Source of the DNA: Gammaproteobacteria bacterium
GTDB taxonomy: Bacteria > Pseudomonadota > Gammaproteobacteria > Eutrophobiales > Eutrophobiaceae
Length of the DNA: 27,319 bases
Reading direction: 5' to 3'
NCBI GenBank assembly: GCA_963582285.1
Contig: CAUZRI010000001.1
Span: forward strand, 1-27,319
Of this stretch, positions 1 to 27,319 are shown one piece after another. A model generated the notes under the pieces. That model was not told the DNA's origin and searched no databases. It saw nothing but the letters and a program-made list of their open reading frames with translations. Numbering within the stretch: the first letter of the stretch is position 1; each line of letters starts with the position of its first letter. The position numbers and the translations under genes are program-made.

Positions 1-1
1 T

Positions 2-934
2 ATTGCCACTGGCGGCACAATAGCAAATACCCCAACTGGACGCTTGAGTGTAGATACTGTACTTGAACAACTTCCTGAGATAGCAAAAATTGCCAGGATC
101 GGGATCTACGATTATATCCGTATCGGTAGTTCAGAGATTTCCATACAAAACTGGATCGACATTGCCCATCTCATTACTTCAGAACTTAAAAATAATCCTA
201 ATATTACTGGTATTGTCGTCACCCATGGATCCAATACCTCTGAAGAGACCGCGTATTTTCTGAATCTTGTTCTAGATACTAATAAACCTGTAGTACTCAC
301 TGCGGCACAAAGACAACGAACAACCCTGAGTGAAGACGGATCTCGAAATCTATTTGATGCAGTTCGTGTTGCTGCTGATCCCAAGGCAGGTGGCCGTGGG
401 GTAATGTTGGTGGTAAATGAAATGGCCCATGCGGCCAGAGACGTTACCAAGACCCTAAGCTATCGTACTGAGACCTGGAACTCTGGAGACCTGGGGGTAT
501 TGGGTTTGACAGATACTGATATGATCCGCTTTTACCGAAAACCGGAATACCGACATACATCAAGTAGTCAGTTTCGATTGGAGGGTATTACCATGGCATC
601 TCAGTTACCCCGGGTGGACATTATTTATGCCTATGCTGATGCCGGGCCAGAGCTGGTCCATGCCGCCATCGCTGCCGGGGCAAAAGGACTGGTCATTGCC
701 GGCTTTCCTACAGGAGGAACACCGCCAGTGGTCACAAAGGCATTGATGGAATTACAAAATAAAGGGATACCCATTGTCATGGGGAATAGGGGCGGCAGGG
801 GTAGGATACAATCTACCAGGGAATTTATTTCTGCAGACAATCTAACGGCACAAAAAGCGAGGATACTATTAATGATGTCCCTGGCCCATAACATCCCGGT
901 AGATGAGATTGAAGATGTTTTTATGAATTATTGA
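2..934 (+). CDS. Asparaginase/glutaminase-fold amidohydrolase, 5'-partial (runs off the window start)
   Basis: The frame is open from base 2 (IATGGTIANTPTGR) into the ORF-track protein, giving the TGGTIA catalytic-Thr motif. Also VVTHGSNTSEETAY (canonical HGTDT), KPVVLTAAQR, ARDVTKT (Lys motif), RVDIIYAY, GAKGLVIAG and LTAQKARILLM. Confidence 0.9.
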   Translation: MATGGTIANTPTGRLSVDTVLEQLPEIAKIARIGIYDYIRIGSSEISIQNWIDIAHLITSELKNNPNITGIVVTHGSNTSEETAYFLNLVLDTNKPVVLTAAQRQRTTLSEDGSRNLFDAVRVAADPKAGGRGVMLVVNEMAHAARDVTKTLSYRTETWNSGDLGVLGLTDTDMIRFYRKPEYRHTSSSQFRLEGITMASQLPRVDIIYAYADAGPELVHAAIAAGAKGLVIAGFPTGGTPPVVTKALMELQNKGIPIVMGNRGGRGRIQSTREFISADNLTAQKARILLMMSLAHNIPVDEIEDVFMNY

Positions 935-941
935 TATCTAT

Positions 942-1210
942 TTGGATACTGGCATTTACCCAAGGGTACCAGTATGAAGGAAATTTAAGCCCCGTCATTC
1001 CGGAAAGTCCGAAGGACTTGTCTGAAATCTAGTAGGAATTAATATTTGCCGCAAGGCTAACTTTTATTTATTGGATACTGGCCTGCGCCAGTATGACGGA
1101 AAATGAAACTCCGTCATTCTGGGACTGCACTTCAGAACCAAGAATCTATACTGATTTGAACAACGGATGGATTCCCGCAATTACTCAAAGGCACAAGTAT
1201 CAGTATGACG
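942..1210. repeat. Cluster of REP/dRS3-like palindromic units between convergent genes
   Basis: Alternating units TGGATACTGG-loop-CCAGTATGA(CG) (943-977, 1072-1098) and CCGTCATTCYGG-loop-AATCTA (991-1032, 1111-1148), plus a TGGATTCCCGC...CAGTATGACG unit (1168-1210). Homologous to the units at 7662-7951. Confidence 0.85.
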
Positions 1211-1265
1211 TTGATGTGATTGAGTAACTCCTCTCGCCTTTAGCCTTTCGCATCAAAATTAAAAA

Positions 1266-1285
1266 CATCTTGTAAATCCTGTCTA
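1266..1285. repeat. Copy of a 9-mer-periodic dispersed motif (ATCTTGTAA ATCCTGTCT)
   Basis: CATCTTGTAAATCCTGTC recurs exactly as an inverted copy within 7485-7503, and as direct variants at 7589, 7783-7810 and 7988-8015. Confidence 0.75.
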
Positions 1286-1290
1286 AAAAA

Positions 1291-2490
1291 TTAACAGACC
1301 CGTGCAACAACACCCTTGAATTCTTCATCAGTGACTAAACGTCCATTGCTAGTACCGATGTCCTTCACCTCTGCCAGCACGGCACCCCGTTTGTCCTCAG
1401 GGATATTCAGTCCAAGTTCCTTACCTTTCAACTCAATACTAACCATGCCACTTTTCTTACCCAGTACGATTTTGCGATCTGCGGCAACTACCTCACATGA
1501 ATATGGTTCGATAGATTCCGGAACGTGAAACTGGCTTACTACACCGCCACTTTCCCGGGTGTAGAGAAACTCACCTACCACTGGTTTCCAACCGTCGACG
1601 GTATACTTCCCTGCCGTCTGCACCAGCTTTGAGACCTCACGTGACTTGGTGAGATCCAGCTCTACGGGAACATGGTATAAGCCTTGTAAGGCCAGGGCGA
1701 CTTCGCTTATATCTGCATTACCCGCACGCTCACCCATGCCATTGACAGTGCCCTGTATCCAGCTTGCACCACCGCGTACTGCGGCGATGGCAGAGGCAGT
1801 AGCCAAACCAAAATCGTTATGACCGTGCCAATGCACCGGGATGTCAGGACCTACCCAACTTTTTACTTCCCTGATCAATCCTTCCACGGTCTCTGGTGCA
1901 CAAACGCCGATGGTATCTACCATAGAGATTTCCTCTGCACCATGTTCTATGGCCGCGGCATAGACATCTTTCAAATAGCCTAAATCACTACGGGTAGAAT
2001 CCACCGCGAAAAAATTTATCTTTTTAATACCGGCATCCTTGGCGTACTTCACGGCATCCGTCACCTTTTGCATAACCTTTTCACGGGTAAATCCAAATGC
2101 CTTCATTTTTCTGTCGCTGGTGGTGATCTCAATTAATAAATATTCAGTGCCTAATTCCAGATGGGCATCAATATCTGCCTGTACGGCACGGGAAAAACCC
2201 CAAATTTCAGAGTCTAAACCTGCCTCAAGAATACGCTTTACTGCCCTGGTATCTTCGTCTGAGACACGAGGAAAACCAGATTCAATACGACCTACACCCA
2301 ACTCTGATAACTTGCACGCTATCTGAAACTTGTCTTCAGCTGAAAAACAAACCCCAACGGATTGTTCGCCATCCCTTAATGTCGTGTCATAGAAACGCAC
2401 CGGTTTTGTTCGATCAAAACCCTTCTGCACTTCATCGGTTTCATTCAGTTCGGTGGTCCAAAATTTCTCTCTTGGTAGATCGGTAATCAT
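1291..2490 (-). CDS. DRE-TIM metallolyase of the homocitrate synthase/isopropylmalate synthase (HMGL-like) family, no C-terminal regulatory domain; activity uncertain
   Basis: DTTLRDGEQ, HGHNDFGLATA, GTVNGMGERAGNA and VLGKKSG motifs; 399 aa; GGAG Shine-Dalgarno ~9 nt upstream of the ATG. Confidence 0.85.
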   Translation of the reverse strand: MITDLPREKFWTTELNETDEVQKGFDRTKPVRFYDTTLRDGEQSVGVCFSAEDKFQIACKLSELGVGRIESGFPRVSDEDTRAVKRILEAGLDSEIWGFSRAVQADIDAHLELGTEYLLIEITTSDRKMKAFGFTREKVMQKVTDAVKYAKDAGIKKINFFAVDSTRSDLGYLKDVYAAAIEHGAEEISMVDTIGVCAPETVEGLIREVKSWVGPDIPVHWHGHNDFGLATASAIAAVRGGASWIQGTVNGMGERAGNADISEVALALQGLYHVPVELDLTKSREVSKLVQTAGKYTVDGWKPVVGEFLYTRESGGVVSQFHVPESIEPYSCEVVAADRKIVLGKKSGMVSIELKGKELGLNIPEDKRGAVLAEVKDIGTSNGRLVTDEEFKGVVARVC

Positions 2491-2793
2491 AAAGCCTGTT
2501 CTCCATGTTTCATCTTAATTGTAATGCTGGAAGATCTGATATTACGTAACAAAACGACATTGGATTATTTGTAATTGACGGAATACCCTGAATTATCTTG
2601 CTACTGCATCCCGGACACCTATCAGGTGTTTGAAAACAAGATAGCGCGAAGCAACAATATAAACGAAGGTGGTTGCCGGGACAAGTGTGAAACAGGGATA
2701 ACACATTATTATCCCTCTAAATCGCCACACAACTTAACCTAGCTATTTGTAAGACTAGATTCACGTAAAAAGTTATAAGCAACTAAAAATTGA

Positions 2794-2821
2794 TAAAAAA
2801 AACGGGGCGTTAGCCCCGTTT
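2794..2821 (-). terminator. Rho-independent terminator after the TonB receptor fragment
   Basis: Minus strand AAACGGGGC-TAAC-GCCCCGTTT followed by a T-run, ~30 nt past the stop codon at 2851. Confidence 0.85.
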
Positions 2822-2850
2822 ATAATATAAGAACGATTTCTATTCGGTCT

Positions 2851-3972
2851 TTATTGGAAGTTATAGTTAAACTTTATGCCATAGGACGTGAAGGAGTTGT
2901 CCTGAAGATTTGCAGTAATAAACCCATCGGGTATTACCTGAAATTTCGGATGGTAGGCCGGACGGGCTTGCAGGATATTACGCACATAACCGGCTAGCTG
3001 CCAGCTGCCGTCCTGAGGGCCAAAACCTGCCGAAACATTTATATCACCACCTCTGTCGAAAAAGGTGGTAACAGAGGGATTACTACTCCTGCAGGTCCGA
3101 TAGTCATCGGTGATATGTGCCTTGACATTGACAAAGGCCATATACGAGTTCATGACTGGCATCTCGTAGTTTCCACCTAATACAAATTTGAACGAGGGTG
3201 AATCCTGCGGGGTTGTACCTTGACGGGAGACAGTTTGCGCTGCTCCTACGGATGTCGTCCCTGCAGAAAATTCTTCTGTATCTGCCATTCGACAGCCGCC
3301 AGTAAGAAAAAATTCCGGGGGAATATCCGCCAGGGGCGTCAGGGAAGCTACAATCCCCGGTTCTAATCTACCCAAAAATTGGTTAGCGCCGGCTATCTCT
3401 TCCGCCCTAAAGCTCGAGGGATTCGCAAGAATATTAAGAGAAGCGGCGGCCTGCTCGTTTGCGGAACAACCACTACCATCAAAATCCAGGAATTCCCCGT
3501 CCAGCAGCGATCCGGCAAGGTTCAGGGTCAGTCTCTCTGTCGCCGCGTAATCAAAACTGAATTCAACACCATCGACCCGTTGTTTGCCTGCATTGAGGCT
3601 GACCGAGTTCTGATCTTGTGGATTAAAAAGAGGTGCCGCACCCACTGTTTGCAGATCCTTAAAGTCGTTCCTGAAGATATCTATATCATAACGAAGACGT
3701 CTCTCCATAAGCGTGCCCTTGGCTCCCACTTCAAAGGCCGTGACAAATTCTGGCGCAAAAGCGAGTTCTTCGAAGGTGGTGGGAAGCCCACCCTGCCCGG
3801 TATCGGTAACAGGCCCCTTGAACGCCGTGACGTATTTACCGCAAAAGGTATGATTACCCTCCATGGAGTTCGGCGTAAAACTAAGAACAATCTGTTTGTC
3901 AAAATTATCTGCCTTTTGCGTTTCGATAAACGGTGCGGGCAGATACCAGCGAAAGTCATTTGCTGAATACAT
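2851..3972 (-). pseudogene. C-terminal fragment (~373 aa) of a TonB-dependent receptor; no signal peptide, TonB box or plug
   Basis: Aligns by eye to the last third of the receptor at 15093-17978 (DTGQ, EFVTAFEVGAKGTL, NAGKQRVDGVE, SYGIKFNYNFQ). An in-frame TAG sits immediately before the ATG, the upstream DNA is AT-rich non-coding, and there is no clear Shine-Dalgarno. Confidence 0.7.
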
Positions 3973-4114
3973 CTAAAAAAATAAATCCGGACTTAATACG
4001 ACAGTTATAATTATGATAGATACAACAAACTAACAACCATAATCCACCCAGAAACTTAGGCAAGCAATAGATTATTGTCAATAAATTCTTGGGATAAACT
4101 TATAGATCTAAAGA

Positions 4115-4130
4115 ATTGTAAAATTACAAT
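4115..4130. promoter_or_regulatory. Palindrome ATTGTAA-AA-TTACAAT, possible operator
   Basis: 7-bp inverted repeat in the 3973-4210 spacer. AT-rich, so it could be chance. Confidence 0.3.
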
Positions 4131-4210
4131 AATACGATAATTTACTCAATGAGAATTAACACGAATTTTTCAGTGGCAATTCTAAAAAAATAACGATTAG
4201 TATCGGGTAG

Positions 4211-6118
4211 TTATACTTTTCGGGAACGTAGATCCGCCACAGAAAACTTCTGATACTGTGTGAGGCCTGCACCGGTACCCCAGGAGGCTGTACGGGCATC
4301 GATCATATACGGACGACCGTCTTTCAAGGTTCGGAATCCACGTTGAATCGCTGGTCGTACCTGATCACTGTTAGAGACGACCTCACCGGGAATATTATAA
4401 ACCGAGGCCAATTTGGCGAAGTCCATATCTGGATCACCCAGGAAGGAAACGTAATCACGATTCGCCTCGCCAGCAGCACCAGCGCCCATGATACGGAATC
4501 GCGTTGCCTCATAGCTGCGATTGTTCAATATTATTGTCAAGACCGGGACATCGTAACGCGACATGGACCAGAGTGAGTCAGACTGGCCAAACATAAATCC
4601 ACCATCTCCCTGTAAAGAAACCACCTGTCTGTCAGGCAGCGCCAATTTAGTTCCTACCGAGGCACCAACTCCCCAACCCAGGGCCATACCCGTGGTACGA
4701 CCTATTTTTAATCTACCCTCTGGACTAAAATTAATATGACTTACGGTCCTCTCTCCCCGACCCAGTTCTTCAACTACCACGGCATCGGGATCCATCAGTT
4801 CATCCAGTTCGTAGAGTAACTTTTGCCAGGGCAAAGGATCTCCCTTACTTAGACGCCCGGCTTCCCGGGTCCCTGCATGCTTGCCAGCGGAGTATGTTGA
4901 TATTTTTAGACGACGTTCCGCGGTTCGCCTTTTAAGTTGCGCAGGACTTGCCATACTTTTTATAGCTTCCACCAGGTCTTTTGCGATTAAATCAATATCT
5001 CCAAGCAAACCAACCGCGGTAGGGGCATTGCGACCAATTTTCTCCGGATCTACACTGGCATGGATTAACGGGATCCTGCGATTTTTCATAAAGGTCTCCA
5101 TGCCTTGCGTAGCCCGGGTACCAATACTGATACAGCAATCAATATCATGGGGATAAAACTGCATATAGCTTGGCAGGTTGAGCAAATAACCAATATGCAG
5201 CGGATGATAATTGGGAAAATCACAATGAAAGCTTCTGGAATGTTGCGCCACCGGTATCGCCAACAACTCTGCCAGCTCAACAACTGAAGGAATTGCATTA
5301 CATTGACTAATCTCAAAACCCACTTCCATCAATGGTGAATTTGATTCAAGTAGAAATTTTGCCGCCCTTTCAATCTCAACGGGGTCGGGTCTCAATTCCA
5401 TTGAAACATTTAGCGCCTCTTTGGAATAAACACTTGCTGTCACATCAGATGCATACAGGTGATTCCGTGGAACACGAATATGAGTAGGTCCTCCTGGCAT
5501 AATATTGGACAGTTTGTACGCCCTGCGTGTCCATTCAGCCATTCTATTTGATTCATGGACTACCCATTGCCATTTGGTATAAGGCTTGACCGCTTCTGTC
5601 CAATCATCGAGATCCTCATGGGTATCCGTGCCTTCATTTGTGGAACTGGCATGATCACTGATTACTACCAAGGGTGAGCGGTCCTTCATGGCGTTATACA
5701 TACTGGAACTTGCATTGGGTAAACCAACCCTGCTAAACATGCAAAATCCTGTTTTTCCTGATGCCTTAGCATAACCATCGGCGATAGATACTACGTGACC
5801 TTCATGGGTCGCCTGGATCAGGGTCAGTTTCCCGGGGCGTTCAACCAACGCATTACATATCGGTCCTAATCCGGAACCATTTGCAATAAATAAATATTTT
5901 GCATCCGTCTCGAGAATTTGCTCAAGCATTACTTCCGCACCGGTACCGGTTACTGAACGTGTGTAACCTTCGGGCATTTCAGACCCTGGAATAAAAGGTT
6001 CAACTGCTGCCAAAGCCGACCTTGCGGCAGTCACGCCATAACTGGCTGCTGCCATCCCTGCCAAAAAACCACGTCGTGATATTTTGGCGTTAATTAGTTC
6101 TTTTACTAGCTCGCGCAT
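4211..6118 (-). CDS. Thiamine-diphosphate-dependent enzyme (benzoylformate decarboxylase/acetolactate synthase-like fold) with a predicted Tat signal
   Basis: ATHEGHVVSIADGYA (catalytic Glu motif) and GDGGFMF...IILNNRSY (GDG-x-NN ThDP/Mg motif). N-terminus SRRGFL plus a hydrophobic stretch and ALA-A cleavage site. GGGGGA ribosome-binding site. Confidence 0.9.
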   Translation of the reverse strand: MRELVKELINAKISRRGFLAGMAAASYGVTAARSALAAVEPFIPGSEMPEGYTRSVTGTGAEVMLEQILETDAKYLFIANGSGLGPICNALVERPGKLTLIQATHEGHVVSIADGYAKASGKTGFCMFSRVGLPNASSSMYNAMKDRSPLVVISDHASSTNEGTDTHEDLDDWTEAVKPYTKWQWVVHESNRMAEWTRRAYKLSNIMPGGPTHIRVPRNHLYASDVTASVYSKEALNVSMELRPDPVEIERAAKFLLESNSPLMEVGFEISQCNAIPSVVELAELLAIPVAQHSRSFHCDFPNYHPLHIGYLLNLPSYMQFYPHDIDCCISIGTRATQGMETFMKNRRIPLIHASVDPEKIGRNAPTAVGLLGDIDLIAKDLVEAIKSMASPAQLKRRTAERRLKISTYSAGKHAGTREAGRLSKGDPLPWQKLLYELDELMDPDAVVVEELGRGERTVSHINFSPEGRLKIGRTTGMALGWGVGASVGTKLALPDRQVVSLQGDGGFMFGQSDSLWSMSRYDVPVLTIILNNRSYEATRFRIMGAGAAGEANRDYVSFLGDPDMDFAKLASVYNIPGEVVSNSDQVRPAIQRGFRTLKDGRPYMIDARTASWGTGAGLTQYQKFSVADLRSRKV

Positions 6119-6187
6119 GTCATCCCCCAGAATATTGTTATTGAACTACCGCTTGAGATAAGATTATTTCGGTTAAATTATTAAGCA

Positions 6188-6478
6188 TTAATTCTCGACT
6201 GCCATATTATTTACCAAGTATTTGCGTACGGTCTCAAGATCTTTTACATCAACTACAGCACCTCTTGCCAACATATCATAAAGCGCATTTTCCCATTGAC
6301 TGGCATTAAGACTAACCCTGGTTAAATGACCTAGTCCATGACATTGACTACAAGCGACAAATACAATATCTCTGCCCTCTCCTTCAGGAAACGCTTGTTG
6401 TGCATTTAATGAAAAAGGAAGAAATAGAGCGAACACTAAATATCCCGCAGTAACGTAAACCTTGACCTTATTTTTCAT
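6188..6478 (-). CDS. Small monohaem c-type cytochrome (SorB/SorU-like class I), secreted
   Basis: Signal peptide ending SLNA-Q; FPEGEG...CSQCH haem motif; W..ALYDM..RGA putative distal Met; YL..N tail. Ribosome-binding site nearly identical to that of the ThDP gene. Confidence 0.9.
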   Translation of the reverse strand: MKNKVKVYVTAGYLVFALFLPFSLNAQQAFPEGEGRDIVFVACSQCHGLGHLTRVSLNASQWENALYDMLARGAVVDVKDLETVRKYLVNNMAVEN

Positions 6479-6697
6479 TCATCCCCCAAAACAATGTATT
6501 TAACAGGTTCTTAGTGTATGCCTGAGAATAAATATCGCAATATATTTATTCATTGTTCCTTATCAGAATCTGATTTAATTTATTCTCGCATATTTAATTG
6601 TATATCTACTTGAAATTAGAGAGCTATTTATGCTTGTGTATTAAAGTATTTTTCTTATACTGGCTACTTATTATTCATAATTACAAACGGAAGATCT

Positions 6698-7432
6698 ATG
6701 TCAATTCTCGAAGAATCCCTTGAAGAACTCGTTACCGCAAATCATATCCTGGCTAGAGAAGGTGTGGTTGATTCATTTGGCCACATTAGCGTACGCCACC
6801 CGGATAATCCCGACCACTATCTATTGTCCTGCTCAAGAGCACCCGAGTGCATAAAAGTTGAAGATATAATGGAGTTCGCATTGGATGGAGAACCTTTGGA
6901 TGCAAAAGGTCGTGACCCTTATGCAGAACGAGCAATACACGGATCTGTTTATGAGGCCCGCCCCGATATCAATGCTGTAGTCCACAATCATAGTCCTAAT
7001 GTCATTCCATTTGGTGTAACCGATACTTGTTTAAGACCTTTACTGCATATGGCAGCCGGTATGGGTTCGAATGTTCCCATATGGGATTCACGCACCAAGT
7101 TTGGGGATACAACATTACTGGTTACCACCATGGACATGGGCAGAGACCTGGCAGTGATGTTGGGAGAAAATCGCGCTGCATTGATGCGTGGTCATGGTTG
7201 TGTGGTGGTAGGTAAATCTGCAAGAGAAGTAGTGTTTAGTTCTATCTACCTGGAGATGAATGCCGAATTACAGTTTAAGGCGGCGATGCTTGGTGACATA
7301 ACCTTTCTTAGTGATGGCGAGGTGGATGCCATATTACAACGACGCGGTCCTTATACTTTCGAACGGGCCTGGGAACGTTGGTGTGGTCGCGCTGATCGAC
7401 CTTATGAATCAGCACCGGGAAGTGCTGCATAA
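6698..7432 (+). CDS. Class II aldolase/adducin-fold protein, decarboxylase-like subfamily
   Basis: DSFGHISVR, ERAIH, VVHNHS and LMRGHG metal-binding motifs; ends ERAWERW. From memory it resembles the 3-hydroxy-2-methylpyridine-4,5-dicarboxylate decarboxylase subfamily. Confidence 0.88.
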   Translation: MSILEESLEELVTANHILAREGVVDSFGHISVRHPDNPDHYLLSCSRAPECIKVEDIMEFALDGEPLDAKGRDPYAERAIHGSVYEARPDINAVVHNHSPNVIPFGVTDTCLRPLLHMAAGMGSNVPIWDSRTKFGDTTLLVTTMDMGRDLAVMLGENRAALMRGHGCVVVGKSAREVVFSSIYLEMNAELQFKAAMLGDITFLSDGEVDAILQRRGPYTFERAWERWCGRADRPYESAPGSAA

Positions 7433-7484
7433 TAAAATTTATCACAGAGATAAATTCAATTTTTTTTATTTATTTAAAATAAAT

Positions 7485-7503
7485 GGACAGGATTTACAAG
7501 ATG
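7485..7503 (-). repeat. Inverted copy of the 9-mer-periodic motif
   Basis: GGACAGGATTTACAAGATG; its reverse complement matches 1266-1283 over 18 consecutive bases and faces the direct copy at 7589. Confidence 0.7.
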
Positions 7504-7588
7504 GTTTTTGATTTATTGAGATATTGAACCTACCCTCACTTCCGTATGTTCGAATTGTTATTACCTTCACAATTTTATGTATACATAA

Positions 7589-8055
7589 ATCTTGTTAATC
7601 CTGTCTATTTTATATTTTTCTTTTGGTTACTAGCTTTGCCAGTTTGTCGGATTATTAAAGCCCCGTCATTCTGGAAAGTCCATAGGACTTGTCCGGAATC
7701 CATGCTGATTTGAACAACGGCTGGATTCCCGCCTTCGCGGGAATGACGTACGAGAAATCTCCACCCCACACATATTCAATACATCCTGTTTATCTTGTAA
7801 ATCCTGTCTATTTTATATTTTTCTTTTGGATACTAGCTTTGCCAGTTTGGCGGATAATTAATGCCCCGTCATTCCAGAAAGTCCGTAGGACTTGTCCGTA
7901 ATCCACACTGGTTTGAACAACGGCTGGATTCCCGCCTGCGCGGGAATGACGTATGAGGGATATCCTCACCCCTCACATATTCAATACATCTTGTTAATAC
8001 TGTTAATCCTGTCTATTAATTGATTGGATACTGGTATTTACCCAGAGGCACAAGG
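7589..8055. repeat. ~204-bp tandem duplication of a composite REP-doublet unit (2 full copies plus the start of a third)
   Basis: AATCCTGTCTA anchors at 7597, 7800 and 8005 (periods 203 and 205). Each unit holds CCGTCATTC..AAGTCC-NNA-GGACTT..AATCCA, the linker TTTGAACAACGG, and TGGATTCCCGCCT(T/G)CGCGGGAATGACG. Confidence 0.9.
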
Positions 8056-8100
8056 CGCTAGAAAAACGAGATGAAGCTACTATTACTGTTTCGTTATATA

Positions 8101-9708
8101 TCAATGGCCAGTGGCGATCGCTACCAGTTTTACTAGATCAACAGGGGCTTCGTTACCGCGCCATACAATATGCAGGTCGGGCCGCAATAAGAACAATTCA
8201 TAACCCTCATAAACCTCTACTGCGTGGGGATCATCCAGGGATAAGGTTTCAAATGGTGCGCCTTGTTTTTCAAACTCTGAAATCAAGGCTGATAGATCTT
8301 CCCGTCCATTTTCAAATCTGAGTAAAATATACCCCTTACCTAGATGGTCATGTATCGCGGTTCCATCCTTGAGCCAGACATGTGGAAGTCGAAAACCTGG
8401 CCATGTGGTGGGGATATAATCAGGATTATCTGCATCAGGTCCTTCACCATCCGCCGGCCAGATTAACGGTGAATTAATATAACGATAACCGGCCTCTATA
8501 CCAAGGATCTCATTGGTTTTTCGTTGCTCTGTATTAGCAATCTCGGCAACATTGGCACGGATCTCTGCACCTTCTGGGGTATTGTCACGGATTTCAGGAC
8601 GCCAAGCAGAGCGCCATTTCCGCCGACCGGAATTTGCCCTGCCCGATGCCACAACATTTCTTATGCCAATCTGACGGCGTTCTGTCTCATAAGAGGTCAA
8701 CAGATTTTCTCCTCCCCAACCTGCGAGCATTCCCTGTAATTTCCAGGCGAGATCAATTACATCGCCTGCACCAGTATTCATTCCCAGGCCACCGGTAGGG
8801 ATGACTAGATGTGCAGCATCACCAGCTATTAAGACTCGACTCTCACTATATCTATCTGCTACCAATAATTTTTGGGTCCACTTACCGATGTACAGGGTTT
8901 CATATTCGATCGGCATACCCACTAACTTTTCAAATAGTCCAGGCATTTCAGATTCGTCCTCTACTACGGCATGCAGTGTAAAATGTTTGGTATCATCCTG
9001 GACGATGATAAAACCCGCCTGGTCATCACAAACATGGTAATGTCGGCCCTTACCGATAGGAATTCGTTCATACAGATCATCACACCTGAACAACGCCTGG
9101 TGCAAAGACAACATATCCCCTTCACCTGAAAACTTTATTCCCAGCTGTTTTCTCACTGGACTTGCTGCCCCGTCACAACCCACAAGATAATCACCTCTTA
9201 TGGTCTCTTCGGATCCATCAGCGCCTTTCACATAGGCAACCACTTGATCCCCATTGTCTTCAAAACGAATAAATTCACTACCAAACCGTACATCAATAAA
9301 TTCATTACGTTCCGCAATACGCTTCAACAACGGTTCGAGGGTATATTGGGAAATAAGCTGATAAGGTTCGAGTGTGCGAGTACCATCATTGTGAGCAGCA
9401 ATATCTTCCTTACAATCCTTTACTGAACCATAAGGCAATCGCAAGATAGGTTCATCCACCAGACTGGTTACCACAAAAACATCCATTGGGCATTCTGCAG
9501 GGAGACCCGCTGCACGGATTTCATCCACTATGCCAAGTCGTCGGTAAATCTCCATAGTCCTGGCATTACAACGCTCCATCTTTGGCAGGCCTGAAGGTGC
9601 ATCATTGCGTTCAAGTAAGATACAACGTACACCGAGGTGACCCAAAGCAATAGAAAGTGTAAGACCTACAGGTCCCGCACCGACAATTATTACTTGTGTA
9701 TCTGCCAT
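8101..9708 (-). CDS. FAD-dependent aromatic hydroxylase (group A flavoprotein monooxygenase, PheA/TfdB/RdmE-like)
   Basis: IVGAGPVG Rossmann motif, LVGCDGA DG motif, LIAGDAAH and GGLGMNTG GD motif, and a C-terminal thioredoxin-like domain (PGFRLPHVWL...RPDLHIVWRG). Confidence 0.93.
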   Translation of the reverse strand: MADTQVIIVGAGPVGLTLSIALGHLGVRCILLERNDAPSGLPKMERCNARTMEIYRRLGIVDEIRAAGLPAECPMDVFVVTSLVDEPILRLPYGSVKDCKEDIAAHNDGTRTLEPYQLISQYTLEPLLKRIAERNEFIDVRFGSEFIRFEDNGDQVVAYVKGADGSEETIRGDYLVGCDGAASPVRKQLGIKFSGEGDMLSLHQALFRCDDLYERIPIGKGRHYHVCDDQAGFIIVQDDTKHFTLHAVVEDESEMPGLFEKLVGMPIEYETLYIGKWTQKLLVADRYSESRVLIAGDAAHLVIPTGGLGMNTGAGDVIDLAWKLQGMLAGWGGENLLTSYETERRQIGIRNVVASGRANSGRRKWRSAWRPEIRDNTPEGAEIRANVAEIANTEQRKTNEILGIEAGYRYINSPLIWPADGEGPDADNPDYIPTTWPGFRLPHVWLKDGTAIHDHLGKGYILLRFENGREDLSALISEFEKQGAPFETLSLDDPHAVEVYEGYELFLLRPDLHIVWRGNEAPVDLVKLVAIATGH

Positions 9709-9750
9709 TTATTTAATCGTCACTATTTTCAGAAATAAATTTATAGATTA

Positions 9751-9790
9751 AAAAAAATAACCGGGACAGTGTTACCTGGCCCGGTTATTT
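9751..9790 (-). terminator. Rho-independent terminator after the cytoplasmic cupin
   Basis: Minus strand AAATAACCGGG-14 nt-CCCGGTTATTT followed by Ts, ~25 nt past the stop at 9814. Confidence 0.8.
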
Positions 9791-9813
9791 AATTTAACAC
9801 TTGAAACTGTATC

Positions 9814-10929
9814 TCAACTCAAAGGCGGTAGCGTTGCCTTCTCTGCCTCATAGGATGGCGCCATATGTGATTCCAGTCCCTTTTCAGAAAGAGCATCTGC
9901 AAAAATAGTTCGCACTTCCTGACTCTCATCAGCGTAATCAATCTGATGACCACCAATACGTTTACTAATCCACGCTTTAGGGACACCTTGAGCGTTGCGG
10001 ATAGCTACACCTTCATACTTGAATGCCAGATAACGTGCCGGCGTGGTACCAGTATTAAAATGTTGATGGAACCACATATTAGGTGGTGTAATCAGCGTAC
10101 CTGGATGCCAATCATAACGTATGGGTTCCTCGCCTTCAGGCCACATAAGGGAATAACCAGTTCCGGCAAGTAAAATCACATGGGCACCAGGACCATGGGC
10201 GTGGGCCTTCTTATAGGTGCCCACAGGAAACTGAGAGATATGCGTATTCATGGAACTCTTGGCCATGTTGAAACGAATATGCCCACCACCAGCACCGCGC
10301 TCTTTAGCCTCGATTAAAGGTAGGTTCACCGCATCAGTAACAAAATTTGTTTCGAGCAACAGTCCATCGACCTCTTCCTTGGGTGCGAAGTAATCAGGCT
10401 CTCCTGAAAAGCGTCCTTTGAAATCATAAGCTGTATTGAATATAAATTCAGGGTCTTCAAGAACATTCATAATTGGCGGTAAATTAGTAACTGCGACAAA
10501 TCTGACCTTTTCTGTTCCTGAACCATTGTAGTGTTGATGCATGGTATTTAAGGGTATTGAAAACATCGCCCCTGCCTGCCATTCAAAGGATACCTTCTCG
10601 CCGGCATCGTTCCAGACTTCCGTAGACCCACGACCACTAAGGATCATAATCATCTCTTCATAGAGCTGTCGTTGGGCGGTTAATTTTTCTCCCGGGTCAA
10701 TCTCACATAGATAACAATCATTGGAGGTCCTGGAAGCATCATGATTAATGTAGACCCCATGTCCATTTCTTCTGGCCCAGGGCTTTAATTCAACTGTATT
10801 CAGGTCTTCTTGATAGATCCCGTCAATAATATCCAGTCCCTCGTTTTTTACCCAACGGGTATAGGGGGTTTCTTTTTCTTTTGCGAATTTTTTGGCAGTC
10901 TCTTCAGAGACAATTGCGTCTTTGGCCAT
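9814..10929 (-). CDS. Bicupin, gentisate 1,2-dioxygenase-like fold, cytoplasmic
   Basis: C-terminal cupin YKKAHAHGPG...PPNMWFHQHFN (three-His site); N-terminal cupin partly degenerate (QRQLYEE...MHQHYN). Start moved from 10989 to the ATG at 10929 because of a GAGGA Shine-Dalgarno ~7 nt upstream. Confidence 0.85.
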   Translation of the reverse strand: MAKDAIVSEETAKKFAKEKETPYTRWVKNEGLDIIDGIYQEDLNTVELKPWARRNGHGVYINHDASRTSNDCYLCEIDPGEKLTAQRQLYEEMIMILSGRGSTEVWNDAGEKVSFEWQAGAMFSIPLNTMHQHYNGSGTEKVRFVAVTNLPPIMNVLEDPEFIFNTAYDFKGRFSGEPDYFAPKEEVDGLLLETNFVTDAVNLPLIEAKERGAGGGHIRFNMAKSSMNTHISQFPVGTYKKAHAHGPGAHVILLAGTGYSLMWPEGEEPIRYDWHPGTLITPPNMWFHQHFNTGTTPARYLAFKYEGVAIRNAQGVPKAWISKRIGGHQIDYADESQEVRTIFADALSEKGLESHMAPSYEAEKATLPPLS

Positions 10930-11186
10930 TAGTACTTCCTCATCTATCTGGTTTAGCGGTGAATACGATACCTTTAGGGCTGGAATCACCCGGATTTCGT
11001 GTTATTTAAAATCGATCCCGTTCAGGACAACATTAGTTTTTATGCGGAATATCTCTGGGAAGACATAATCAACCTGGATAATTATATCCCTAACACCTAT
11101 TTGCAGCAAGGCAGACTCCTTTGGATCTGCCATTTTTTCATAGAAAAACACGCTTTCCTGGGATCTGAATTTCTTTTAACCTTTTC

Positions 11187-12950
11187 CTAGTCAGGTAAGG
11201 CGAAGACATATATAGCATTGTGTCCACGCACTGCTTTTACATCACTTACCATACCTACAACACTGGAGGTTGCCGAGAGGCCATCACCAGTCAAAATAGC
11301 AATATATTGTTTGCCATCTACCATGTAGGTAATGGTGCTGGTCTGGATAATGCCCGGTACCATGGTATCCCAAAGAATTTCACCATTGTCTGCATCAAAG
11401 ACATGGAGGGTGCCAGTAATGTCACCCCAGACTACCAGATCACCTGCTGTCAATAACACCGCACCGTTGCCAGGTGCCCGTTGAGTATGTATATGAACGA
11501 CTTCACCGGTAGACATATCGACTTTCGCCAAACCGGCAAACGCATTAGGATCAGCGCCATCACGAAGATGGGATGTTCGTACATGGCCATTTACCGTATT
11601 GAGTCTTCCGATCCTGGAGACACAAATATCGTGGTATGGAACGTAGAGTGAATTATTACCAGGATGGTAAGCCATAGGCCAGTAACCCTTGGTATTCTGA
11701 AAACAGGTAGTGTGTTGTTCGCCTTCACGGGTCAAGATCTTATCACGGCTGATAAATGTCTGACCCGTTTCCACATCGATATCAGCGATATGAAAATCCG
11801 GGGTATCGTGAGGGAAAGGGATGGTCCATAAAAATGTGCCATCGTTTCTATCCAGCACCCACAGCCCTCCGGGTTCACCCACCGAGACCACCATGTCTCT
11901 CTCTTGTCCACGGGCAATATTGGGATTAATCCATTTCACCTGATTTGGATCTGGATTAAATGTGGAGCGAAACAGTATCCTTTCGTGGGTATGATCCGAA
12001 TCCCAATCGTCTCCAGGGAGATGTTGATAATACCAGGCCAACTCTCCGGTATCGGGATCCAATGCCAGGGTGGAATTACTATAAAGTTCAGACGGCGTTG
12101 AAAGTGATACATCAAATGGCTTGCCATTATGTCGTTTAATACGGGTATGGGGCGCCGGGTTGGCGGTGCCCCAATAGATTAAATTTCTCTCAGGATCAAA
12201 ACTTCCCGGCAAACCCCAGGGTGATGCCAGTCGCAAGTCATCGTCCATACTCCCCCAGGTATCACCACCGGGTTCACCGGTTCCGGCCGGAACAAAAAAA
12301 CGCCAGACCTCTTTTCCTGTTAATGCATCGTGGGCAAGAATATAACAATACTTACGGGTATCCCCACAATTTCGACCGGTAATGACCTTGCCCTTAACCA
12401 CCGAAGGACCTGTAGTATGTTGTGTATTGGTTTTATAGTCATGGGCAAATGTTTCCCACCTGAGCATGCCTGTTTTTGCGTCCAGGGCAATCACGTATCC
12501 ATCGGCCGCTGAGTGATAGATCATGTCATCATAAATGGCCAATGTGCGCGCACGGCCTACGGCATTTTGATGGTCATCTATATCCGCTGGTAGTTCTCTT
12601 TTGTATTCCCAAATCAATTCGCCGGTTTTGGCATTCACCGCCTGGATAACAGACCGAGGGTTGGCAACAAACATTATGCCTTTGTAAACCAGGGGGATAT
12701 TTTCCTGGGTACCATCATGCATGTCATGAGACCAGACCATTTGTAGTTGGTCGACATTATTACGATTGATTTGATCTAGGGGGCTGAAACGCTGATTGTC
12801 ATAGGTACGGCTGTACATTAGCCAGTCACCGGAATCAGGGTGTAGTAATGTTTCATCCGTAACTGGTTCGAATGATTCCATTTGTGCCTGGCTGGCAATA
12901 CTCAACATCATGATTAAAATTGGAATAATATTTTGTATGAACTTATGCAT
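11187..12950 (-). CDS. PQQ-type beta-propeller dehydrogenase, secreted, copy 1
   Basis: Signal peptide ending SQA-Q; GDWLMYSRTYDNQRFSPL(D)QI; repeated A.D..TG...W tryptophan-docking motifs; YWGTANP; DDWDSD; TAGDLV; VDGKQY; ends YVFALP. Confidence 0.92.
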   Translation of the reverse strand: MHKFIQNIIPILIMMLSIASQAQMESFEPVTDETLLHPDSGDWLMYSRTYDNQRFSPLDQINRNNVDQLQMVWSHDMHDGTQENIPLVYKGIMFVANPRSVIQAVNAKTGELIWEYKRELPADIDDHQNAVGRARTLAIYDDMIYHSAADGYVIALDAKTGMLRWETFAHDYKTNTQHTTGPSVVKGKVITGRNCGDTRKYCYILAHDALTGKEVWRFFVPAGTGEPGGDTWGSMDDDLRLASPWGLPGSFDPERNLIYWGTANPAPHTRIKRHNGKPFDVSLSTPSELYSNSTLALDPDTGELAWYYQHLPGDDWDSDHTHERILFRSTFNPDPNQVKWINPNIARGQERDMVVSVGEPGGLWVLDRNDGTFLWTIPFPHDTPDFHIADIDVETGQTFISRDKILTREGEQHTTCFQNTKGYWPMAYHPGNNSLYVPYHDICVSRIGRLNTVNGHVRTSHLRDGADPNAFAGLAKVDMSTGEVVHIHTQRAPGNGAVLLTAGDLVVWGDITGTLHVFDADNGEILWDTMVPGIIQTSTITYMVDGKQYIAILTGDGLSATSSVVGMVSDVKAVRGHNAIYVFALPD

Positions 12951-13015
12951 GACTTTCTCCCGCCCGTGATGTTATTTTTATTATTTTAGTTCAACTATTG
13001 AAAAAAATACTTTGG

Positions 13016-14779
13016 CTAATTACCCAGCGCAAACACATTAATTGAGTTATGACCACGTACTGGCTTTAGTTCTTTGATCACACTCAATGGACCGGAGGTC
13101 CCTGCCGCCCCATCACCGGTTAATACAGCCATATACTGTTTACCGTCTACTGCGTAGGTAATAGTACTGGTCTGTATTATCCCGGGTAACTGTGCATCCC
13201 ACAGGATCTCGCCATTGTCTGCATCAAAGGCAAACATCGTACCGGTCATGTCCCCCCAAAACACCAGGTCACCGGCCGTGAGTAATACTGCACCGTTACC
13301 GGGGTTACGTTGGGTATGCAAATGTCGGACTTCACCCGTCACCATGTCTATCTTTGCAAGACCGGCAAAGGCATTGGGATCAGAACCCTCACGGGGATGG
13401 GTGATCCGGCTATGGCCATTGGCGATACTCATGTTACCCGTGCGGGTGACACAGGAATCATGATACGGCACATACAGGGCATTTTTTCCGGGATGATAGG
13501 CCATGGGCCAATAACTCTTGGTATTCTGGTAGCAGGTGGTATGTGATTCACCCTCACGGGTCAGTACCTTGTCACGGCTAATAAAAGTCTGCCCCGTTTC
13601 AATATCTATGTCAGAGATATGAAAATCCGGTGTGTCATAGGGGAATGGCAGGGTCCATAGGAACTGTCCATTACCCCGATCCAGCACCCACACCCCGCCT
13701 GGTTCGCCAACGGATACCACCATGTCCCTATCTTCACCCCGGGTGATATTTGGGTTAATCCATTTAACCTCATTGGCATCCGGGTTAAATTCTGATCTGA
13801 TTAATATTCTTTCCTGGGTATGATCCGAATCCCAATCATCCCCGGCTAAATGTTGGTAATACCAGGCAAGTTCACCTGTATCAGGATCCAGCGCCAGGGT
13901 TGAATTACTGTAGAGTTCAGACGGTGTCGAAAGAGGGACGGCGAAAGGTTTGCCATCATGGCGTTTGATGCGCGTATGGGGACTGGGATTTGCCGTACCC
14001 CAGTACACTAAATTTCGCACCGGGTCATAACTACCCGGTAGTCCCCAGGGTGATGCCAGTCGCCGTTCTACGGCCATCTCTCCCCAGGTATCGCCACCCG
14101 GCTCACCGGGCGCTGCGGTAGTGTAAAACCGCCAGACCTCTTTACCCGTTAAAGCATCGTGTGCGGCAATATAACAACCTGGGCGGCTGTCCCCGCAATT
14201 CCGACCGGTAATCACCTTGCCCCGTGCCACCATGGGACCGGTGGAATGGGCAGTGCCGTTATGGTAATCATGGGCCATCGCCTCCCACGTCAACTCCCCG
14301 CTACGGGCATCCAATGCAACCAGATAACCGTCGGGTGTGGCATAGTAAATCAGGTTTTGATATATGGCCACGGTTCGGTTACGACCGATTGAGGCAACAT
14401 AATCCCCTAGGTCATCGGGTAGCGTTCGGTTATATTCCCAGATTAATTCACCATTCGTGGCATTGATGGCCTGGACCACAGATTGGGGGTTAACCACGAA
14501 CATGACGCCCTTATACACTATGGGGATATTCTCCTGGGGACCCGCATACATATCCCGTGTCCATACCAATTCAAGCTGGTCTATATTTTCACGATTTATT
14601 TGATCCAGCGGGCTGAAACGCTGGTTGTCATAGGTGCGGCTGTACATGAGCCAGTCGCCGGGATCGGGATTGAGTAATATTTTATCGGTCACCGGTTCAA
14701 AAGGTTCCATCTGCGCCTGAGAGGTGGCACTAATAACCAGAAATGATATTGAGATTATAATAAATATTACCTTATGCAT
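13016..14779 (-). CDS. PQQ-type beta-propeller dehydrogenase, secreted, copy 2 (tandem paralogue)
   Basis: Same length (587 aa) and motifs as copy 1; aligns without gaps; 71 of the first 100 residues identical by manual count; similar ribosome-binding region (GGGAG...AGTC-ATGCAT). Confidence 0.92.
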   Translation of the reverse strand: MHKVIFIIISISFLVISATSQAQMEPFEPVTDKILLNPDPGDWLMYSRTYDNQRFSPLDQINRENIDQLELVWTRDMYAGPQENIPIVYKGVMFVVNPQSVVQAINATNGELIWEYNRTLPDDLGDYVASIGRNRTVAIYQNLIYYATPDGYLVALDARSGELTWEAMAHDYHNGTAHSTGPMVARGKVITGRNCGDSRPGCYIAAHDALTGKEVWRFYTTAAPGEPGGDTWGEMAVERRLASPWGLPGSYDPVRNLVYWGTANPSPHTRIKRHDGKPFAVPLSTPSELYSNSTLALDPDTGELAWYYQHLAGDDWDSDHTQERILIRSEFNPDANEVKWINPNITRGEDRDMVVSVGEPGGVWVLDRGNGQFLWTLPFPYDTPDFHISDIDIETGQTFISRDKVLTREGESHTTCYQNTKSYWPMAYHPGKNALYVPYHDSCVTRTGNMSIANGHSRITHPREGSDPNAFAGLAKIDMVTGEVRHLHTQRNPGNGAVLLTAGDLVFWGDMTGTMFAFDADNGEILWDAQLPGIIQTSTITYAVDGKQYMAVLTGDGAAGTSGPLSVIKELKPVRGHNSINVFALGN

Positions 14780-14866
14780 GACTGCCTCCCATCTGTAATA
14801 ATCTTTTTTTAATTACTATGAATTAACCGTTAATAAGTATTACCGATATTTAGCATAATCACCAAC

Positions 14867-14884
14867 ATAGGTATATGAACCTAT
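14867..14884. promoter_or_regulatory. Inverted repeat ATAGGT-N6-ACCTAT upstream of the PQQ pair, possible operator
   Basis: 6-bp arms, ~90 nt upstream of the ATG at 14779. Confidence 0.3.
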
Positions 14885-15030
14885 ATCAAACACGATATTT
14901 TTTTGTTCAGGCGAGTCCCGAGCCTTTCGAAAAACGGAATTTACACGAAGTTTGCCGCTTCACGACCGCGCATTTAAGAAAGGCGAGAACGATGCATGAG
15001 CAATAAAGAGCAATCTTGATACAGGTTCAC

Positions 15031-15065
15031 AAAAAAAATCTCGGGGACATTGCTGGCCCCGAGAT
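15031..15065 (-). terminator. Rho-independent terminator after the TonB-dependent receptor
   Basis: Minus strand ATCTCGGGG-10 nt-CCCCGAGAT followed by T7, ~28 nt past the stop at 15093. Confidence 0.88.
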
Positions 15066-15092
15066 GATAGTTTTAAAACAGACTAACGGAAT

Positions 15093-17978
15093 TTATCTGA
15101 ACTTGTAGTTAAATCTCAGGCCGTAGGTCATGAAGTTACCCGGAGATACCCTTACCGAGGCATATCCATTGGGTATGGCATCAAACTCCGGGTTGTAGGA
15201 CTCCTTGGCCTCGAAGATGTTATTAGCATAGCCAGTCAAGGACCATACACCACCAGCATCCCTGATACCGGTAGAGATATTCATATCACCGTGGGTGTCA
15301 AAACCGACGACCTGACTAAAACTGTCACGGGCGACGATTAAACCATCGGAATAGTAACTCTTGGTATTAAAAAAGAGCTGATACTGATCCATAAACGGTA
15401 GGGAATAGCGAGTGGAAAGTACGAATTTCCAGTCTGGGGTACGGGGGGCTTGTGCGCCCGAACGATCCAGTGTTTCATAGCCCGGACTTTCTTTGTCTAT
15501 ATCACAGGGAATGAGATCCATGCCTAGGCCCAATACGGTATTAAACTTCTCTTCAAAGTTACAGGTTGATCCCTGAAAGTCCATCACCACGCCATCCATA
15601 ATGGCACCGCTCATATTGAGTTCTAGATTGTCCGAGACTGCCGCCGTCAGGCCAAACTCAATCCCTTCCACCCGTTGCTTACCAGCGTTGGTGGCAACAG
15701 AGGTTGAATCCAGATTAGAGATTGGCGCGAGACCAGACAATTGCAGGTCAGTAAAATCAGTACGGAAGATGGTAATATCGTAGCGGCCGCGGCCATCCCA
15801 TAATGTTCCCTTGGAACCAAATTCCCAGGTCTGGGCTGTTTCTGCCTCGAACTTTAACTCATCCACATTGGCAGGCAGGGTGGATTGTCCGGTATCAAAG
15901 CCAGCGGCCTTGGAGGCCTTGGCCCAGCGTGCGAAAAGGGAATGGTTACCCGCTCTGTAACGCAGGGTGACCTGCGGGTCAAAGCCGGGATCGGTAAAAG
16001 TGTCAACGATTGGAGCGCCGTCATCAGTTTCCTTGCCGAGACGGTACGCGTAATCCGGGGCGGACAGGCCGACCGGTCTAGCCACGGCTCCCATCCAGTT
16101 CGGCGGCACCCTTCTTTTATCCGATGATTTGACTTTGCCATCATAGCCCAGAGCCCAGAGATTGGTCATATCCACAGGACCATCAACAAAAATCCTGGCG
16201 TCATCTGCAGAAACTCGATATGCGTTAGAATGCATGGTACTGGGGTCGTCGGTATCCACCGACGCGTCACAGGCAGTGATATGCGCCAGAGTCAGATCAG
16301 CGCCCGCGGCACCGGCCCTAATACCTTTATCAATGGTATCCAGGAACCGCACGTCACAAGGTGCAATATCAAATACATATTGGGCCCCAAAGCCGGTGAT
16401 ATATACATCTTTTTTGACCGATTGGTAACGGCCACCCACGTCTAAGGAGGCCCTATCATCAAGGAAATTTAAGGTCACTGTCCCAAAGGCATTGGACCAT
16501 GACGCATCTTCCCAACCATAATTAAGTCGCTGGGCGCGGCGCACAGTGGCATTAAGACTGGAGGATATGAAATCTTTGCCGTTCTCCTGGTAGGAGCCGC
16601 CTACCATCCATTCAATCGTGCCGCCGGTGGGTGAGGTCACACGGATTTCCGTGCTCCACTGGTCAAACTCCTCCTGGCGGGCCTGGTTATTAAAGGAGAA
16701 AGGTGCACCGTTATTATCACGGATATTATTTCGCACAAAGGCGTTAAAGCCGCTGGTAGAATTTATCTCGATACCATTATCAAAGTTATAAACAAGCTCT
16801 AACACCGAGCCCCAGCTATCAGTATAGTCCTTACCACCGTGACCACCCATGGCCAAACCAGTCTGTGGTCCACTTCTCGTCATATCTTTATCTTGTGACA
16901 AAAAGTTTTCTGCAACCTCACGTTGGTCAATATTACCGATATCATGGTCATTAGCGCGGGTACGGATGTTCAATGGCGGGGTAAGGTATACGCTGCCGTT
17001 CTCGTCGCCGTTGGTCCAACCAACGTTGTCCCCAAAACAGTCATCAGTAATAGGGTTAGCAAATGGCACATCAAAACCTTCGCCTGCAAATGGGGTTGCA
17101 TCGGCATTAGTGTAGACTGACGTTGAGGAACCTATGTTATTTTTGGTGTCACTTCGAGGCTTGCTCCCGATACCGCCTCGGCCCCAGATTGGGTCACCTG
17201 GGGTAATACAACCCGTCAGAGCCTCAGAACCATTACGCAGCCGAGATTTAAACATACTTGAGGTTGCCTGGAAATTATCATTTGGGGTCCATTGCAGGAC
17301 GACCCGACCACCAAGGTGGTCAAATCTTGGATACTTGTTCCCCGTCACGGCATCTTTCAAGAATCCCTCGGATTCCTCACGGATACCGGCAACCCGGATG
17401 CCCCAGGTATCGTTAATGGGACCACCCACACCGAAACTGAGTTCAGTGGAACTATTACTACCGTAGGTGGCATTGACGTCACCTTCCCAGGAGGCCGTAG
17501 GCCGTTTGGACTGGATATTGAAGGCGCCGGCGGTGGCATTCTGACCAAAGAAGACCGGTTGTGGGCCCTTCAATACCTCAATGCGTTCCACATCCAAAAA
17601 TGCAGTCTGGATCTGTGACTGCCTGCCGTAGTGGATATTGTCTACAAACATAGGTACGGCCTGTTCCAGGGTCAGGGAATTTCCAATGGTGCCAAAACCC
17701 CGCACCGCGATTCGTTGCTCCTGAATACCACTCTGGATATAAATAGAGGGGGAGAAGTAAGACAGGTCTTCCATGTTACGAAAACCTTCTTCATTTAGTT
17801 GATCACCTGAGAAGGTCTCAATAGAAATCGGCACCTCTTGTAGTGACTGTTCCCGACGTTGGGCGGTCACCACGATCTCTTCTAATACCTGTGCGGTTAC
17901 ATTAAATGGAATGAATGACGCTACTGCCATCACAAATGCAGTGCCGCCGATAGTCAATGATTGAAAGATCTTATTCAT
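15093..17978 (-). CDS. TonB-dependent outer-membrane receptor
   Basis: Signal peptide ending VTA-Q; TonB-box region LEEIVVTAQRREQSLQEVPISI; plug motif DVERIEVLKGPQPVFFGQNATAGA; C-terminal YGLRFNYKFR. The ATG at 17978 is preferred over the TTG at 17987 because of spacing to AGGGGG. Confidence 0.95.
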   Translation of the reverse strand: MNKIFQSLTIGGTAFVMAVASFIPFNVTAQVLEEIVVTAQRREQSLQEVPISIETFSGDQLNEEGFRNMEDLSYFSPSIYIQSGIQEQRIAVRGFGTIGNSLTLEQAVPMFVDNIHYGRQSQIQTAFLDVERIEVLKGPQPVFFGQNATAGAFNIQSKRPTASWEGDVNATYGSNSSTELSFGVGGPINDTWGIRVAGIREESEGFLKDAVTGNKYPRFDHLGGRVVLQWTPNDNFQATSSMFKSRLRNGSEALTGCITPGDPIWGRGGIGSKPRSDTKNNIGSSTSVYTNADATPFAGEGFDVPFANPITDDCFGDNVGWTNGDENGSVYLTPPLNIRTRANDHDIGNIDQREVAENFLSQDKDMTRSGPQTGLAMGGHGGKDYTDSWGSVLELVYNFDNGIEINSTSGFNAFVRNNIRDNNGAPFSFNNQARQEEFDQWSTEIRVTSPTGGTIEWMVGGSYQENGKDFISSSLNATVRRAQRLNYGWEDASWSNAFGTVTLNFLDDRASLDVGGRYQSVKKDVYITGFGAQYVFDIAPCDVRFLDTIDKGIRAGAAGADLTLAHITACDASVDTDDPSTMHSNAYRVSADDARIFVDGPVDMTNLWALGYDGKVKSSDKRRVPPNWMGAVARPVGLSAPDYAYRLGKETDDGAPIVDTFTDPGFDPQVTLRYRAGNHSLFARWAKASKAAGFDTGQSTLPANVDELKFEAETAQTWEFGSKGTLWDGRGRYDITIFRTDFTDLQLSGLAPISNLDSTSVATNAGKQRVEGIEFGLTAAVSDNLELNMSGAIMDGVVMDFQGSTCNFEEKFNTVLGLGMDLIPCDIDKESPGYETLDRSGAQAPRTPDWKFVLSTRYSLPFMDQYQLFFNTKSYYSDGLIVARDSFSQVVGFDTHGDMNISTGIRDAGGVWSLTGYANNIFEAKESYNPEFDAIPNGYASVRVSPGNFMTYGLRFNYKFR

Positions 17979-18340
17979 ATAAATCAAACCCCCTATAGGT
18001 CAAATCTGGTTTTAAAAAAGTTTAATGATGCAAATGTAATGGTTTTAACTGTAAATATCTAGTTTTATTACCTAGTTGTCTAAACTTTAGTGTCATAATA
18101 CAACTTGTCATAAAATAATAACAAATAATTTCCTAAAATCAAGGCAGCACAAAAATTATTTCAATTAGCTGATATATCATAATATGAGGAATTAAAGACA
18201 ATTAACCTAGCACCTGATAAGTAACCGTTAGTTATATTTTACGTAAGTCTTGGTTGTAGGGCAATATTGTTGCATATTTACAAAATTTATATGAAATACA
18301 GATGTATCAGTTAGATAAACGATAGTGGACGCTTACTTAT

Positions 18341-18375
18341 AAACGCAAACGGCCCGGGATTACCCGGGCCGCGTT
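18341..18375 (-). terminator. Probable terminator after the secreted cupin
   Basis: 9-bp GC stem CGGCCCGGG-TAAT-CCCGGGCCG followed by TTTGCGTTT on the minus strand, ~30 nt past the stop at 18401. Confidence 0.7.
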
Positions 18376-18400
18376 AATTTTAATACTTTACGAATTAAGC

Positions 18401-19585
18401 TTACATACCAGCAGCCGCTTTTCGTTTTGCAACCTCTGCCTTAAATTCCGCCTCCATTTCTGGCATATCAACCTCCAGTTGATCGTTGAAACGCAAACCC
18501 AGCGATACCACGATGGGGGGTGCATTAATGGCCAGGTAACGCGCCGAATTCTCTGGATTTGGATCGGGATTCATATGTTGATGGTACCAGTATATGGGTG
18601 GCACAAAAATGGTGCCCTCGTTCCAGTCCACACGGATACGGTCTTCGTATCGACCTTCAGGCCAGGTTAAGGAATAACCATTACCGGAAGTGAGAAGGAT
18701 AAAGGCATCACTGCTGTGCCGGTGTGCTTTCTTATAAAGCCCCCCAGGCATTTCCGATACATGCATATCAATGATGGAGTTACCGGACATCTTCCAGTGC
18801 ATATTAGAGGTGCCCTTGCCGCGATGGTCATAGGAGTCCAATTCAAACTCCAGGGCATCGGGGACAAAGTTGGTAACCGTGTCATTGTCTCCGGTATGCT
18901 CACTATACGTGCCGTAATCCTCTTCTGCGTCATAACGGTCGGTAAAGGCAAAATCATTCTTATAGATGAAATCCTCATTGTTCATGGCATTCATTAAAAA
19001 TGGAAAGCTTGATACAGCCACGATTCGAACAACTTCGTCACTATCGTTGAAGATTTGATAACGAACATTGTTAGGTATCGAATACAGTGCCCGATGACCG
19101 TAATCGATGCGCTGTGGGCGCCTGCCTTCCTGTTGGAGAATTATGTGGCCGGGGCCTCCGAAGAAGTACAAGCCCGCTTCGTAAACATGGCGCTGGGGTT
19201 TTATCTCGCCTTTCGGTGGGATCTCCAGTATCCAGCCATCTGTGATCTGGTAGTCAGCCATCTTGATGTACATTCCGTCTACACCAAACCGGTCCCAAGG
19301 TGCCAGAGGATAAGTCCGGGCATCCTGAATCACCACACCTTCAAAAGTAGGCATGGAATCCTTGTTAGCGGCAAACCAGTGTTCATAAGGGGTGTCCGTG
19401 GGTCTTACCCGAAACATTGTGGGTCCCACCTGCTCCGTACGGGACTCTTGTCCCTTATATGACTCGATAGCGGCTCTATTCCGGGCGGACTCTTCACTCG
19501 TATCACCTGTCCCCTGCGCATTCACACCCGTGCCTATGCAGAAGGCAAATGCGAGTGTGGACAAAATTAACATTCTTATATTCAT
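18401..19585 (-). CDS. Bicupin with a Sec signal peptide (periplasmic paralogue of 9814-10929)
   Basis: N-terminus MNIRMLILSTLAFAFCIGTGVNA-Q; shared motifs TPY..W, PQRH.YE, YKKAHRH, GYSLTW, PPIYWYHQHMN, ARYLA; GGAG Shine-Dalgarno. Confidence 0.87.
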   Translation of the reverse strand: MNIRMLILSTLAFAFCIGTGVNAQGTGDTSEESARNRAAIESYKGQESRTEQVGPTMFRVRPTDTPYEHWFAANKDSMPTFEGVVIQDARTYPLAPWDRFGVDGMYIKMADYQITDGWILEIPPKGEIKPQRHVYEAGLYFFGGPGHIILQQEGRRPQRIDYGHRALYSIPNNVRYQIFNDSDEVVRIVAVSSFPFLMNAMNNEDFIYKNDFAFTDRYDAEEDYGTYSEHTGDNDTVTNFVPDALEFELDSYDHRGKGTSNMHWKMSGNSIIDMHVSEMPGGLYKKAHRHSSDAFILLTSGNGYSLTWPEGRYEDRIRVDWNEGTIFVPPIYWYHQHMNPDPNPENSARYLAINAPPIVVSLGLRFNDQLEVDMPEMEAEFKAEVAKRKAAAGM

Positions 19586-19814
19586 TATTATCTCTCCAAA
19601 AAACTATCCATTGATGGTAGGCCGATCAGTTTAACATCACTTATGTCTGCATGTTAACCGTTTTCGAATTTGTTTCACAATTATGTAACTTATTGATTTA
19701 AGTAACCCAGTTAATGCTATTAACTTACCATCATCCATGAACCTGAATAATTAAATTACATAAAATATTGGATGTATATCGGCCATAAATATTTCAGACA
19801 CACCACTTTCACTC

Positions 19815-20828
19815 TCAGGTGTAATCTGAAAAATAGGGGAAGACCCTTAACGCAAACGCGATGACGATAAAGAAGGCGGCGGGCAGCACGAACCAGTGAT
19901 ATACGGGTACTTGCTGTACATATTCCCGGGTGATTACCCGACCCTTTTCCAGGGCATCAATCCCTGCAGATGCAGCGAATAGATCGTCCTTGGTCTCAGC
20001 ATCAAAATAATTACCCCCATATTCTAATATTGTCTCGATCAACTGCTGCACATTTTGTTTTTCCTTAATCTTTTGTTCCAGGTCTACTCCAACCAGATGT
20101 ACCTTTATTCCAGTCAGAACAATTGGGCCGAGTGCTTCAATGGGATCCCGACCAAAATTATGTTCTCCGTCTGTATACACCATAATCACCTGTCCCCTGT
20201 TCTCTTCTCCCTGTTGCCTGAGTAAAAGCGAATAAGCGAGAGCAATGCCGTCACCAATAGCAGTTTTTTTCTCATTTTTGAGAATATTTTCATCCACCAT
20301 GTCGAGATAATGCAGCAAAAAATCATGGTCCAAGGTGAGTGGACTGATTATGTAGGCGTGGTCAGCAAACACTATCATGCCGATGCGGTCATCTCTGCGG
20401 CCAATAATAAAGTCTCGTAACGCATCCTTGGTGGTTTGCAGACGAGTTCGACCCTGTTGTGTCATAGTCATTCTCTCAAGCTGGACTCGACGACTAACTT
20501 CAGGCAAATTTTCCCGATCCATCACCTCTTGCATACTCTCTGATAAATCAAGAACGATAGCGATATCCAAACCCTGTGATTCCACTTCCTGTTCTGCCAT
20601 GGGCAATACTGGCTGCATGATTGAAAAGATCAATAACACGATAGCCAACAATAATAATGTAGCAGGGAGCTGTCTGATCAATGATGAACGAATTAAAACA
20701 GGGCTTAGCAGGCTCAGCGTAGTTGAGGCAATATAATTGGATTTATTTAGGAATCGCCAGGCGAAAAATATCAGAAAGAATACGAGAAACAACCAACCGA
20801 ATTGTGGCTTAAGAAAATTCAGGTCCAT
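19815..20828 (-). CDS. Membrane-anchored vWA protein (BatA/MxaC-like)
   Basis: Two N-terminal hydrophobic segments, MIDAS DLSES, DRIGMIVF, SPLT.D, TAIGDGI, TDGEHNFG, and a C-terminal TM helix. Confidence 0.88.
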   Translation of the reverse strand: MDLNFLKPQFGWLFLVFFLIFFAWRFLNKSNYIASTTLSLLSPVLIRSSLIRQLPATLLLLAIVLLIFSIMQPVLPMAEQEVESQGLDIAIVLDLSESMQEVMDRENLPEVSRRVQLERMTMTQQGRTRLQTTKDALRDFIIGRRDDRIGMIVFADHAYIISPLTLDHDFLLHYLDMVDENILKNEKKTAIGDGIALAYSLLLRQQGEENRGQVIMVYTDGEHNFGRDPIEALGPIVLTGIKVHLVGVDLEQKIKEKQNVQQLIETILEYGGNYFDAETKDDLFAASAGIDALEKGRVITREYVQQVPVYHWFVLPAAFFIVIAFALRVFPYFSDYT

Positions 20829-20833
20829 TATTA

Positions 20834-21835
20834 TCAGGTAAGCAGGCTTTCTGCAAAAGAGATACCAACCTCAACTCGATCAGCTTCTGGCATATTTTCA
20901 TGTTTACCATAACGTGCCTGCTCACAATCTTGCAACACTAAAACCAGTTCATCCACTTTTAGAGTAATATCATTATTCTTCAATTTGGCGGCTAGTTCGT
21001 TTGCAGTCAAGGCTATAGCCATTATCCCTGTTGTCTTCTCAATATATTCTTTGAGTACTTTTTCCAACTGGTCAAAACACTCACTTCGTTGTTGCTTATC
21101 CTGAATATCATACTGCTTAATTTTCTCTAGCTCGGTTGACGTCACCTGTACAATTTTATCCAATTGATGTTGAGTATCAGGCTTTTGTTCACGAACACGA
21201 TTGGTGATATAAAGGCCAGCAGGAATTCCCGTTAGCATTATTAATAGCAATCCAACTGTCCCCACCATCCCCAACCATGATATTATTAGTTGAGCTGGCA
21301 GCAAATCGCGAAGCGCAAGGCTGCTTAATTCTGCAGGTAGTGTGCTACGTAGCACTAACGATGTAGTGGGCACCACAACTTCACCCACCGTCGCAACATC
21401 TTCAATCCGTTGCCCGGGCCGCTTGTAATAATATCGTAACCTCAACTCATCAATTTTTAATTCTGCTGTGCCAACTTCATAGGTAATCAAGCTATAACTG
21501 GCAAAATATTGCGTTCCAGACGGGTTAGTTGTTTGCTTAATATTAGAGGTAATCAACTCTAGCCCTGTAAGTACAAGCTCGTCTTCAGCCAAGTCATCCA
21601 TAAGAATATCGACATTATTACTACAGAGGATCTCCACATAGTAAGTAAGTCGATCGCCCGGGAATAATGCTGTCCTGTCTACCCAGCTTCGAACGACAAC
21701 ATCGCTACTTTCGGTACCTGACTGACTAGCCTGATCAACACCCTCCACTGAGGACTGGGCATATAATGTTGTTGAAAAAATCTGCATGGCCATGAATAAA
21801 AGACTGGTGAAAATGAATTTATTAATAATTTTCAT
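20834..21835 (-). CDS. Exported, single-TM accessory protein of the MoxR operon (MxaA/BatD-N-like)
   Basis: Signal peptide ending LYA-Q; VDRTALFPGDRLTYYVEI beta-rich domain; internal TM helix (WLGMVGTVGLLLIMLTGIPAGL); helical C-terminal domain (EKTTGIMAIALTANEL...ARYG). Overlaps the DUF58 stop codon (ATGA). Confidence 0.7.
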   Translation of the reverse strand: MKIINKFIFTSLLFMAMQIFSTTLYAQSSVEGVDQASQSGTESSDVVVRSWVDRTALFPGDRLTYYVEILCSNNVDILMDDLAEDELVLTGLELITSNIKQTTNPSGTQYFASYSLITYEVGTAELKIDELRLRYYYKRPGQRIEDVATVGEVVVPTTSLVLRSTLPAELSSLALRDLLPAQLIISWLGMVGTVGLLLIMLTGIPAGLYITNRVREQKPDTQHQLDKIVQVTSTELEKIKQYDIQDKQQRSECFDQLEKVLKEYIEKTTGIMAIALTANELAAKLKNNDITLKVDELVLVLQDCEQARYGKHENMPEADRVEVGISFAESLLT

Positions 21836-22713
21836 AACCTTTTCCTTGTGGAAAACATTTTTAGTAAGGGTTCAACCACATGCTTATCCGACCTGGCAAA
21901 AACATAATCCATCGGTGCCCTGTAAAAGGCATTAATCAGTCCCTGATGATGTTTCTGCATGGTTTGCGCATACAAGTCCCGTTGAGAGTTACCCAAGCCT
22001 ACAAGTTTCCTGGTACCACTCTCCACATCCATATATTCAATACTGGAATTTCCGGCAGGTAGATGCGATTCATTCGGGTCTTCAACTACCACTGCAACAA
22101 TATCATGCTTTAATGCGAGCATGTTCAGGGCGCGTGAGTTTGTAAGATCATCATCTGTCATAAAATCAGAGATCAAAAATATAATCCCTTCCTGACGGAA
22201 GTGTGTTCCGAGAAAATCAATCGCTGGCAACAAACAGGACTCTCCAGTTTCAGATTCTGAAGACCACAACTCCTCTAAAAACTTCCACGCCCGTGCACGG
22301 TTGTGCCGGGGGGGGTAATAATTCAGTACCTTGTCGCTGAACATCATGAAACCGATATTTACCTGATCTGCAAGAGATGAATAAATAAGGGATGCGGCAA
22401 GTAACAACTGTCTCTCTTTTTTAGACCAGGCCCTGGTTCCATATTCCATACTTTTTGTTACGTCTACTGCGATAACGACATTCAGTTCCCGGTCTGCATG
22501 GGTCTCTCTGACATAAGGAACGTTCATTCGCGCCGTCACATTCCAGTCTATCCTGCGCACATCGTCACCGGCGCGATAAAGCCGGTGTTCATCGAATTCA
22601 AAGCCAGGCCCGCGTAGCATGCTTTGGTAGGTGCCTGTCCTGAGATTTGGAAAACGACGTTTGGTATAGATCTCGATATAACGTAGTTCGTGTATTAAAT
22701 GATCAGGTAGCAT
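21832..22713 (-). CDS. DUF58 family protein (MxaS-like)
   Basis: GPGFEFDEHRLYRAGDDVRRIDWNVTAR signature, then a vWA-like VIAVDVTKSM and FLISDF; directly downstream of the MoxR ATPase. Confidence 0.92.
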   Translation of the reverse strand: MLPDHLIHELRYIEIYTKRRFPNLRTGTYQSMLRGPGFEFDEHRLYRAGDDVRRIDWNVTARMNVPYVRETHADRELNVVIAVDVTKSMEYGTRAWSKKERQLLLAASLIYSSLADQVNIGFMMFSDKVLNYYPPRHNRARAWKFLEELWSSESETGESCLLPAIDFLGTHFRQEGIIFLISDFMTDDDLTNSRALNMLALKHDIVAVVVEDPNESHLPAGNSSIEYMDVESGTRKLVGLGNSQRDLYAQTMQKHHQGLINAFYRAPMDYVFARSDKHVVEPLLKMFSTRKRL

Positions 22714-22728
22714 GATGGGTTGCAGGTG

Positions 22729-23751
22729 CTACGGTATCGCTACATTGTTGATAATACTATTTATAATATTATCGGATTCGATGCCTTCCACTTCTGCGCG
22801 CACTGTGCGCGATATCCTGTGTCTTGCGGCATCCGGAAAAATTTCTTTTACATCCCCTGGCAGGATGTAGTCCCTACCATTGAGAAAGGCGTTGACCCTG
22901 GAAAGCGCTAATACATGTTGATAGGAACGTGGCGACATACCCAAAAGCACCATTTCCTTAATATCAGTCAATCCAACCGTTTCAGGTGCCCGGGTCGCCC
23001 TGCCAAGTCTGACGATATATTCCAGAATCTTGTCATCGACATGTACATCTGTATATATCATTTTACGAATGTCTGTGACCTGATCCGTTGTCAATCGTTT
23101 GGCAAGATCCAGTTTCTCAAAGCGGTGATGCAACATTTCAATTTCTTCATCTGCACCAGGATAATCAACCCTCAGCATCATGCTAAAGCGGTCCAACTGC
23201 GCCTCAGGTAAGGTATAGACCCCCTCCTGCTCTACGGGGTTTTGCGTAGCAAGGACCCAGAAAGGATCAGCCAATTCAAATGTAGTGTCAGCCAGGGTTA
23301 CCTGGCGTTCCTGCATGGCTTCCAGCAATGCACTTTGGGTTTTTGAGGTGGCCCGATTAATCTCATCGGCAAGCAATACATTAGTAAATACCGGTCCTTT
23401 ATCTATCCTGAAACTTGCAGTATTGATTTCATATATTCGGGTACCAATTATGTCTCCAGGCAACATGTCCGGGGTTAACTGGATACGCTGAAAGTCTGCT
23501 GAGATTGTCTTAGCCAGGGTTGTTGCGGTAAGCGTTTTGGCAACACCCGGCACCCCTTCCAGCAACACATGGCCACAACCTGTTTTTACAACGCCCTCAG
23601 TTATTGAGTATGGAATGGCAGCAAACAATCCCGTTAATAACCTGCGTATCATTAATTGCTGACCTACGATGACTTTGCCAATTTCTTTTTCAATGACATT
23701 TATAAGATCATAAGCAGCGGTACTATCAAGTTGGGTTTTATCCTGCATCAT
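22729..23751 (-). CDS. moxR: MoxR-family AAA+ ATPase
   Basis: GHVLLEGVPGVAKT (Walker A), RIQLTPD, LLADEINRA (Walker B), TQSALLEAMQERQVT, LATQNPVEQEG.Y.LPEAQLDRF, and SPR. Confidence 0.96.
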   Translation of the reverse strand: MMQDKTQLDSTAAYDLINVIEKEIGKVIVGQQLMIRRLLTGLFAAIPYSITEGVVKTGCGHVLLEGVPGVAKTLTATTLAKTISADFQRIQLTPDMLPGDIIGTRIYEINTASFRIDKGPVFTNVLLADEINRATSKTQSALLEAMQERQVTLADTTFELADPFWVLATQNPVEQEGVYTLPEAQLDRFSMMLRVDYPGADEEIEMLHHRFEKLDLAKRLTTDQVTDIRKMIYTDVHVDDKILEYIVRLGRATRAPETVGLTDIKEMVLLGMSPRSYQHVLALSRVNAFLNGRDYILPGDVKEIFPDAARHRISRTVRAEVEGIESDNIINSIINNVAIP

Positions 23752-24759
23752 CTATGTCCTGATAAATAAATATAAAATTGCAAAAAAAGCAAAAAACAAT
23801 AGTGGACTGTATAAATCCATATGTTCAACAGTCCGCTTCCACCCTGTTTGTTTTTGCTCTTGTCTGACAACCTCATTTAAAGAATCTGCCAATTCATGTC
23901 CCGTAGAGGAACGAAAAAAACTGCCATGGGTCATTGATGCGACCTGACGTAGAGTAGATTCATTAAACTGAGTAGTAATTTGATTACCTTCTTCATCCAT
24001 AAGATACTCAGCTGTTCCATCCTGGTAAGCCAATGGTATGGGCACCGCCAAGTCTGTACCGATTCCAATGGTATGTACACGAATATCAGCTTCATTCAAT
24101 TGATTTAAGTAGTCTATCAGCTCCGTACTTTCATCGTCTCCATCTGATACGAGTAAAAAAGTTTTTTTCGATTGCGCTTCATCTTTTGAAACCATATCCA
24201 TGGCTGAACCAATAGCGCCCGCTACATTTGTACCATAGTAGATATCATCATCTTCACCTATCCAGTCCAAAAAAAAGAACAAGGTTTCAAGATCACTGGT
24301 TAAATGTGAAAGAATCACAGAGGTCCCTGAAAACCCAATTAAACCAACCCGGTTAATCGCATCCGGCTTATTTACCAGGAAAGATTTAATCTCCCTGATT
24401 GCCCTGGAAAAACGTGAAGGTGGAACATCCCGTGCCTGCATTGAAATCGATCTATCTAAAATTAATATCAGGTCCTGCTTTTCATATTCGGGGATTAATT
24501 TTTCAATAGATAATTGAGGTCTTAACAAGGCCAACACCAATGAGATTGATACAACTGATATAGCTATTAATGTAAAGATATCTTGTTTGTTAGTTGAAAG
24601 CCTGGAGATGGATCCCAATGATAATCCATAACCTTCCTGCAATCTGAATCTACGTTTTGCGAGGATGTGTAACCAACAAAAAATTACCAATAAGGGGACA
24701 ATTAAAACGCTTATTGCCATATCAGGTTGTAAAATATTAAATTCTGGAAAATTAAACAT
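23752..24759 (-). CDS. Membrane-anchored vWA protein (BatB/MxaL-like)
   Basis: N-terminal TMs, LLRPQ, MIDAS DRSIS, D..PSR, RVGLIGF, GTN, LVSDG, VHTIGIG, and a C-terminal TM. Its stop codon abuts the moxR start. Confidence 0.88.
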   Translation of the reverse strand: MFNFPEFNILQPDMAISVLIVPLLVIFCWLHILAKRRFRLQEGYGLSLGSISRLSTNKQDIFTLIAISVVSISLVLALLRPQLSIEKLIPEYEKQDLILILDRSISMQARDVPPSRFSRAIREIKSFLVNKPDAINRVGLIGFSGTSVILSHLTSDLETLFFFLDWIGEDDDIYYGTNVAGAIGSAMDMVSKDEAQSKKTFLLVSDGDDESTELIDYLNQLNEADIRVHTIGIGTDLAVPIPLAYQDGTAEYLMDEEGNQITTQFNESTLRQVASMTHGSFFRSSTGHELADSLNEVVRQEQKQTGWKRTVEHMDLYSPLLFFAFFAILYLFIRT

Positions 24760-24768
24760 TTTATGACA

Positions 24769-25356
24769 CTATCCTGTTTGTCTGAAGGGTTGTTCTCCCT
24801 GGCGTGGTCTTGGACGCAGAATCTCCAATACCTGTGGTGGAGATTCGTCCTCATTTTTTAAACTATCAATAAGACGATTGGTTAATTCGTAATTATATTT
24901 TGCATCCCAGTTTTCGGGTTCGAATTTGAGCACGCTAAGAAACTCTTCGCTTGCCCTTTGCAGCCATGCTATCTGCTCCTGAGGCTCATTAAATTCACTG
25001 GCACGTCTGAACAGAGCGCAACCAGCCCAGTAATGTATAGGTGCCATTACAGGACTACTAGAAGATTTCTCCAATAATGCATCATACTCACCAAGCTGGT
25101 AGAGAATATAAAACTGGTTTTGCAGTGTCGCACTATACACATCCGGTAAGAATAGTTTTGCGAACCCGAAGCTTTCAAAGCGTTGTTCTGCGCGGTCAAA
25201 ATCTTCAAGACTTTCATTATATGATTCATGTTCAAATGCCTGTTGAGCATCCATATAGGGATTGAGCCACAATGAAAGAAGTATAAAAGACAGACCACAT
25301 AAAAATGTAACCGACATAACAAACCACACAGCAGGAATTTTGAGTATTCGGTGCAC
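24769..25356 (-). CDS. Membrane-anchored TPR-like protein (MxaK/BatC-like)
   Basis: GTG start with a GGGGG ribosome-binding site; N-terminal TM; helical repeats; YWAGCALF...FLSVLKFEPENWDAKYNYEL resembles the P..WDA(K/R).N motif I recall for MxaK/BatC. Confidence 0.7.
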   Translation of the reverse strand: MHRILKIPAVWFVMSVTFLCGLSFILLSLWLNPYMDAQQAFEHESYNESLEDFDRAEQRFESFGFAKLFLPDVYSATLQNQFYILYQLGEYDALLEKSSSSPVMAPIHYWAGCALFRRASEFNEPQEQIAWLQRASEEFLSVLKFEPENWDAKYNYELTNRLIDSLKNEDESPPQVLEILRPRPRQGEQPFRQTG

Positions 25357-25720
25357 TACACCCCCAATTTCAATTGGTCTTATTTCAGTAGAAAAACAGT
25401 GTGATGATAGTAACTTAAAAGTATTTTATGGGCAAACACAAGGCAGGGAAATTACTAACAGTTAAATCATATAACGTAACAATTCAACCTCTTTAATAAA
25501 CATAATCACCACGCAGGGCACTGAGCTAAACGAGAGACAAACCAACATAAGGATCGATTAGTCTGCTAACAGGAAAATGTGTATTTACAGAAATATATAA
25601 GCATTCTTGAAATTGTAGTTTTTATATAAAAAAATCTAAACTCTAAATCACAAAAAATTTATTAGGTTTTAAAAGAATTGATATTCTATTCTGCCTTTAC
25701 TGAGGCAAACTACATATTCT

Positions 25721-27319
25721 TTAATTACGACTGGGGATATGCGGCGGTGTTTGCTGCCAACGCCACAGTGTTGTGGGAGTGCTTTTCTCAACCTCCCAGG
25801 CAGCAACATCCAGATTGGTATTAAACTTCAATTTATTACCTCGTAATTGAGTATCTTCAAAAACTAACTGTCCTCCTATCATGGTCATAACAGGGTATAG
25901 GCTATCCAATTCCTCAACATCCACTGCCATGTAATCACCATTAAGGATAATAATATCTGCCCACTTGCCCGGTTCAATAGAACCTATCTTGTCATCTTTC
26001 CATATGGAATATGCCCCCCAACGGGTCATCATTAATAATAATGTTAATCTATCTGGTACTGCTTCTTCCGGAACGCCAAAATTTTTCCCTTCTATCTTGC
26101 GCGTCATCCACATAACACCATCTTCAAAAGGTGAATGACGGATTTCGCTCTGACTACCGAACTCACTTATCATTGTTCTGGCGCCGGCCTTTAACATACT
26201 CGCTACTGGTGCATTAAAGGTCAGATACTCCTCACCATAATCTTCTTCCAGTACCTGACTGGGGACACGCGTGGCATCACAGGAAAATGCCATGTTAATG
26301 CGAGCCGCAATCTCGATTTCTTCCTGAGTCACAGAATGACAATGGTCTACCTGCAGGCGCAGAGTGCGTAATTTTTCTATTGGGATCCCTGCGTTTAATA
26401 CCGTATCCAGATAGGCCCGTATTGCCTTGTCCCCTGCCACATGCCAACCAGGAATGCCTGTTTGTCTGCCTTCTGCTGCTAGCTCAGCGAGTACCTGTAA
26501 ATGCTCCAGTTTCCGAGTAAAGAAATCCCCATCGGGACATAATTCGCGTGACTTTAGTTCTGCTGTCTTCGCAGGGAGTGAGGTACACCAGGCCACGCCA
26601 CCACCATCCAGGCCACCTGCACTACTACCGATACTCCACATATGATCCGATCCATACCCTACCCAATCACCAATTCGCCAGTAGGTTTCTTTTACCAGAG
26701 GATTGAACGGTTGCATCCAGCGATGACCCCAGGCAAGACGGATGGGCATCAACTTGTTTCTGTCCAGATGTATGGAGGCATTGAATCCGCCTTCACACTG
26801 TACATGTGTCTTATGGGTGGTCACACCGTTCTGAGCGTTGAGCTGCATTACCTGAAAATAAGCACGGGTATATTCATCCCGGCGATTGGACTTAGGTAGA
26901 ATAATATCGCTACGAACACATCTGGGTCCATCGGTGTAATCACCAGACCAACCGGTTTTTTCATCGGTCCAAAAATCATCTGGTATAGGATTGCGGTAAC
27001 GTGCCTCAATAGACTCAATGCCACGCGTGTTGTAGACGGCACCACCCCGGGTACTTACGACCACAGGATTATTAGTTGTTAGAGGATCAAGAAATTGTCT
27101 GGTTAATGTCTTGCCGATAGCCTGTACTGCTACCTGTGCGGGGTTTACCCGCACCTGTATCCATTGGCCATCGGGTATTTGTCTAACCCTTGCAACCAAT
27201 GCCTTGCCCAGATTATCAACCAGTACATCAGGCGTTTCCGCAGAGACAGACAATTGAATCAATTCTGGTATTGCCTTTAACACCCAGGGAAAGGATGTGA
27301 GTGTGGTTTCGTAAAGATG
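25721..27319 (-). CDS. Amidohydrolase family 3 (YtcJ-like) metallohydrolase, 5'-partial (runs off the window end)
   Basis: The frame is open to base 27319 (HLYETTLTSFPW-VLKAIP...). Motifs WHVAGDKA, VDHC, MTRWGAY, GSIEPGKWADIIIL and MTMIGGQLVF. Confidence 0.88.
   Translation of the reverse strand, partial: HLYETTLTSFPWVLKAIPELIQLSVSAETPDVLVDNLGKALVARVRQIPDGQWIQVRVNPAQVAVQAIGKTLTRQFLDPLTTNNPVVVSTRGGAVYNTRGIESIEARYRNPIPDDFWTDEKTGWSGDYTDGPRCVRSDIILPKSNRRDEYTRAYFQVMQLNAQNGVTTHKTHVQCEGGFNASIHLDRNKLMPIRLAWGHRWMQPFNPLVKETYWRIGDWVGYGSDHMWSIGSSAGGLDGGGVAWCTSLPAKTAELKSRELCPDGDFFTRKLEHLQVLAELAAEGRQTGIPGWHVAGDKAIRAYLDTVLNAGIPIEKLRTLRLQVDHCHSVTQEEIEIAARINMAFSCDATRVPSQVLEEDYGEEYLTFNAPVASMLKAGARTMISEFGSQSEIRHSPFEDGVMWMTRKIEGKNFGVPEEAVPDRLTLLLMMTRWGAYSIWKDDKIGSIEPGKWADIIILNGDYMAVDVEELDSLYPVMTMIGGQLVFEDTQLRGNKLKFNTNLDVAAWEVEKSTPTTLWRWQQTPPHIPSRN

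Follow-up and report, generated by a model that had tools for sequence, protein, structure and literature searches.

A LeuA-like protein that keeps the metal/2-oxoacid site of homocitrate synthase and lacks its acetyl-CoA-activating residues, a possible CoA-independent lyase

One gene of the window (the whole stretch of DNA analysed, 27,319 nucleotides long) encodes a LeuA-like protein, P0001, which retains the metal/keto-acid site of the homocitrate and isopropylmalate synthases but no longer has the residues with which these enzymes activate acetyl-CoA. P0001 is therefore probably a different enzyme that cleaves C–C bonds. With evenly balanced confidence, we regard it as a functional cytoplasmic DRE-TIM metalloenzyme, which derives from the homocitrate/isopropylmalate synthase branch and has lost the acetyl-CoA Claisen condensation. 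The more specific proposal, a CoA-independent, metal-dependent lyase (aldolase or decarboxylase) that acts on a 2-oxoacid, has in our judgement about as much for it as against it. The new observation is that the gene is retained by a genus whose searched genomes lack orthologues of the operon-partner genes tested.

P0001 consists of a TIM barrel and a C-terminal helical subdomain of the homocitrate synthase type. It matches the Pfam HMGL-like family (PF00682) over a full-length domain (residues 31–290, 8.5e-69, 232.3 bits with a cut-off of 29), and Arg39, Asp40, Glu42, His222 and His224, which mark membership of the DRE-TIM superfamily, are all present. The Pfam match to HCS_D2 is weak (21.3, cut-off 27). 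The AlphaFold model has a pLDDT of 96.7, and a Foldseek comparison matches it to homocitrate synthase 6ktq with a TM score of 0.88 across 387 columns, so that the helical subdomain following the barrel is included. The open reading frame, Val163 and TRESGGVVSQFHVPESIEPY lie exactly where the sequence-only reading had placed them; their coordinates and those of the LRDGEQ, DTIG and HWHGHND motifs are given in Table 1.

Table 1. Coordinates in the window of the P0001 gene, its diagnostic residues and its 5' surroundings.
Feature	Position	Strand	Basis
HMGL-like/LeuA-family gene, 399-aa product P0001	1291..2490	(-)	ORF
W11–N16 of N-terminal extension, without counterpart in canonical synthases	2443..2460	(-)	conserved in His-less group
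LRDGEQ, residues 38–43: Arg39 and Asp40 (metal, 2-oxoacid carbonyl), Gln43	2362..2379	(-)	aligned to R89/D90/Q93 of 6e1j
Arg68, barrel strand 2, conserved gain of His-less group	2287..2289	(-)	column counts
Glu121, barrel strand 4, two residues after Leu119	2128..2130	(-)	column counts; pocket mapping
Val163 in place of synthase Glu (E227 of MAMS, E155 of fungal homocitrate synthase)	2002..2004	(-)	HMMER, hhalign, counts
DTIG, residues 192–195: Thr193, 2-oxoacid carboxylate ligand	1906..1917	(-)	aligned to D256/T257 of 6e1j
HWHGHND, residues 220–226: metal ligands His222, His224	1813..1833	(-)	aligned to H288/H290 of 6e1j
T311–Y330, remodelled catalytic segment TRESGGVVSQFHVPESIEPY	1501..1560	(-)	hhalign, HMMER, column counts
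Ile327 in place of stacking Tyr (Y399 of BjMAMS)	1510-1512	(-)	hhalign; Pro or Ile by HMMER, Pro324 in one alignment
5' region of the gene, 309 bp; GGAG ribosome-binding site about 10 nt before ATG; weak promoter-like sites	2491..2799	(-)	
Intrinsic terminator, 9-bp stem, 6 G-C pairs, T run; ends upstream TonB-receptor remnant	2800..2821	(-)	

Residues were mapped by HMMER alignments of P0001 to the synthase structures 6ktq, 6e1j and 3rmj, with the numbering of 6e1j (BjMAMS). The metal and 2-oxoacid ligands of the Claisen-condensing subgroup (HCS/IPMS/CMS/MAMS) are present in P0001 and conserved in its family. LRDGEQ is near-invariant in both canonical and non-canonical proteins, Asp192 is invariant, and the GERAGN and GK.SG segments are also retained.

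The catalytic residues of the Claisen-condensing subgroup, namely the Glu of the (F)xxED segment, the His of (H)ESGIH and the Tyr of TYE(P/I), whose ring stacks on this His, are all missing from P0001. HMMER, MAFFT and hhalign (a profile-profile comparison of 19 family members with 27 canonical synthases, probability 100) concur on this loss, and no alignment restores any of the three. The sequence-only reading had described them as replaced by Val, Val and Ile. This is correct for Glu (V163) and Tyr (I327), while the His of GIH is deleted rather than substituted: hhalign places a one-residue deletion between G316 and V317 at the equivalent of BjMAMS H388, where HMMER gives a gap or Val, and deletion is the preferred description, since the alignment leaves a one-residue ambiguity here. 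The catalytic His of (H)ESGIH corresponds to H309' of fungal HCS and H379 of MtIPMS. The first His of HESG corresponds to R312 (hhalign), one of three further positions at which a histidine confined to canonical synthases is replaced in P0001 (H128 to Lys, H312 to Arg, H346 to Lys). Val, Val and Ile occupy the three catalytic columns in 73/73 family members (66–97% identical), as against His and Tyr in all 52 canonical sequences (50 representatives and two paralogues from the genome of P0001), so the loss is not due to chance. At the Glu column, the canonical set has 48 Glu and 4 Gln.

In MAMS, the mutations E227A/D, H388A/Q/D/E and Y399S abolish or cripple activity (PMC11532901). P0001 also falls below every NCBIfam synthase cut-off: LEU1_arch comes closest (342.6, cut-off 484.75), followed by nifV (286.7, 462.9), LysS (252.6, 413.55) and leuA_bact (223, 598.7). 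Together with the absent triad, the three extra histidine replacements and a normal 511-aa LeuA encoded elsewhere in the genome, these results bear out the earlier proposal that P0001 is not a NifV/LeuA/AksA-type synthase. Its assignment as the genome's own LeuA is excluded by that 511-aa protein and a 516-aa paralogue, both encoded elsewhere.

The loss extends well beyond the immediate family. The triad is also missing in about half of the nearest 50%-identity cluster representatives of P0001, and His-less proteins come from Gamma- and Alphaproteobacteria, Acidimicrobiia, Anaerolineae, Nitrososphaerota and further taxa. A set of gained residues is common to most of the 50 His-less representatives that make up the non-canonical comparison set. 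In the N-terminal extension, where the P0001 model has short helices at residues 14–22, Asn16 is found in 42 of the 50, and position 11 is aromatic in 38. Position 68 is Arg in 37/50, and Arg is not among the five commonest canonical residues there. Position 121 is Glu in 33/50 and, in the canonical set, Phe in 30/52; the nearby Leu119 corresponds to Val182 of the MAMS pocket (PMC8468904 and the 6e1j alignment), and Glu121 is a candidate for a new catalytic or substrate-binding residue. Position 220, a family-specific His in P0001, is Glu in 38/50 and mostly Ser or Ala in canonical proteins. Positions 34, 220 and 246 (Y34, H220 and Q246 in P0001) also belong to the His-less signature; H322 is conserved only within the narrow family.

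A topology that puts every His-bearing sequence on the same side of a branch is not rejected (p-AU 0.79) and is likelier than the free-search tree. The phylogeny is compatible with a single split of the His-less group from the canonical synthases. Some His-bearing relatives carry Gln or Met at the Glu position. Literature searches found neither a characterised member of the His-less clade nor an account of the operon described below; a protein atlas search returned matches only to generically named LeuA/AksA clusters, and ten distant His-less representatives likewise carry only generic names. With slightly more reserve than for P0001 itself, we propose that the His-less LeuA-like proteins may be one large, ancient and unrecognised DRE-TIM class with its own catalytic constellation (an N-terminal cap with Asn16, Arg68, Glu121 and positions 34, 220 and 246) and CoA-independent C–C chemistry on 2-oxoacids, and with an operon-independent role illustrated by the window's genus.

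In related bacteria, the LeuA-like gene belongs to an operon that also encodes an AraC regulator, a Mer-like F420-type LLM oxidoreductase, an FAH hydrolase, an M20 deacylase, FbiC, a PuuE-like deacetylase, two PanE reductases and an M24 hydrolase. P0001 is 66–75% identical to the LeuA-like members of these operons, and they have every diagnostic residue in common. Of the 80 loci compared, 46 have an FAH gene within 8 kb of the LeuA-like gene; in the alphaproteobacterial loci this FAH gene is the divergent neighbour and is flanked by a second His-less paralogue as well. In L004 and L005 no partner was found: the 157-aa ORF downstream of the LeuA-like gene resembles a small membrane or secreted protein and not an enzyme partner.

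The arrangement in the window's genus is different. All nine genomes of this genus (probably Ca. Eutrophobius) keep the gene (80–96% identity), none of the seven partner genes tested has an orthologue in the five genomes searched, and the PuuE-like partner is missing from 9/9. Across Ca. Eutrophobiaceae, the gene is present in 44 of 126 genomes. As read from the surrounding DNA, the gene is a terminator-bounded transcription unit of its own; promoter-like matches in its 5' region are no more numerous than in shuffled sequence. An operon with the upstream ThDP enzyme is ruled out by the terminator, the 309-bp gap and the receptor remnant between them. The idea that the substrate is a 2-oxoacid of the neighbouring pathway finds no support, because the terminator and the TonB-receptor remnant part the gene from its upstream neighbours and the relatives' operon was not found in the searched genomes of the genus. 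We infer that the role of P0001 in the window's genus is independent of the operon.

The other part of the earlier proposal, an aldolase, lyase or decarboxylase, is plausible, and a mechanism can be outlined. The acetyl-CoA-enolising His/Glu/Tyr device is gone, and a different conserved set takes its place, made up of the N-terminal cap with N16 and of R68, E121, Y34, H220 and Q246. The metal-bound 2-oxo-carboxylate would serve as the electron sink for breakage of the C3–C4 bond, either by retro-aldol cleavage, in which a 4-hydroxy-2-oxoacid would yield pyruvate or another 2-oxoacid together with an aldehyde or ketone, or by beta-decarboxylation, with E121, H220 and Y34 as candidate acids and bases. 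Hydratase and aldolase form pairs in meta-cleavage pathways (MhpD–MhpE, XylJ–XylK), and the P0001-type enzyme next to an FAH-fold enzyme in related bacteria may echo them by analogy; in the window's genus, P0001 would work alone, and its substrate would be independent of the relatives' operon. Two features count against a lyase: Gln43 occupies the position of the His of DmpG-type aldolases, and both this residue, which is near the CoA thiol in MAMS, and the C-terminal subdomain, which in synthases builds the CoA site, are kept. CoA or another thioester could therefore still bind.

These retained elements also underlie the possibility, unlikely in our estimate, that P0001 is still a Claisen-type enzyme that employs another general base (e.g. 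E121, H220 or H322) or another nucleophile (a different acyl-CoA, an acyl-ACP or an enolisable keto acid). The synthase fold with its C-terminal subdomain is intact (TM 0.88 to 6ktq and 0.85 to the CoA-bound MAMS 6e1j), Gln43, Arg39, GERAGN and GK.SG are in place, and Gln or Met at the Glu position is tolerated in natural His-bearing relatives. However, the catalytic His of P0001 is deleted and not substituted, the Tyr and Glu positions are hydrophobic in the whole family, the H388A/Q/D/E and Y399S mutants of MAMS are dead, three extra canonical histidines are gone, and H322 is not conserved beyond the narrow family. We give a similarly low probability, taken together, to a reaction that breaks no C–C bond (tautomerisation, isomerisation, hydration or dehydration of a metal-bound 2-oxo- or 2-hydroxy-acid) and to a ligand-binding subunit or sensor instead of a stand-alone enzyme. 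Either would explain why the ligand residues are kept while the catalytic residues of the characterised DRE-TIM subgroups are absent, which for HMG-CoA lyase (39.8, cut-off 246) and the carboxyltransferases (OadA/PC/5S; pyruvate carboxylase and oxaloacetate decarboxylase models, 32–46 bits, cut-offs 400–1100) is judged by score, and the two PanE-type 2-oxoacid reductases beside the relatives' gene would fit the simple delivery of a 2-oxoacid. Yet the conserved polar set in the barrel (R68, E121 and positions 34, 220 and 246) resembles an active site more than a mere binding pocket, the gene persists in the window's genus without the tested operon partners, and C–C bonds are made or broken by all known DRE-TIM enzymes.

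A decaying, non-functional synthase copy would account for the missing catalytic residues and for a gene that is cut off from its usual operon and lies beside a truncated TonB-receptor gene, but this explanation is to all intents refuted. The open reading frame is intact, purifying selection is strong (dN 0.07–0.21 with saturated dS, on which a pseudogene is rejected), all nine genomes of the genus carry the gene with an internal stop in a single copy, about 130 alignment columns are invariant across classes, and the fold is predicted with high confidence.

Thousands of such genes are annotated as synthases of isopropylmalate, homocitrate or citramalate, as "methanogen homocitrate synthase" or even as "homoaconitate hydratase". 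If acetyl-CoA is not condensed by their products, the leucine, lysine and cofactor pathways reconstructed for uncultured bacteria and archaea are wrong at that step. The group also represents a natural experiment in re-tooling a Claisen scaffold, in which six residues were lost and about six gained with the fold unchanged. Retention of the gene without its usual operon partners means that the substrate is available without the FAH, M20, PuuE-like and F420-type enzymes, and the window's genus thereby narrows the search for it.

Among known systems, the catalytic domain of the homocitrate synthase of Sulfolobus acidocaldarius (6ktq) is the best match of P0001 in both sequence (5e-55) and fold (32% identity). 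The homocitrate synthases, including those of Thermus (2ztj) and the fungal Lys4 (3ivs), have the same barrel and helical subdomains and the same Arg-Asp, Thr and His-x-His metal/2-oxoacid site. Unlike them, P0001 has no Glu, catalytic His, Tyr, first His of HESG or His of GKHSG, possesses the conserved N-terminal segment, R68, E121 and H220, and misses the NCBIfam cut-offs. BjMAMS (6e1j) and Neisseria IPMS (3rmj) are 33–34% identical to P0001. All of R89, D90, Q93, T257, H288 and H290 of BjMAMS are matched, whereas E227, H388 and Y399 correspond to Val, a deletion and Ile, and the regulatory domain of LeuA is absent. The F420-type operon of the relatives contrasts with the window's genus, where the gene is solitary.

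The 4-hydroxy-2-oxoacid aldolases of the DmpG/BphI/MhpE type belong to the same superfamily and have the metal site in common with P0001, which matches them only weakly (TIGR03217, 74.9 bits with a cut-off of 286; TM about 0.6). Their catalytic His (LRDGxH) is Gln43 in P0001, whereas aldolases of the same bacterial family carry LRDGMHA. No partner acylating aldehyde dehydrogenase (DmpF type) was found among the window ORFs scanned, and no DmpG-type gene in the window's genus; P0001 as a stand-in for this missing aldolase is ruled out by the sister genus, which has both genes. The proposed retro-aldol chemistry and the pairing with FAH in the relatives would nevertheless resemble the hydratase–aldolase modules of meta-cleavage pathways.

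The LeuA-like gene encodes a protein with a full-length HMGL-like domain (Pfam, residues 31–290, 8.5e-69), a match below threshold to the domain that follows the barrel in homocitrate synthase, and a hydrophilic N-terminus with no signal peptide. Its top NCBIfam models are archaeal-type isopropylmalate, citramalate and homocitrate synthases, and every curated cut-off is missed widely (best 342.6 versus 484.75). The closest solved structures are Sulfolobus homocitrate synthase (PDB 6ktq, 5e-55), then Brassica methylthioalkylmalate synthase (BjMAMS, 6e1j) and Neisseria isopropylmalate synthase (3rmj). A leucine-pathway role is ruled out because the same genome encodes, elsewhere, a LeuA of 511 aa and a paralogue of 516 aa that each carry the complete Glu/His/Tyr triad.

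Features of the window around the LeuA-like gene, and active-site correspondences of its product with BjMAMS (HMMER alignment)
Feature	Position or residue in the window	Strand	BjMAMS residue	Remark
LeuA-like gene	1291–2490	(-)		intact ORF, 399 codons
Spacer, 309 bp	between terminator and LeuA-like gene			GGAG ribosome-binding site
Terminator, 9-bp stem	2821–2800			strong; closes upstream ORF
TonB-dependent-receptor ORF, 373 aa	2851–3972	(-)		barrel match; upstream of LeuA-like gene
Metal and 2-oxoacid ligands	R39, D40, T193, H222, H224		R89, D90, T257, H288, H290	kept
Residue near CoA thiol	Q43		Q93	kept
H-bond partner of Tyr	V163		E227	replaced
General base	inside gap		H388	
Stacker on His	Pro or Ile, by gap placement		Y399	

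Residue numbers in the 6e1j chain match the published ones (the LRDGEQ motif coincides with R89, D90 and Q93), so the HMMER alignment is directly comparable with the BjMAMS mutagenesis (PMC11532901). All motifs listed in the sequence-only reading were found at their coordinates. The local gap ambiguity of this alignment is settled by a profile–profile alignment of 19 family members with 27 canonical synthases (probability 100), which places V163 in the Glu column, I327 in the Tyr column and R312 at the first His of HESG in the window family. The catalytic His is lost through a one-residue deletion after G316. Neither alignment restores the Glu or the His, which would have refuted the sequence-only reading. 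The replacements proposed there are correct for Glu (Val) and Tyr (Ile); for the His, a deletion is a better description than an exchange for Val. The AlphaFold2 model (66-sequence alignment; pLDDT 96.7, pTM 0.94) is closest in Foldseek to homocitrate synthase (TM 0.88) and MAMS (0.85), with DmpG-type aldolases and HMG-CoA lyase at about 0.6. Scaffold and metal/2-oxoacid site are thus conserved; what is missing is the device that enolises acetyl-CoA.

Homologues at 66–97% identity are abundant in gamma- and alphaproteobacterial MAGs, and many of these come from sponges, corals and lucinid clams. Val/Val/Ile stands at the three columns in each of the 73 family members taken from 80 fetched loci, and a sample of 19 sequences from two classes has about 130 invariant columns. 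When 1.8 billion cluster representatives were searched exhaustively with HMMER, the family formed its own cluster, with its closest neighbours at 50% identity or less. Among some 120 full-length neighbours, 48 carry Glu/His/Tyr and about 60 lack all three, their places being taken by hydrophobic residues. This His-less group also lacks three further synthase-typical histidines (H128 of SD.H, H312 of HESG and H346 of GKHSG) and has features that synthases do not: an N-terminal extension (Asn16 in 42 of 50 representatives, an aromatic residue at position 11), Arg68 (37/50), Glu121 where synthases have Phe (33/50), His/Tyr at position 34, Glu/His at position 220 and, at position 246, His (Gln in the family of the window protein). 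Judging from the alignment, Glu121 should face the pocket, since it lies two residues past Leu119 on the same barrel strand and Leu119 is the counterpart of Val182, which belongs to the substrate pocket of MAMS.

A FastTree phylogeny of 129 sequences gathers all 50 canonical representatives in one well-supported clade and places the window protein outside it, among His-less lineages. An IQ-TREE analysis of 71 sequences explains the presence of the His by only two changes; the tree constrained to a single split has a higher likelihood than the one from the free search, and the AU test does not reject it (p-AU 0.79). The trees agree with one split between canonical and His-less sequences and, being unrooted, do not tell loss from gain. 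On the canonical side, a clade of ~500-aa representatives (P0170, P0190, P0202, P0204 and P0261) has Met for Glu and keeps the His and Phe/Tyr, and a second clade has Gln for Glu, so natural relatives with the His do not strictly need the Glu.

In relatives at about 66–75% identity the gene lies within a recurrent block made up, in this order, of an AraC regulator, a Mer-like F420-type LLM oxidoreductase, a FAH-family enzyme, an M20 ArgE/DapE-type deacylase, often FbiC/CofGH (FO synthase), a PuuE-like deacetylase, the LeuA-like gene, two PanE-type reductases and an M24 creatinase-like hydrolase. Within 8 kb, 51 of 80 loci have the PuuE-like gene and 46 of 80 the FAH gene; in alphaproteobacterial loci the latter is the divergent neighbour of the LeuA-like gene. 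A Micropepsaceae locus (L027) has two different His-less genes, one of the Tyr/Gly/Met type of another subfamily and one of the Val/Val/Ile type, flanking one FAH-family gene (5371–6657 (-) and 8001–9173 (+)), which suggests that the FAH pairing extends to further subfamilies of the clade. In a sponge-associated genome (G004, source of locus L006; C1:2173750-2178706 and C1:2243466-2244414) some 65 kb separate the LeuA-like gene from the FAH and FbiC genes, which contain in-frame stops (2 TGA + 2 TAA; 1 TGA + 1 TAA), and the first PanE gene is broken into two frames, either a decaying operon or long-read assembly errors. The longest ORF over one alphaproteobacterial gene (L025:7170-9176 (+)) is 668 aa, with about 270 residues without a Pfam match preceding the HMGL domain; it may be an artefact of the longest-ORF rule or a genuine N-terminal fusion.

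One genus, probably that of Candidatus Eutrophobius brisbanensis, to which the window belongs, retains the LeuA-like enzyme alone, without the operon. The gene is present in all nine genomes of this genus (80–96% identity); the window's genome is 60% complete and several others are 94–100% complete. None of the nine has an orthologue of the PuuE-like gene, and the five examined in detail have no orthologues of FbiC, the FAH enzyme, the M20 and M24 hydrolases, LLM or the PanE reductases; what they do have are distant paralogues (at most 42% identity). Across the bacterial family 44 of 126 genomes carry the LeuA-like gene, and in 31 of these the PuuE-like gene is adjacent. Two other species of the genus have the LeuA-like gene amid unrelated DUF1592/DUF1552, ankyrin-repeat and IorAB-like molybdoenzyme genes. 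In two species a conserved 157–161-aa ORF with an N-terminal hydrophobic segment and no Pfam match begins 35–43 bp after it (L004:3920-4405, L005:9238-9711), followed by IorAB-like molybdoenzyme subunits with a Tat signal.

The copy in the window stands as a unit of its own, with a convergent asparaginase-like gene downstream. The upstream receptor ORF looks like a gene remnant: it aligns (57% identity) to residues 638–1001, the last third, of the 1001-aa receptor that locus L003 has in intact form at this position. Locus L001, in a genome of the same genus, has lost the receptor altogether. Beyond it lies a ThDP enzyme gene with a small partner ORF. This separate unit, the unrelated neighbours elsewhere in the genus and the missing operon orthologues leave the suggestion of a substrate from the neighbouring pathway unsupported; the enzyme in this genus must act on something available without the operon.

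The protein is functional; dN against orthologues is 0.07–0.21, synonymous sites being saturated, and decay is very improbable. That it is not a NifV/LeuA/AksA-type synthase, as read from the sequence, is borne out by the absent triad, the missed NCBIfam cut-offs and the loss of activity in equivalent MAMS mutants: E227A/D, H388A/Q/D/E and Y399S abolish it, and E227Q, H388N and Y399F impair it strongly (PMC11532901). The same Glu-Tyr-His arrangement is conserved in isopropylmalate synthase (PMC11532901). Condensation through an alternative base or nucleophile is unlikely, and a different chemistry or a binding role is equally unlikely. A CoA-independent C–C lyase has roughly an even chance of being the right description. 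In such a lyase the 2-oxo-carboxylate would be chelated to the metal and polarised by Arg39, and most plausibly the C3–C4 bond of the 2-oxoacid would be broken, by retro-aldol cleavage of a 4-hydroxy-2-oxoacid or by β-decarboxylation, with the new barrel residues E121, H220, Y34 and R68 as putative acid/base and binding groups. Hydratases feed DmpG/MhpE-type aldolases, and by analogy the FAH-fold partner, where present, may supply the substrate.

Structure matches, the literature, the protein atlas and cluster names yielded no characterised or solved member of the His-less clade, and public databases give these proteins generic or wrong names ("LeuA family protein", "methanogen homocitrate synthase", "homoaconitate hydratase"). 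The window protein represents a branch of the DRE-TIM superfamily that probably does not carry out condensation, and it offers a clear and testable example of neofunctionalisation and of systematic misannotation. In several genomes of sister genus g19 (e.g. G041:C74:1192-2373 and 17592-18587; G044:C84; G056:C1) a true DmpG-type 4-hydroxy-2-oxovalerate aldolase gene lies ~15–30 kb from the LeuA-like operon, which hints at a larger catabolic island; eight genomes of the window's genus contain no DmpG-type gene. DmpG-type aldolases differ from the window protein in having a catalytic His where it has Gln43 (those of the same bacterial family read LRDGMHA), and it scores far below their cut-off; it is therefore not a member of the DmpG-type aldolase subgroup.

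Follow-up and report, generated by a model that had tools for sequence, protein, structure and literature searches.

The 27,319-nucleotide stretch of DNA analyzed here (the window), from an uncultured marine member of the Gammaproteobacteria in the genus Candidatus Eutrophobius (order UBA4486; source genome 60% complete), belongs to a larger, modular island conserved across the genus. Judging from their leaders, the majority of the island's enzymes are exported, and the island points to an undescribed periplasmic oxidation of imported, probably aromatic, acids. In the reading that we consider best, at a probability of about 0.5, this modular island would oxidize its substrates to carboxylates in the periplasm with a cytochrome c as electron acceptor, and decarboxylation and ring attack would follow in the cytoplasm.

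An earlier note on this DNA had listed its genes and export signals. We located every listed gene where the note had placed it, and open reading frames, domains, inspection of leaders and a script confirmed the list. Signal peptides were called by motif and by this simple script (hydrophobicity and the -3/-1 rule) rather than by a trained predictor; the script concurs with the export calls for the ThDP enzyme, cytochrome, PQQ enzymes, receptor and bicupin. None of the window ORFs of 100 aa or more was recognized as a regulator, an inner-membrane transporter or a pqq gene, in line with the note. The features are as follows (a slash marks the end of a signal):

2851-3972, minus strand: TonB-dependent receptor remnant, C-terminal, Pfam barrel only, 373 aa
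4211-6118, minus: Tat-exported ThDP enzyme of the decarboxylase/acetolactate-synthase superfamily, uncharacterized family (Pfam TPP_N/M/C)
6188-6478, minus: small Sec-exported monohaem cytochrome c, CSQCH at 6338-6352, hydrophobic signal ending LNA/QQ
6698-7432, plus: cytoplasmic class II aldolase-fold decarboxylase-like protein (Pfam Aldolase_II), divergent from the cytochrome-ThDP pair
8101-9708, minus: cytoplasmic FAD-dependent aromatic-ring monooxygenase (FAD_binding_3 and Rng_hyd_C)
9814-10929, minus: cytoplasmic, leaderless bicupin of a new family (Cupin_2)
11187-12950, minus: exported PQQ-type dehydrogenase 1, sorbose/alcohol-dehydrogenase-like (Pfam PQQ), D-x-D motif at 11994-12002
13016-14779, minus: exported PQQ-type dehydrogenase 2, recent paralogue of copy 1, D-x-D motif at 13823-13831
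15093-17987, minus: TonB-dependent outer-membrane receptor, 964 aa, plug and barrel, signal, no signalling extension
18401-19585, minus: exported bicupin of the same new family, Sec signal ending VNA/QG
19815-25356, minus: MoxR operon of six genes (Pfam and NCBIfam), with gaps of 0-15 bp or overlaps
25721-27319, minus: Amidohydrolase_3 hydrolase (Pfam), 5' end cut by the contig end

A mosaic of cassettes conserved in the genus

The conserved block comprises amidohydrolases, the MoxR/vWA operon, the exported bicupin, a TonB receptor, the cytoplasmic bicupin, the FAD hydroxylase and the decarboxylase; six of eight congeners keep it, with the receptor and hydroxylase variable. The MoxR operon adjoins the exported bicupin in six congeners (including G002, G003, G005, G006 and G007), even where the operon's unknown protein is only 33-37% identical. 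The receptor's position and the number of PQQ copies vary: one copy is found in G003, G005 and G006 and none in the block of G002 or G007; among the compared loci, copy 2 is confined to this genome. The hydroxylase is absent at the corresponding place in G003. In G002 and G007 the MoxR-bicupin-receptor-hydroxylase block lacks both the ThDP-cytochrome pair and the PQQ genes, and in G002 and G008 the pair (69-70% identical) stands alone. Relatives thus combine the cassettes differently, and we therefore regard the island as a toolkit rather than one fixed pathway; the window itself is a mosaic of cassettes and not one fixed operon. Of the synteny that the earlier note had proposed to check in relatives, the cytochrome-ThDP pair and the block order are kept, but the cassettes separate in G002 and G007 and the hydroxylase is missing in G003. 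Likewise, its proposal of a periplasm-first system is supported by export, by the ThDP-cytochrome pairing and by the link to bicupins in Acidobacteria, but does not hold as a single fixed system.

These separations raise the possibility that the cassettes (PQQ genes with receptor, MoxR with amidohydrolases, bicupin with helper, cytochrome with ThDP enzyme) are independent, serve different substrates and lie side by side by chance. Genome G000 has many paralogues, with PQQ-receptor pairs elsewhere on contigs C7 and C87, MoxR-amidohydrolase pairs on C17 and C32, and a bicupin-EutA-like pair on C102. All these families are much expanded in the source genome (about 30 amidohydrolase matches, seven more MoxR and six more PQQ genes), so some of the neighbourhood could be chance. 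Against chance as the whole explanation, the block keeps its order in congeners even at protein identities of 33-57%; in Acidobacteria members of the bicupin family again accompany the ThDP-cytochrome pair and share its leader style; and MoxR, amidohydrolase and ThDP pair occur together in Woeseiaceae (loci L035 and L037). We judge a chance assembly unlikely.

At the place of the receptor remnant, relatives L027 and L028 have a full-length receptor, and the window has nothing that corresponds to about 2.3 kb of the orthologue (L027 3672-5961). In other loci, receptors 42-52% identical to the window's adjoin genes for PQQ enzymes, ThDP enzymes or bicupins; moreover, TonB-type receptors are the commonest neighbours (22 and 11 loci), which supports the association that had been suggested. 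The truncated amidohydrolase has a full-length orthologue in L016 (86% identical), which heads a tandem array of four paralogues and bears a Sec signal; the window's enzyme is probably periplasmic.

A Tat-exported ThDP enzyme paired with a small cytochrome c

The three TPP domains of the ThDP enzyme run from residue 59 on, after the leader MRELVKELINAKISRRGFLAGMAAASYGVTAARSALA/AV, whose twin-arginine motif lies at 6062-6079. Across 22 homologues (58-96% identity), leader residues S14, R15, R16, F18 and L19 do not vary, nor do E106 and GDGG..NN, and the Tat motif is found in essentially all 78 full-length members of the family. TatC was found in G003 and G005, and Ccm genes in G000. Close orthologues of the enzyme are present in all eight genomes of the genus and in none of 32 other relatives searched; outside the genus there are just two distant ThDP matches (36-38% identity).

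The cytochrome family shares the motif PxGxG(R/K)..CxQCH..W..DM..RGAP..YL, conserved in 77 sequences; the window's member gave no match above threshold in Pfam or the PDB, and an atlas lead is PF09098-like. Of the 64 ThDP loci whose flanks could be used, 50 have a CxxCH gene of the family on the same strand, less than 1.5 kb from the ThDP gene. The pair recurs across Gammaproteobacteria, Alphaproteobacteria and Acidobacteriota, including Woeseiaceae, Rhodospirillaceae, Micropepsaceae, Terriglobia, Blastocatellia and Thermoanaerobaculia; the cytochrome is missing at four outlying ThDP loci (39-40% identity). Moreover, five loci of a second Tat-ThDP family (25% identical) have a small cytochrome of another kind (PF13442) after the ThDP gene. 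PQQ dehydrogenases are known cytochrome c reductases, and a member of the cytochrome family precedes one on G000 contig C110; the window's cytochrome therefore looks like a dehydrogenase acceptor. We propose that it accepts electrons from the ThDP enzyme.

The enzyme's nearest relatives could point to a different chemistry. By sequence it is closest to flavin-free benzoylformate decarboxylase, and its AlphaFold model (pLDDT 79.7) has BbmA, AHAS, glyoxylate carboligase, benzaldehyde lyase and BFDC as closest folds, at 18-23% identity. MdlC (benzoylformate decarboxylase, PDB 1bfd) and its flavin-free decarboxylase/lyase group are among the best matches by both measures and share the three-domain fold, the activating Glu and GDG..NN. 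Known MdlC-type enzymes are cytoplasmic and non-oxidative; the window enzyme, in contrast, is only about 22% identical to MdlC, has a 55-residue Tat leader and is encoded with a cytochrome c, and AHAS, glyoxylate carboligase and BbmA are all equally distant from it. From this likeness it could be a plain decarboxylase or lyase. It would then act non-oxidatively in the periplasm, as a decarboxylase or carboligase/lyase, and the cytochrome would serve other dehydrogenases such as the PQQ enzymes, as the neighbours on C110 and the PQQ genes in the window might suggest. We hold this unlikely: the pair is kept in many loci where PQQ genes are absent within 10 kb, each of two unrelated Tat-ThDP families has a cytochrome of its own, and in Terriglobia up to three cytochrome copies immediately precede the ThDP gene. 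Our literature search found no paper on exported ThDP enzymes and no characterized member of the ThDP, cytochrome or bicupin family.

Bicupins, ring-catabolism-type enzymes and PQQ dehydrogenases

The two bicupins of the window are 34% identical to each other. The cytoplasmic copy, 89-91% conserved in congeners, likely starts at the ATG at 10929 rather than the GTG at 10989. The exported copy has a candidate 3-His metal site at 18575-18724, and in the family alignment H275, H288, H290, H335 and H337, in the C-terminal barrel, are invariant; the His ligands of the N-terminal barrel have been lost. Its AlphaFold model (pLDDT 79.3) has a generic bicupin fold, with gentisate dioxygenase 3bu7 as the match of lowest rmsd (TM about 0.5). 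In sequence, 3bu7 can be aligned with the C-terminal barrel, and the HxH...H in one barrel recalls the 3-His Fe(II) bicupins that are gentisate or salicylate 1,2-dioxygenases (3bu7, 2phd). The window bicupins are, however, 10-18% identical to these, hold the His site in the C-terminal barrel and have many exported relatives, and no family model matched.

The bicupin family is found in all eight genomes of the genus, in none of 32 other relatives searched, and in 16 of 80 ThDP loci. Acidobacteria have three tandem types, each with a Tat leader in the style of the ThDP leader, encoded near the ThDP pair along with a dicarboxylate transporter and UbiD/UbiX; exported bicupins are recurrent neighbours of the pair in this group. 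The accompanying view that cupins are normally cytoplasmic needs qualifying: an exported cupin is not unprecedented, and Tat-exported MncA of Synechocystis (PDB 2vqa), a Mn bicupin, is among the fold neighbours. MncA is periplasmic, and its folding and metal loading precede Tat export; no catalytic role is known for it. The acidobacterial members likewise have Tat leaders, whereas the exported bicupin of the window, about 10% identical to MncA, has a Sec signal and must therefore acquire its metal in the periplasm.

The cytoplasmic enzymes are aromatic or heteroaromatic in type, as had been noted. The 6698-7432 product matches PDB 2z7b nearly in full (E 3.9e-55, residues 7-231, about half identical by a count of the printed alignment). 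This is Mlr6791, the 3-hydroxy-2-methylpyridine-4,5-dicarboxylate (HMPDC) decarboxylase of vitamin B6 degradation (PMC11841055); no further gene of that pathway was recognized in the window. A weaker match, within the same class II aldolase fold family, is to 3,4-dihydroxyphthalate decarboxylase PhtC (NCBIfam score 75, cut-off 200). The monooxygenase scores above the cut-off of NCBIfam PRK06126, with RebC (2r0c, E 4.6e-73) as best PDB match. In other lineages, acidobacterial and gammaproteobacterial, a dicarboxylate (DASS) or TctABC transporter, UbiD/UbiX and CoA-transferase III share the loci; the transporter and UbiD/UbiX fit an order of periplasm first, cytoplasm second.

The two PQQ copies are 73% identical, and both signals end SQA/QM. 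Copy 1 scores 337 bits against TIGR03075, below the cut-off of 480; the best PDB matches of copy 2 are 4cvb, 7wmd and 4mh1, and its WDSD, identical in copy 1, aligns with WDSE of 4cvb. The D-x-D motif is read as a lanthanide type (PMC11996626). We found no pqqC in five genomes of the genus; a PqqU-like importer is present, its gene (G000 contig C161) separate from the window's TonB receptor. The setting resembles MxaFI-MxaG with MxaRSACKL, and PedE/PedH, in having an exported dehydrogenase of the same superfamily with the lanthanide motif, a small soluble cytochrome c acceptor and a nearby MoxR-DUF58-vWA operon. It differs in that the conserved partner of the cytochrome is the ThDP enzyme and not a quinoprotein, and in that the PQQ genes are sorbose-dehydrogenase-like. 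That the island oxidizes sugars or polyols instead of aromatics, with PQQ enzymes making periplasmic keto-sugars or keto-acids as in acetic acid bacteria and the ThDP enzyme decarboxylating or cleaving them, is improbable: carbohydrate/alcohol dehydrogenase 4cvb and sorbose dehydrogenase 4mh1 are indeed the best PQQ matches and NHL/SGL gluconolactonase-like propellers occur in 14 ThDP loci, but the island is least constant in its PQQ genes, the group to which these belong is known to be promiscuous (PMC11996626), and the constant neighbours are of aromatic-acid type (HMPDC-decarboxylase-like, RebC-like hydroxylase, UbiD/UbiX, LigXa-like Rieske oxygenases).

A putative route from receptor to cytoplasm

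For the periplasmic oxidation of aromatic acids that we favour, we infer the order of reactions, the substrate and the flow of electrons from ThDP enzyme to cytochrome. Compounds too large for porins would enter through the TonB-dependent receptors and be processed in the periplasm by enzymes whose signals are seen and whose activities are presumed: Sec-exported amidohydrolases, lanthanide-type PQQ dehydrogenases, the 3-His bicupin and the ThDP enzyme, the last exported folded with its cofactor bound. As a dehydrogenase, the ThDP enzyme would convert an aryl aldehyde or 2-oxo acid to the carboxylate, and two electrons would pass to its own small cytochrome c and on to the respiratory chain, as the conserved gene pairing suggests. 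By homology, the aromatic or heteroaromatic (di)carboxylate may then be taken up and finished by the HMPDC-decarboxylase-like enzyme, the RebC-like hydroxylase and, for ring cleavage, the leaderless bicupin in the role of a dioxygenase.

In the weakest step, the MoxR/vWA operon might mature or metallate one exported enzyme. Its order is TPR-like membrane protein, vWA (BatB-like), MoxR ATPase, DUF58, an exported or anchored unknown protein (weak DUF4381) and vWA (BatA-like). The operon shares MoxR AAA_3, DUF58, BatA- and BatB-like vWA and TPR-like proteins with Bat (Bacteroides aerotolerance) and other MoxR-DUF58-vWA operons. It differs in its permuted order, with TPR and BatB-like genes before MoxR (Bat-like when set against Mxa), in scores below the Leptospira BatA/BatB cut-offs, and in its constant adjacency, in this genus, to an exported bicupin.

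Assembled seawater metatranscriptome contigs, which are neither proof of transcription nor a basis for ranking genes, fall on the ThDP gene, cytochrome, cytoplasmic bicupin, both PQQ genes, receptor and exported bicupin at an identity of at least 99% (four runs), and one contig bridges the gap between the cytochrome and ThDP genes.

Gene content and predicted export

The source genome (G000) is a metagenome-assembled genome of 1.8 Mb and 60% completeness, of which the window is the whole contig C1. The nearest named genome is Candidatus Eutrophobius brisbanensis, from the gammaproteobacterial order UBA4486, or Eutrophobiales (PMC11758582). Eighteen seawater or marine metagenome runs contain the window stretch nearly whole. 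Genes were assigned with Pfam and NCBIfam models.

Genes of the window. Nearly all lie on the minus strand.
2-934, asparaginase-like gene
1291-2490, HMGL-fold gene
2851-3972, C-terminal remnant of a TonB-dependent receptor
4211-6118, ThDP enzyme (Pfam TPP_N, TPP_M and TPP_C)
6188-6478, CxxCH protein of 96 aa
6698-7432, plus strand, class II aldolase-fold protein
8101-9708, FAD aromatic-ring monooxygenase
9814-10929, minus strand, first bicupin
11187-12950 and 13016-14779, minus strand, two PQQ propellers (PQQ1 and PQQ2), 73% identical to each other
15093-17987, TonB-dependent receptor of 964 aa
18401-19585, minus strand, second bicupin, 34% identical to the first
19815-25356, tight six-gene operon: TPR-like, BatB-like vWA, MoxR, DUF58, unknown protein, BatA-like vWA
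25721-27319, Amidohydro_3 gene, cut at the contig end

ThDP enzymes and ring-cleaving cupins are cytoplasmic enzymes by textbook. The earlier note had read export signals on several of these proteins, and those signals are borne out as predictions: the ThDP enzyme has an invariant Tat leader, and Sec-type signals (judged by sequence features alone: a brief charged N-terminus followed by a hydrophobic segment and a cleavage site of small residues) are predicted on the receptor, the cytochrome, PQQ1 and PQQ2, the second bicupin and the unknown protein encoded in the MoxR operon. The same feature check detected no such signal on the first bicupin, the FAD enzyme or the aldolase-fold protein. Sec signals are also predicted on full-length orthologues of the window’s truncated amidohydrolase, which in relatives stand four in tandem, accompanied by a HupE/UreJ permease and two exported serine hydrolases.

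Contigs at least 99% identical to the window, from four seawater metatranscriptome runs, lie on the ThDP, cytochrome, cytoplasmic bicupin, PQQ (both copies), receptor and exported bicupin genes, and one RNA-library contig bridges the cytochrome-ThDP gap (6070-6313); such assembled contigs neither prove transcription nor rank genes. Almost no RNA contigs cover 20219-24210 in the MoxR operon, and this absence of cover is not evidence.

The ThDP enzyme and its cytochrome

The first ThDP domain of the enzyme begins at residue 59 and is preceded by the leader MRELVKELINAKISRRGFLAGMAAASYGVTAARSALA/AV (slash, predicted cleavage site). We took as marks of a Tat substrate an S/T-R-R-x-F-L-K motif, a moderately hydrophobic h-region, an AxA site before the cofactor-binding domain and a translocase in the genome. 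The enzyme carries ISRRGFLAG...SALA/A and is predicted to be exported by this route; TatC is present in the near-complete genomes of two congeners (G003 and G005), and a search of the 60%-complete source genome found none. Across 22 aligned homologues (58-96% identity), residues S14, R15, R16, F18 and L19 never vary, and neither do the activating Glu (E106) or the GDGG..NN motif for ThDP. The strict [ST]RRx[FL] pattern occurs in 66 of the 78 full-length family members from 80 loci, and most members outside it have RR variants or mis-called starts.

Membership of the ThDP decarboxylase/acetolactate synthase superfamily, defined by PYR, middle and PP domains, a ThDP-activating Glu and GDG-X(24-27)-NN, is clear from the three domains, E106 and GDGG...NN, and the fold agrees. 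Within the superfamily the enzyme is equidistant (18-23% identity, by sequence and fold) from BbmA, AHAS, glyoxylate carboligase, benzaldehyde lyase and benzoylformate decarboxylase, and a fold search assigned no single known enzyme. We rejected benzoylformate decarboxylase (PRK07092; catalytic Ser26, His70 and His281 in MdlC) as its identity, at 204 bits against a cut-off of 493 and about 22% identity to MdlC. The start of the middle domain (VGPEV), which we take to be closer to the BFDC type than to the GxG type, is a lead only. PoxB-type flavin oxidases hold FAD in the middle domain and take electrons from the enamine; our computed sequence and fold comparisons gave no sign of a flavin or redox step, and FAD-binding and FAD-free enzymes stand at equal distance among the fold neighbours. 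A literature search found no paper on exported ThDP enzymes.

Throughout the genus, a small cytochrome gene precedes every copy of the ThDP gene on the same strand, including a 57-59% identical ThDP paralogue at a second locus. A survey with one genome per species yielded 80 ThDP loci. All come from uncultured bacteria, among them Woeseiaceae and further Gammaproteobacteria, Rhodospirillaceae, Micropepsaceae and many Acidobacteriota (Terriglobia, Bryobacteraceae, Blastocatellia, Pyrinomonadaceae, Thermoanaerobaculia and Luteitalea). Flanks of 600 bp or more on either side are available for 64 ThDP genes; in 50 of these cases, between one and three CxxCH genes of the cytochrome family lie on the same strand within 1.5 kb. 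The remaining 14 include three second copies in ThDP-ThDP tandems whose first copy has cytochromes, four loci with weaker cytochrome-like matches directly downstream, and four outliers of 39-40% identity.

The cytochrome family follows the pattern PxGxG(R/K)...CxQCH...W...DM..RGAP...YL, with CxQCH and DM conserved in 77 sequences. It qualifies as a class I c-type cytochrome, for which we required CxxCH haem attachment, a distal Met ligand, Sec export and a Ccm system: CxQCH, DM and a predicted signal peptide are present, and CcmF/C is encoded in the source genome. Searches of Pfam and the PDB returned nothing above threshold for the family, and a language-model search led to clusters that in part carry the haem domain of quinohaemoprotein amine dehydrogenase, a lead only.

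Two further pairings bear on the role of this cytochrome. In five loci, a different small cytochrome, of PF13442 type, stands after the gene of a second Tat-ThDP family that is unrelated to the first (25% identical). Moreover, at C110:1064-3258 of the source genome, a member of the cytochrome family (signal peptide, CSQCH, QM..QGAP) is followed after some 170 bp by a same-strand PQQ dehydrogenase gene. PQQ dehydrogenases of this class reduce cytochromes c. From these two pairings, the cytochrome would seem to accept electrons from dehydrogenases, with the ThDP enzyme as its donor. No longer protein joining the family cytochrome to another domain turned up in a search for such fusions, which is weak evidence.

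In one long-read acidobacterial assembly (L090:9332-11893), two cytochrome domains and a ThDP enzyme share a single open frame. We rejected this as a genuine fusion: the ThDP part retains its own Met and Tat leader, and the cytochrome end probably is frameshifted.

Bicupins and PQQ enzymes

The two window bicupins belong to one family, in which the C-terminal barrel has an invariant His set (H275, H288, H290, H335 and H337, numbered in the exported copy) and the N-terminal barrel has lost its His ligands. Alignment to gentisate 1,2-dioxygenase 3bu7 covers the C-terminal barrel only (E 8e-6). Gentisate 1,2-dioxygenases are bicupins with a catalytic 3-His Fe(II) site that match the family model; the window bicupins were rejected as members, having no family-model match, no His ligands in the N-terminal barrel and only a generic likeness of fold. 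Neighbours of the AlphaFold model, at TM ~0.45-0.5, include oxalate decarboxylase, vicilins, the Tat-exported Mn bicupin MncA, and gentisate and salicylate dioxygenases, and the fold search assigned no specific known enzyme.

Of the 80 ThDP loci, 16 contain a member of the bicupin family. In Acidobacteria, loci such as L069, L072, L089 and L095 hold three tandem bicupin types together (L069:18242-21911, L072:14471-16801, L089:14822-21652 and L095:9841-13870), along with UbiD, UbiX, a DASS dicarboxylate transporter, CoA-transferase III and an outer-membrane barrel. Each of these bicupin types starts with M(R/K)xL(L/V)xxLxxGx(I/V)SRRxF, the extended pre-RR style of the ThDP leader (window 6062-6118). 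This shared n-region suggests a common Tat proofreading chaperone for the acidobacterial bicupins and the ThDP enzyme. Among 40 relatives searched, the bicupin family is present in 8/8 genomes of the Eutrophobius genus and 0/32 others; close ThDP orthologues show the same genus-only pattern, except that remote matches, two in all (36-38% identity), occur in G024 and G038. Given the acidobacterial Tat-leader types and the eight genus genomes, exported cupins are a conserved feature of the system and not a one-genome oddity.

Overall, we give a probability of roughly one in three to a model in which the Tat-ThDP enzyme, together with a cytochrome c of its own, makes up a new kind of respiratory dehydrogenase in the periplasm (ThDP-dependent aldehyde/2-oxo-acid:cytochrome c oxidoreductase), working with a new family of exported 3-His bicupin oxygenases that shares the extended Tat leader, M(R/K)xLxxxLxxGxISRRxF, in Acidobacteria. 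A dedicated extended leader common to both would imply a common export chaperone or co-ordinated maturation. In the wider periplasm-first reading of the island, electrons would pass from the ThDP enzyme to the cytochrome, a carboxylate would be formed in the periplasm, the bicupins would cleave the ring, and the MoxR operon may have a maturation role. If the oxidoreductase model is true, an exported ThDP enzyme wired to cytochrome c would be a new type of respiratory dehydrogenase, and uncultured, abundant aquatic and soil bacteria (the UBA4486 order, Woeseiaceae and Acidobacteriota) would start the breakdown of dissolved organic matter outside the cytoplasm, gaining energy there. The island offers concrete targets for expression and assay, among them a ThDP-cytochrome pair, and a single bicupin family with predicted Sec-exported, Tat-exported and leaderless forms is a natural test of export route versus metal choice. 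Putative lanthanide PQQ enzymes in a genus that seems unable to make PQQ are further targets.

The best solved relatives of the PQQ enzymes are the Pseudogluconobacter alcohol/carbohydrate dehydrogenase 4cvb (E 4e-95 for PQQ2), 7wmd, 9m2c and sorbose dehydrogenase 4mh1. A C-x6-C pair in the PQQ enzymes had previously been taken as a sign of rewiring; 4cvb has the same pair. The enzymes score 337-339 bits against TIGR03075 (cut-off 480; membership also entails an eight-bladed propeller and a PQQ supply in the cell) and match Pfam PQQ at E 1e-55. Both copies read W-D317-S-D319, and 4cvb has W-D-S-E at the site aligned with PQQ2. An extra Asp two residues past the catalytic Asp (D-x-D) is the published lanthanide signature (PMC11996626), making both copies putative lanthanide enzymes. 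The same study describes an all-D-x-D clade related to sorbose dehydrogenase, mostly from Acidobacteria and Gammaproteobacteria (PMC11996626).

No PQQ synthesis gene was found in the genus genomes searched: pqqC was not detected in any of the five, of which four are 94% complete or more. As a positive control, 11 of 81 genomes of the class exceeded the family cut-off in that search; G063 is one of the 11, and none of our conclusions rests on it. Each of the five genus genomes has one full-length PqqU-like receptor (410-445 bits, below a cut-off tuned on E. coli), for example at G000 C161:2657-4579, G003 C3:2022370-2024316 and G005 C1:1679468-1681423. With pqqC not found and one such receptor per genome, the genus probably scavenges PQQ. 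PQQ scavenging has reportedly been described by one study, and the genus pattern fits it. We rejected the island receptor as the PQQ importer, since the PqqU-like gene is on another contig and the island receptor matches the PqqU model over the plug only. Given the separate receptor on C161, the island receptor more probably takes up a substrate, or possibly a metal.

Two observations hint at nickel or cobalt handling: acidobacterial Tat-type bicupins have His-rich tails or inserts with H and D runs (L086:84-1355, L092:1051-2325, L095:12590-13867 and L069:19595-20956), and a Eutrophobius island encodes a HupE/UreJ permease (L016:13529-14611).

Island organization and probable substrate class

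Block synteny is kept in six of the eight congeners. G003, G005 and G006 have the window order, but a single PQQ gene and no receptor between it and the exported bicupin; the FAD enzyme is absent from the G003 island, and G005 has a full-length receptor at the place of the window’s remnant. The more divergent G002 and G007 hold an intact block of amidohydrolases, MoxR operon, exported bicupin, receptor, cytoplasmic bicupin, FAD enzyme and aldolase-fold gene, with the PQQ genes and the ThDP pair standing elsewhere, so that their MoxR operon has no adjoining PQQ gene. In G007 a paralogous group of MoxR, amidohydrolase, bicupin and receptor genes lies 20 kb off. The island gene families are much expanded in the source genome, and its other contigs repeat the pairs seen in the window: PQQ-receptor on C7 and C87, MoxR-amidohydrolase on C17 and C32, bicupin-EutA-like on C102, and EutA-like-MoxR on C179. 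Farther away, two Woeseiaceae loci have MoxR and vWA genes near an amidohydrolase-cytochrome-ThDP group.

Since order, copy number and presence vary among congeners and the same pairs recur on other contigs, the island is a mosaic of recurring cassettes. The earlier note’s periplasm-first interpretation gains from the predicted export signals, the pairing of ThDP and cytochrome genes across phyla and the exported bicupin family; its arrangement is not fixed, and the cassettes are partly reshuffled. The note had held that shuffled neighbours would indicate a random cluster of paralogues. This applies by half: neighbours are partly shuffled in congeners and the export signals stand. That distant lineages repeat the same combinations speaks against chance alone.

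The vWA proteins of the MoxR operon best match the BatA and BatB models. An mxaRSACKL-type operon, ordered MoxR, DUF58, MxaA, vWA, MxaK, vWA beside methanol dehydrogenase, was rejected: the window has MoxR, DUF58 and two vWA genes, yet in a permuted order and without a methanol dehydrogenase.

The cytoplasmic genes hint at a substrate class. The aldolase-fold protein aligns over residues 7-231 with PDB 2z7b (E 3.9e-55; about half identical, counted from the printed alignment), the Mn-dependent 3-hydroxy-2-methylpyridine-4,5-dicarboxylate (HMPDC) decarboxylase of Mesorhizobium (PMC11841055), and more weakly with 3,4-dihydroxyphthalate decarboxylase. Assignment as an HMPDC decarboxylase would call for close full-length similarity to Mlr6791, an Mn(II) site and a vitamin B6 degradation gene context, and no such context genes were found within the window. 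The FAD enzyme is nearest RebC (E 5e-73), and also resembles chlorophenol and hydroxybiphenyl hydroxylases. By these similarities, the two enzymes would suit a route that decarboxylates and hydroxylates an ortho-hydroxylated aromatic or pyridine (di)carboxylate, in agreement with the UbiD/UbiX, LigXa-like Rieske and carboxylate transporter genes of distant loci. A sugar or polyol substrate, our initial idea, was downgraded after the neighbour census and the 2z7b match.

The asparaginase-like and HMGL-fold genes (2-2490) may be part of the same island, since their place beside the ThDP gene is kept in G001, G003, G005 and G006. EutA-like ATPases recur beside bicupins, the cytochrome-ThDP pair and a MoxR gene (G000 C102:3339-6128 and C179:417-3062; L042:7803-9425 and 17887-19467; L028:20479-21905), and in congeners a EutA-like gene and a third bicupin lie just past the window’s left end. 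The Amidohydro_3 expansion amounts to about 30 tblastn matches in the 60%-complete source genome (C21, C84, C17, C32 and others), with five in tandem on C21 and several adjoining MoxR genes (C17 and C32).

The receptor remnant (2851-3972) encodes the C-terminal 373 residues of a TonB-dependent receptor only; about 2.3 kb of the orthologous gene (L027 3672-5961, in a relative 91-96% identical) is missing from the window. The second PQQ copy and a different full-length receptor occupy 13016-17987. Finally, a 668-bp convergent spacer (7433-8100) separates the aldolase-fold and FAD monooxygenase genes, and RNA-library contigs break into unrelated sequence within it (loose ends at 7696-7951), as dispersed repeat elements would give.

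Follow-up and report, generated by a model that had tools for sequence, protein, structure and literature searches.

A gene pair for a Tat-leader ThDP enzyme and a SorB-like cytochrome c: a candidate two-subunit periplasmic dehydrogenase

The gene pair and its features

A gene for a small cytochrome c and a gene for a ThDP enzyme lie on the same strand of the window (the whole stretch of DNA that was analysed, 27.3 kb), separated by an intergenic gap of 69 bp. The cytochrome gene is upstream. The features of the pair, in the direction of transcription, are as follows.

6479–6488 (−): ribosome-binding-site-like 10-mer TGGGGGATGA, directly ahead of the cytochrome start codon (sequence read)
6188–6478 (−): 96-aa monohaem cytochrome c of the SorB/quinohaemoprotein-amine-dehydrogenase type (ORF, profile and fold)
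6401–6478 (−): Sec-type signal peptide of the cytochrome, residues 1–26, with putative cleavage at LNA/QQ (sequence read)
6338–6352 (−): haem c attachment motif CSQCH, C43–H47 (sequence read and alignment)
6272–6274 (−): Met69, likely sixth haem ligand, in the motif Y-D-M-x-x-R-G-A (invariant in alignment A3; ligand role putative)
6120–6129 (−): second copy of TGGGGGATGA, ahead of the start codon of the ThDP enzyme (sequence read)
4211–6118 (−): 635-aa three-domain ThDP enzyme of the Tat-leader clade (Pfam TPP_enzyme_N/M/C, AF2 and tree)
6008–6118 (−): twin-arginine signal peptide of the enzyme, residues 1–37, with predicted cleavage at ALA/AVEP (conservation; cleavage site putative)
6062–6079 (−): twin-arginine motif SRRGFL (R15, R16 and F18 invariant in 28 divergent clade members)
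5801–5803 (−): Glu106, cofactor-activating glutamate (aligned to BFD Glu47; invariant in alignment A1)
5312–5320 (−): loop G267-F268-E269 of the middle domain (G-x-G in FAD/ADP-binding relatives, alignment A4)
4520–4609 (−): ThDP/Mg-binding motif GDG-x24-NN, residues 504–533 (D505, G506, N532 and N533 invariant)

The 10-mer TGGGGGATGA occurs only twice in the window, each time just before one of the two ATGs. Shuffled sequence contains 0.19 copies on average, and two matches were reached in 2 of 100 shuffles. The sequence-only reading had described an intact ThDP enzyme, an SRRGFL motif at 6062–6079 followed by a hydrophobic region and an ALA-A site, and a secreted CSQCH cytochrome 69 bp upstream on the same strand. 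Each of these is present where it had been placed, and the two ribosome-binding sites, which had been called near-identical, are the same 10-mer. The window also holds TonB-dependent receptors, two PQQ dehydrogenases, bicupins and an aromatic-ring hydroxylase, a context that points to an imported organic substrate, aromatic or otherwise.

The ORF at 4211–6118 (−) is an intact member of the ThDP-dependent decarboxylase superfamily (POX/ALS/BFD type), with matches to Pfam TPP_enzyme_N, _M and _C at E values of 5e-20, 8e-17 and 5e-24, respectively, all exceeding the gathering scores. Both Glu106 and the GDG…NN motif are retained. The AF2 model has a pLDDT of 89 and a pTM of 0.91, with the middle domain present and well folded, and a structure search with this model yields at least 500 PDB matches. 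Among solved structures, BbmA, BFD, glyoxylate carboligase and benzaldehyde lyase come closest, with identities of about 20%.

The twin-arginine leader of the enzyme

The N-terminus of the ThDP enzyme is MRELVKELINAKISRRGFLAGMAAASYGVTAARSALA, with AVEP following the predicted cleavage site. Within the leader, SRRGFL is followed by the mildly hydrophobic, Ala/Gly/Ser-rich stretch AGMAAASYGVTAA, the basic residue R33 and A-L-A at residues 35–37. The leader thereby carries the features of Tat substrates, namely the S/T-R-R-x-F-L-K motif, a weakly hydrophobic h-region and an A-x-A site. A true start downstream of the RR motif and homologues without the motif had both been named as observations that would refute the sequence-only reading. 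Sequence ahead of the motif is conserved at the coding level and is preceded by a ribosome-binding site of its own; translation therefore does not begin after the motif. The RR motif itself is present in 117 of 120 close homologues (56–96% identity), the three exceptions being apparent mis-called starts, and also in about 25 clusters at 28–57% identity. Tat-leader enzymes form a single clade with 100% local support, which occupies 31 of the 118 tree rows and extends down to about 30% identity. Cytoplasmic relatives align only from about residue 59, and the whole extension of about 55 residues is missing in them. As judged from these homologues, conservation of the enzyme leader exceeds chance.

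It is highly improbable that the N-terminal segment is something other than a cleaved export signal, such that the enzyme would be cytoplasmic, or held at the membrane through an uncleaved leader, with some other purpose for the RR segment. Conservation of the n-region (MR.LV..L...IS) is unusually high for a signal peptide, and AF2 models residues 1–42 as helical with a pLDDT of 69–79. However, conserved n-regions are usual where the Tat leader of a cofactor enzyme binds a dedicated chaperone, as in TorA and DmsA, and the segment combines the full S-R-R-x-F-L consensus with a weakly hydrophobic Ala/Gly/Ser stretch, A-x-A and a basic residue before the cleavage site. An extension that cytoplasmic relatives lack also argues for export, as does the conserved partner, a Sec-exported cytochrome c that would be functional only outside the cytoplasm. 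A further point for a non-exported enzyme is that neither tatC nor tatA was found in the MAG to which the window belongs; this MAG is 60% complete, and the absence was judged uninformative at such completeness. tatC is present in all three tested genomes of relatives with orthologues.

Middle-domain loop of the enzyme and type of the cytochrome

The G-x-G loop of the middle domain contacts the nucleotide in FAD/ADP-binding structures. This loop is GSG in E. coli PoxB, GGG in Gcl, GGG in IlvI and GKG in Oxc, whereas it is G-F-E in the enzyme described here, G-x-E/D in aligned clade members and GPD in flavin-free BFD. In the clade, the segment after the loop is shortened relative to its counterpart in IlvI, Gcl and PoxB, the GM.G..G stretch. 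Every ALS and POX model in NCBIfam scores far under its cut-off (130 bits vs 742 for the pyruvate oxidase model), and neither by its loop nor by these scores does the enzyme belong to the FAD-dependent pyruvate oxidase/acetolactate synthase group. The enzyme is probably flavin-free, a reading that rests on one loop and shorter neighbouring segments rather than on a ligand-bound structure.

A pyruvate-oxidase-like flavoenzyme, in which a bound FAD would relay electrons from ThDP to the cytochrome in the manner of flavocytochrome c enzymes, is to be weighed against the flavin-free reading. The known oxidizing members of the superfamily (POX, PoxB) all use FAD, and the well-folded middle domain could fit such an enzyme. 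These points are opposed by the acidic residue at the third loop position in all aligned clade members, as in BFD, by the shortened segment and by the low pyruvate oxidase score, and we regard a flavoenzyme as distinctly unlikely.

Orthology with BFD (MdlC) was also considered and rejected on catalytic residues and family score. BFD His70 and His281 are replaced by Phe128 and Thr337, with no His nearby, so the enzyme is not a BFD orthologue; the NCBIfam BFD model PRK07092 gives 203.9 bits against a cut-off of 493.

The cytochrome has a Lys-rich N-terminus followed by a hydrophobic core, and an equivalent hydrophobic N-terminus ending in A/S-Q is found in all 29 cytochrome homologues. C43, C46, H47, W62, M69, R72 and G73 are invariant across the same 29. 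CxxCH, a distal Met, a signal peptide and a small all-helical fold place the protein among class I c-type cytochromes. Homologues at four loci (L052, L053, L055 and L080) that at first appeared 'haem-less' carry CGNSCH, a CX3CH site, and that designation was rejected.

None of the Pfam models passed for the cytochrome. Its best profile match is PDB 1jju (E 2.6e-6), and SorB (2blf_B) is matched with an E value of 8e-5. The AF2 model has a pLDDT of 88, and SorB is its best Foldseek match (rmsd 1.6 Å over 64 columns), with the cytochrome subunit of p-cresol methylhydroxylase (PchC) fifth by fold. Profile and model both place the cytochrome nearest to SorB and to the haem domain of quinohaemoprotein amine dehydrogenase, each of which accepts electrons as an integral part of a periplasmic dehydrogenase. 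The NCBIfam SorB model scores 16.8 bits against a cut-off of 93, so the protein is a distant SorB relative and not an equivalog.

Linkage across genomes and the proposed dehydrogenase

A locus search with the closer-homologue alignment A2 gave 80 loci, 69 of them with enough flank, from Gammaproteobacteria, Acidobacteriota and Binatia; every carrier organism is a MAG. In 57 of the 69 loci, a cytochrome homologue on the same strand adjoins the enzyme gene; in six more it lies within 10 kb without being adjacent, and in the remaining six it is absent from the surrounding 10 kb. Gene order varies between lineages, with the cytochrome gene either before or after the enzyme gene, and overlap of stop and start codons is frequent. 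The module is found widely, in uncultured Gammaproteobacteria of marine origin as well as in Acidobacteriota and Binatia. The pair at locus L005 is 88% identical to the one described here. No adjacent small cytochrome was found beside four leaderless relatives, among them P0207 and P0248, both nested in the clade, and the outgroup P0168. An 853-aa cytochrome–enzyme ORF at one locus (L072) was considered as a fusion and rejected on account of a one-base frame problem in the DNA; once the frame is corrected, the stop codon of the cytochrome gene overlaps the ATG of the enzyme gene.

Enzyme and cytochrome identities are correlated (Mantel r 0.80; reached by none of 2000 permutations), which is partly expected from shared descent alone. 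A second, divergent enzyme–cytochrome pair is encoded on another contig of the same MAG, and where paralogous pairs occur in one genome, each keeps its own cytochrome lineage. When all ORFs of the 80 loci were clustered, no third conserved gene was near-universal besides the cytochrome. TonB-dependent outer-membrane importers occur in at least 37 of the 80 loci.

That a periplasmic ThDP enzyme may pass electrons to the cytochrome, as the sequence-only reading had proposed, is the best-supported reading of these comparisons, because the start lies upstream of the RR motif, the motif is kept, and the cytochrome linkage is conserved across phyla and missing in leaderless relatives. On balance, we favour, with modest confidence, a model in which the pair is a single operon encoding a periplasmic dehydrogenase of two subunits, with the cytochrome c as the dedicated acceptor of its electrons. 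The two signals and their conservation, the linkage of the genes, the cytochrome type and the missing nucleotide-binding loop are observed, whereas the substrate, export, assembly into a complex and the transfer of electrons are inferred. A complex prediction with enzyme residues 38–635, cytochrome residues 27–96 and haem returned a score of 0.01 and a mark of 0.32, which gives no answer either way.

The ThDP enzyme might instead be a periplasmic non-oxidative decarboxylase, lyase or carboligase, with the cytochrome accepting electrons from other periplasmic dehydrogenases in the same pathway (e.g., the PQQ enzymes) or having a structural role. None of the closest relatives of solved structure (BFD, benzaldehyde lyase, HKA synthase and glyoxylate carboligase) is an oxidative enzyme, the ThDP enzyme lacks the flavin loop, and the two PQQ dehydrogenases in the window need a cytochrome acceptor. 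However, the cytochrome tracks the ThDP gene and not the PQQ genes: it adjoins the enzyme gene in Woeseiaceae, Acidobacteriota and Binatia loci without neighbouring PQQ genes, is frequently coupled to the ThDP gene in translation and duplicates along with its enzyme. It is also of the SorB subunit type and not of the free carrier type. A non-oxidative enzyme is for these reasons considered unlikely, although less so than a flavoenzyme.

In the two-subunit dehydrogenase model, the ThDP enzyme would fold and load ThDP and Mg in the cytoplasm, probably as a dimer, before export by the Tat pathway. The cytochrome would be exported via Sec, have haem attached in the periplasm and dock there on the enzyme, like SorB on SorA, in a presumed α2β2 complex. 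From an imported 2-oxoacid, aldehyde or α-dicarbonyl/acyloin compound, the enzyme would make a ThDP-bound carbanion/enamine, which the cytochrome would oxidize in two one-electron steps, probably without flavin. Hydrolysis of acyl-ThDP would then release a carboxylic acid, and the electrons would enter the respiratory chain. More tentatively, and as a possibility to which we give somewhat less credence than to the operon itself, the pair could represent a new class of respiratory dehydrogenase, in which a flavin-free periplasmic ThDP enzyme has its carbanion/enamine oxidized directly by the haem of a SorB-like cytochrome. We know of no ThDP enzyme of the POX/ALS/BFD superfamily that donates electrons directly to haem. 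A full-text literature search, with most subscription journals outside its coverage, found no paper on an exported ThDP enzyme with a cytochrome partner.

The closest architectural parallel is SorAB of Starkeya novella (PDB 2blf), in which the catalytic subunit SorA bears a cofactor and a Tat leader and a small, Sec-exported monohaem cytochrome c is encoded adjacently. The catalytic subunit of SorAB is a molybdoenzyme, whereas here it would be a ThDP enzyme, and the pair is known from gene linkage. PchCF (PDB 1diq), FccAB and quinohaemoprotein amine dehydrogenase (1jju) likewise act in the periplasm as dehydrogenases and have a cytochrome c subunit or domain of their own, as proposed here, but their catalytic cofactor is flavin or quinone, and ThDP is used in none of them. 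The flavin-free group that comprises BFD/4-hydroxybenzoylformate decarboxylase (PDB 1bfd, 7orx), benzaldehyde lyase and HKA synthase BbmA (8x3x) shares with the enzyme the three-domain ThDP fold (TM about 0.85 by target), the activating Glu, GDG..NN and the acidic loop residue. These proteins differ in being cytoplasmic, without a leader or a cytochrome partner, at about 22% identity. PoxB is an FAD- and ThDP-dependent pyruvate:quinone oxidoreductase that oxidizes a ThDP-bound intermediate and feeds the respiratory chain. It belongs to the same superfamily (18% identity), and oxidation of a ThDP intermediate feeding respiration is the proposed likeness; PoxB differs in using FAD, in acting at the cytoplasmic membrane face and in its loop (G-S-G vs G-F-E).

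To our knowledge, the characterized ThDP enzymes of the POX/ALS/BFD superfamily are all cytoplasmic, and the periplasmic dehydrogenases so far known to feed respiration use molybdenum, flavin, PQQ or other quinone cofactors. A periplasmic ThDP enzyme, if confirmed, would mean that ThDP is carried out by the Tat pathway and used there, and its pairing with a cytochrome c would bring new cofactor chemistry to periplasmic dehydrogenases, with haem oxidizing a ThDP carbanion. Both genes are small and expressible, which makes direct testing feasible. If the model holds, C–C cleavage of imported 2-oxoacids, aldehydes and α-dicarbonyls, perhaps derived from lignin or humic aromatics, would feed respiration without the substrate entering the cell. 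The family is common in abundant uncultured bacteria of sediment, soil and marine habitats, and TonB-dependent importers are encoded in its loci, so that a role in the cycling of dissolved organic or aromatic carbon is possible.

Organization of the Gene Pair and the Twin-Arginine Leader

The cytochrome c gene and the ThDP enzyme gene are separated by 69 bp on the minus strand.

Features of the gene pair and of the enzyme leader, by ORF reading (both ORFs) or sequence reading (leader)
6188–6478, minus strand: cytochrome ORF, 96 aa
4211–6118, minus strand: ThDP enzyme ORF, 635 aa
6062–6079, minus strand: SRRGFL, corresponding to the S-R-R-x-F-L consensus
Leader, n-region: 13 residues
Leader, stretch after SRRGFL: weakly hydrophobic, Ala/Gly/Ser-rich
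Leader, R33: basic residue
ThDP enzyme residues 35–37: A-L-A site

The window contains exactly two copies of the 10-mer TGGGGGATGA, one directly 5′ of each start codon, versus a mean of 0.19 copies expected from shuffles. A promoter-like site is present 5′ of the cytochrome gene and no terminator-like site is seen between the two genes, which is weak evidence only. The sequence-only reading had described a Tat leader, an intact ThDP enzyme, a CSQCH cytochrome at this distance and a near-identical ribosome-binding site; sequence reading confirms this two-gene observation, and SRRGFL is located where that reading placed it.

The N-terminus of the ThDP enzyme (MRELVKELINAKISRRGFLAGMAAASYGVTAARSALA/AVEP) holds all parts of a twin-arginine leader. 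The RR motif is kept in 117 of 120 homologues (56–96% identity); the remaining three begin within the leader, probably because their starts were mis-called. When 1.84 billion cluster representatives were searched exhaustively, about 25 further clusters (600–660 residues; identity down to 28%) were seen to align from residue 1 with RR at the same place; the alignment of ordinary relatives (540–570 residues) opens at query residue ~59. In a FastTree phylogeny built from 118 full-length rows, all leader-bearing proteins fall in one branch, the Tat clade (31 rows, 100% local support). Six rows of this branch were unlabelled by the strict RR pattern, two of which do have RR; the unlabelled homologue P0144 begins within the leader, probably through another mis-called start, and the Tat-clade proteins P0207, P0215, and P0248 are without a leader as called. 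At L091:790-4722, the gene for P0207 (573 aa) is located 36 bp 3′ of that for a PQQ quinohaemoprotein dehydrogenase of 724 aa, which combines PQQ and cytochrome c domains, amid acyl-CoA dehydrogenase genes, and this leaderless protein may represent a secondary return to the cytoplasm.

An improbable alternative is that the ThDP protein is not exported. The n-region pattern MR.LV..L...IS is itself conserved, a common trait of Tat leaders on cofactor enzymes that undergo chaperone proof-reading. tatC and tatA were not found in the marine gammaproteobacterial MAG from which the window derives (1.8 Mb, 286 contigs, 60% complete), and tatC is present in all three of the relatives' genomes tested. 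The full-text literature, coverage of which was incomplete, yielded no account of a ThDP enzyme that is periplasmic or exported by Tat.

Classification of the Enzyme and the Cytochrome

The ThDP enzyme is intact and matches Pfam TPP_enzyme_N, _M, and _C. Glu106 aligns with the activating Glu47 of benzoylformate decarboxylase (BFD), and residues 504–533 form the GDG...NN motif. The protein scores far under every cut-off of the best family models (PRK08327, BFD, ALS, Xsc, and POX), and the nearest structures, at ~20% identity, are HKA synthase BbmA, BFD, 4-hydroxybenzoylformate decarboxylase, benzaldehyde lyase, glyoxylate carboligase, and AHAS. BFD identity was rejected because BFD His70 and His281 are replaced by Phe128 and Thr337, respectively.

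A flavin-containing, pyruvate oxidase (POX)-like enzyme is a further alternative. The clade was aligned with three FAD-binding E. coli enzymes, PoxB, Gcl, and IlvI, and with the ADP-binding Oxc. The loop that follows the first middle-domain strand, and that contacts the nucleotide in known structures, is GSG in PoxB, GGG in Gcl and IlvI, and GKG in Oxc, whereas it is G-x-E/D in every aligned clade member and GPD in BFD. Because of this loop and because most clade members have a shorter segment after it (GM.G..G in flavoenzymes), a bound flavin seems unlikely.

The cytochrome has a Lys-rich N-terminus, a hydrophobic core, LNA/QQ, CSQCH, and a conserved Y-D-M-x-x-R-G-A motif, and passes no Pfam model. 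A profile built from 29 homologues and compared with solved structures matches the quinohaemoprotein amine dehydrogenase haem domain (E 2.6e-6) and also SorB (E 8e-5), which is the cytochrome subunit of sulfite:cytochrome c oxidoreductase and aligns along the full length of the mature protein. SorB is also the top Foldseek match of the AF2 model (pLDDT 88), with probability 1.0 and rmsd 1.6 Å; the small size of the protein accounts for a weak E-value. The second match is the amine dehydrogenase domain, and the fifth is the p-cresol methylhydroxylase cytochrome subunit. Each of these three serves a periplasmic dehydrogenase as its built-in acceptor and is not a free carrier.

Linkage of the Cytochrome to the Enzyme across Genomes

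Eighty loci encoding enzyme relatives of 39–96% identity were collected, all from MAGs (Gammaproteobacteria, including Woeseiaceae, Acidobacteriota, Binatia, and a few others), and cytochrome homologues were sought with phmmer, the only query being the cytochrome of the window.

Cytochrome homologues in the 80 loci (phmmer)
Adjacent, same strand, upstream of the enzyme gene: 43 loci
Adjacent, same strand, downstream: 13 loci
Apparently in frame with the enzyme: 1 locus (L072)
Within 10 kb: 6 loci
None found, flanks long enough: 6 loci
None found, locus truncated: 11 loci

The upstream, downstream and in-frame cases together place a homologue next to the enzyme in 57 of the 69 loci whose flanks are long enough. 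A cytochrome–enzyme fusion at L072 was rejected, the in-frame case being a one-base frame problem. In a clustering of all ORFs in the 80 loci, no other neighbor comes near this frequency; the next commonest are TonB-dependent outer-membrane proteins (23 + 14 loci), bicupins, Amidohydro_3 proteins, and UbiD-type decarboxylases. A small cytochrome is absent next to all three controls, two leaderless Tat-clade members and one outgroup protein.

A second pair is present in the same MAG (contig C46; L085:1145-3387), in which the stop codon of a CFRCH cytochrome c gene overlaps the ATG of a Tat-leader ThDP enzyme (SRREF) 34% identical to that of the window. Over 28 pairs, enzyme identities correlate with cytochrome identities (Mantel r 0.80, reached in 0 of 2000 permutations), part of which stems from shared descent alone. 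In genomes with two pairs, each cytochrome is 75–96% identical to another genome's orthologue versus 44–47% to its paralogue in the same genome, and the pairs have thus duplicated and diverged as units; the paralogue comparison is the stronger point.

In some Terriglobia (L053:11998-12507, L080:11998-12510, L052, and L055) the partner cytochrome is encoded downstream and bears a C-terminal extension, and its haem site is of the CX3CH type (CGNSCH) instead of CxxCH; in the related L058 and L071 cytochromes such an extension matches helix-hairpin-helix (HHH_3) domains. Other Acidobacteriota (L022:9128-9931, L036:9071-9928, L028:292-1146) have an adjacent homologue ORF of ~270–285 aa with three CxxCH sites, and thus the partner can be multihaem. 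At L021:10001-13854, L022:10001-13857, and L062:9025-14948, two or three tandem Tat-leader ThDP genes occur, and a single cytochrome homologue was detected in their vicinity.

Genomic Context and Proposed Mechanism

In the window, the pair is accompanied by genes for a TonB-dependent receptor, two PQQ dehydrogenases, two bicupins (one exported and one cytoplasmic), an aromatic-ring hydroxylase, and a class II aldolase/decarboxylase-like protein, in an order kept in L001/L002 and L005–L007. From this context we would guess that the substrate is imported and possibly aromatic. The receptor gene 3′ of the ThDP gene (2851–3972, minus strand; 373 aa) is truncated: L004, a relative at 96% identity, has an intact orthologue of 1026 aa, of which only residues 655–1026 are matched (95% identity). 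The ~2 kb missing from the 5′ coding region, for the plug and the first barrel half, reflects either a deletion or an assembly collapse. Two copies of a repeated element, visible as near-identical short ORFs on both strands (e.g., ...NPVYFIFFFW.LALPV.RII.APSF...), lie at 7546–7969, between the aldolase-like and hydroxylase genes. A large Amidohydro_3 protein, often accompanied by a MoxR/DUF58/VWA set, recurs <10 kb from the pair in Woeseiaceae and Terriglobia (L003, L012–L014, L020–L022, and L027), as it does in this window (25721–27319).

A less probable alternative is that the periplasmic ThDP enzyme is non-oxidative and the cytochrome serves other dehydrogenases, such as the neighboring PQQ enzymes; the preferential adjacency of cytochrome and ThDP genes speaks against it. 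For an oxidative enzyme, direct transfer from ThDP to haem is plausible because outer-sphere acceptors such as ferricyanide can oxidize ThDP enamines, and we know of no natural case in which a haem does so. In the proposed mechanism, ThDP/Mg would be loaded in the cytoplasm and the folded enzyme exported by Tat, the cytochrome would be exported through Sec and receive haem in the periplasm, and the two would associate there as in SorAB. A ThDP-bound enamine would then form from a 2-oxoacid, aldehyde, or alpha-dicarbonyl compound and be oxidized by the haem in two one-electron steps, and the resulting acyl-ThDP would be hydrolysed.

What the first reader, a model, noticed from the sequence alone, without database searches (positions are those of the whole stretch)
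19815..25356. Permuted mxaRSACKL-like MoxR/vWA operon without a methanol dehydrogenase
Seen: six tightly coupled genes in the order TPR, vWA, MoxR, DUF58, exported single-TM protein, vWA. Known: methylotroph mxaRSACKL has the same six-part inventory, and MxaACKL is needed for Ca2+ insertion into the PQQ enzyme MxaF; Bacteroides-type bat operons put vWA (batB) before TPR (batC) and add batD/batE. Here TPR precedes vWA and no stand-alone batD or batE is present, so it reads as KL-RSAC. Inference: a trans-envelope maturation or metal-loading machine for the non-canonical PQQ enzymes 5 kb downstream, or for the secreted cupin directly downstream.
Basis: partly seen in the sequence, partly recalled or inferred. 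Interest (0 to 1): 0.8.

Follow-up and report, generated by a model that had tools for sequence, protein, structure and literature searches.

The report
Permuted Bat-type MoxR operon beside exported cupin
Six tightly packed genes for an ATP-driven membrane machine of the poorly understood "Bat/MoxR" kind are real, are related to Bacteroides Bat genes rather than to the methanol-dehydrogenase helper genes, and are kept next to an exported metal-binding cupin enzyme in distant bacteria, which gives this machine a testable client.

Summary
Six co-directional minus-strand genes (25356 to 19815) encode a TM+TPR protein, a vWA protein, MoxR, DUF58, an exported single-TM protein and a second vWA protein. 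Gaps between them are 9, 0, 15, -4 and 5 bp.

The Mxa reading is only partly right. Five of the six proteins score far higher on Bacteroidales Bat proteins than on MxaR/S/A/C/L, including those of a methylotroph in the same family. Only the TPR protein is MxaK-like (shared WDAKYN(Y/L)E motif). The exported single-TM protein is a short BatD-like protein.

The permuted order defines a monophyletic MoxR clade (100/99). It occurs in Ca. Eutrophobius (Gammaproteobacteria), a Bryobacteraceae contig and several soil contigs, and was not found in the other genera of its own family that were searched.

The PQQ link is weak. PQQ genes sit in 2 of 80 loci that hold orthologues of the exported cupin, and PQQ homologues occur in genomes without the operon.

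The link to the Sec-exported bicupin directly downstream is strong. It holds in every Eutrophobius locus that reaches the cupin. In the metagenome cupin loci, 10 carry this operon and 11 carry a second, unpermuted MoxR operon type.

Best reading: a periplasm-facing MoxR/vWA maturation machine for exported metalloenzymes. This is inferred, not shown. This scan has noted other Bat-like cassettes before, on other DNA.

The parts
24769..25356 (-). g1: 195-aa membrane-anchored TPR-like protein, MxaK-type (also BatC-related). It has an N-terminal TM helix and the conserved motif WDAKYNYE.
   Evidence: No Pfam hit. AF2 pLDDT 85, TM helix plus helical repeats. Foldseek hits to TPR proteins, BatC at rank 27. 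hhalign to MxaK 97.3%, E 2e-11; to BatC 61%. The profile hits MxaK in class-wide genomes.
23752..24759 (-). g2: 335-aa three-TM vWA protein, BatB-like, with an intact MIDAS motif (D102-R-S-I-S106, T177, D206). The vWA domain probably faces the periplasm.
   Evidence: Pfam VWA_2/VWA and NCBIfam BatB 82.7 bits, below cut-off. hhalign to BatB E 1.9e-32, BatA 5e-31, MxaC 1e-10, MxaL 4e-6. MIDAS residues are invariant in 7 orthologues. Topology is inferred from BB0173 (PMC5700661).
22729..23751 (-). g3: 340-aa MoxR AAA+ ATPase (AAA_3 plus AAA_lid_2). Walker A is GVPGVAKT and Walker B is LLADE.
   Evidence: Pfam AAA_3 1.3e-62. Motifs. The tree places it in a monophyletic 'permuted operon' clade with 100/99 support.
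21832..22713 (-). g4: 293-aa DUF58 protein (cytoplasmic vWA-like MoxR partner; equivalent to MxaS).
   Evidence: Pfam DUF58 5.7e-50. Its HMM scores 196-228 bits on Bat DUF58 versus 41-61 on MxaS.
20834..21835 (-). g5: 333-aa exported bitopic protein, a short BatD-like protein (Bacteroides bat ORF3/bf2420 type). It has a signal peptide, a periplasmic beta-sandwich, a TM helix and a cytoplasmic helical domain with the motif CEQARYG.
   Evidence: AF2 model. Foldseek top hits are named 'Protein BatD', E down to 7e-14. hhalign to Phocaeicola ORF3 94% over the full length, and to the BatD C-terminus 89%. MxaA matches the N-terminal part only, 82%. 499 representative homologues.
19815..20828 (-). g6: 337-aa three-TM vWA protein, BatA-like (equivalent to MxaC), with an intact MIDAS motif (D94-L-S-E-S98, T189, D220).
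   Evidence: Pfam VWA_2/VWA and NCBIfam BatA 116.6 bits, below cut-off. hhalign to BatA E 2.8e-30, BatB 2e-24, MxaC 5e-15, MxaL 1e-3. MIDAS residues are invariant.
18401..19585 (-). Sec-exported 394-aa bicupin, the conserved downstream partner and proposed client. It has a C-terminal H288-x-H290...H335/H337 site and a degenerate N-terminal site.
   Evidence: Pfam Cupin_2. Orthologues are 71-79% identical and all have signal peptides. It lies directly downstream of the operon in all six Eutrophobius loci that reach it, and in L049, L055, L096, L099 and L103. The nearest solved relative is gentisate 1,2-dioxygenase 3BU7, E 3e-8, C-terminal domain only. It is transcribed in seawater.
18349..18372 (-). 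Strong terminator-like hairpin (10 bp stem, 9 GC) after the cupin. It is the only strong one between g1 and the TonB-dependent receptor.
   Evidence: No comparable hairpin lies in the 229-bp g6-cupin spacer. A promoter-like site lies at 19657-19628.
25721..27319 (-). Amidohydro_3 gene directly upstream on the same strand, 364 bp before g1. Its 5' end runs off the window, so the N-terminus was not seen; homologues elsewhere in the genome carry hydrophobic N-terminal leaders. It is a second candidate client class.
   Evidence: Pfam Amidohydro_3 3.5e-29. Tandem amidohydrolases precede the operon in all genus loci and in L055. G000 has 36 such ORFs, so chance adjacency is not small.

Best explanation
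This is an accessory, horizontally spread subtype of the Bat-type (MoxR-proper) MoxR/DUF58/vWA membrane system. In it, the MxaK-like TPR gene and the BatB-like vWA gene have moved in front of MoxR.

Shown:
- The six families and their tight coupling.
- The Bat-type affinity of five of the six proteins.
- The monophyly of the permuted type.
- Its conserved adjacency to a Sec-exported bicupin.

Inferred mechanism:
- The cytoplasmic MoxR hexamer and DUF58 dock on the cytoplasmic helical domain of the short BatD-like protein and on the membrane anchors.
- ATP-driven remodelling is passed across the inner membrane to the two periplasm-facing MIDAS vWA domains, the beta-sandwich of g5 and the TPR protein.
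- These periplasmic parts hold an exported apo-enzyme and help load or lock its metal centre.
- The best candidate client is the bicupin encoded directly downstream. The secreted Amidohydro_3 enzymes upstream are possible further clients.

This mechanism parallels MxaRSACKL, in which all six proteins are needed to put Ca2+ into periplasmic methanol dehydrogenase (PMC12276312).
For: Anatomy:
- The MIDAS motifs of both vWA proteins and the Walker motifs of MoxR are intact and invariant.
- The periplasmic orientation of BatA-type vWA domains was shown experimentally for BB0173, which has the same three-TM layout (PMC5700661).

Bat-type, distinct clade:
- HMM scores and hhalign put five proteins with Bat.
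- In the MoxR tree, 13 permuted-operon MoxRs, including the Bryobacteraceae L052, group at 100/99. They are apart from the 7 paralogues in this genome and from MxaR.

Accessory distribution:
- g5 was found in 6 of 8 other genomes of the genus. It was not found in any of the 28 other genera of the family in that sample.
- G008, which is 100% complete, lacks g1, g5 and the cupin orthologue.

Cupin link:
- The exported bicupin lies directly downstream in all six Eutrophobius loci that reach it.
- L049 has the same arrangement, with a cupin 70% identical.
- The acidobacterial L052 has signal-peptide cupins on both sides of the operon.
- Of 53 metagenome loci holding cupin orthologues with at least 3 kb of flank, 10 carry this operon. 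Another 11 carry a different MoxR operon in canonical order that ends ...vWA317-f1-CUPIN. In all, 24 carry some MoxR/vWA element. My rough expectation by chance is about 5%, from 8 MoxR loci per 1.8 Mb.
- The only strong terminator follows the cupin.
- The cupin is transcribed in four seawater metatranscriptomes. Operon pieces are also present in all four, at low depth.

Complex prediction:
- The cupin was scored against the periplasmic domains of g2, g6 and g5. ipSAE was 0.45 and the best control 0.14.
- The mark was reached by 58 of 80 solved complexes and 2 of 110 mismatched pairs. At 0.60 or under it was reached by only 7 of those 80, so this is weak support.
- The runs agree in at least 39% of contacts, and the partner pLDDT is at least 81.

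Precedent: MxaR, S, A, C, K and L are all required for Ca2+ incorporation (PMC12276312).
Against: - No experiment links any Bat-type system to a client.
- Four distant copies of the permuted operon have no cupin within 10 kb (L024, the P0042 locus, L053, L054).
- One context of cupin orthologues (DUF1028-amidohydrolase-cupin-NMT1; for example L080 and L086) has no MoxR gene within 9-10 kb.
- The cupin has its own promoter-like site. Its RNA contigs are about ten times deeper than those of the operon, and three of them stop at its start codon. It is therefore not simply the seventh gene of one transcript.
- Many of the loci are related to each other, so the counts overstate independence.
- The complex prediction is only weak support. 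It used a four-chain job, which differs from the tool's calibration.
Confidence: 0.5

Rival explanations
1. It is a general Bat-type envelope or stress system with no dedicated client. The neighbouring cupin, PQQ and amidohydrolase genes are only fellow passengers of a mobile catabolic island.
For: Five of the six proteins cluster with Bat proteins. Neighbours vary between distant loci, and L053 has neither a cupin nor a PQQ gene. The cupin is expressed far above the operon and has its own promoter-like site.
Against: The operon is not housekeeping. It was not found in the 28 other genera of the family searched with g5 or in G008, and the genome has seven other MoxR loci. Cupin adjacency is kept across two phyla. 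It recurs with an independent MoxR operon type in three different arrangements.
Confidence: 0.22
2. The clients are the secreted Amidohydro_3 enzymes, or exported metalloenzymes of the island in general. The cupin is only one of several.
For: Amidohydrolases sit directly upstream on the same strand in all genus loci and in L055. In G000, other MoxR operons (C17, C32) and the tail of a type-B operon (C21) also abut amidohydrolase arrays. In six type-B loci an amidohydrolase is divergent from MoxR. L051 pairs DUF58, a g5-like gene and a vWA gene with an Amidohydro_3 gene.
Against: G000 has 36 Amidohydro_3-like ORFs in 1.8 Mb, so adjacency by chance is common. Distant permuted operons (L024, L049, L052, L053, L054) have no amidohydrolase beside them.
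Confidence: 0.18
3. This is the first reader's main reading: an Mxa-like metal loader for the two non-canonical PQQ dehydrogenases 5 kb downstream.
For: The MxaRSACKL precedent applies, and g1 is MxaK-like. PQQ genes lie in the window and in 3 of the 5 other Eutrophobius loci that extend past the cupin. A PQQ-family gene lies within 10 kb in 3 of 7 distant operon loci, and a GSDH gene in a fourth.
Against: G002 and G007 keep operon plus cupin but have no PQQ gene there. The PQQ gene near L024 is only 22% identical to the window's. G439 (98% complete) and G437 hold 12 and 8 PQQ homologues, up to 55% identical, but no g1 or g5. PQQ-family ORFs occur in only 2 of 80 cupin loci. These genomes are PQQ-rich, with 12 PQQ-family ORFs per 1.8 Mb, so 3 of about 16 loci is near chance. 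No mxaI is present in G000.
Confidence: 0.07

Closest known systems
Bacteroides aerotolerance (Bat) operon / MoxR-proper (MRP) operons: moxR-DUF58-ORF3(bf2420)-batA-batB-batC-batD-batE. The example fetched here is Phocaeicola plebeius, L035.
   Same: The protein families are the same. Sequence similarity is highest for MoxR, DUF58, both vWA proteins and the BatD-like ORF3. The core order MoxR-DUF58-ORF3-BatA is kept. The three-TM vWA layout matches BB0173.
   Different: The BatC/K-like and BatB-like genes precede MoxR, in the order TPR then vWA. There is no long BatD and no BatE. The TPR protein is a short TM-anchored MxaK type rather than a BatC lipoprotein type. The operon is accessory and is tied to an exported bicupin.
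mxaRSACKL of MxaFI methanol dehydrogenase clusters. Examples fetched here are L045-L048, including a genome of the same family (G022).
   Same: There are six parts with one-to-one equivalents (R=g3, S=g4, A=g5 weakly, C=g6, K=g1, L=g2 weakly). K precedes L. g1 shares the WDAKYN(Y/L)E motif with MxaK. The plausible function is the same: loading metal into a periplasmic enzyme.
   Different: The order is a cyclic permutation (KL-RSAC). No mxaFJGI is present. Five proteins are much nearer Bat than Mxa. MxaR is a separate long branch in the tree. The proposed client is a bicupin, not a PQQ enzyme.
Other MoxR/vWA cofactor-insertion pairs (NorQ/NorD for the FeB site of cNOR, CoxD/E/F, CbbQ/O). This comparison rests on established knowledge and PMC9976466.
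   Same: A MoxR AAA+ ATPase plus a MIDAS vWA partner act on a dedicated metalloenzyme encoded nearby.
   Different: Those systems are cytoplasmic two-protein systems. Here the vWA domains are membrane-anchored and probably periplasmic, and four extra membrane proteins take part.

Membership tests
Bat-type (MoxR-proper) MoxR/DUF58/vWA operon | MoxR AAA_3 ATPase with intact Walker motifs, followed directly by a DUF58 gene | tested here: met
   Pfam AAA_3 1.3e-62 and DUF58 5.7e-50. Walker A is GVPGVAKT and Walker B is LLADE. The gap between the two genes is 15 bp.
Bat-type (MoxR-proper) MoxR/DUF58/vWA operon | Two BatA/BatB-type membrane vWA proteins (two N-terminal TM helices, a MIDAS vWA domain, one C-terminal TM helix) | tested here: met
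   hhalign to BatA/BatB gives E 1e-24 to 1e-32 over the full length. DxSxS, T and D residues are invariant. The Pfam BatA N-terminal model and the NCBIfam cut-offs were not reached.
Bat-type (MoxR-proper) MoxR/DUF58/vWA operon | BatD-domain protein (exported beta-sandwich, TM helix, cytoplasmic tail) | tested here: met
   This holds for the short form only. Foldseek top hits are 'Protein BatD'. hhalign to Bat ORF3 gives 94% and to the BatD C-terminus 89%. Pfam PF13584 itself is not hit.
Bat-type (MoxR-proper) MoxR/DUF58/vWA operon | Canonical gene order moxR-DUF58-ORF3-batA-batB-batC-batD-batE, with a long BatD and BatE | tested here: not met
   The order here is TPR-vWA-MoxR-DUF58-ORF3-vWA. 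No long BatD or BatE lies in the window. The canonical order was seen in L035 and L032.
MxaRSACKL (methanol dehydrogenase Ca2+ insertion genes) | Six-part inventory R, S, A, C, K, L | tested here: met
   One-to-one equivalents by hhalign. K 97%, C 98%, A 82% (N-terminal part only), L 87%. R and S are equivalent by Pfam.
MxaRSACKL (methanol dehydrogenase Ca2+ insertion genes) | Location inside an mxaFJGI...RSACKLD cluster, in the order RSACKL | tested here: not met
   PF02315 (MxaI) has no match in G000, which is 60% complete. No MxaF-type gene is adjacent. The order is permuted. True clusters were seen in L045-L048.
MxaRSACKL (methanol dehydrogenase Ca2+ insertion genes) | Proteins group with Mxa orthologues rather than with other MoxR operons | tested here: not met
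   Mxa scores are 2 to 10 times lower than Bat scores for five proteins. MxaR forms a separate clade at 100/100. g1 is the only exception, being closer to MxaK.
MxaRSACKL (methanol dehydrogenase Ca2+ insertion genes) | Required for metal insertion into a periplasmic PQQ enzyme | not testable with these tools
   This needs genetics or biochemistry. The co-occurrence tests argue against a PQQ client.

The most novel reading that the evidence does not exclude
Bat-type MoxR/vWA membrane systems, whose function has been unknown since their discovery, are periplasmic metallocentre-assembly machines. This permuted subtype and an unpermuted sister type would both be dedicated to one family of Sec-exported, gentisate-dioxygenase-like bicupins. 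The cupin would work with a TonB-dependent receptor and with exported proteins whose mature end begins with His. It would be the first identified client of a Bat-type system, and it would show how a 3-His metal site is filled outside the cytoplasm.
Probability: 0.35. Interest if true: 0.75.

Novelty: new variant of a known kind. Interest (0 to 1): 0.55.

Why it matters
Bat/MoxR-proper operons are among the most widespread bacterial gene clusters that still lack a known mechanism. Only the distant Mxa version has a defined job, which is Ca2+ loading of methanol dehydrogenase. A Bat-type subtype that keeps an exported metalloenzyme beside it in Gammaproteobacteria and Acidobacteriota offers a concrete client. 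The same cupin family is also wedded to a second MoxR operon type. This makes a simple test possible: metal content and activity of the cupin with and without six genes. It also shows that the PQQ dehydrogenases in this window should not be assumed to depend on the operon.

Tried and rejected
1. Pfam and NCBIfam gave no family for g1 and g5. These were resolved by structure models and profile comparison.

2. The search for related loci with the wide g5 alignment A3 failed because it had no conserved stretch. It was repeated with A2.

3. 'Mxa-like' membership was rejected for five of the six proteins.

4. The PQQ co-occurrence hypothesis was rejected as a general rule.

5. f8 (288 aa), which sits in the K position of the type-B operon, shows no detectable similarity to g1, MxaK or BatC (hhalign 2% or less). 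The claim that type B has RSACKL order therefore rests on position only. The type-B third gene likewise shows no detectable similarity to g5.

6. A class-wide co-occurrence test of g1 against the cupin could not be done. The g1 family proper was found in no other genome among the 400 Gammaproteobacteria sampled.

7. No 'WD.D' string was found in the two PQQ proteins.

8. Complex prediction gave only weak support and is not used as evidence of binding on its own.

9. The metatranscriptome data are contigs only. They cannot show transcript ends or true levels.

Full report
**Observation**

The window holds six minus-strand ORFs exactly at 19815-25356. In order of transcription they are:

| Gene | Coordinates | Length |
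|---|---|---|
| g1 | 24769-25356 | 195 aa |
| g2 | 23752-24759 | 335 aa |
| g3 | 22729-23751 | 340 aa |
| g4 | 21832-22713 | 293 aa |
| g5 | 20834-21835 | 333 aa |
| g6 | 19815-20828 | 337 aa |

- The spacers are 9, 0, 15, -4 and 5 bp.
- A 364-bp gap separates g1 from an upstream Amidohydro_3 gene.
- A 229-bp gap separates g6 from a downstream 394-aa cupin gene that has a signal peptide.
- Pfam gives VWA/VWA_2 for g2 and g6, AAA_3 plus AAA_lid_2 for g3 and DUF58 for g4. It gives nothing for g1 and g5.
- NCBIfam gives BatB-like (82.7 bits) for g2 and BatA-like (116.6 bits) for g6. Both are below the cut-offs of those Leptospira-specific models.
- The MoxR Walker motifs are intact, and so are the DxSxS...T...D MIDAS motifs of both vWA proteins. 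The MIDAS residues are invariant in seven orthologues.

**The two unassigned proteins**

- g1 models confidently (pLDDT 85) as one N-terminal TM helix plus stacked helical hairpins. Foldseek finds TPR proteins, vWA-TPR fusions and, at rank 27, BatC.
- g5 models as signal peptide, beta-sandwich (46-162), TM helix (188-216) and a helical C-terminal domain.
- The Foldseek top hits for g5 are almost all named 'Protein BatD' (E down to 7e-14).
- A profile of 42 g5 homologues aligns over its full length with the unnamed third gene of the Phocaeicola plebeius bat operon (94%). It also aligns with the C-terminus of BatD, including the motif CE(Q/Y)ARY (89%).
- The literature already notes that B. fragilis carries the BatD domain twice, in bf2420 and bf2416 (PMC5700661).
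'No batD' is not correct, although a long BatD and BatE are absent.

**Bat or Mxa?**

I fetched true mxaFJGIRSACKL clusters from four gammaproteobacterial genomes, one of them (G022) in the same family as the window. I also fetched two Bacteroidales bat operons. HMMs were built from each gene's orthologues and scored against both sets:

| Gene | Bits on Bat proteins | Bits on Mxa proteins |
|---|---|---|
| g3 (MoxR) | 331-342 | 117-151 (MxaR) |
| g4 (DUF58) | 196-228 | 41-61 (MxaS) |
| g2 (vWA) | 114-129 (BatA/B) | 22 or less (MxaC), 10 or less (MxaL) |
| g6 (vWA) | 110-115 (BatA) | 34 or less (MxaC) |
| g5 | 19-29 (BatD/ORF3) | 5 or less (MxaA) |
| g1 | 17-20 (BatC) | 24-34 (MxaK) |

- hhalign agrees. 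g1 against MxaK gives 97.3% and E 2e-11. g1 against BatC gives 61%.
- g1 and MxaK share the motif WDAKYN(Y/L)E.
- In a sample of 400 Gammaproteobacteria the g1 profile hit 10 genomes besides its own. Seven are mxaI-positive methylotrophs, and the three hits I checked by coordinates lie in or at mxaK.
- In a maximum-likelihood MoxR tree, the 13 MoxRs from permuted operons form one clade (100/99). They are separate from the seven MoxR paralogues of this genome. MxaR sits on its own long branch (100/100).
- The one-to-one inventory K-L-R-S-A-C is therefore real as homology of parts, and K is truly MxaK-like. As a whole, however, the operon belongs with Bat-type systems.

**Distribution**

- The genus is Candidatus Eutrophobius, a gammaproteobacterial genus. 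The locus occurs in many seawater metagenomes.
- The MAG is 60% complete and has 8 MoxR loci.
- g5 was found in 6 of 8 other genomes of the genus. It was not found in any of the 28 other genera of the family in that sample.
- G008 (100% complete) lacks g1 and g5. The operon is therefore accessory.
- The same six genes in the same permuted order occur on several other contigs. These are L024, the P0040 locus, the P0042 locus, L049, L053, L054 and L052.
- The g5 homologue on L052 also carries a Bryobacteraceae MAG annotation. On L052 the MoxR is 58% identical to the window's, and each of the six genes is the best match of its counterpart.

**PQQ link**

- Two of the Eutrophobius loci that extend past the cupin (G002, G007) have operon plus cupin but no PQQ gene.
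- The PQQ gene near L024 is only 22% identical to the window's.
- G439 (98% complete) and G437 carry 12 and 8 PQQ homologues, up to 55% identical, but no g1 or g5.
- Among 80 metagenome loci with orthologues of the exported cupin, PQQ-family ORFs occur in 2. Both are close relatives of the window.
- PQQ genes lie within 10 kb of 3 of 7 distant operon loci. These genomes are PQQ-rich, with 12 PQQ-family ORFs in 1.8 Mb. Adding the nine soil loci found through the cupin gives 3 of about 16, which is near chance.

**Cupin link**

- The exported bicupin lies directly downstream in all six Eutrophobius loci that reach it. G001's contig ends inside g6.
- It is also directly downstream in L049, where the cupin is 70% identical and has a signal peptide.
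- In L052, signal-peptide cupins flank the operon on both sides.
- The reciprocal scan started from the cupin. Of 53 loci with at least 3 kb of flank:
  - 10 carry the permuted operon, either directly upstream or divergent about 3.5 kb away;
  - 11 carry a different MoxR operon, related to the C30/C74/C17 paralogues of this genome. Its order is MoxR-DUF58-third-vWA-f8-vWA317-f1-CUPIN-TBDR;
  - 24 carry some MoxR/vWA element.
- From 8 MoxR loci per 1.8 Mb, I estimate about 5% by chance. Relatedness among loci inflates the counts. Even so, two operon types and at least three arrangements argue for selection on the linkage.
- The cupin's nearest solved relative is gentisate 1,2-dioxygenase (3BU7). 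The match is weak and covers only the C-terminal cupin domain.
- A TonB-dependent receptor is beside the cupin in 22 loci.

**Transcription**

- The only strong terminator-like hairpin follows the cupin (18372-18349). A promoter-like site lies in the g6-cupin spacer.
- In four seawater metatranscriptomes the cupin is fully covered by RNA contigs at word depth 5-31.
- The six genes appear only as scattered pieces at depth 1-3, and three contigs stop at 19585-19593.
- Contigs cannot prove transcript ends or levels. The uneven depth does argue for RNA rather than carried-over DNA, and for a cupin transcript of its own.

**Mechanism (inferred)**

- BB0173, a BatA-type protein with the same three-TM layout, has its vWA domain in the periplasm (PMC5700661).
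- MxaR, S, A, C, K and L are all needed for Ca2+ incorporation into periplasmic methanol dehydrogenase in a reconstituted E. coli system (PMC12276312).
- By analogy, cytoplasmic MoxR and DUF58 would drive, through the membrane anchors and the cytoplasmic domain of g5, the periplasmic vWA/MIDAS, beta-sandwich and TPR parts. Those parts would hold an exported apo-enzyme while its metal site is filled.
- A four-chain complex prediction scored the cupin against the periplasmic parts of g2, g6 and g5.
  - ipSAE was 0.45, against a best control of 0.14. That control was the one with g2's vWA domain replaced.
  - The mark was reached by 58 of 80 solved complexes and 2 of 110 mismatched pairs. At 0.60 or under it was reached by only 7 of those 80, so the support is weak.
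  - The runs agree in at least 39% of contacts, and the partner pLDDT is at least 81.

**Rivals**

- A client-less envelope system.
- The secreted amidohydrolases as clients. They abut several MoxR operons here, but the genome has 36 of them.
- The PQQ enzymes as clients.

**Verdict**

- This is a new, conserved variant of a known kind of system.
- Its most useful yield is a testable client, the exported bicupin, for Bat-type MoxR/vWA machines.
- Earlier notes of this scan describe other Bat-like cassettes on other DNA. None describes this permuted type or the cupin link, apart from an unchecked note of a BatB-like gene beside a cupin in a Bacteroidota genome.
- G075, an unpublished genome, contributed only one of the MxaK hits and one of the mxaI hits.

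Noticed in passing
Metagenome loci L061, L064-L066, L069, L076, L077, L082, L127; own genome contigs C74, C21, C30, C17: There is a second, unpermuted MoxR supercluster: Amidohydro_3 / MoxR-DUF58-third(334 aa)-vWA-f8(288 aa)-vWA317-f1(253 aa)-exported cupin-TonB receptor-f9(345 aa)-FtsX-ABC-f18(291 aa)-HEAT protein. Several of these families have no Pfam match.
   Followed up: partly
G000 whole genome (for example C21:2433-12648, C84, C17, C32, C28): Amidohydro_3 enzymes are massively expanded. There are 36 ORFs in a 1.8-Mb, 60%-complete MAG, and most of those inspected have hydrophobic N-terminal leaders. One array has five in tandem, and several sit next to MoxR operons.
   Followed up: partly
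L049:8052-9910, L050:4117-5888, L052:13130-14194; own C84:6043-7268; families f1, f9, f18 in the cupin loci: HupE_UreJ_2 membrane proteins recur around the cupin/MoxR modules. So do exported proteins whose N-terminal region carries His-containing motifs right after the hydrophobic leader (AHAHIPLTP, AHLTGVFAHF, AHIKNE). This hints at periplasmic metal handling.
   Followed up: no
G000 contigs C112, C76, C30, C179, C74, C17, C32 and the window: The MAG has eight MoxR AAA_3 loci, an unusually high number for a 1.8-Mb assembly. They belong to at least four distinct operon types.
   Followed up: partly
L047 (G022:C8:69500-89000): A genome of the same family carries a complete canonical mxaFJGIRSACKLD cluster. 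True Mxa and this Bat-type operon therefore coexist within one bacterial family as clearly different systems.
   Followed up: yes
window 18401-19585: The exported bicupin is transcribed in four seawater metatranscriptomes at much higher contig depth than the six-gene operon. RNA contigs stop at its start codon.
   Followed up: partly
G000:C145:2632-4810: A BatB-like vWA gene (315 aa, cut by the contig end) lies directly upstream of a bicupin paralogue without a signal peptide (369 aa). This is a further vWA-cupin adjacency in the same genome.
   Followed up: no
window 2-934 and L052:4110-5126: The asparaginase-like gene at the far end of the window has a 44%-identical homologue right next to the cupin/MoxR module of the Bryobacteraceae contig. 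Na_sulph_symp, class II aldolase, ThDP-enzyme and DUF5916/CBM9 genes also recur near distant copies. This suggests a shared mobile catabolic island.
   Followed up: no
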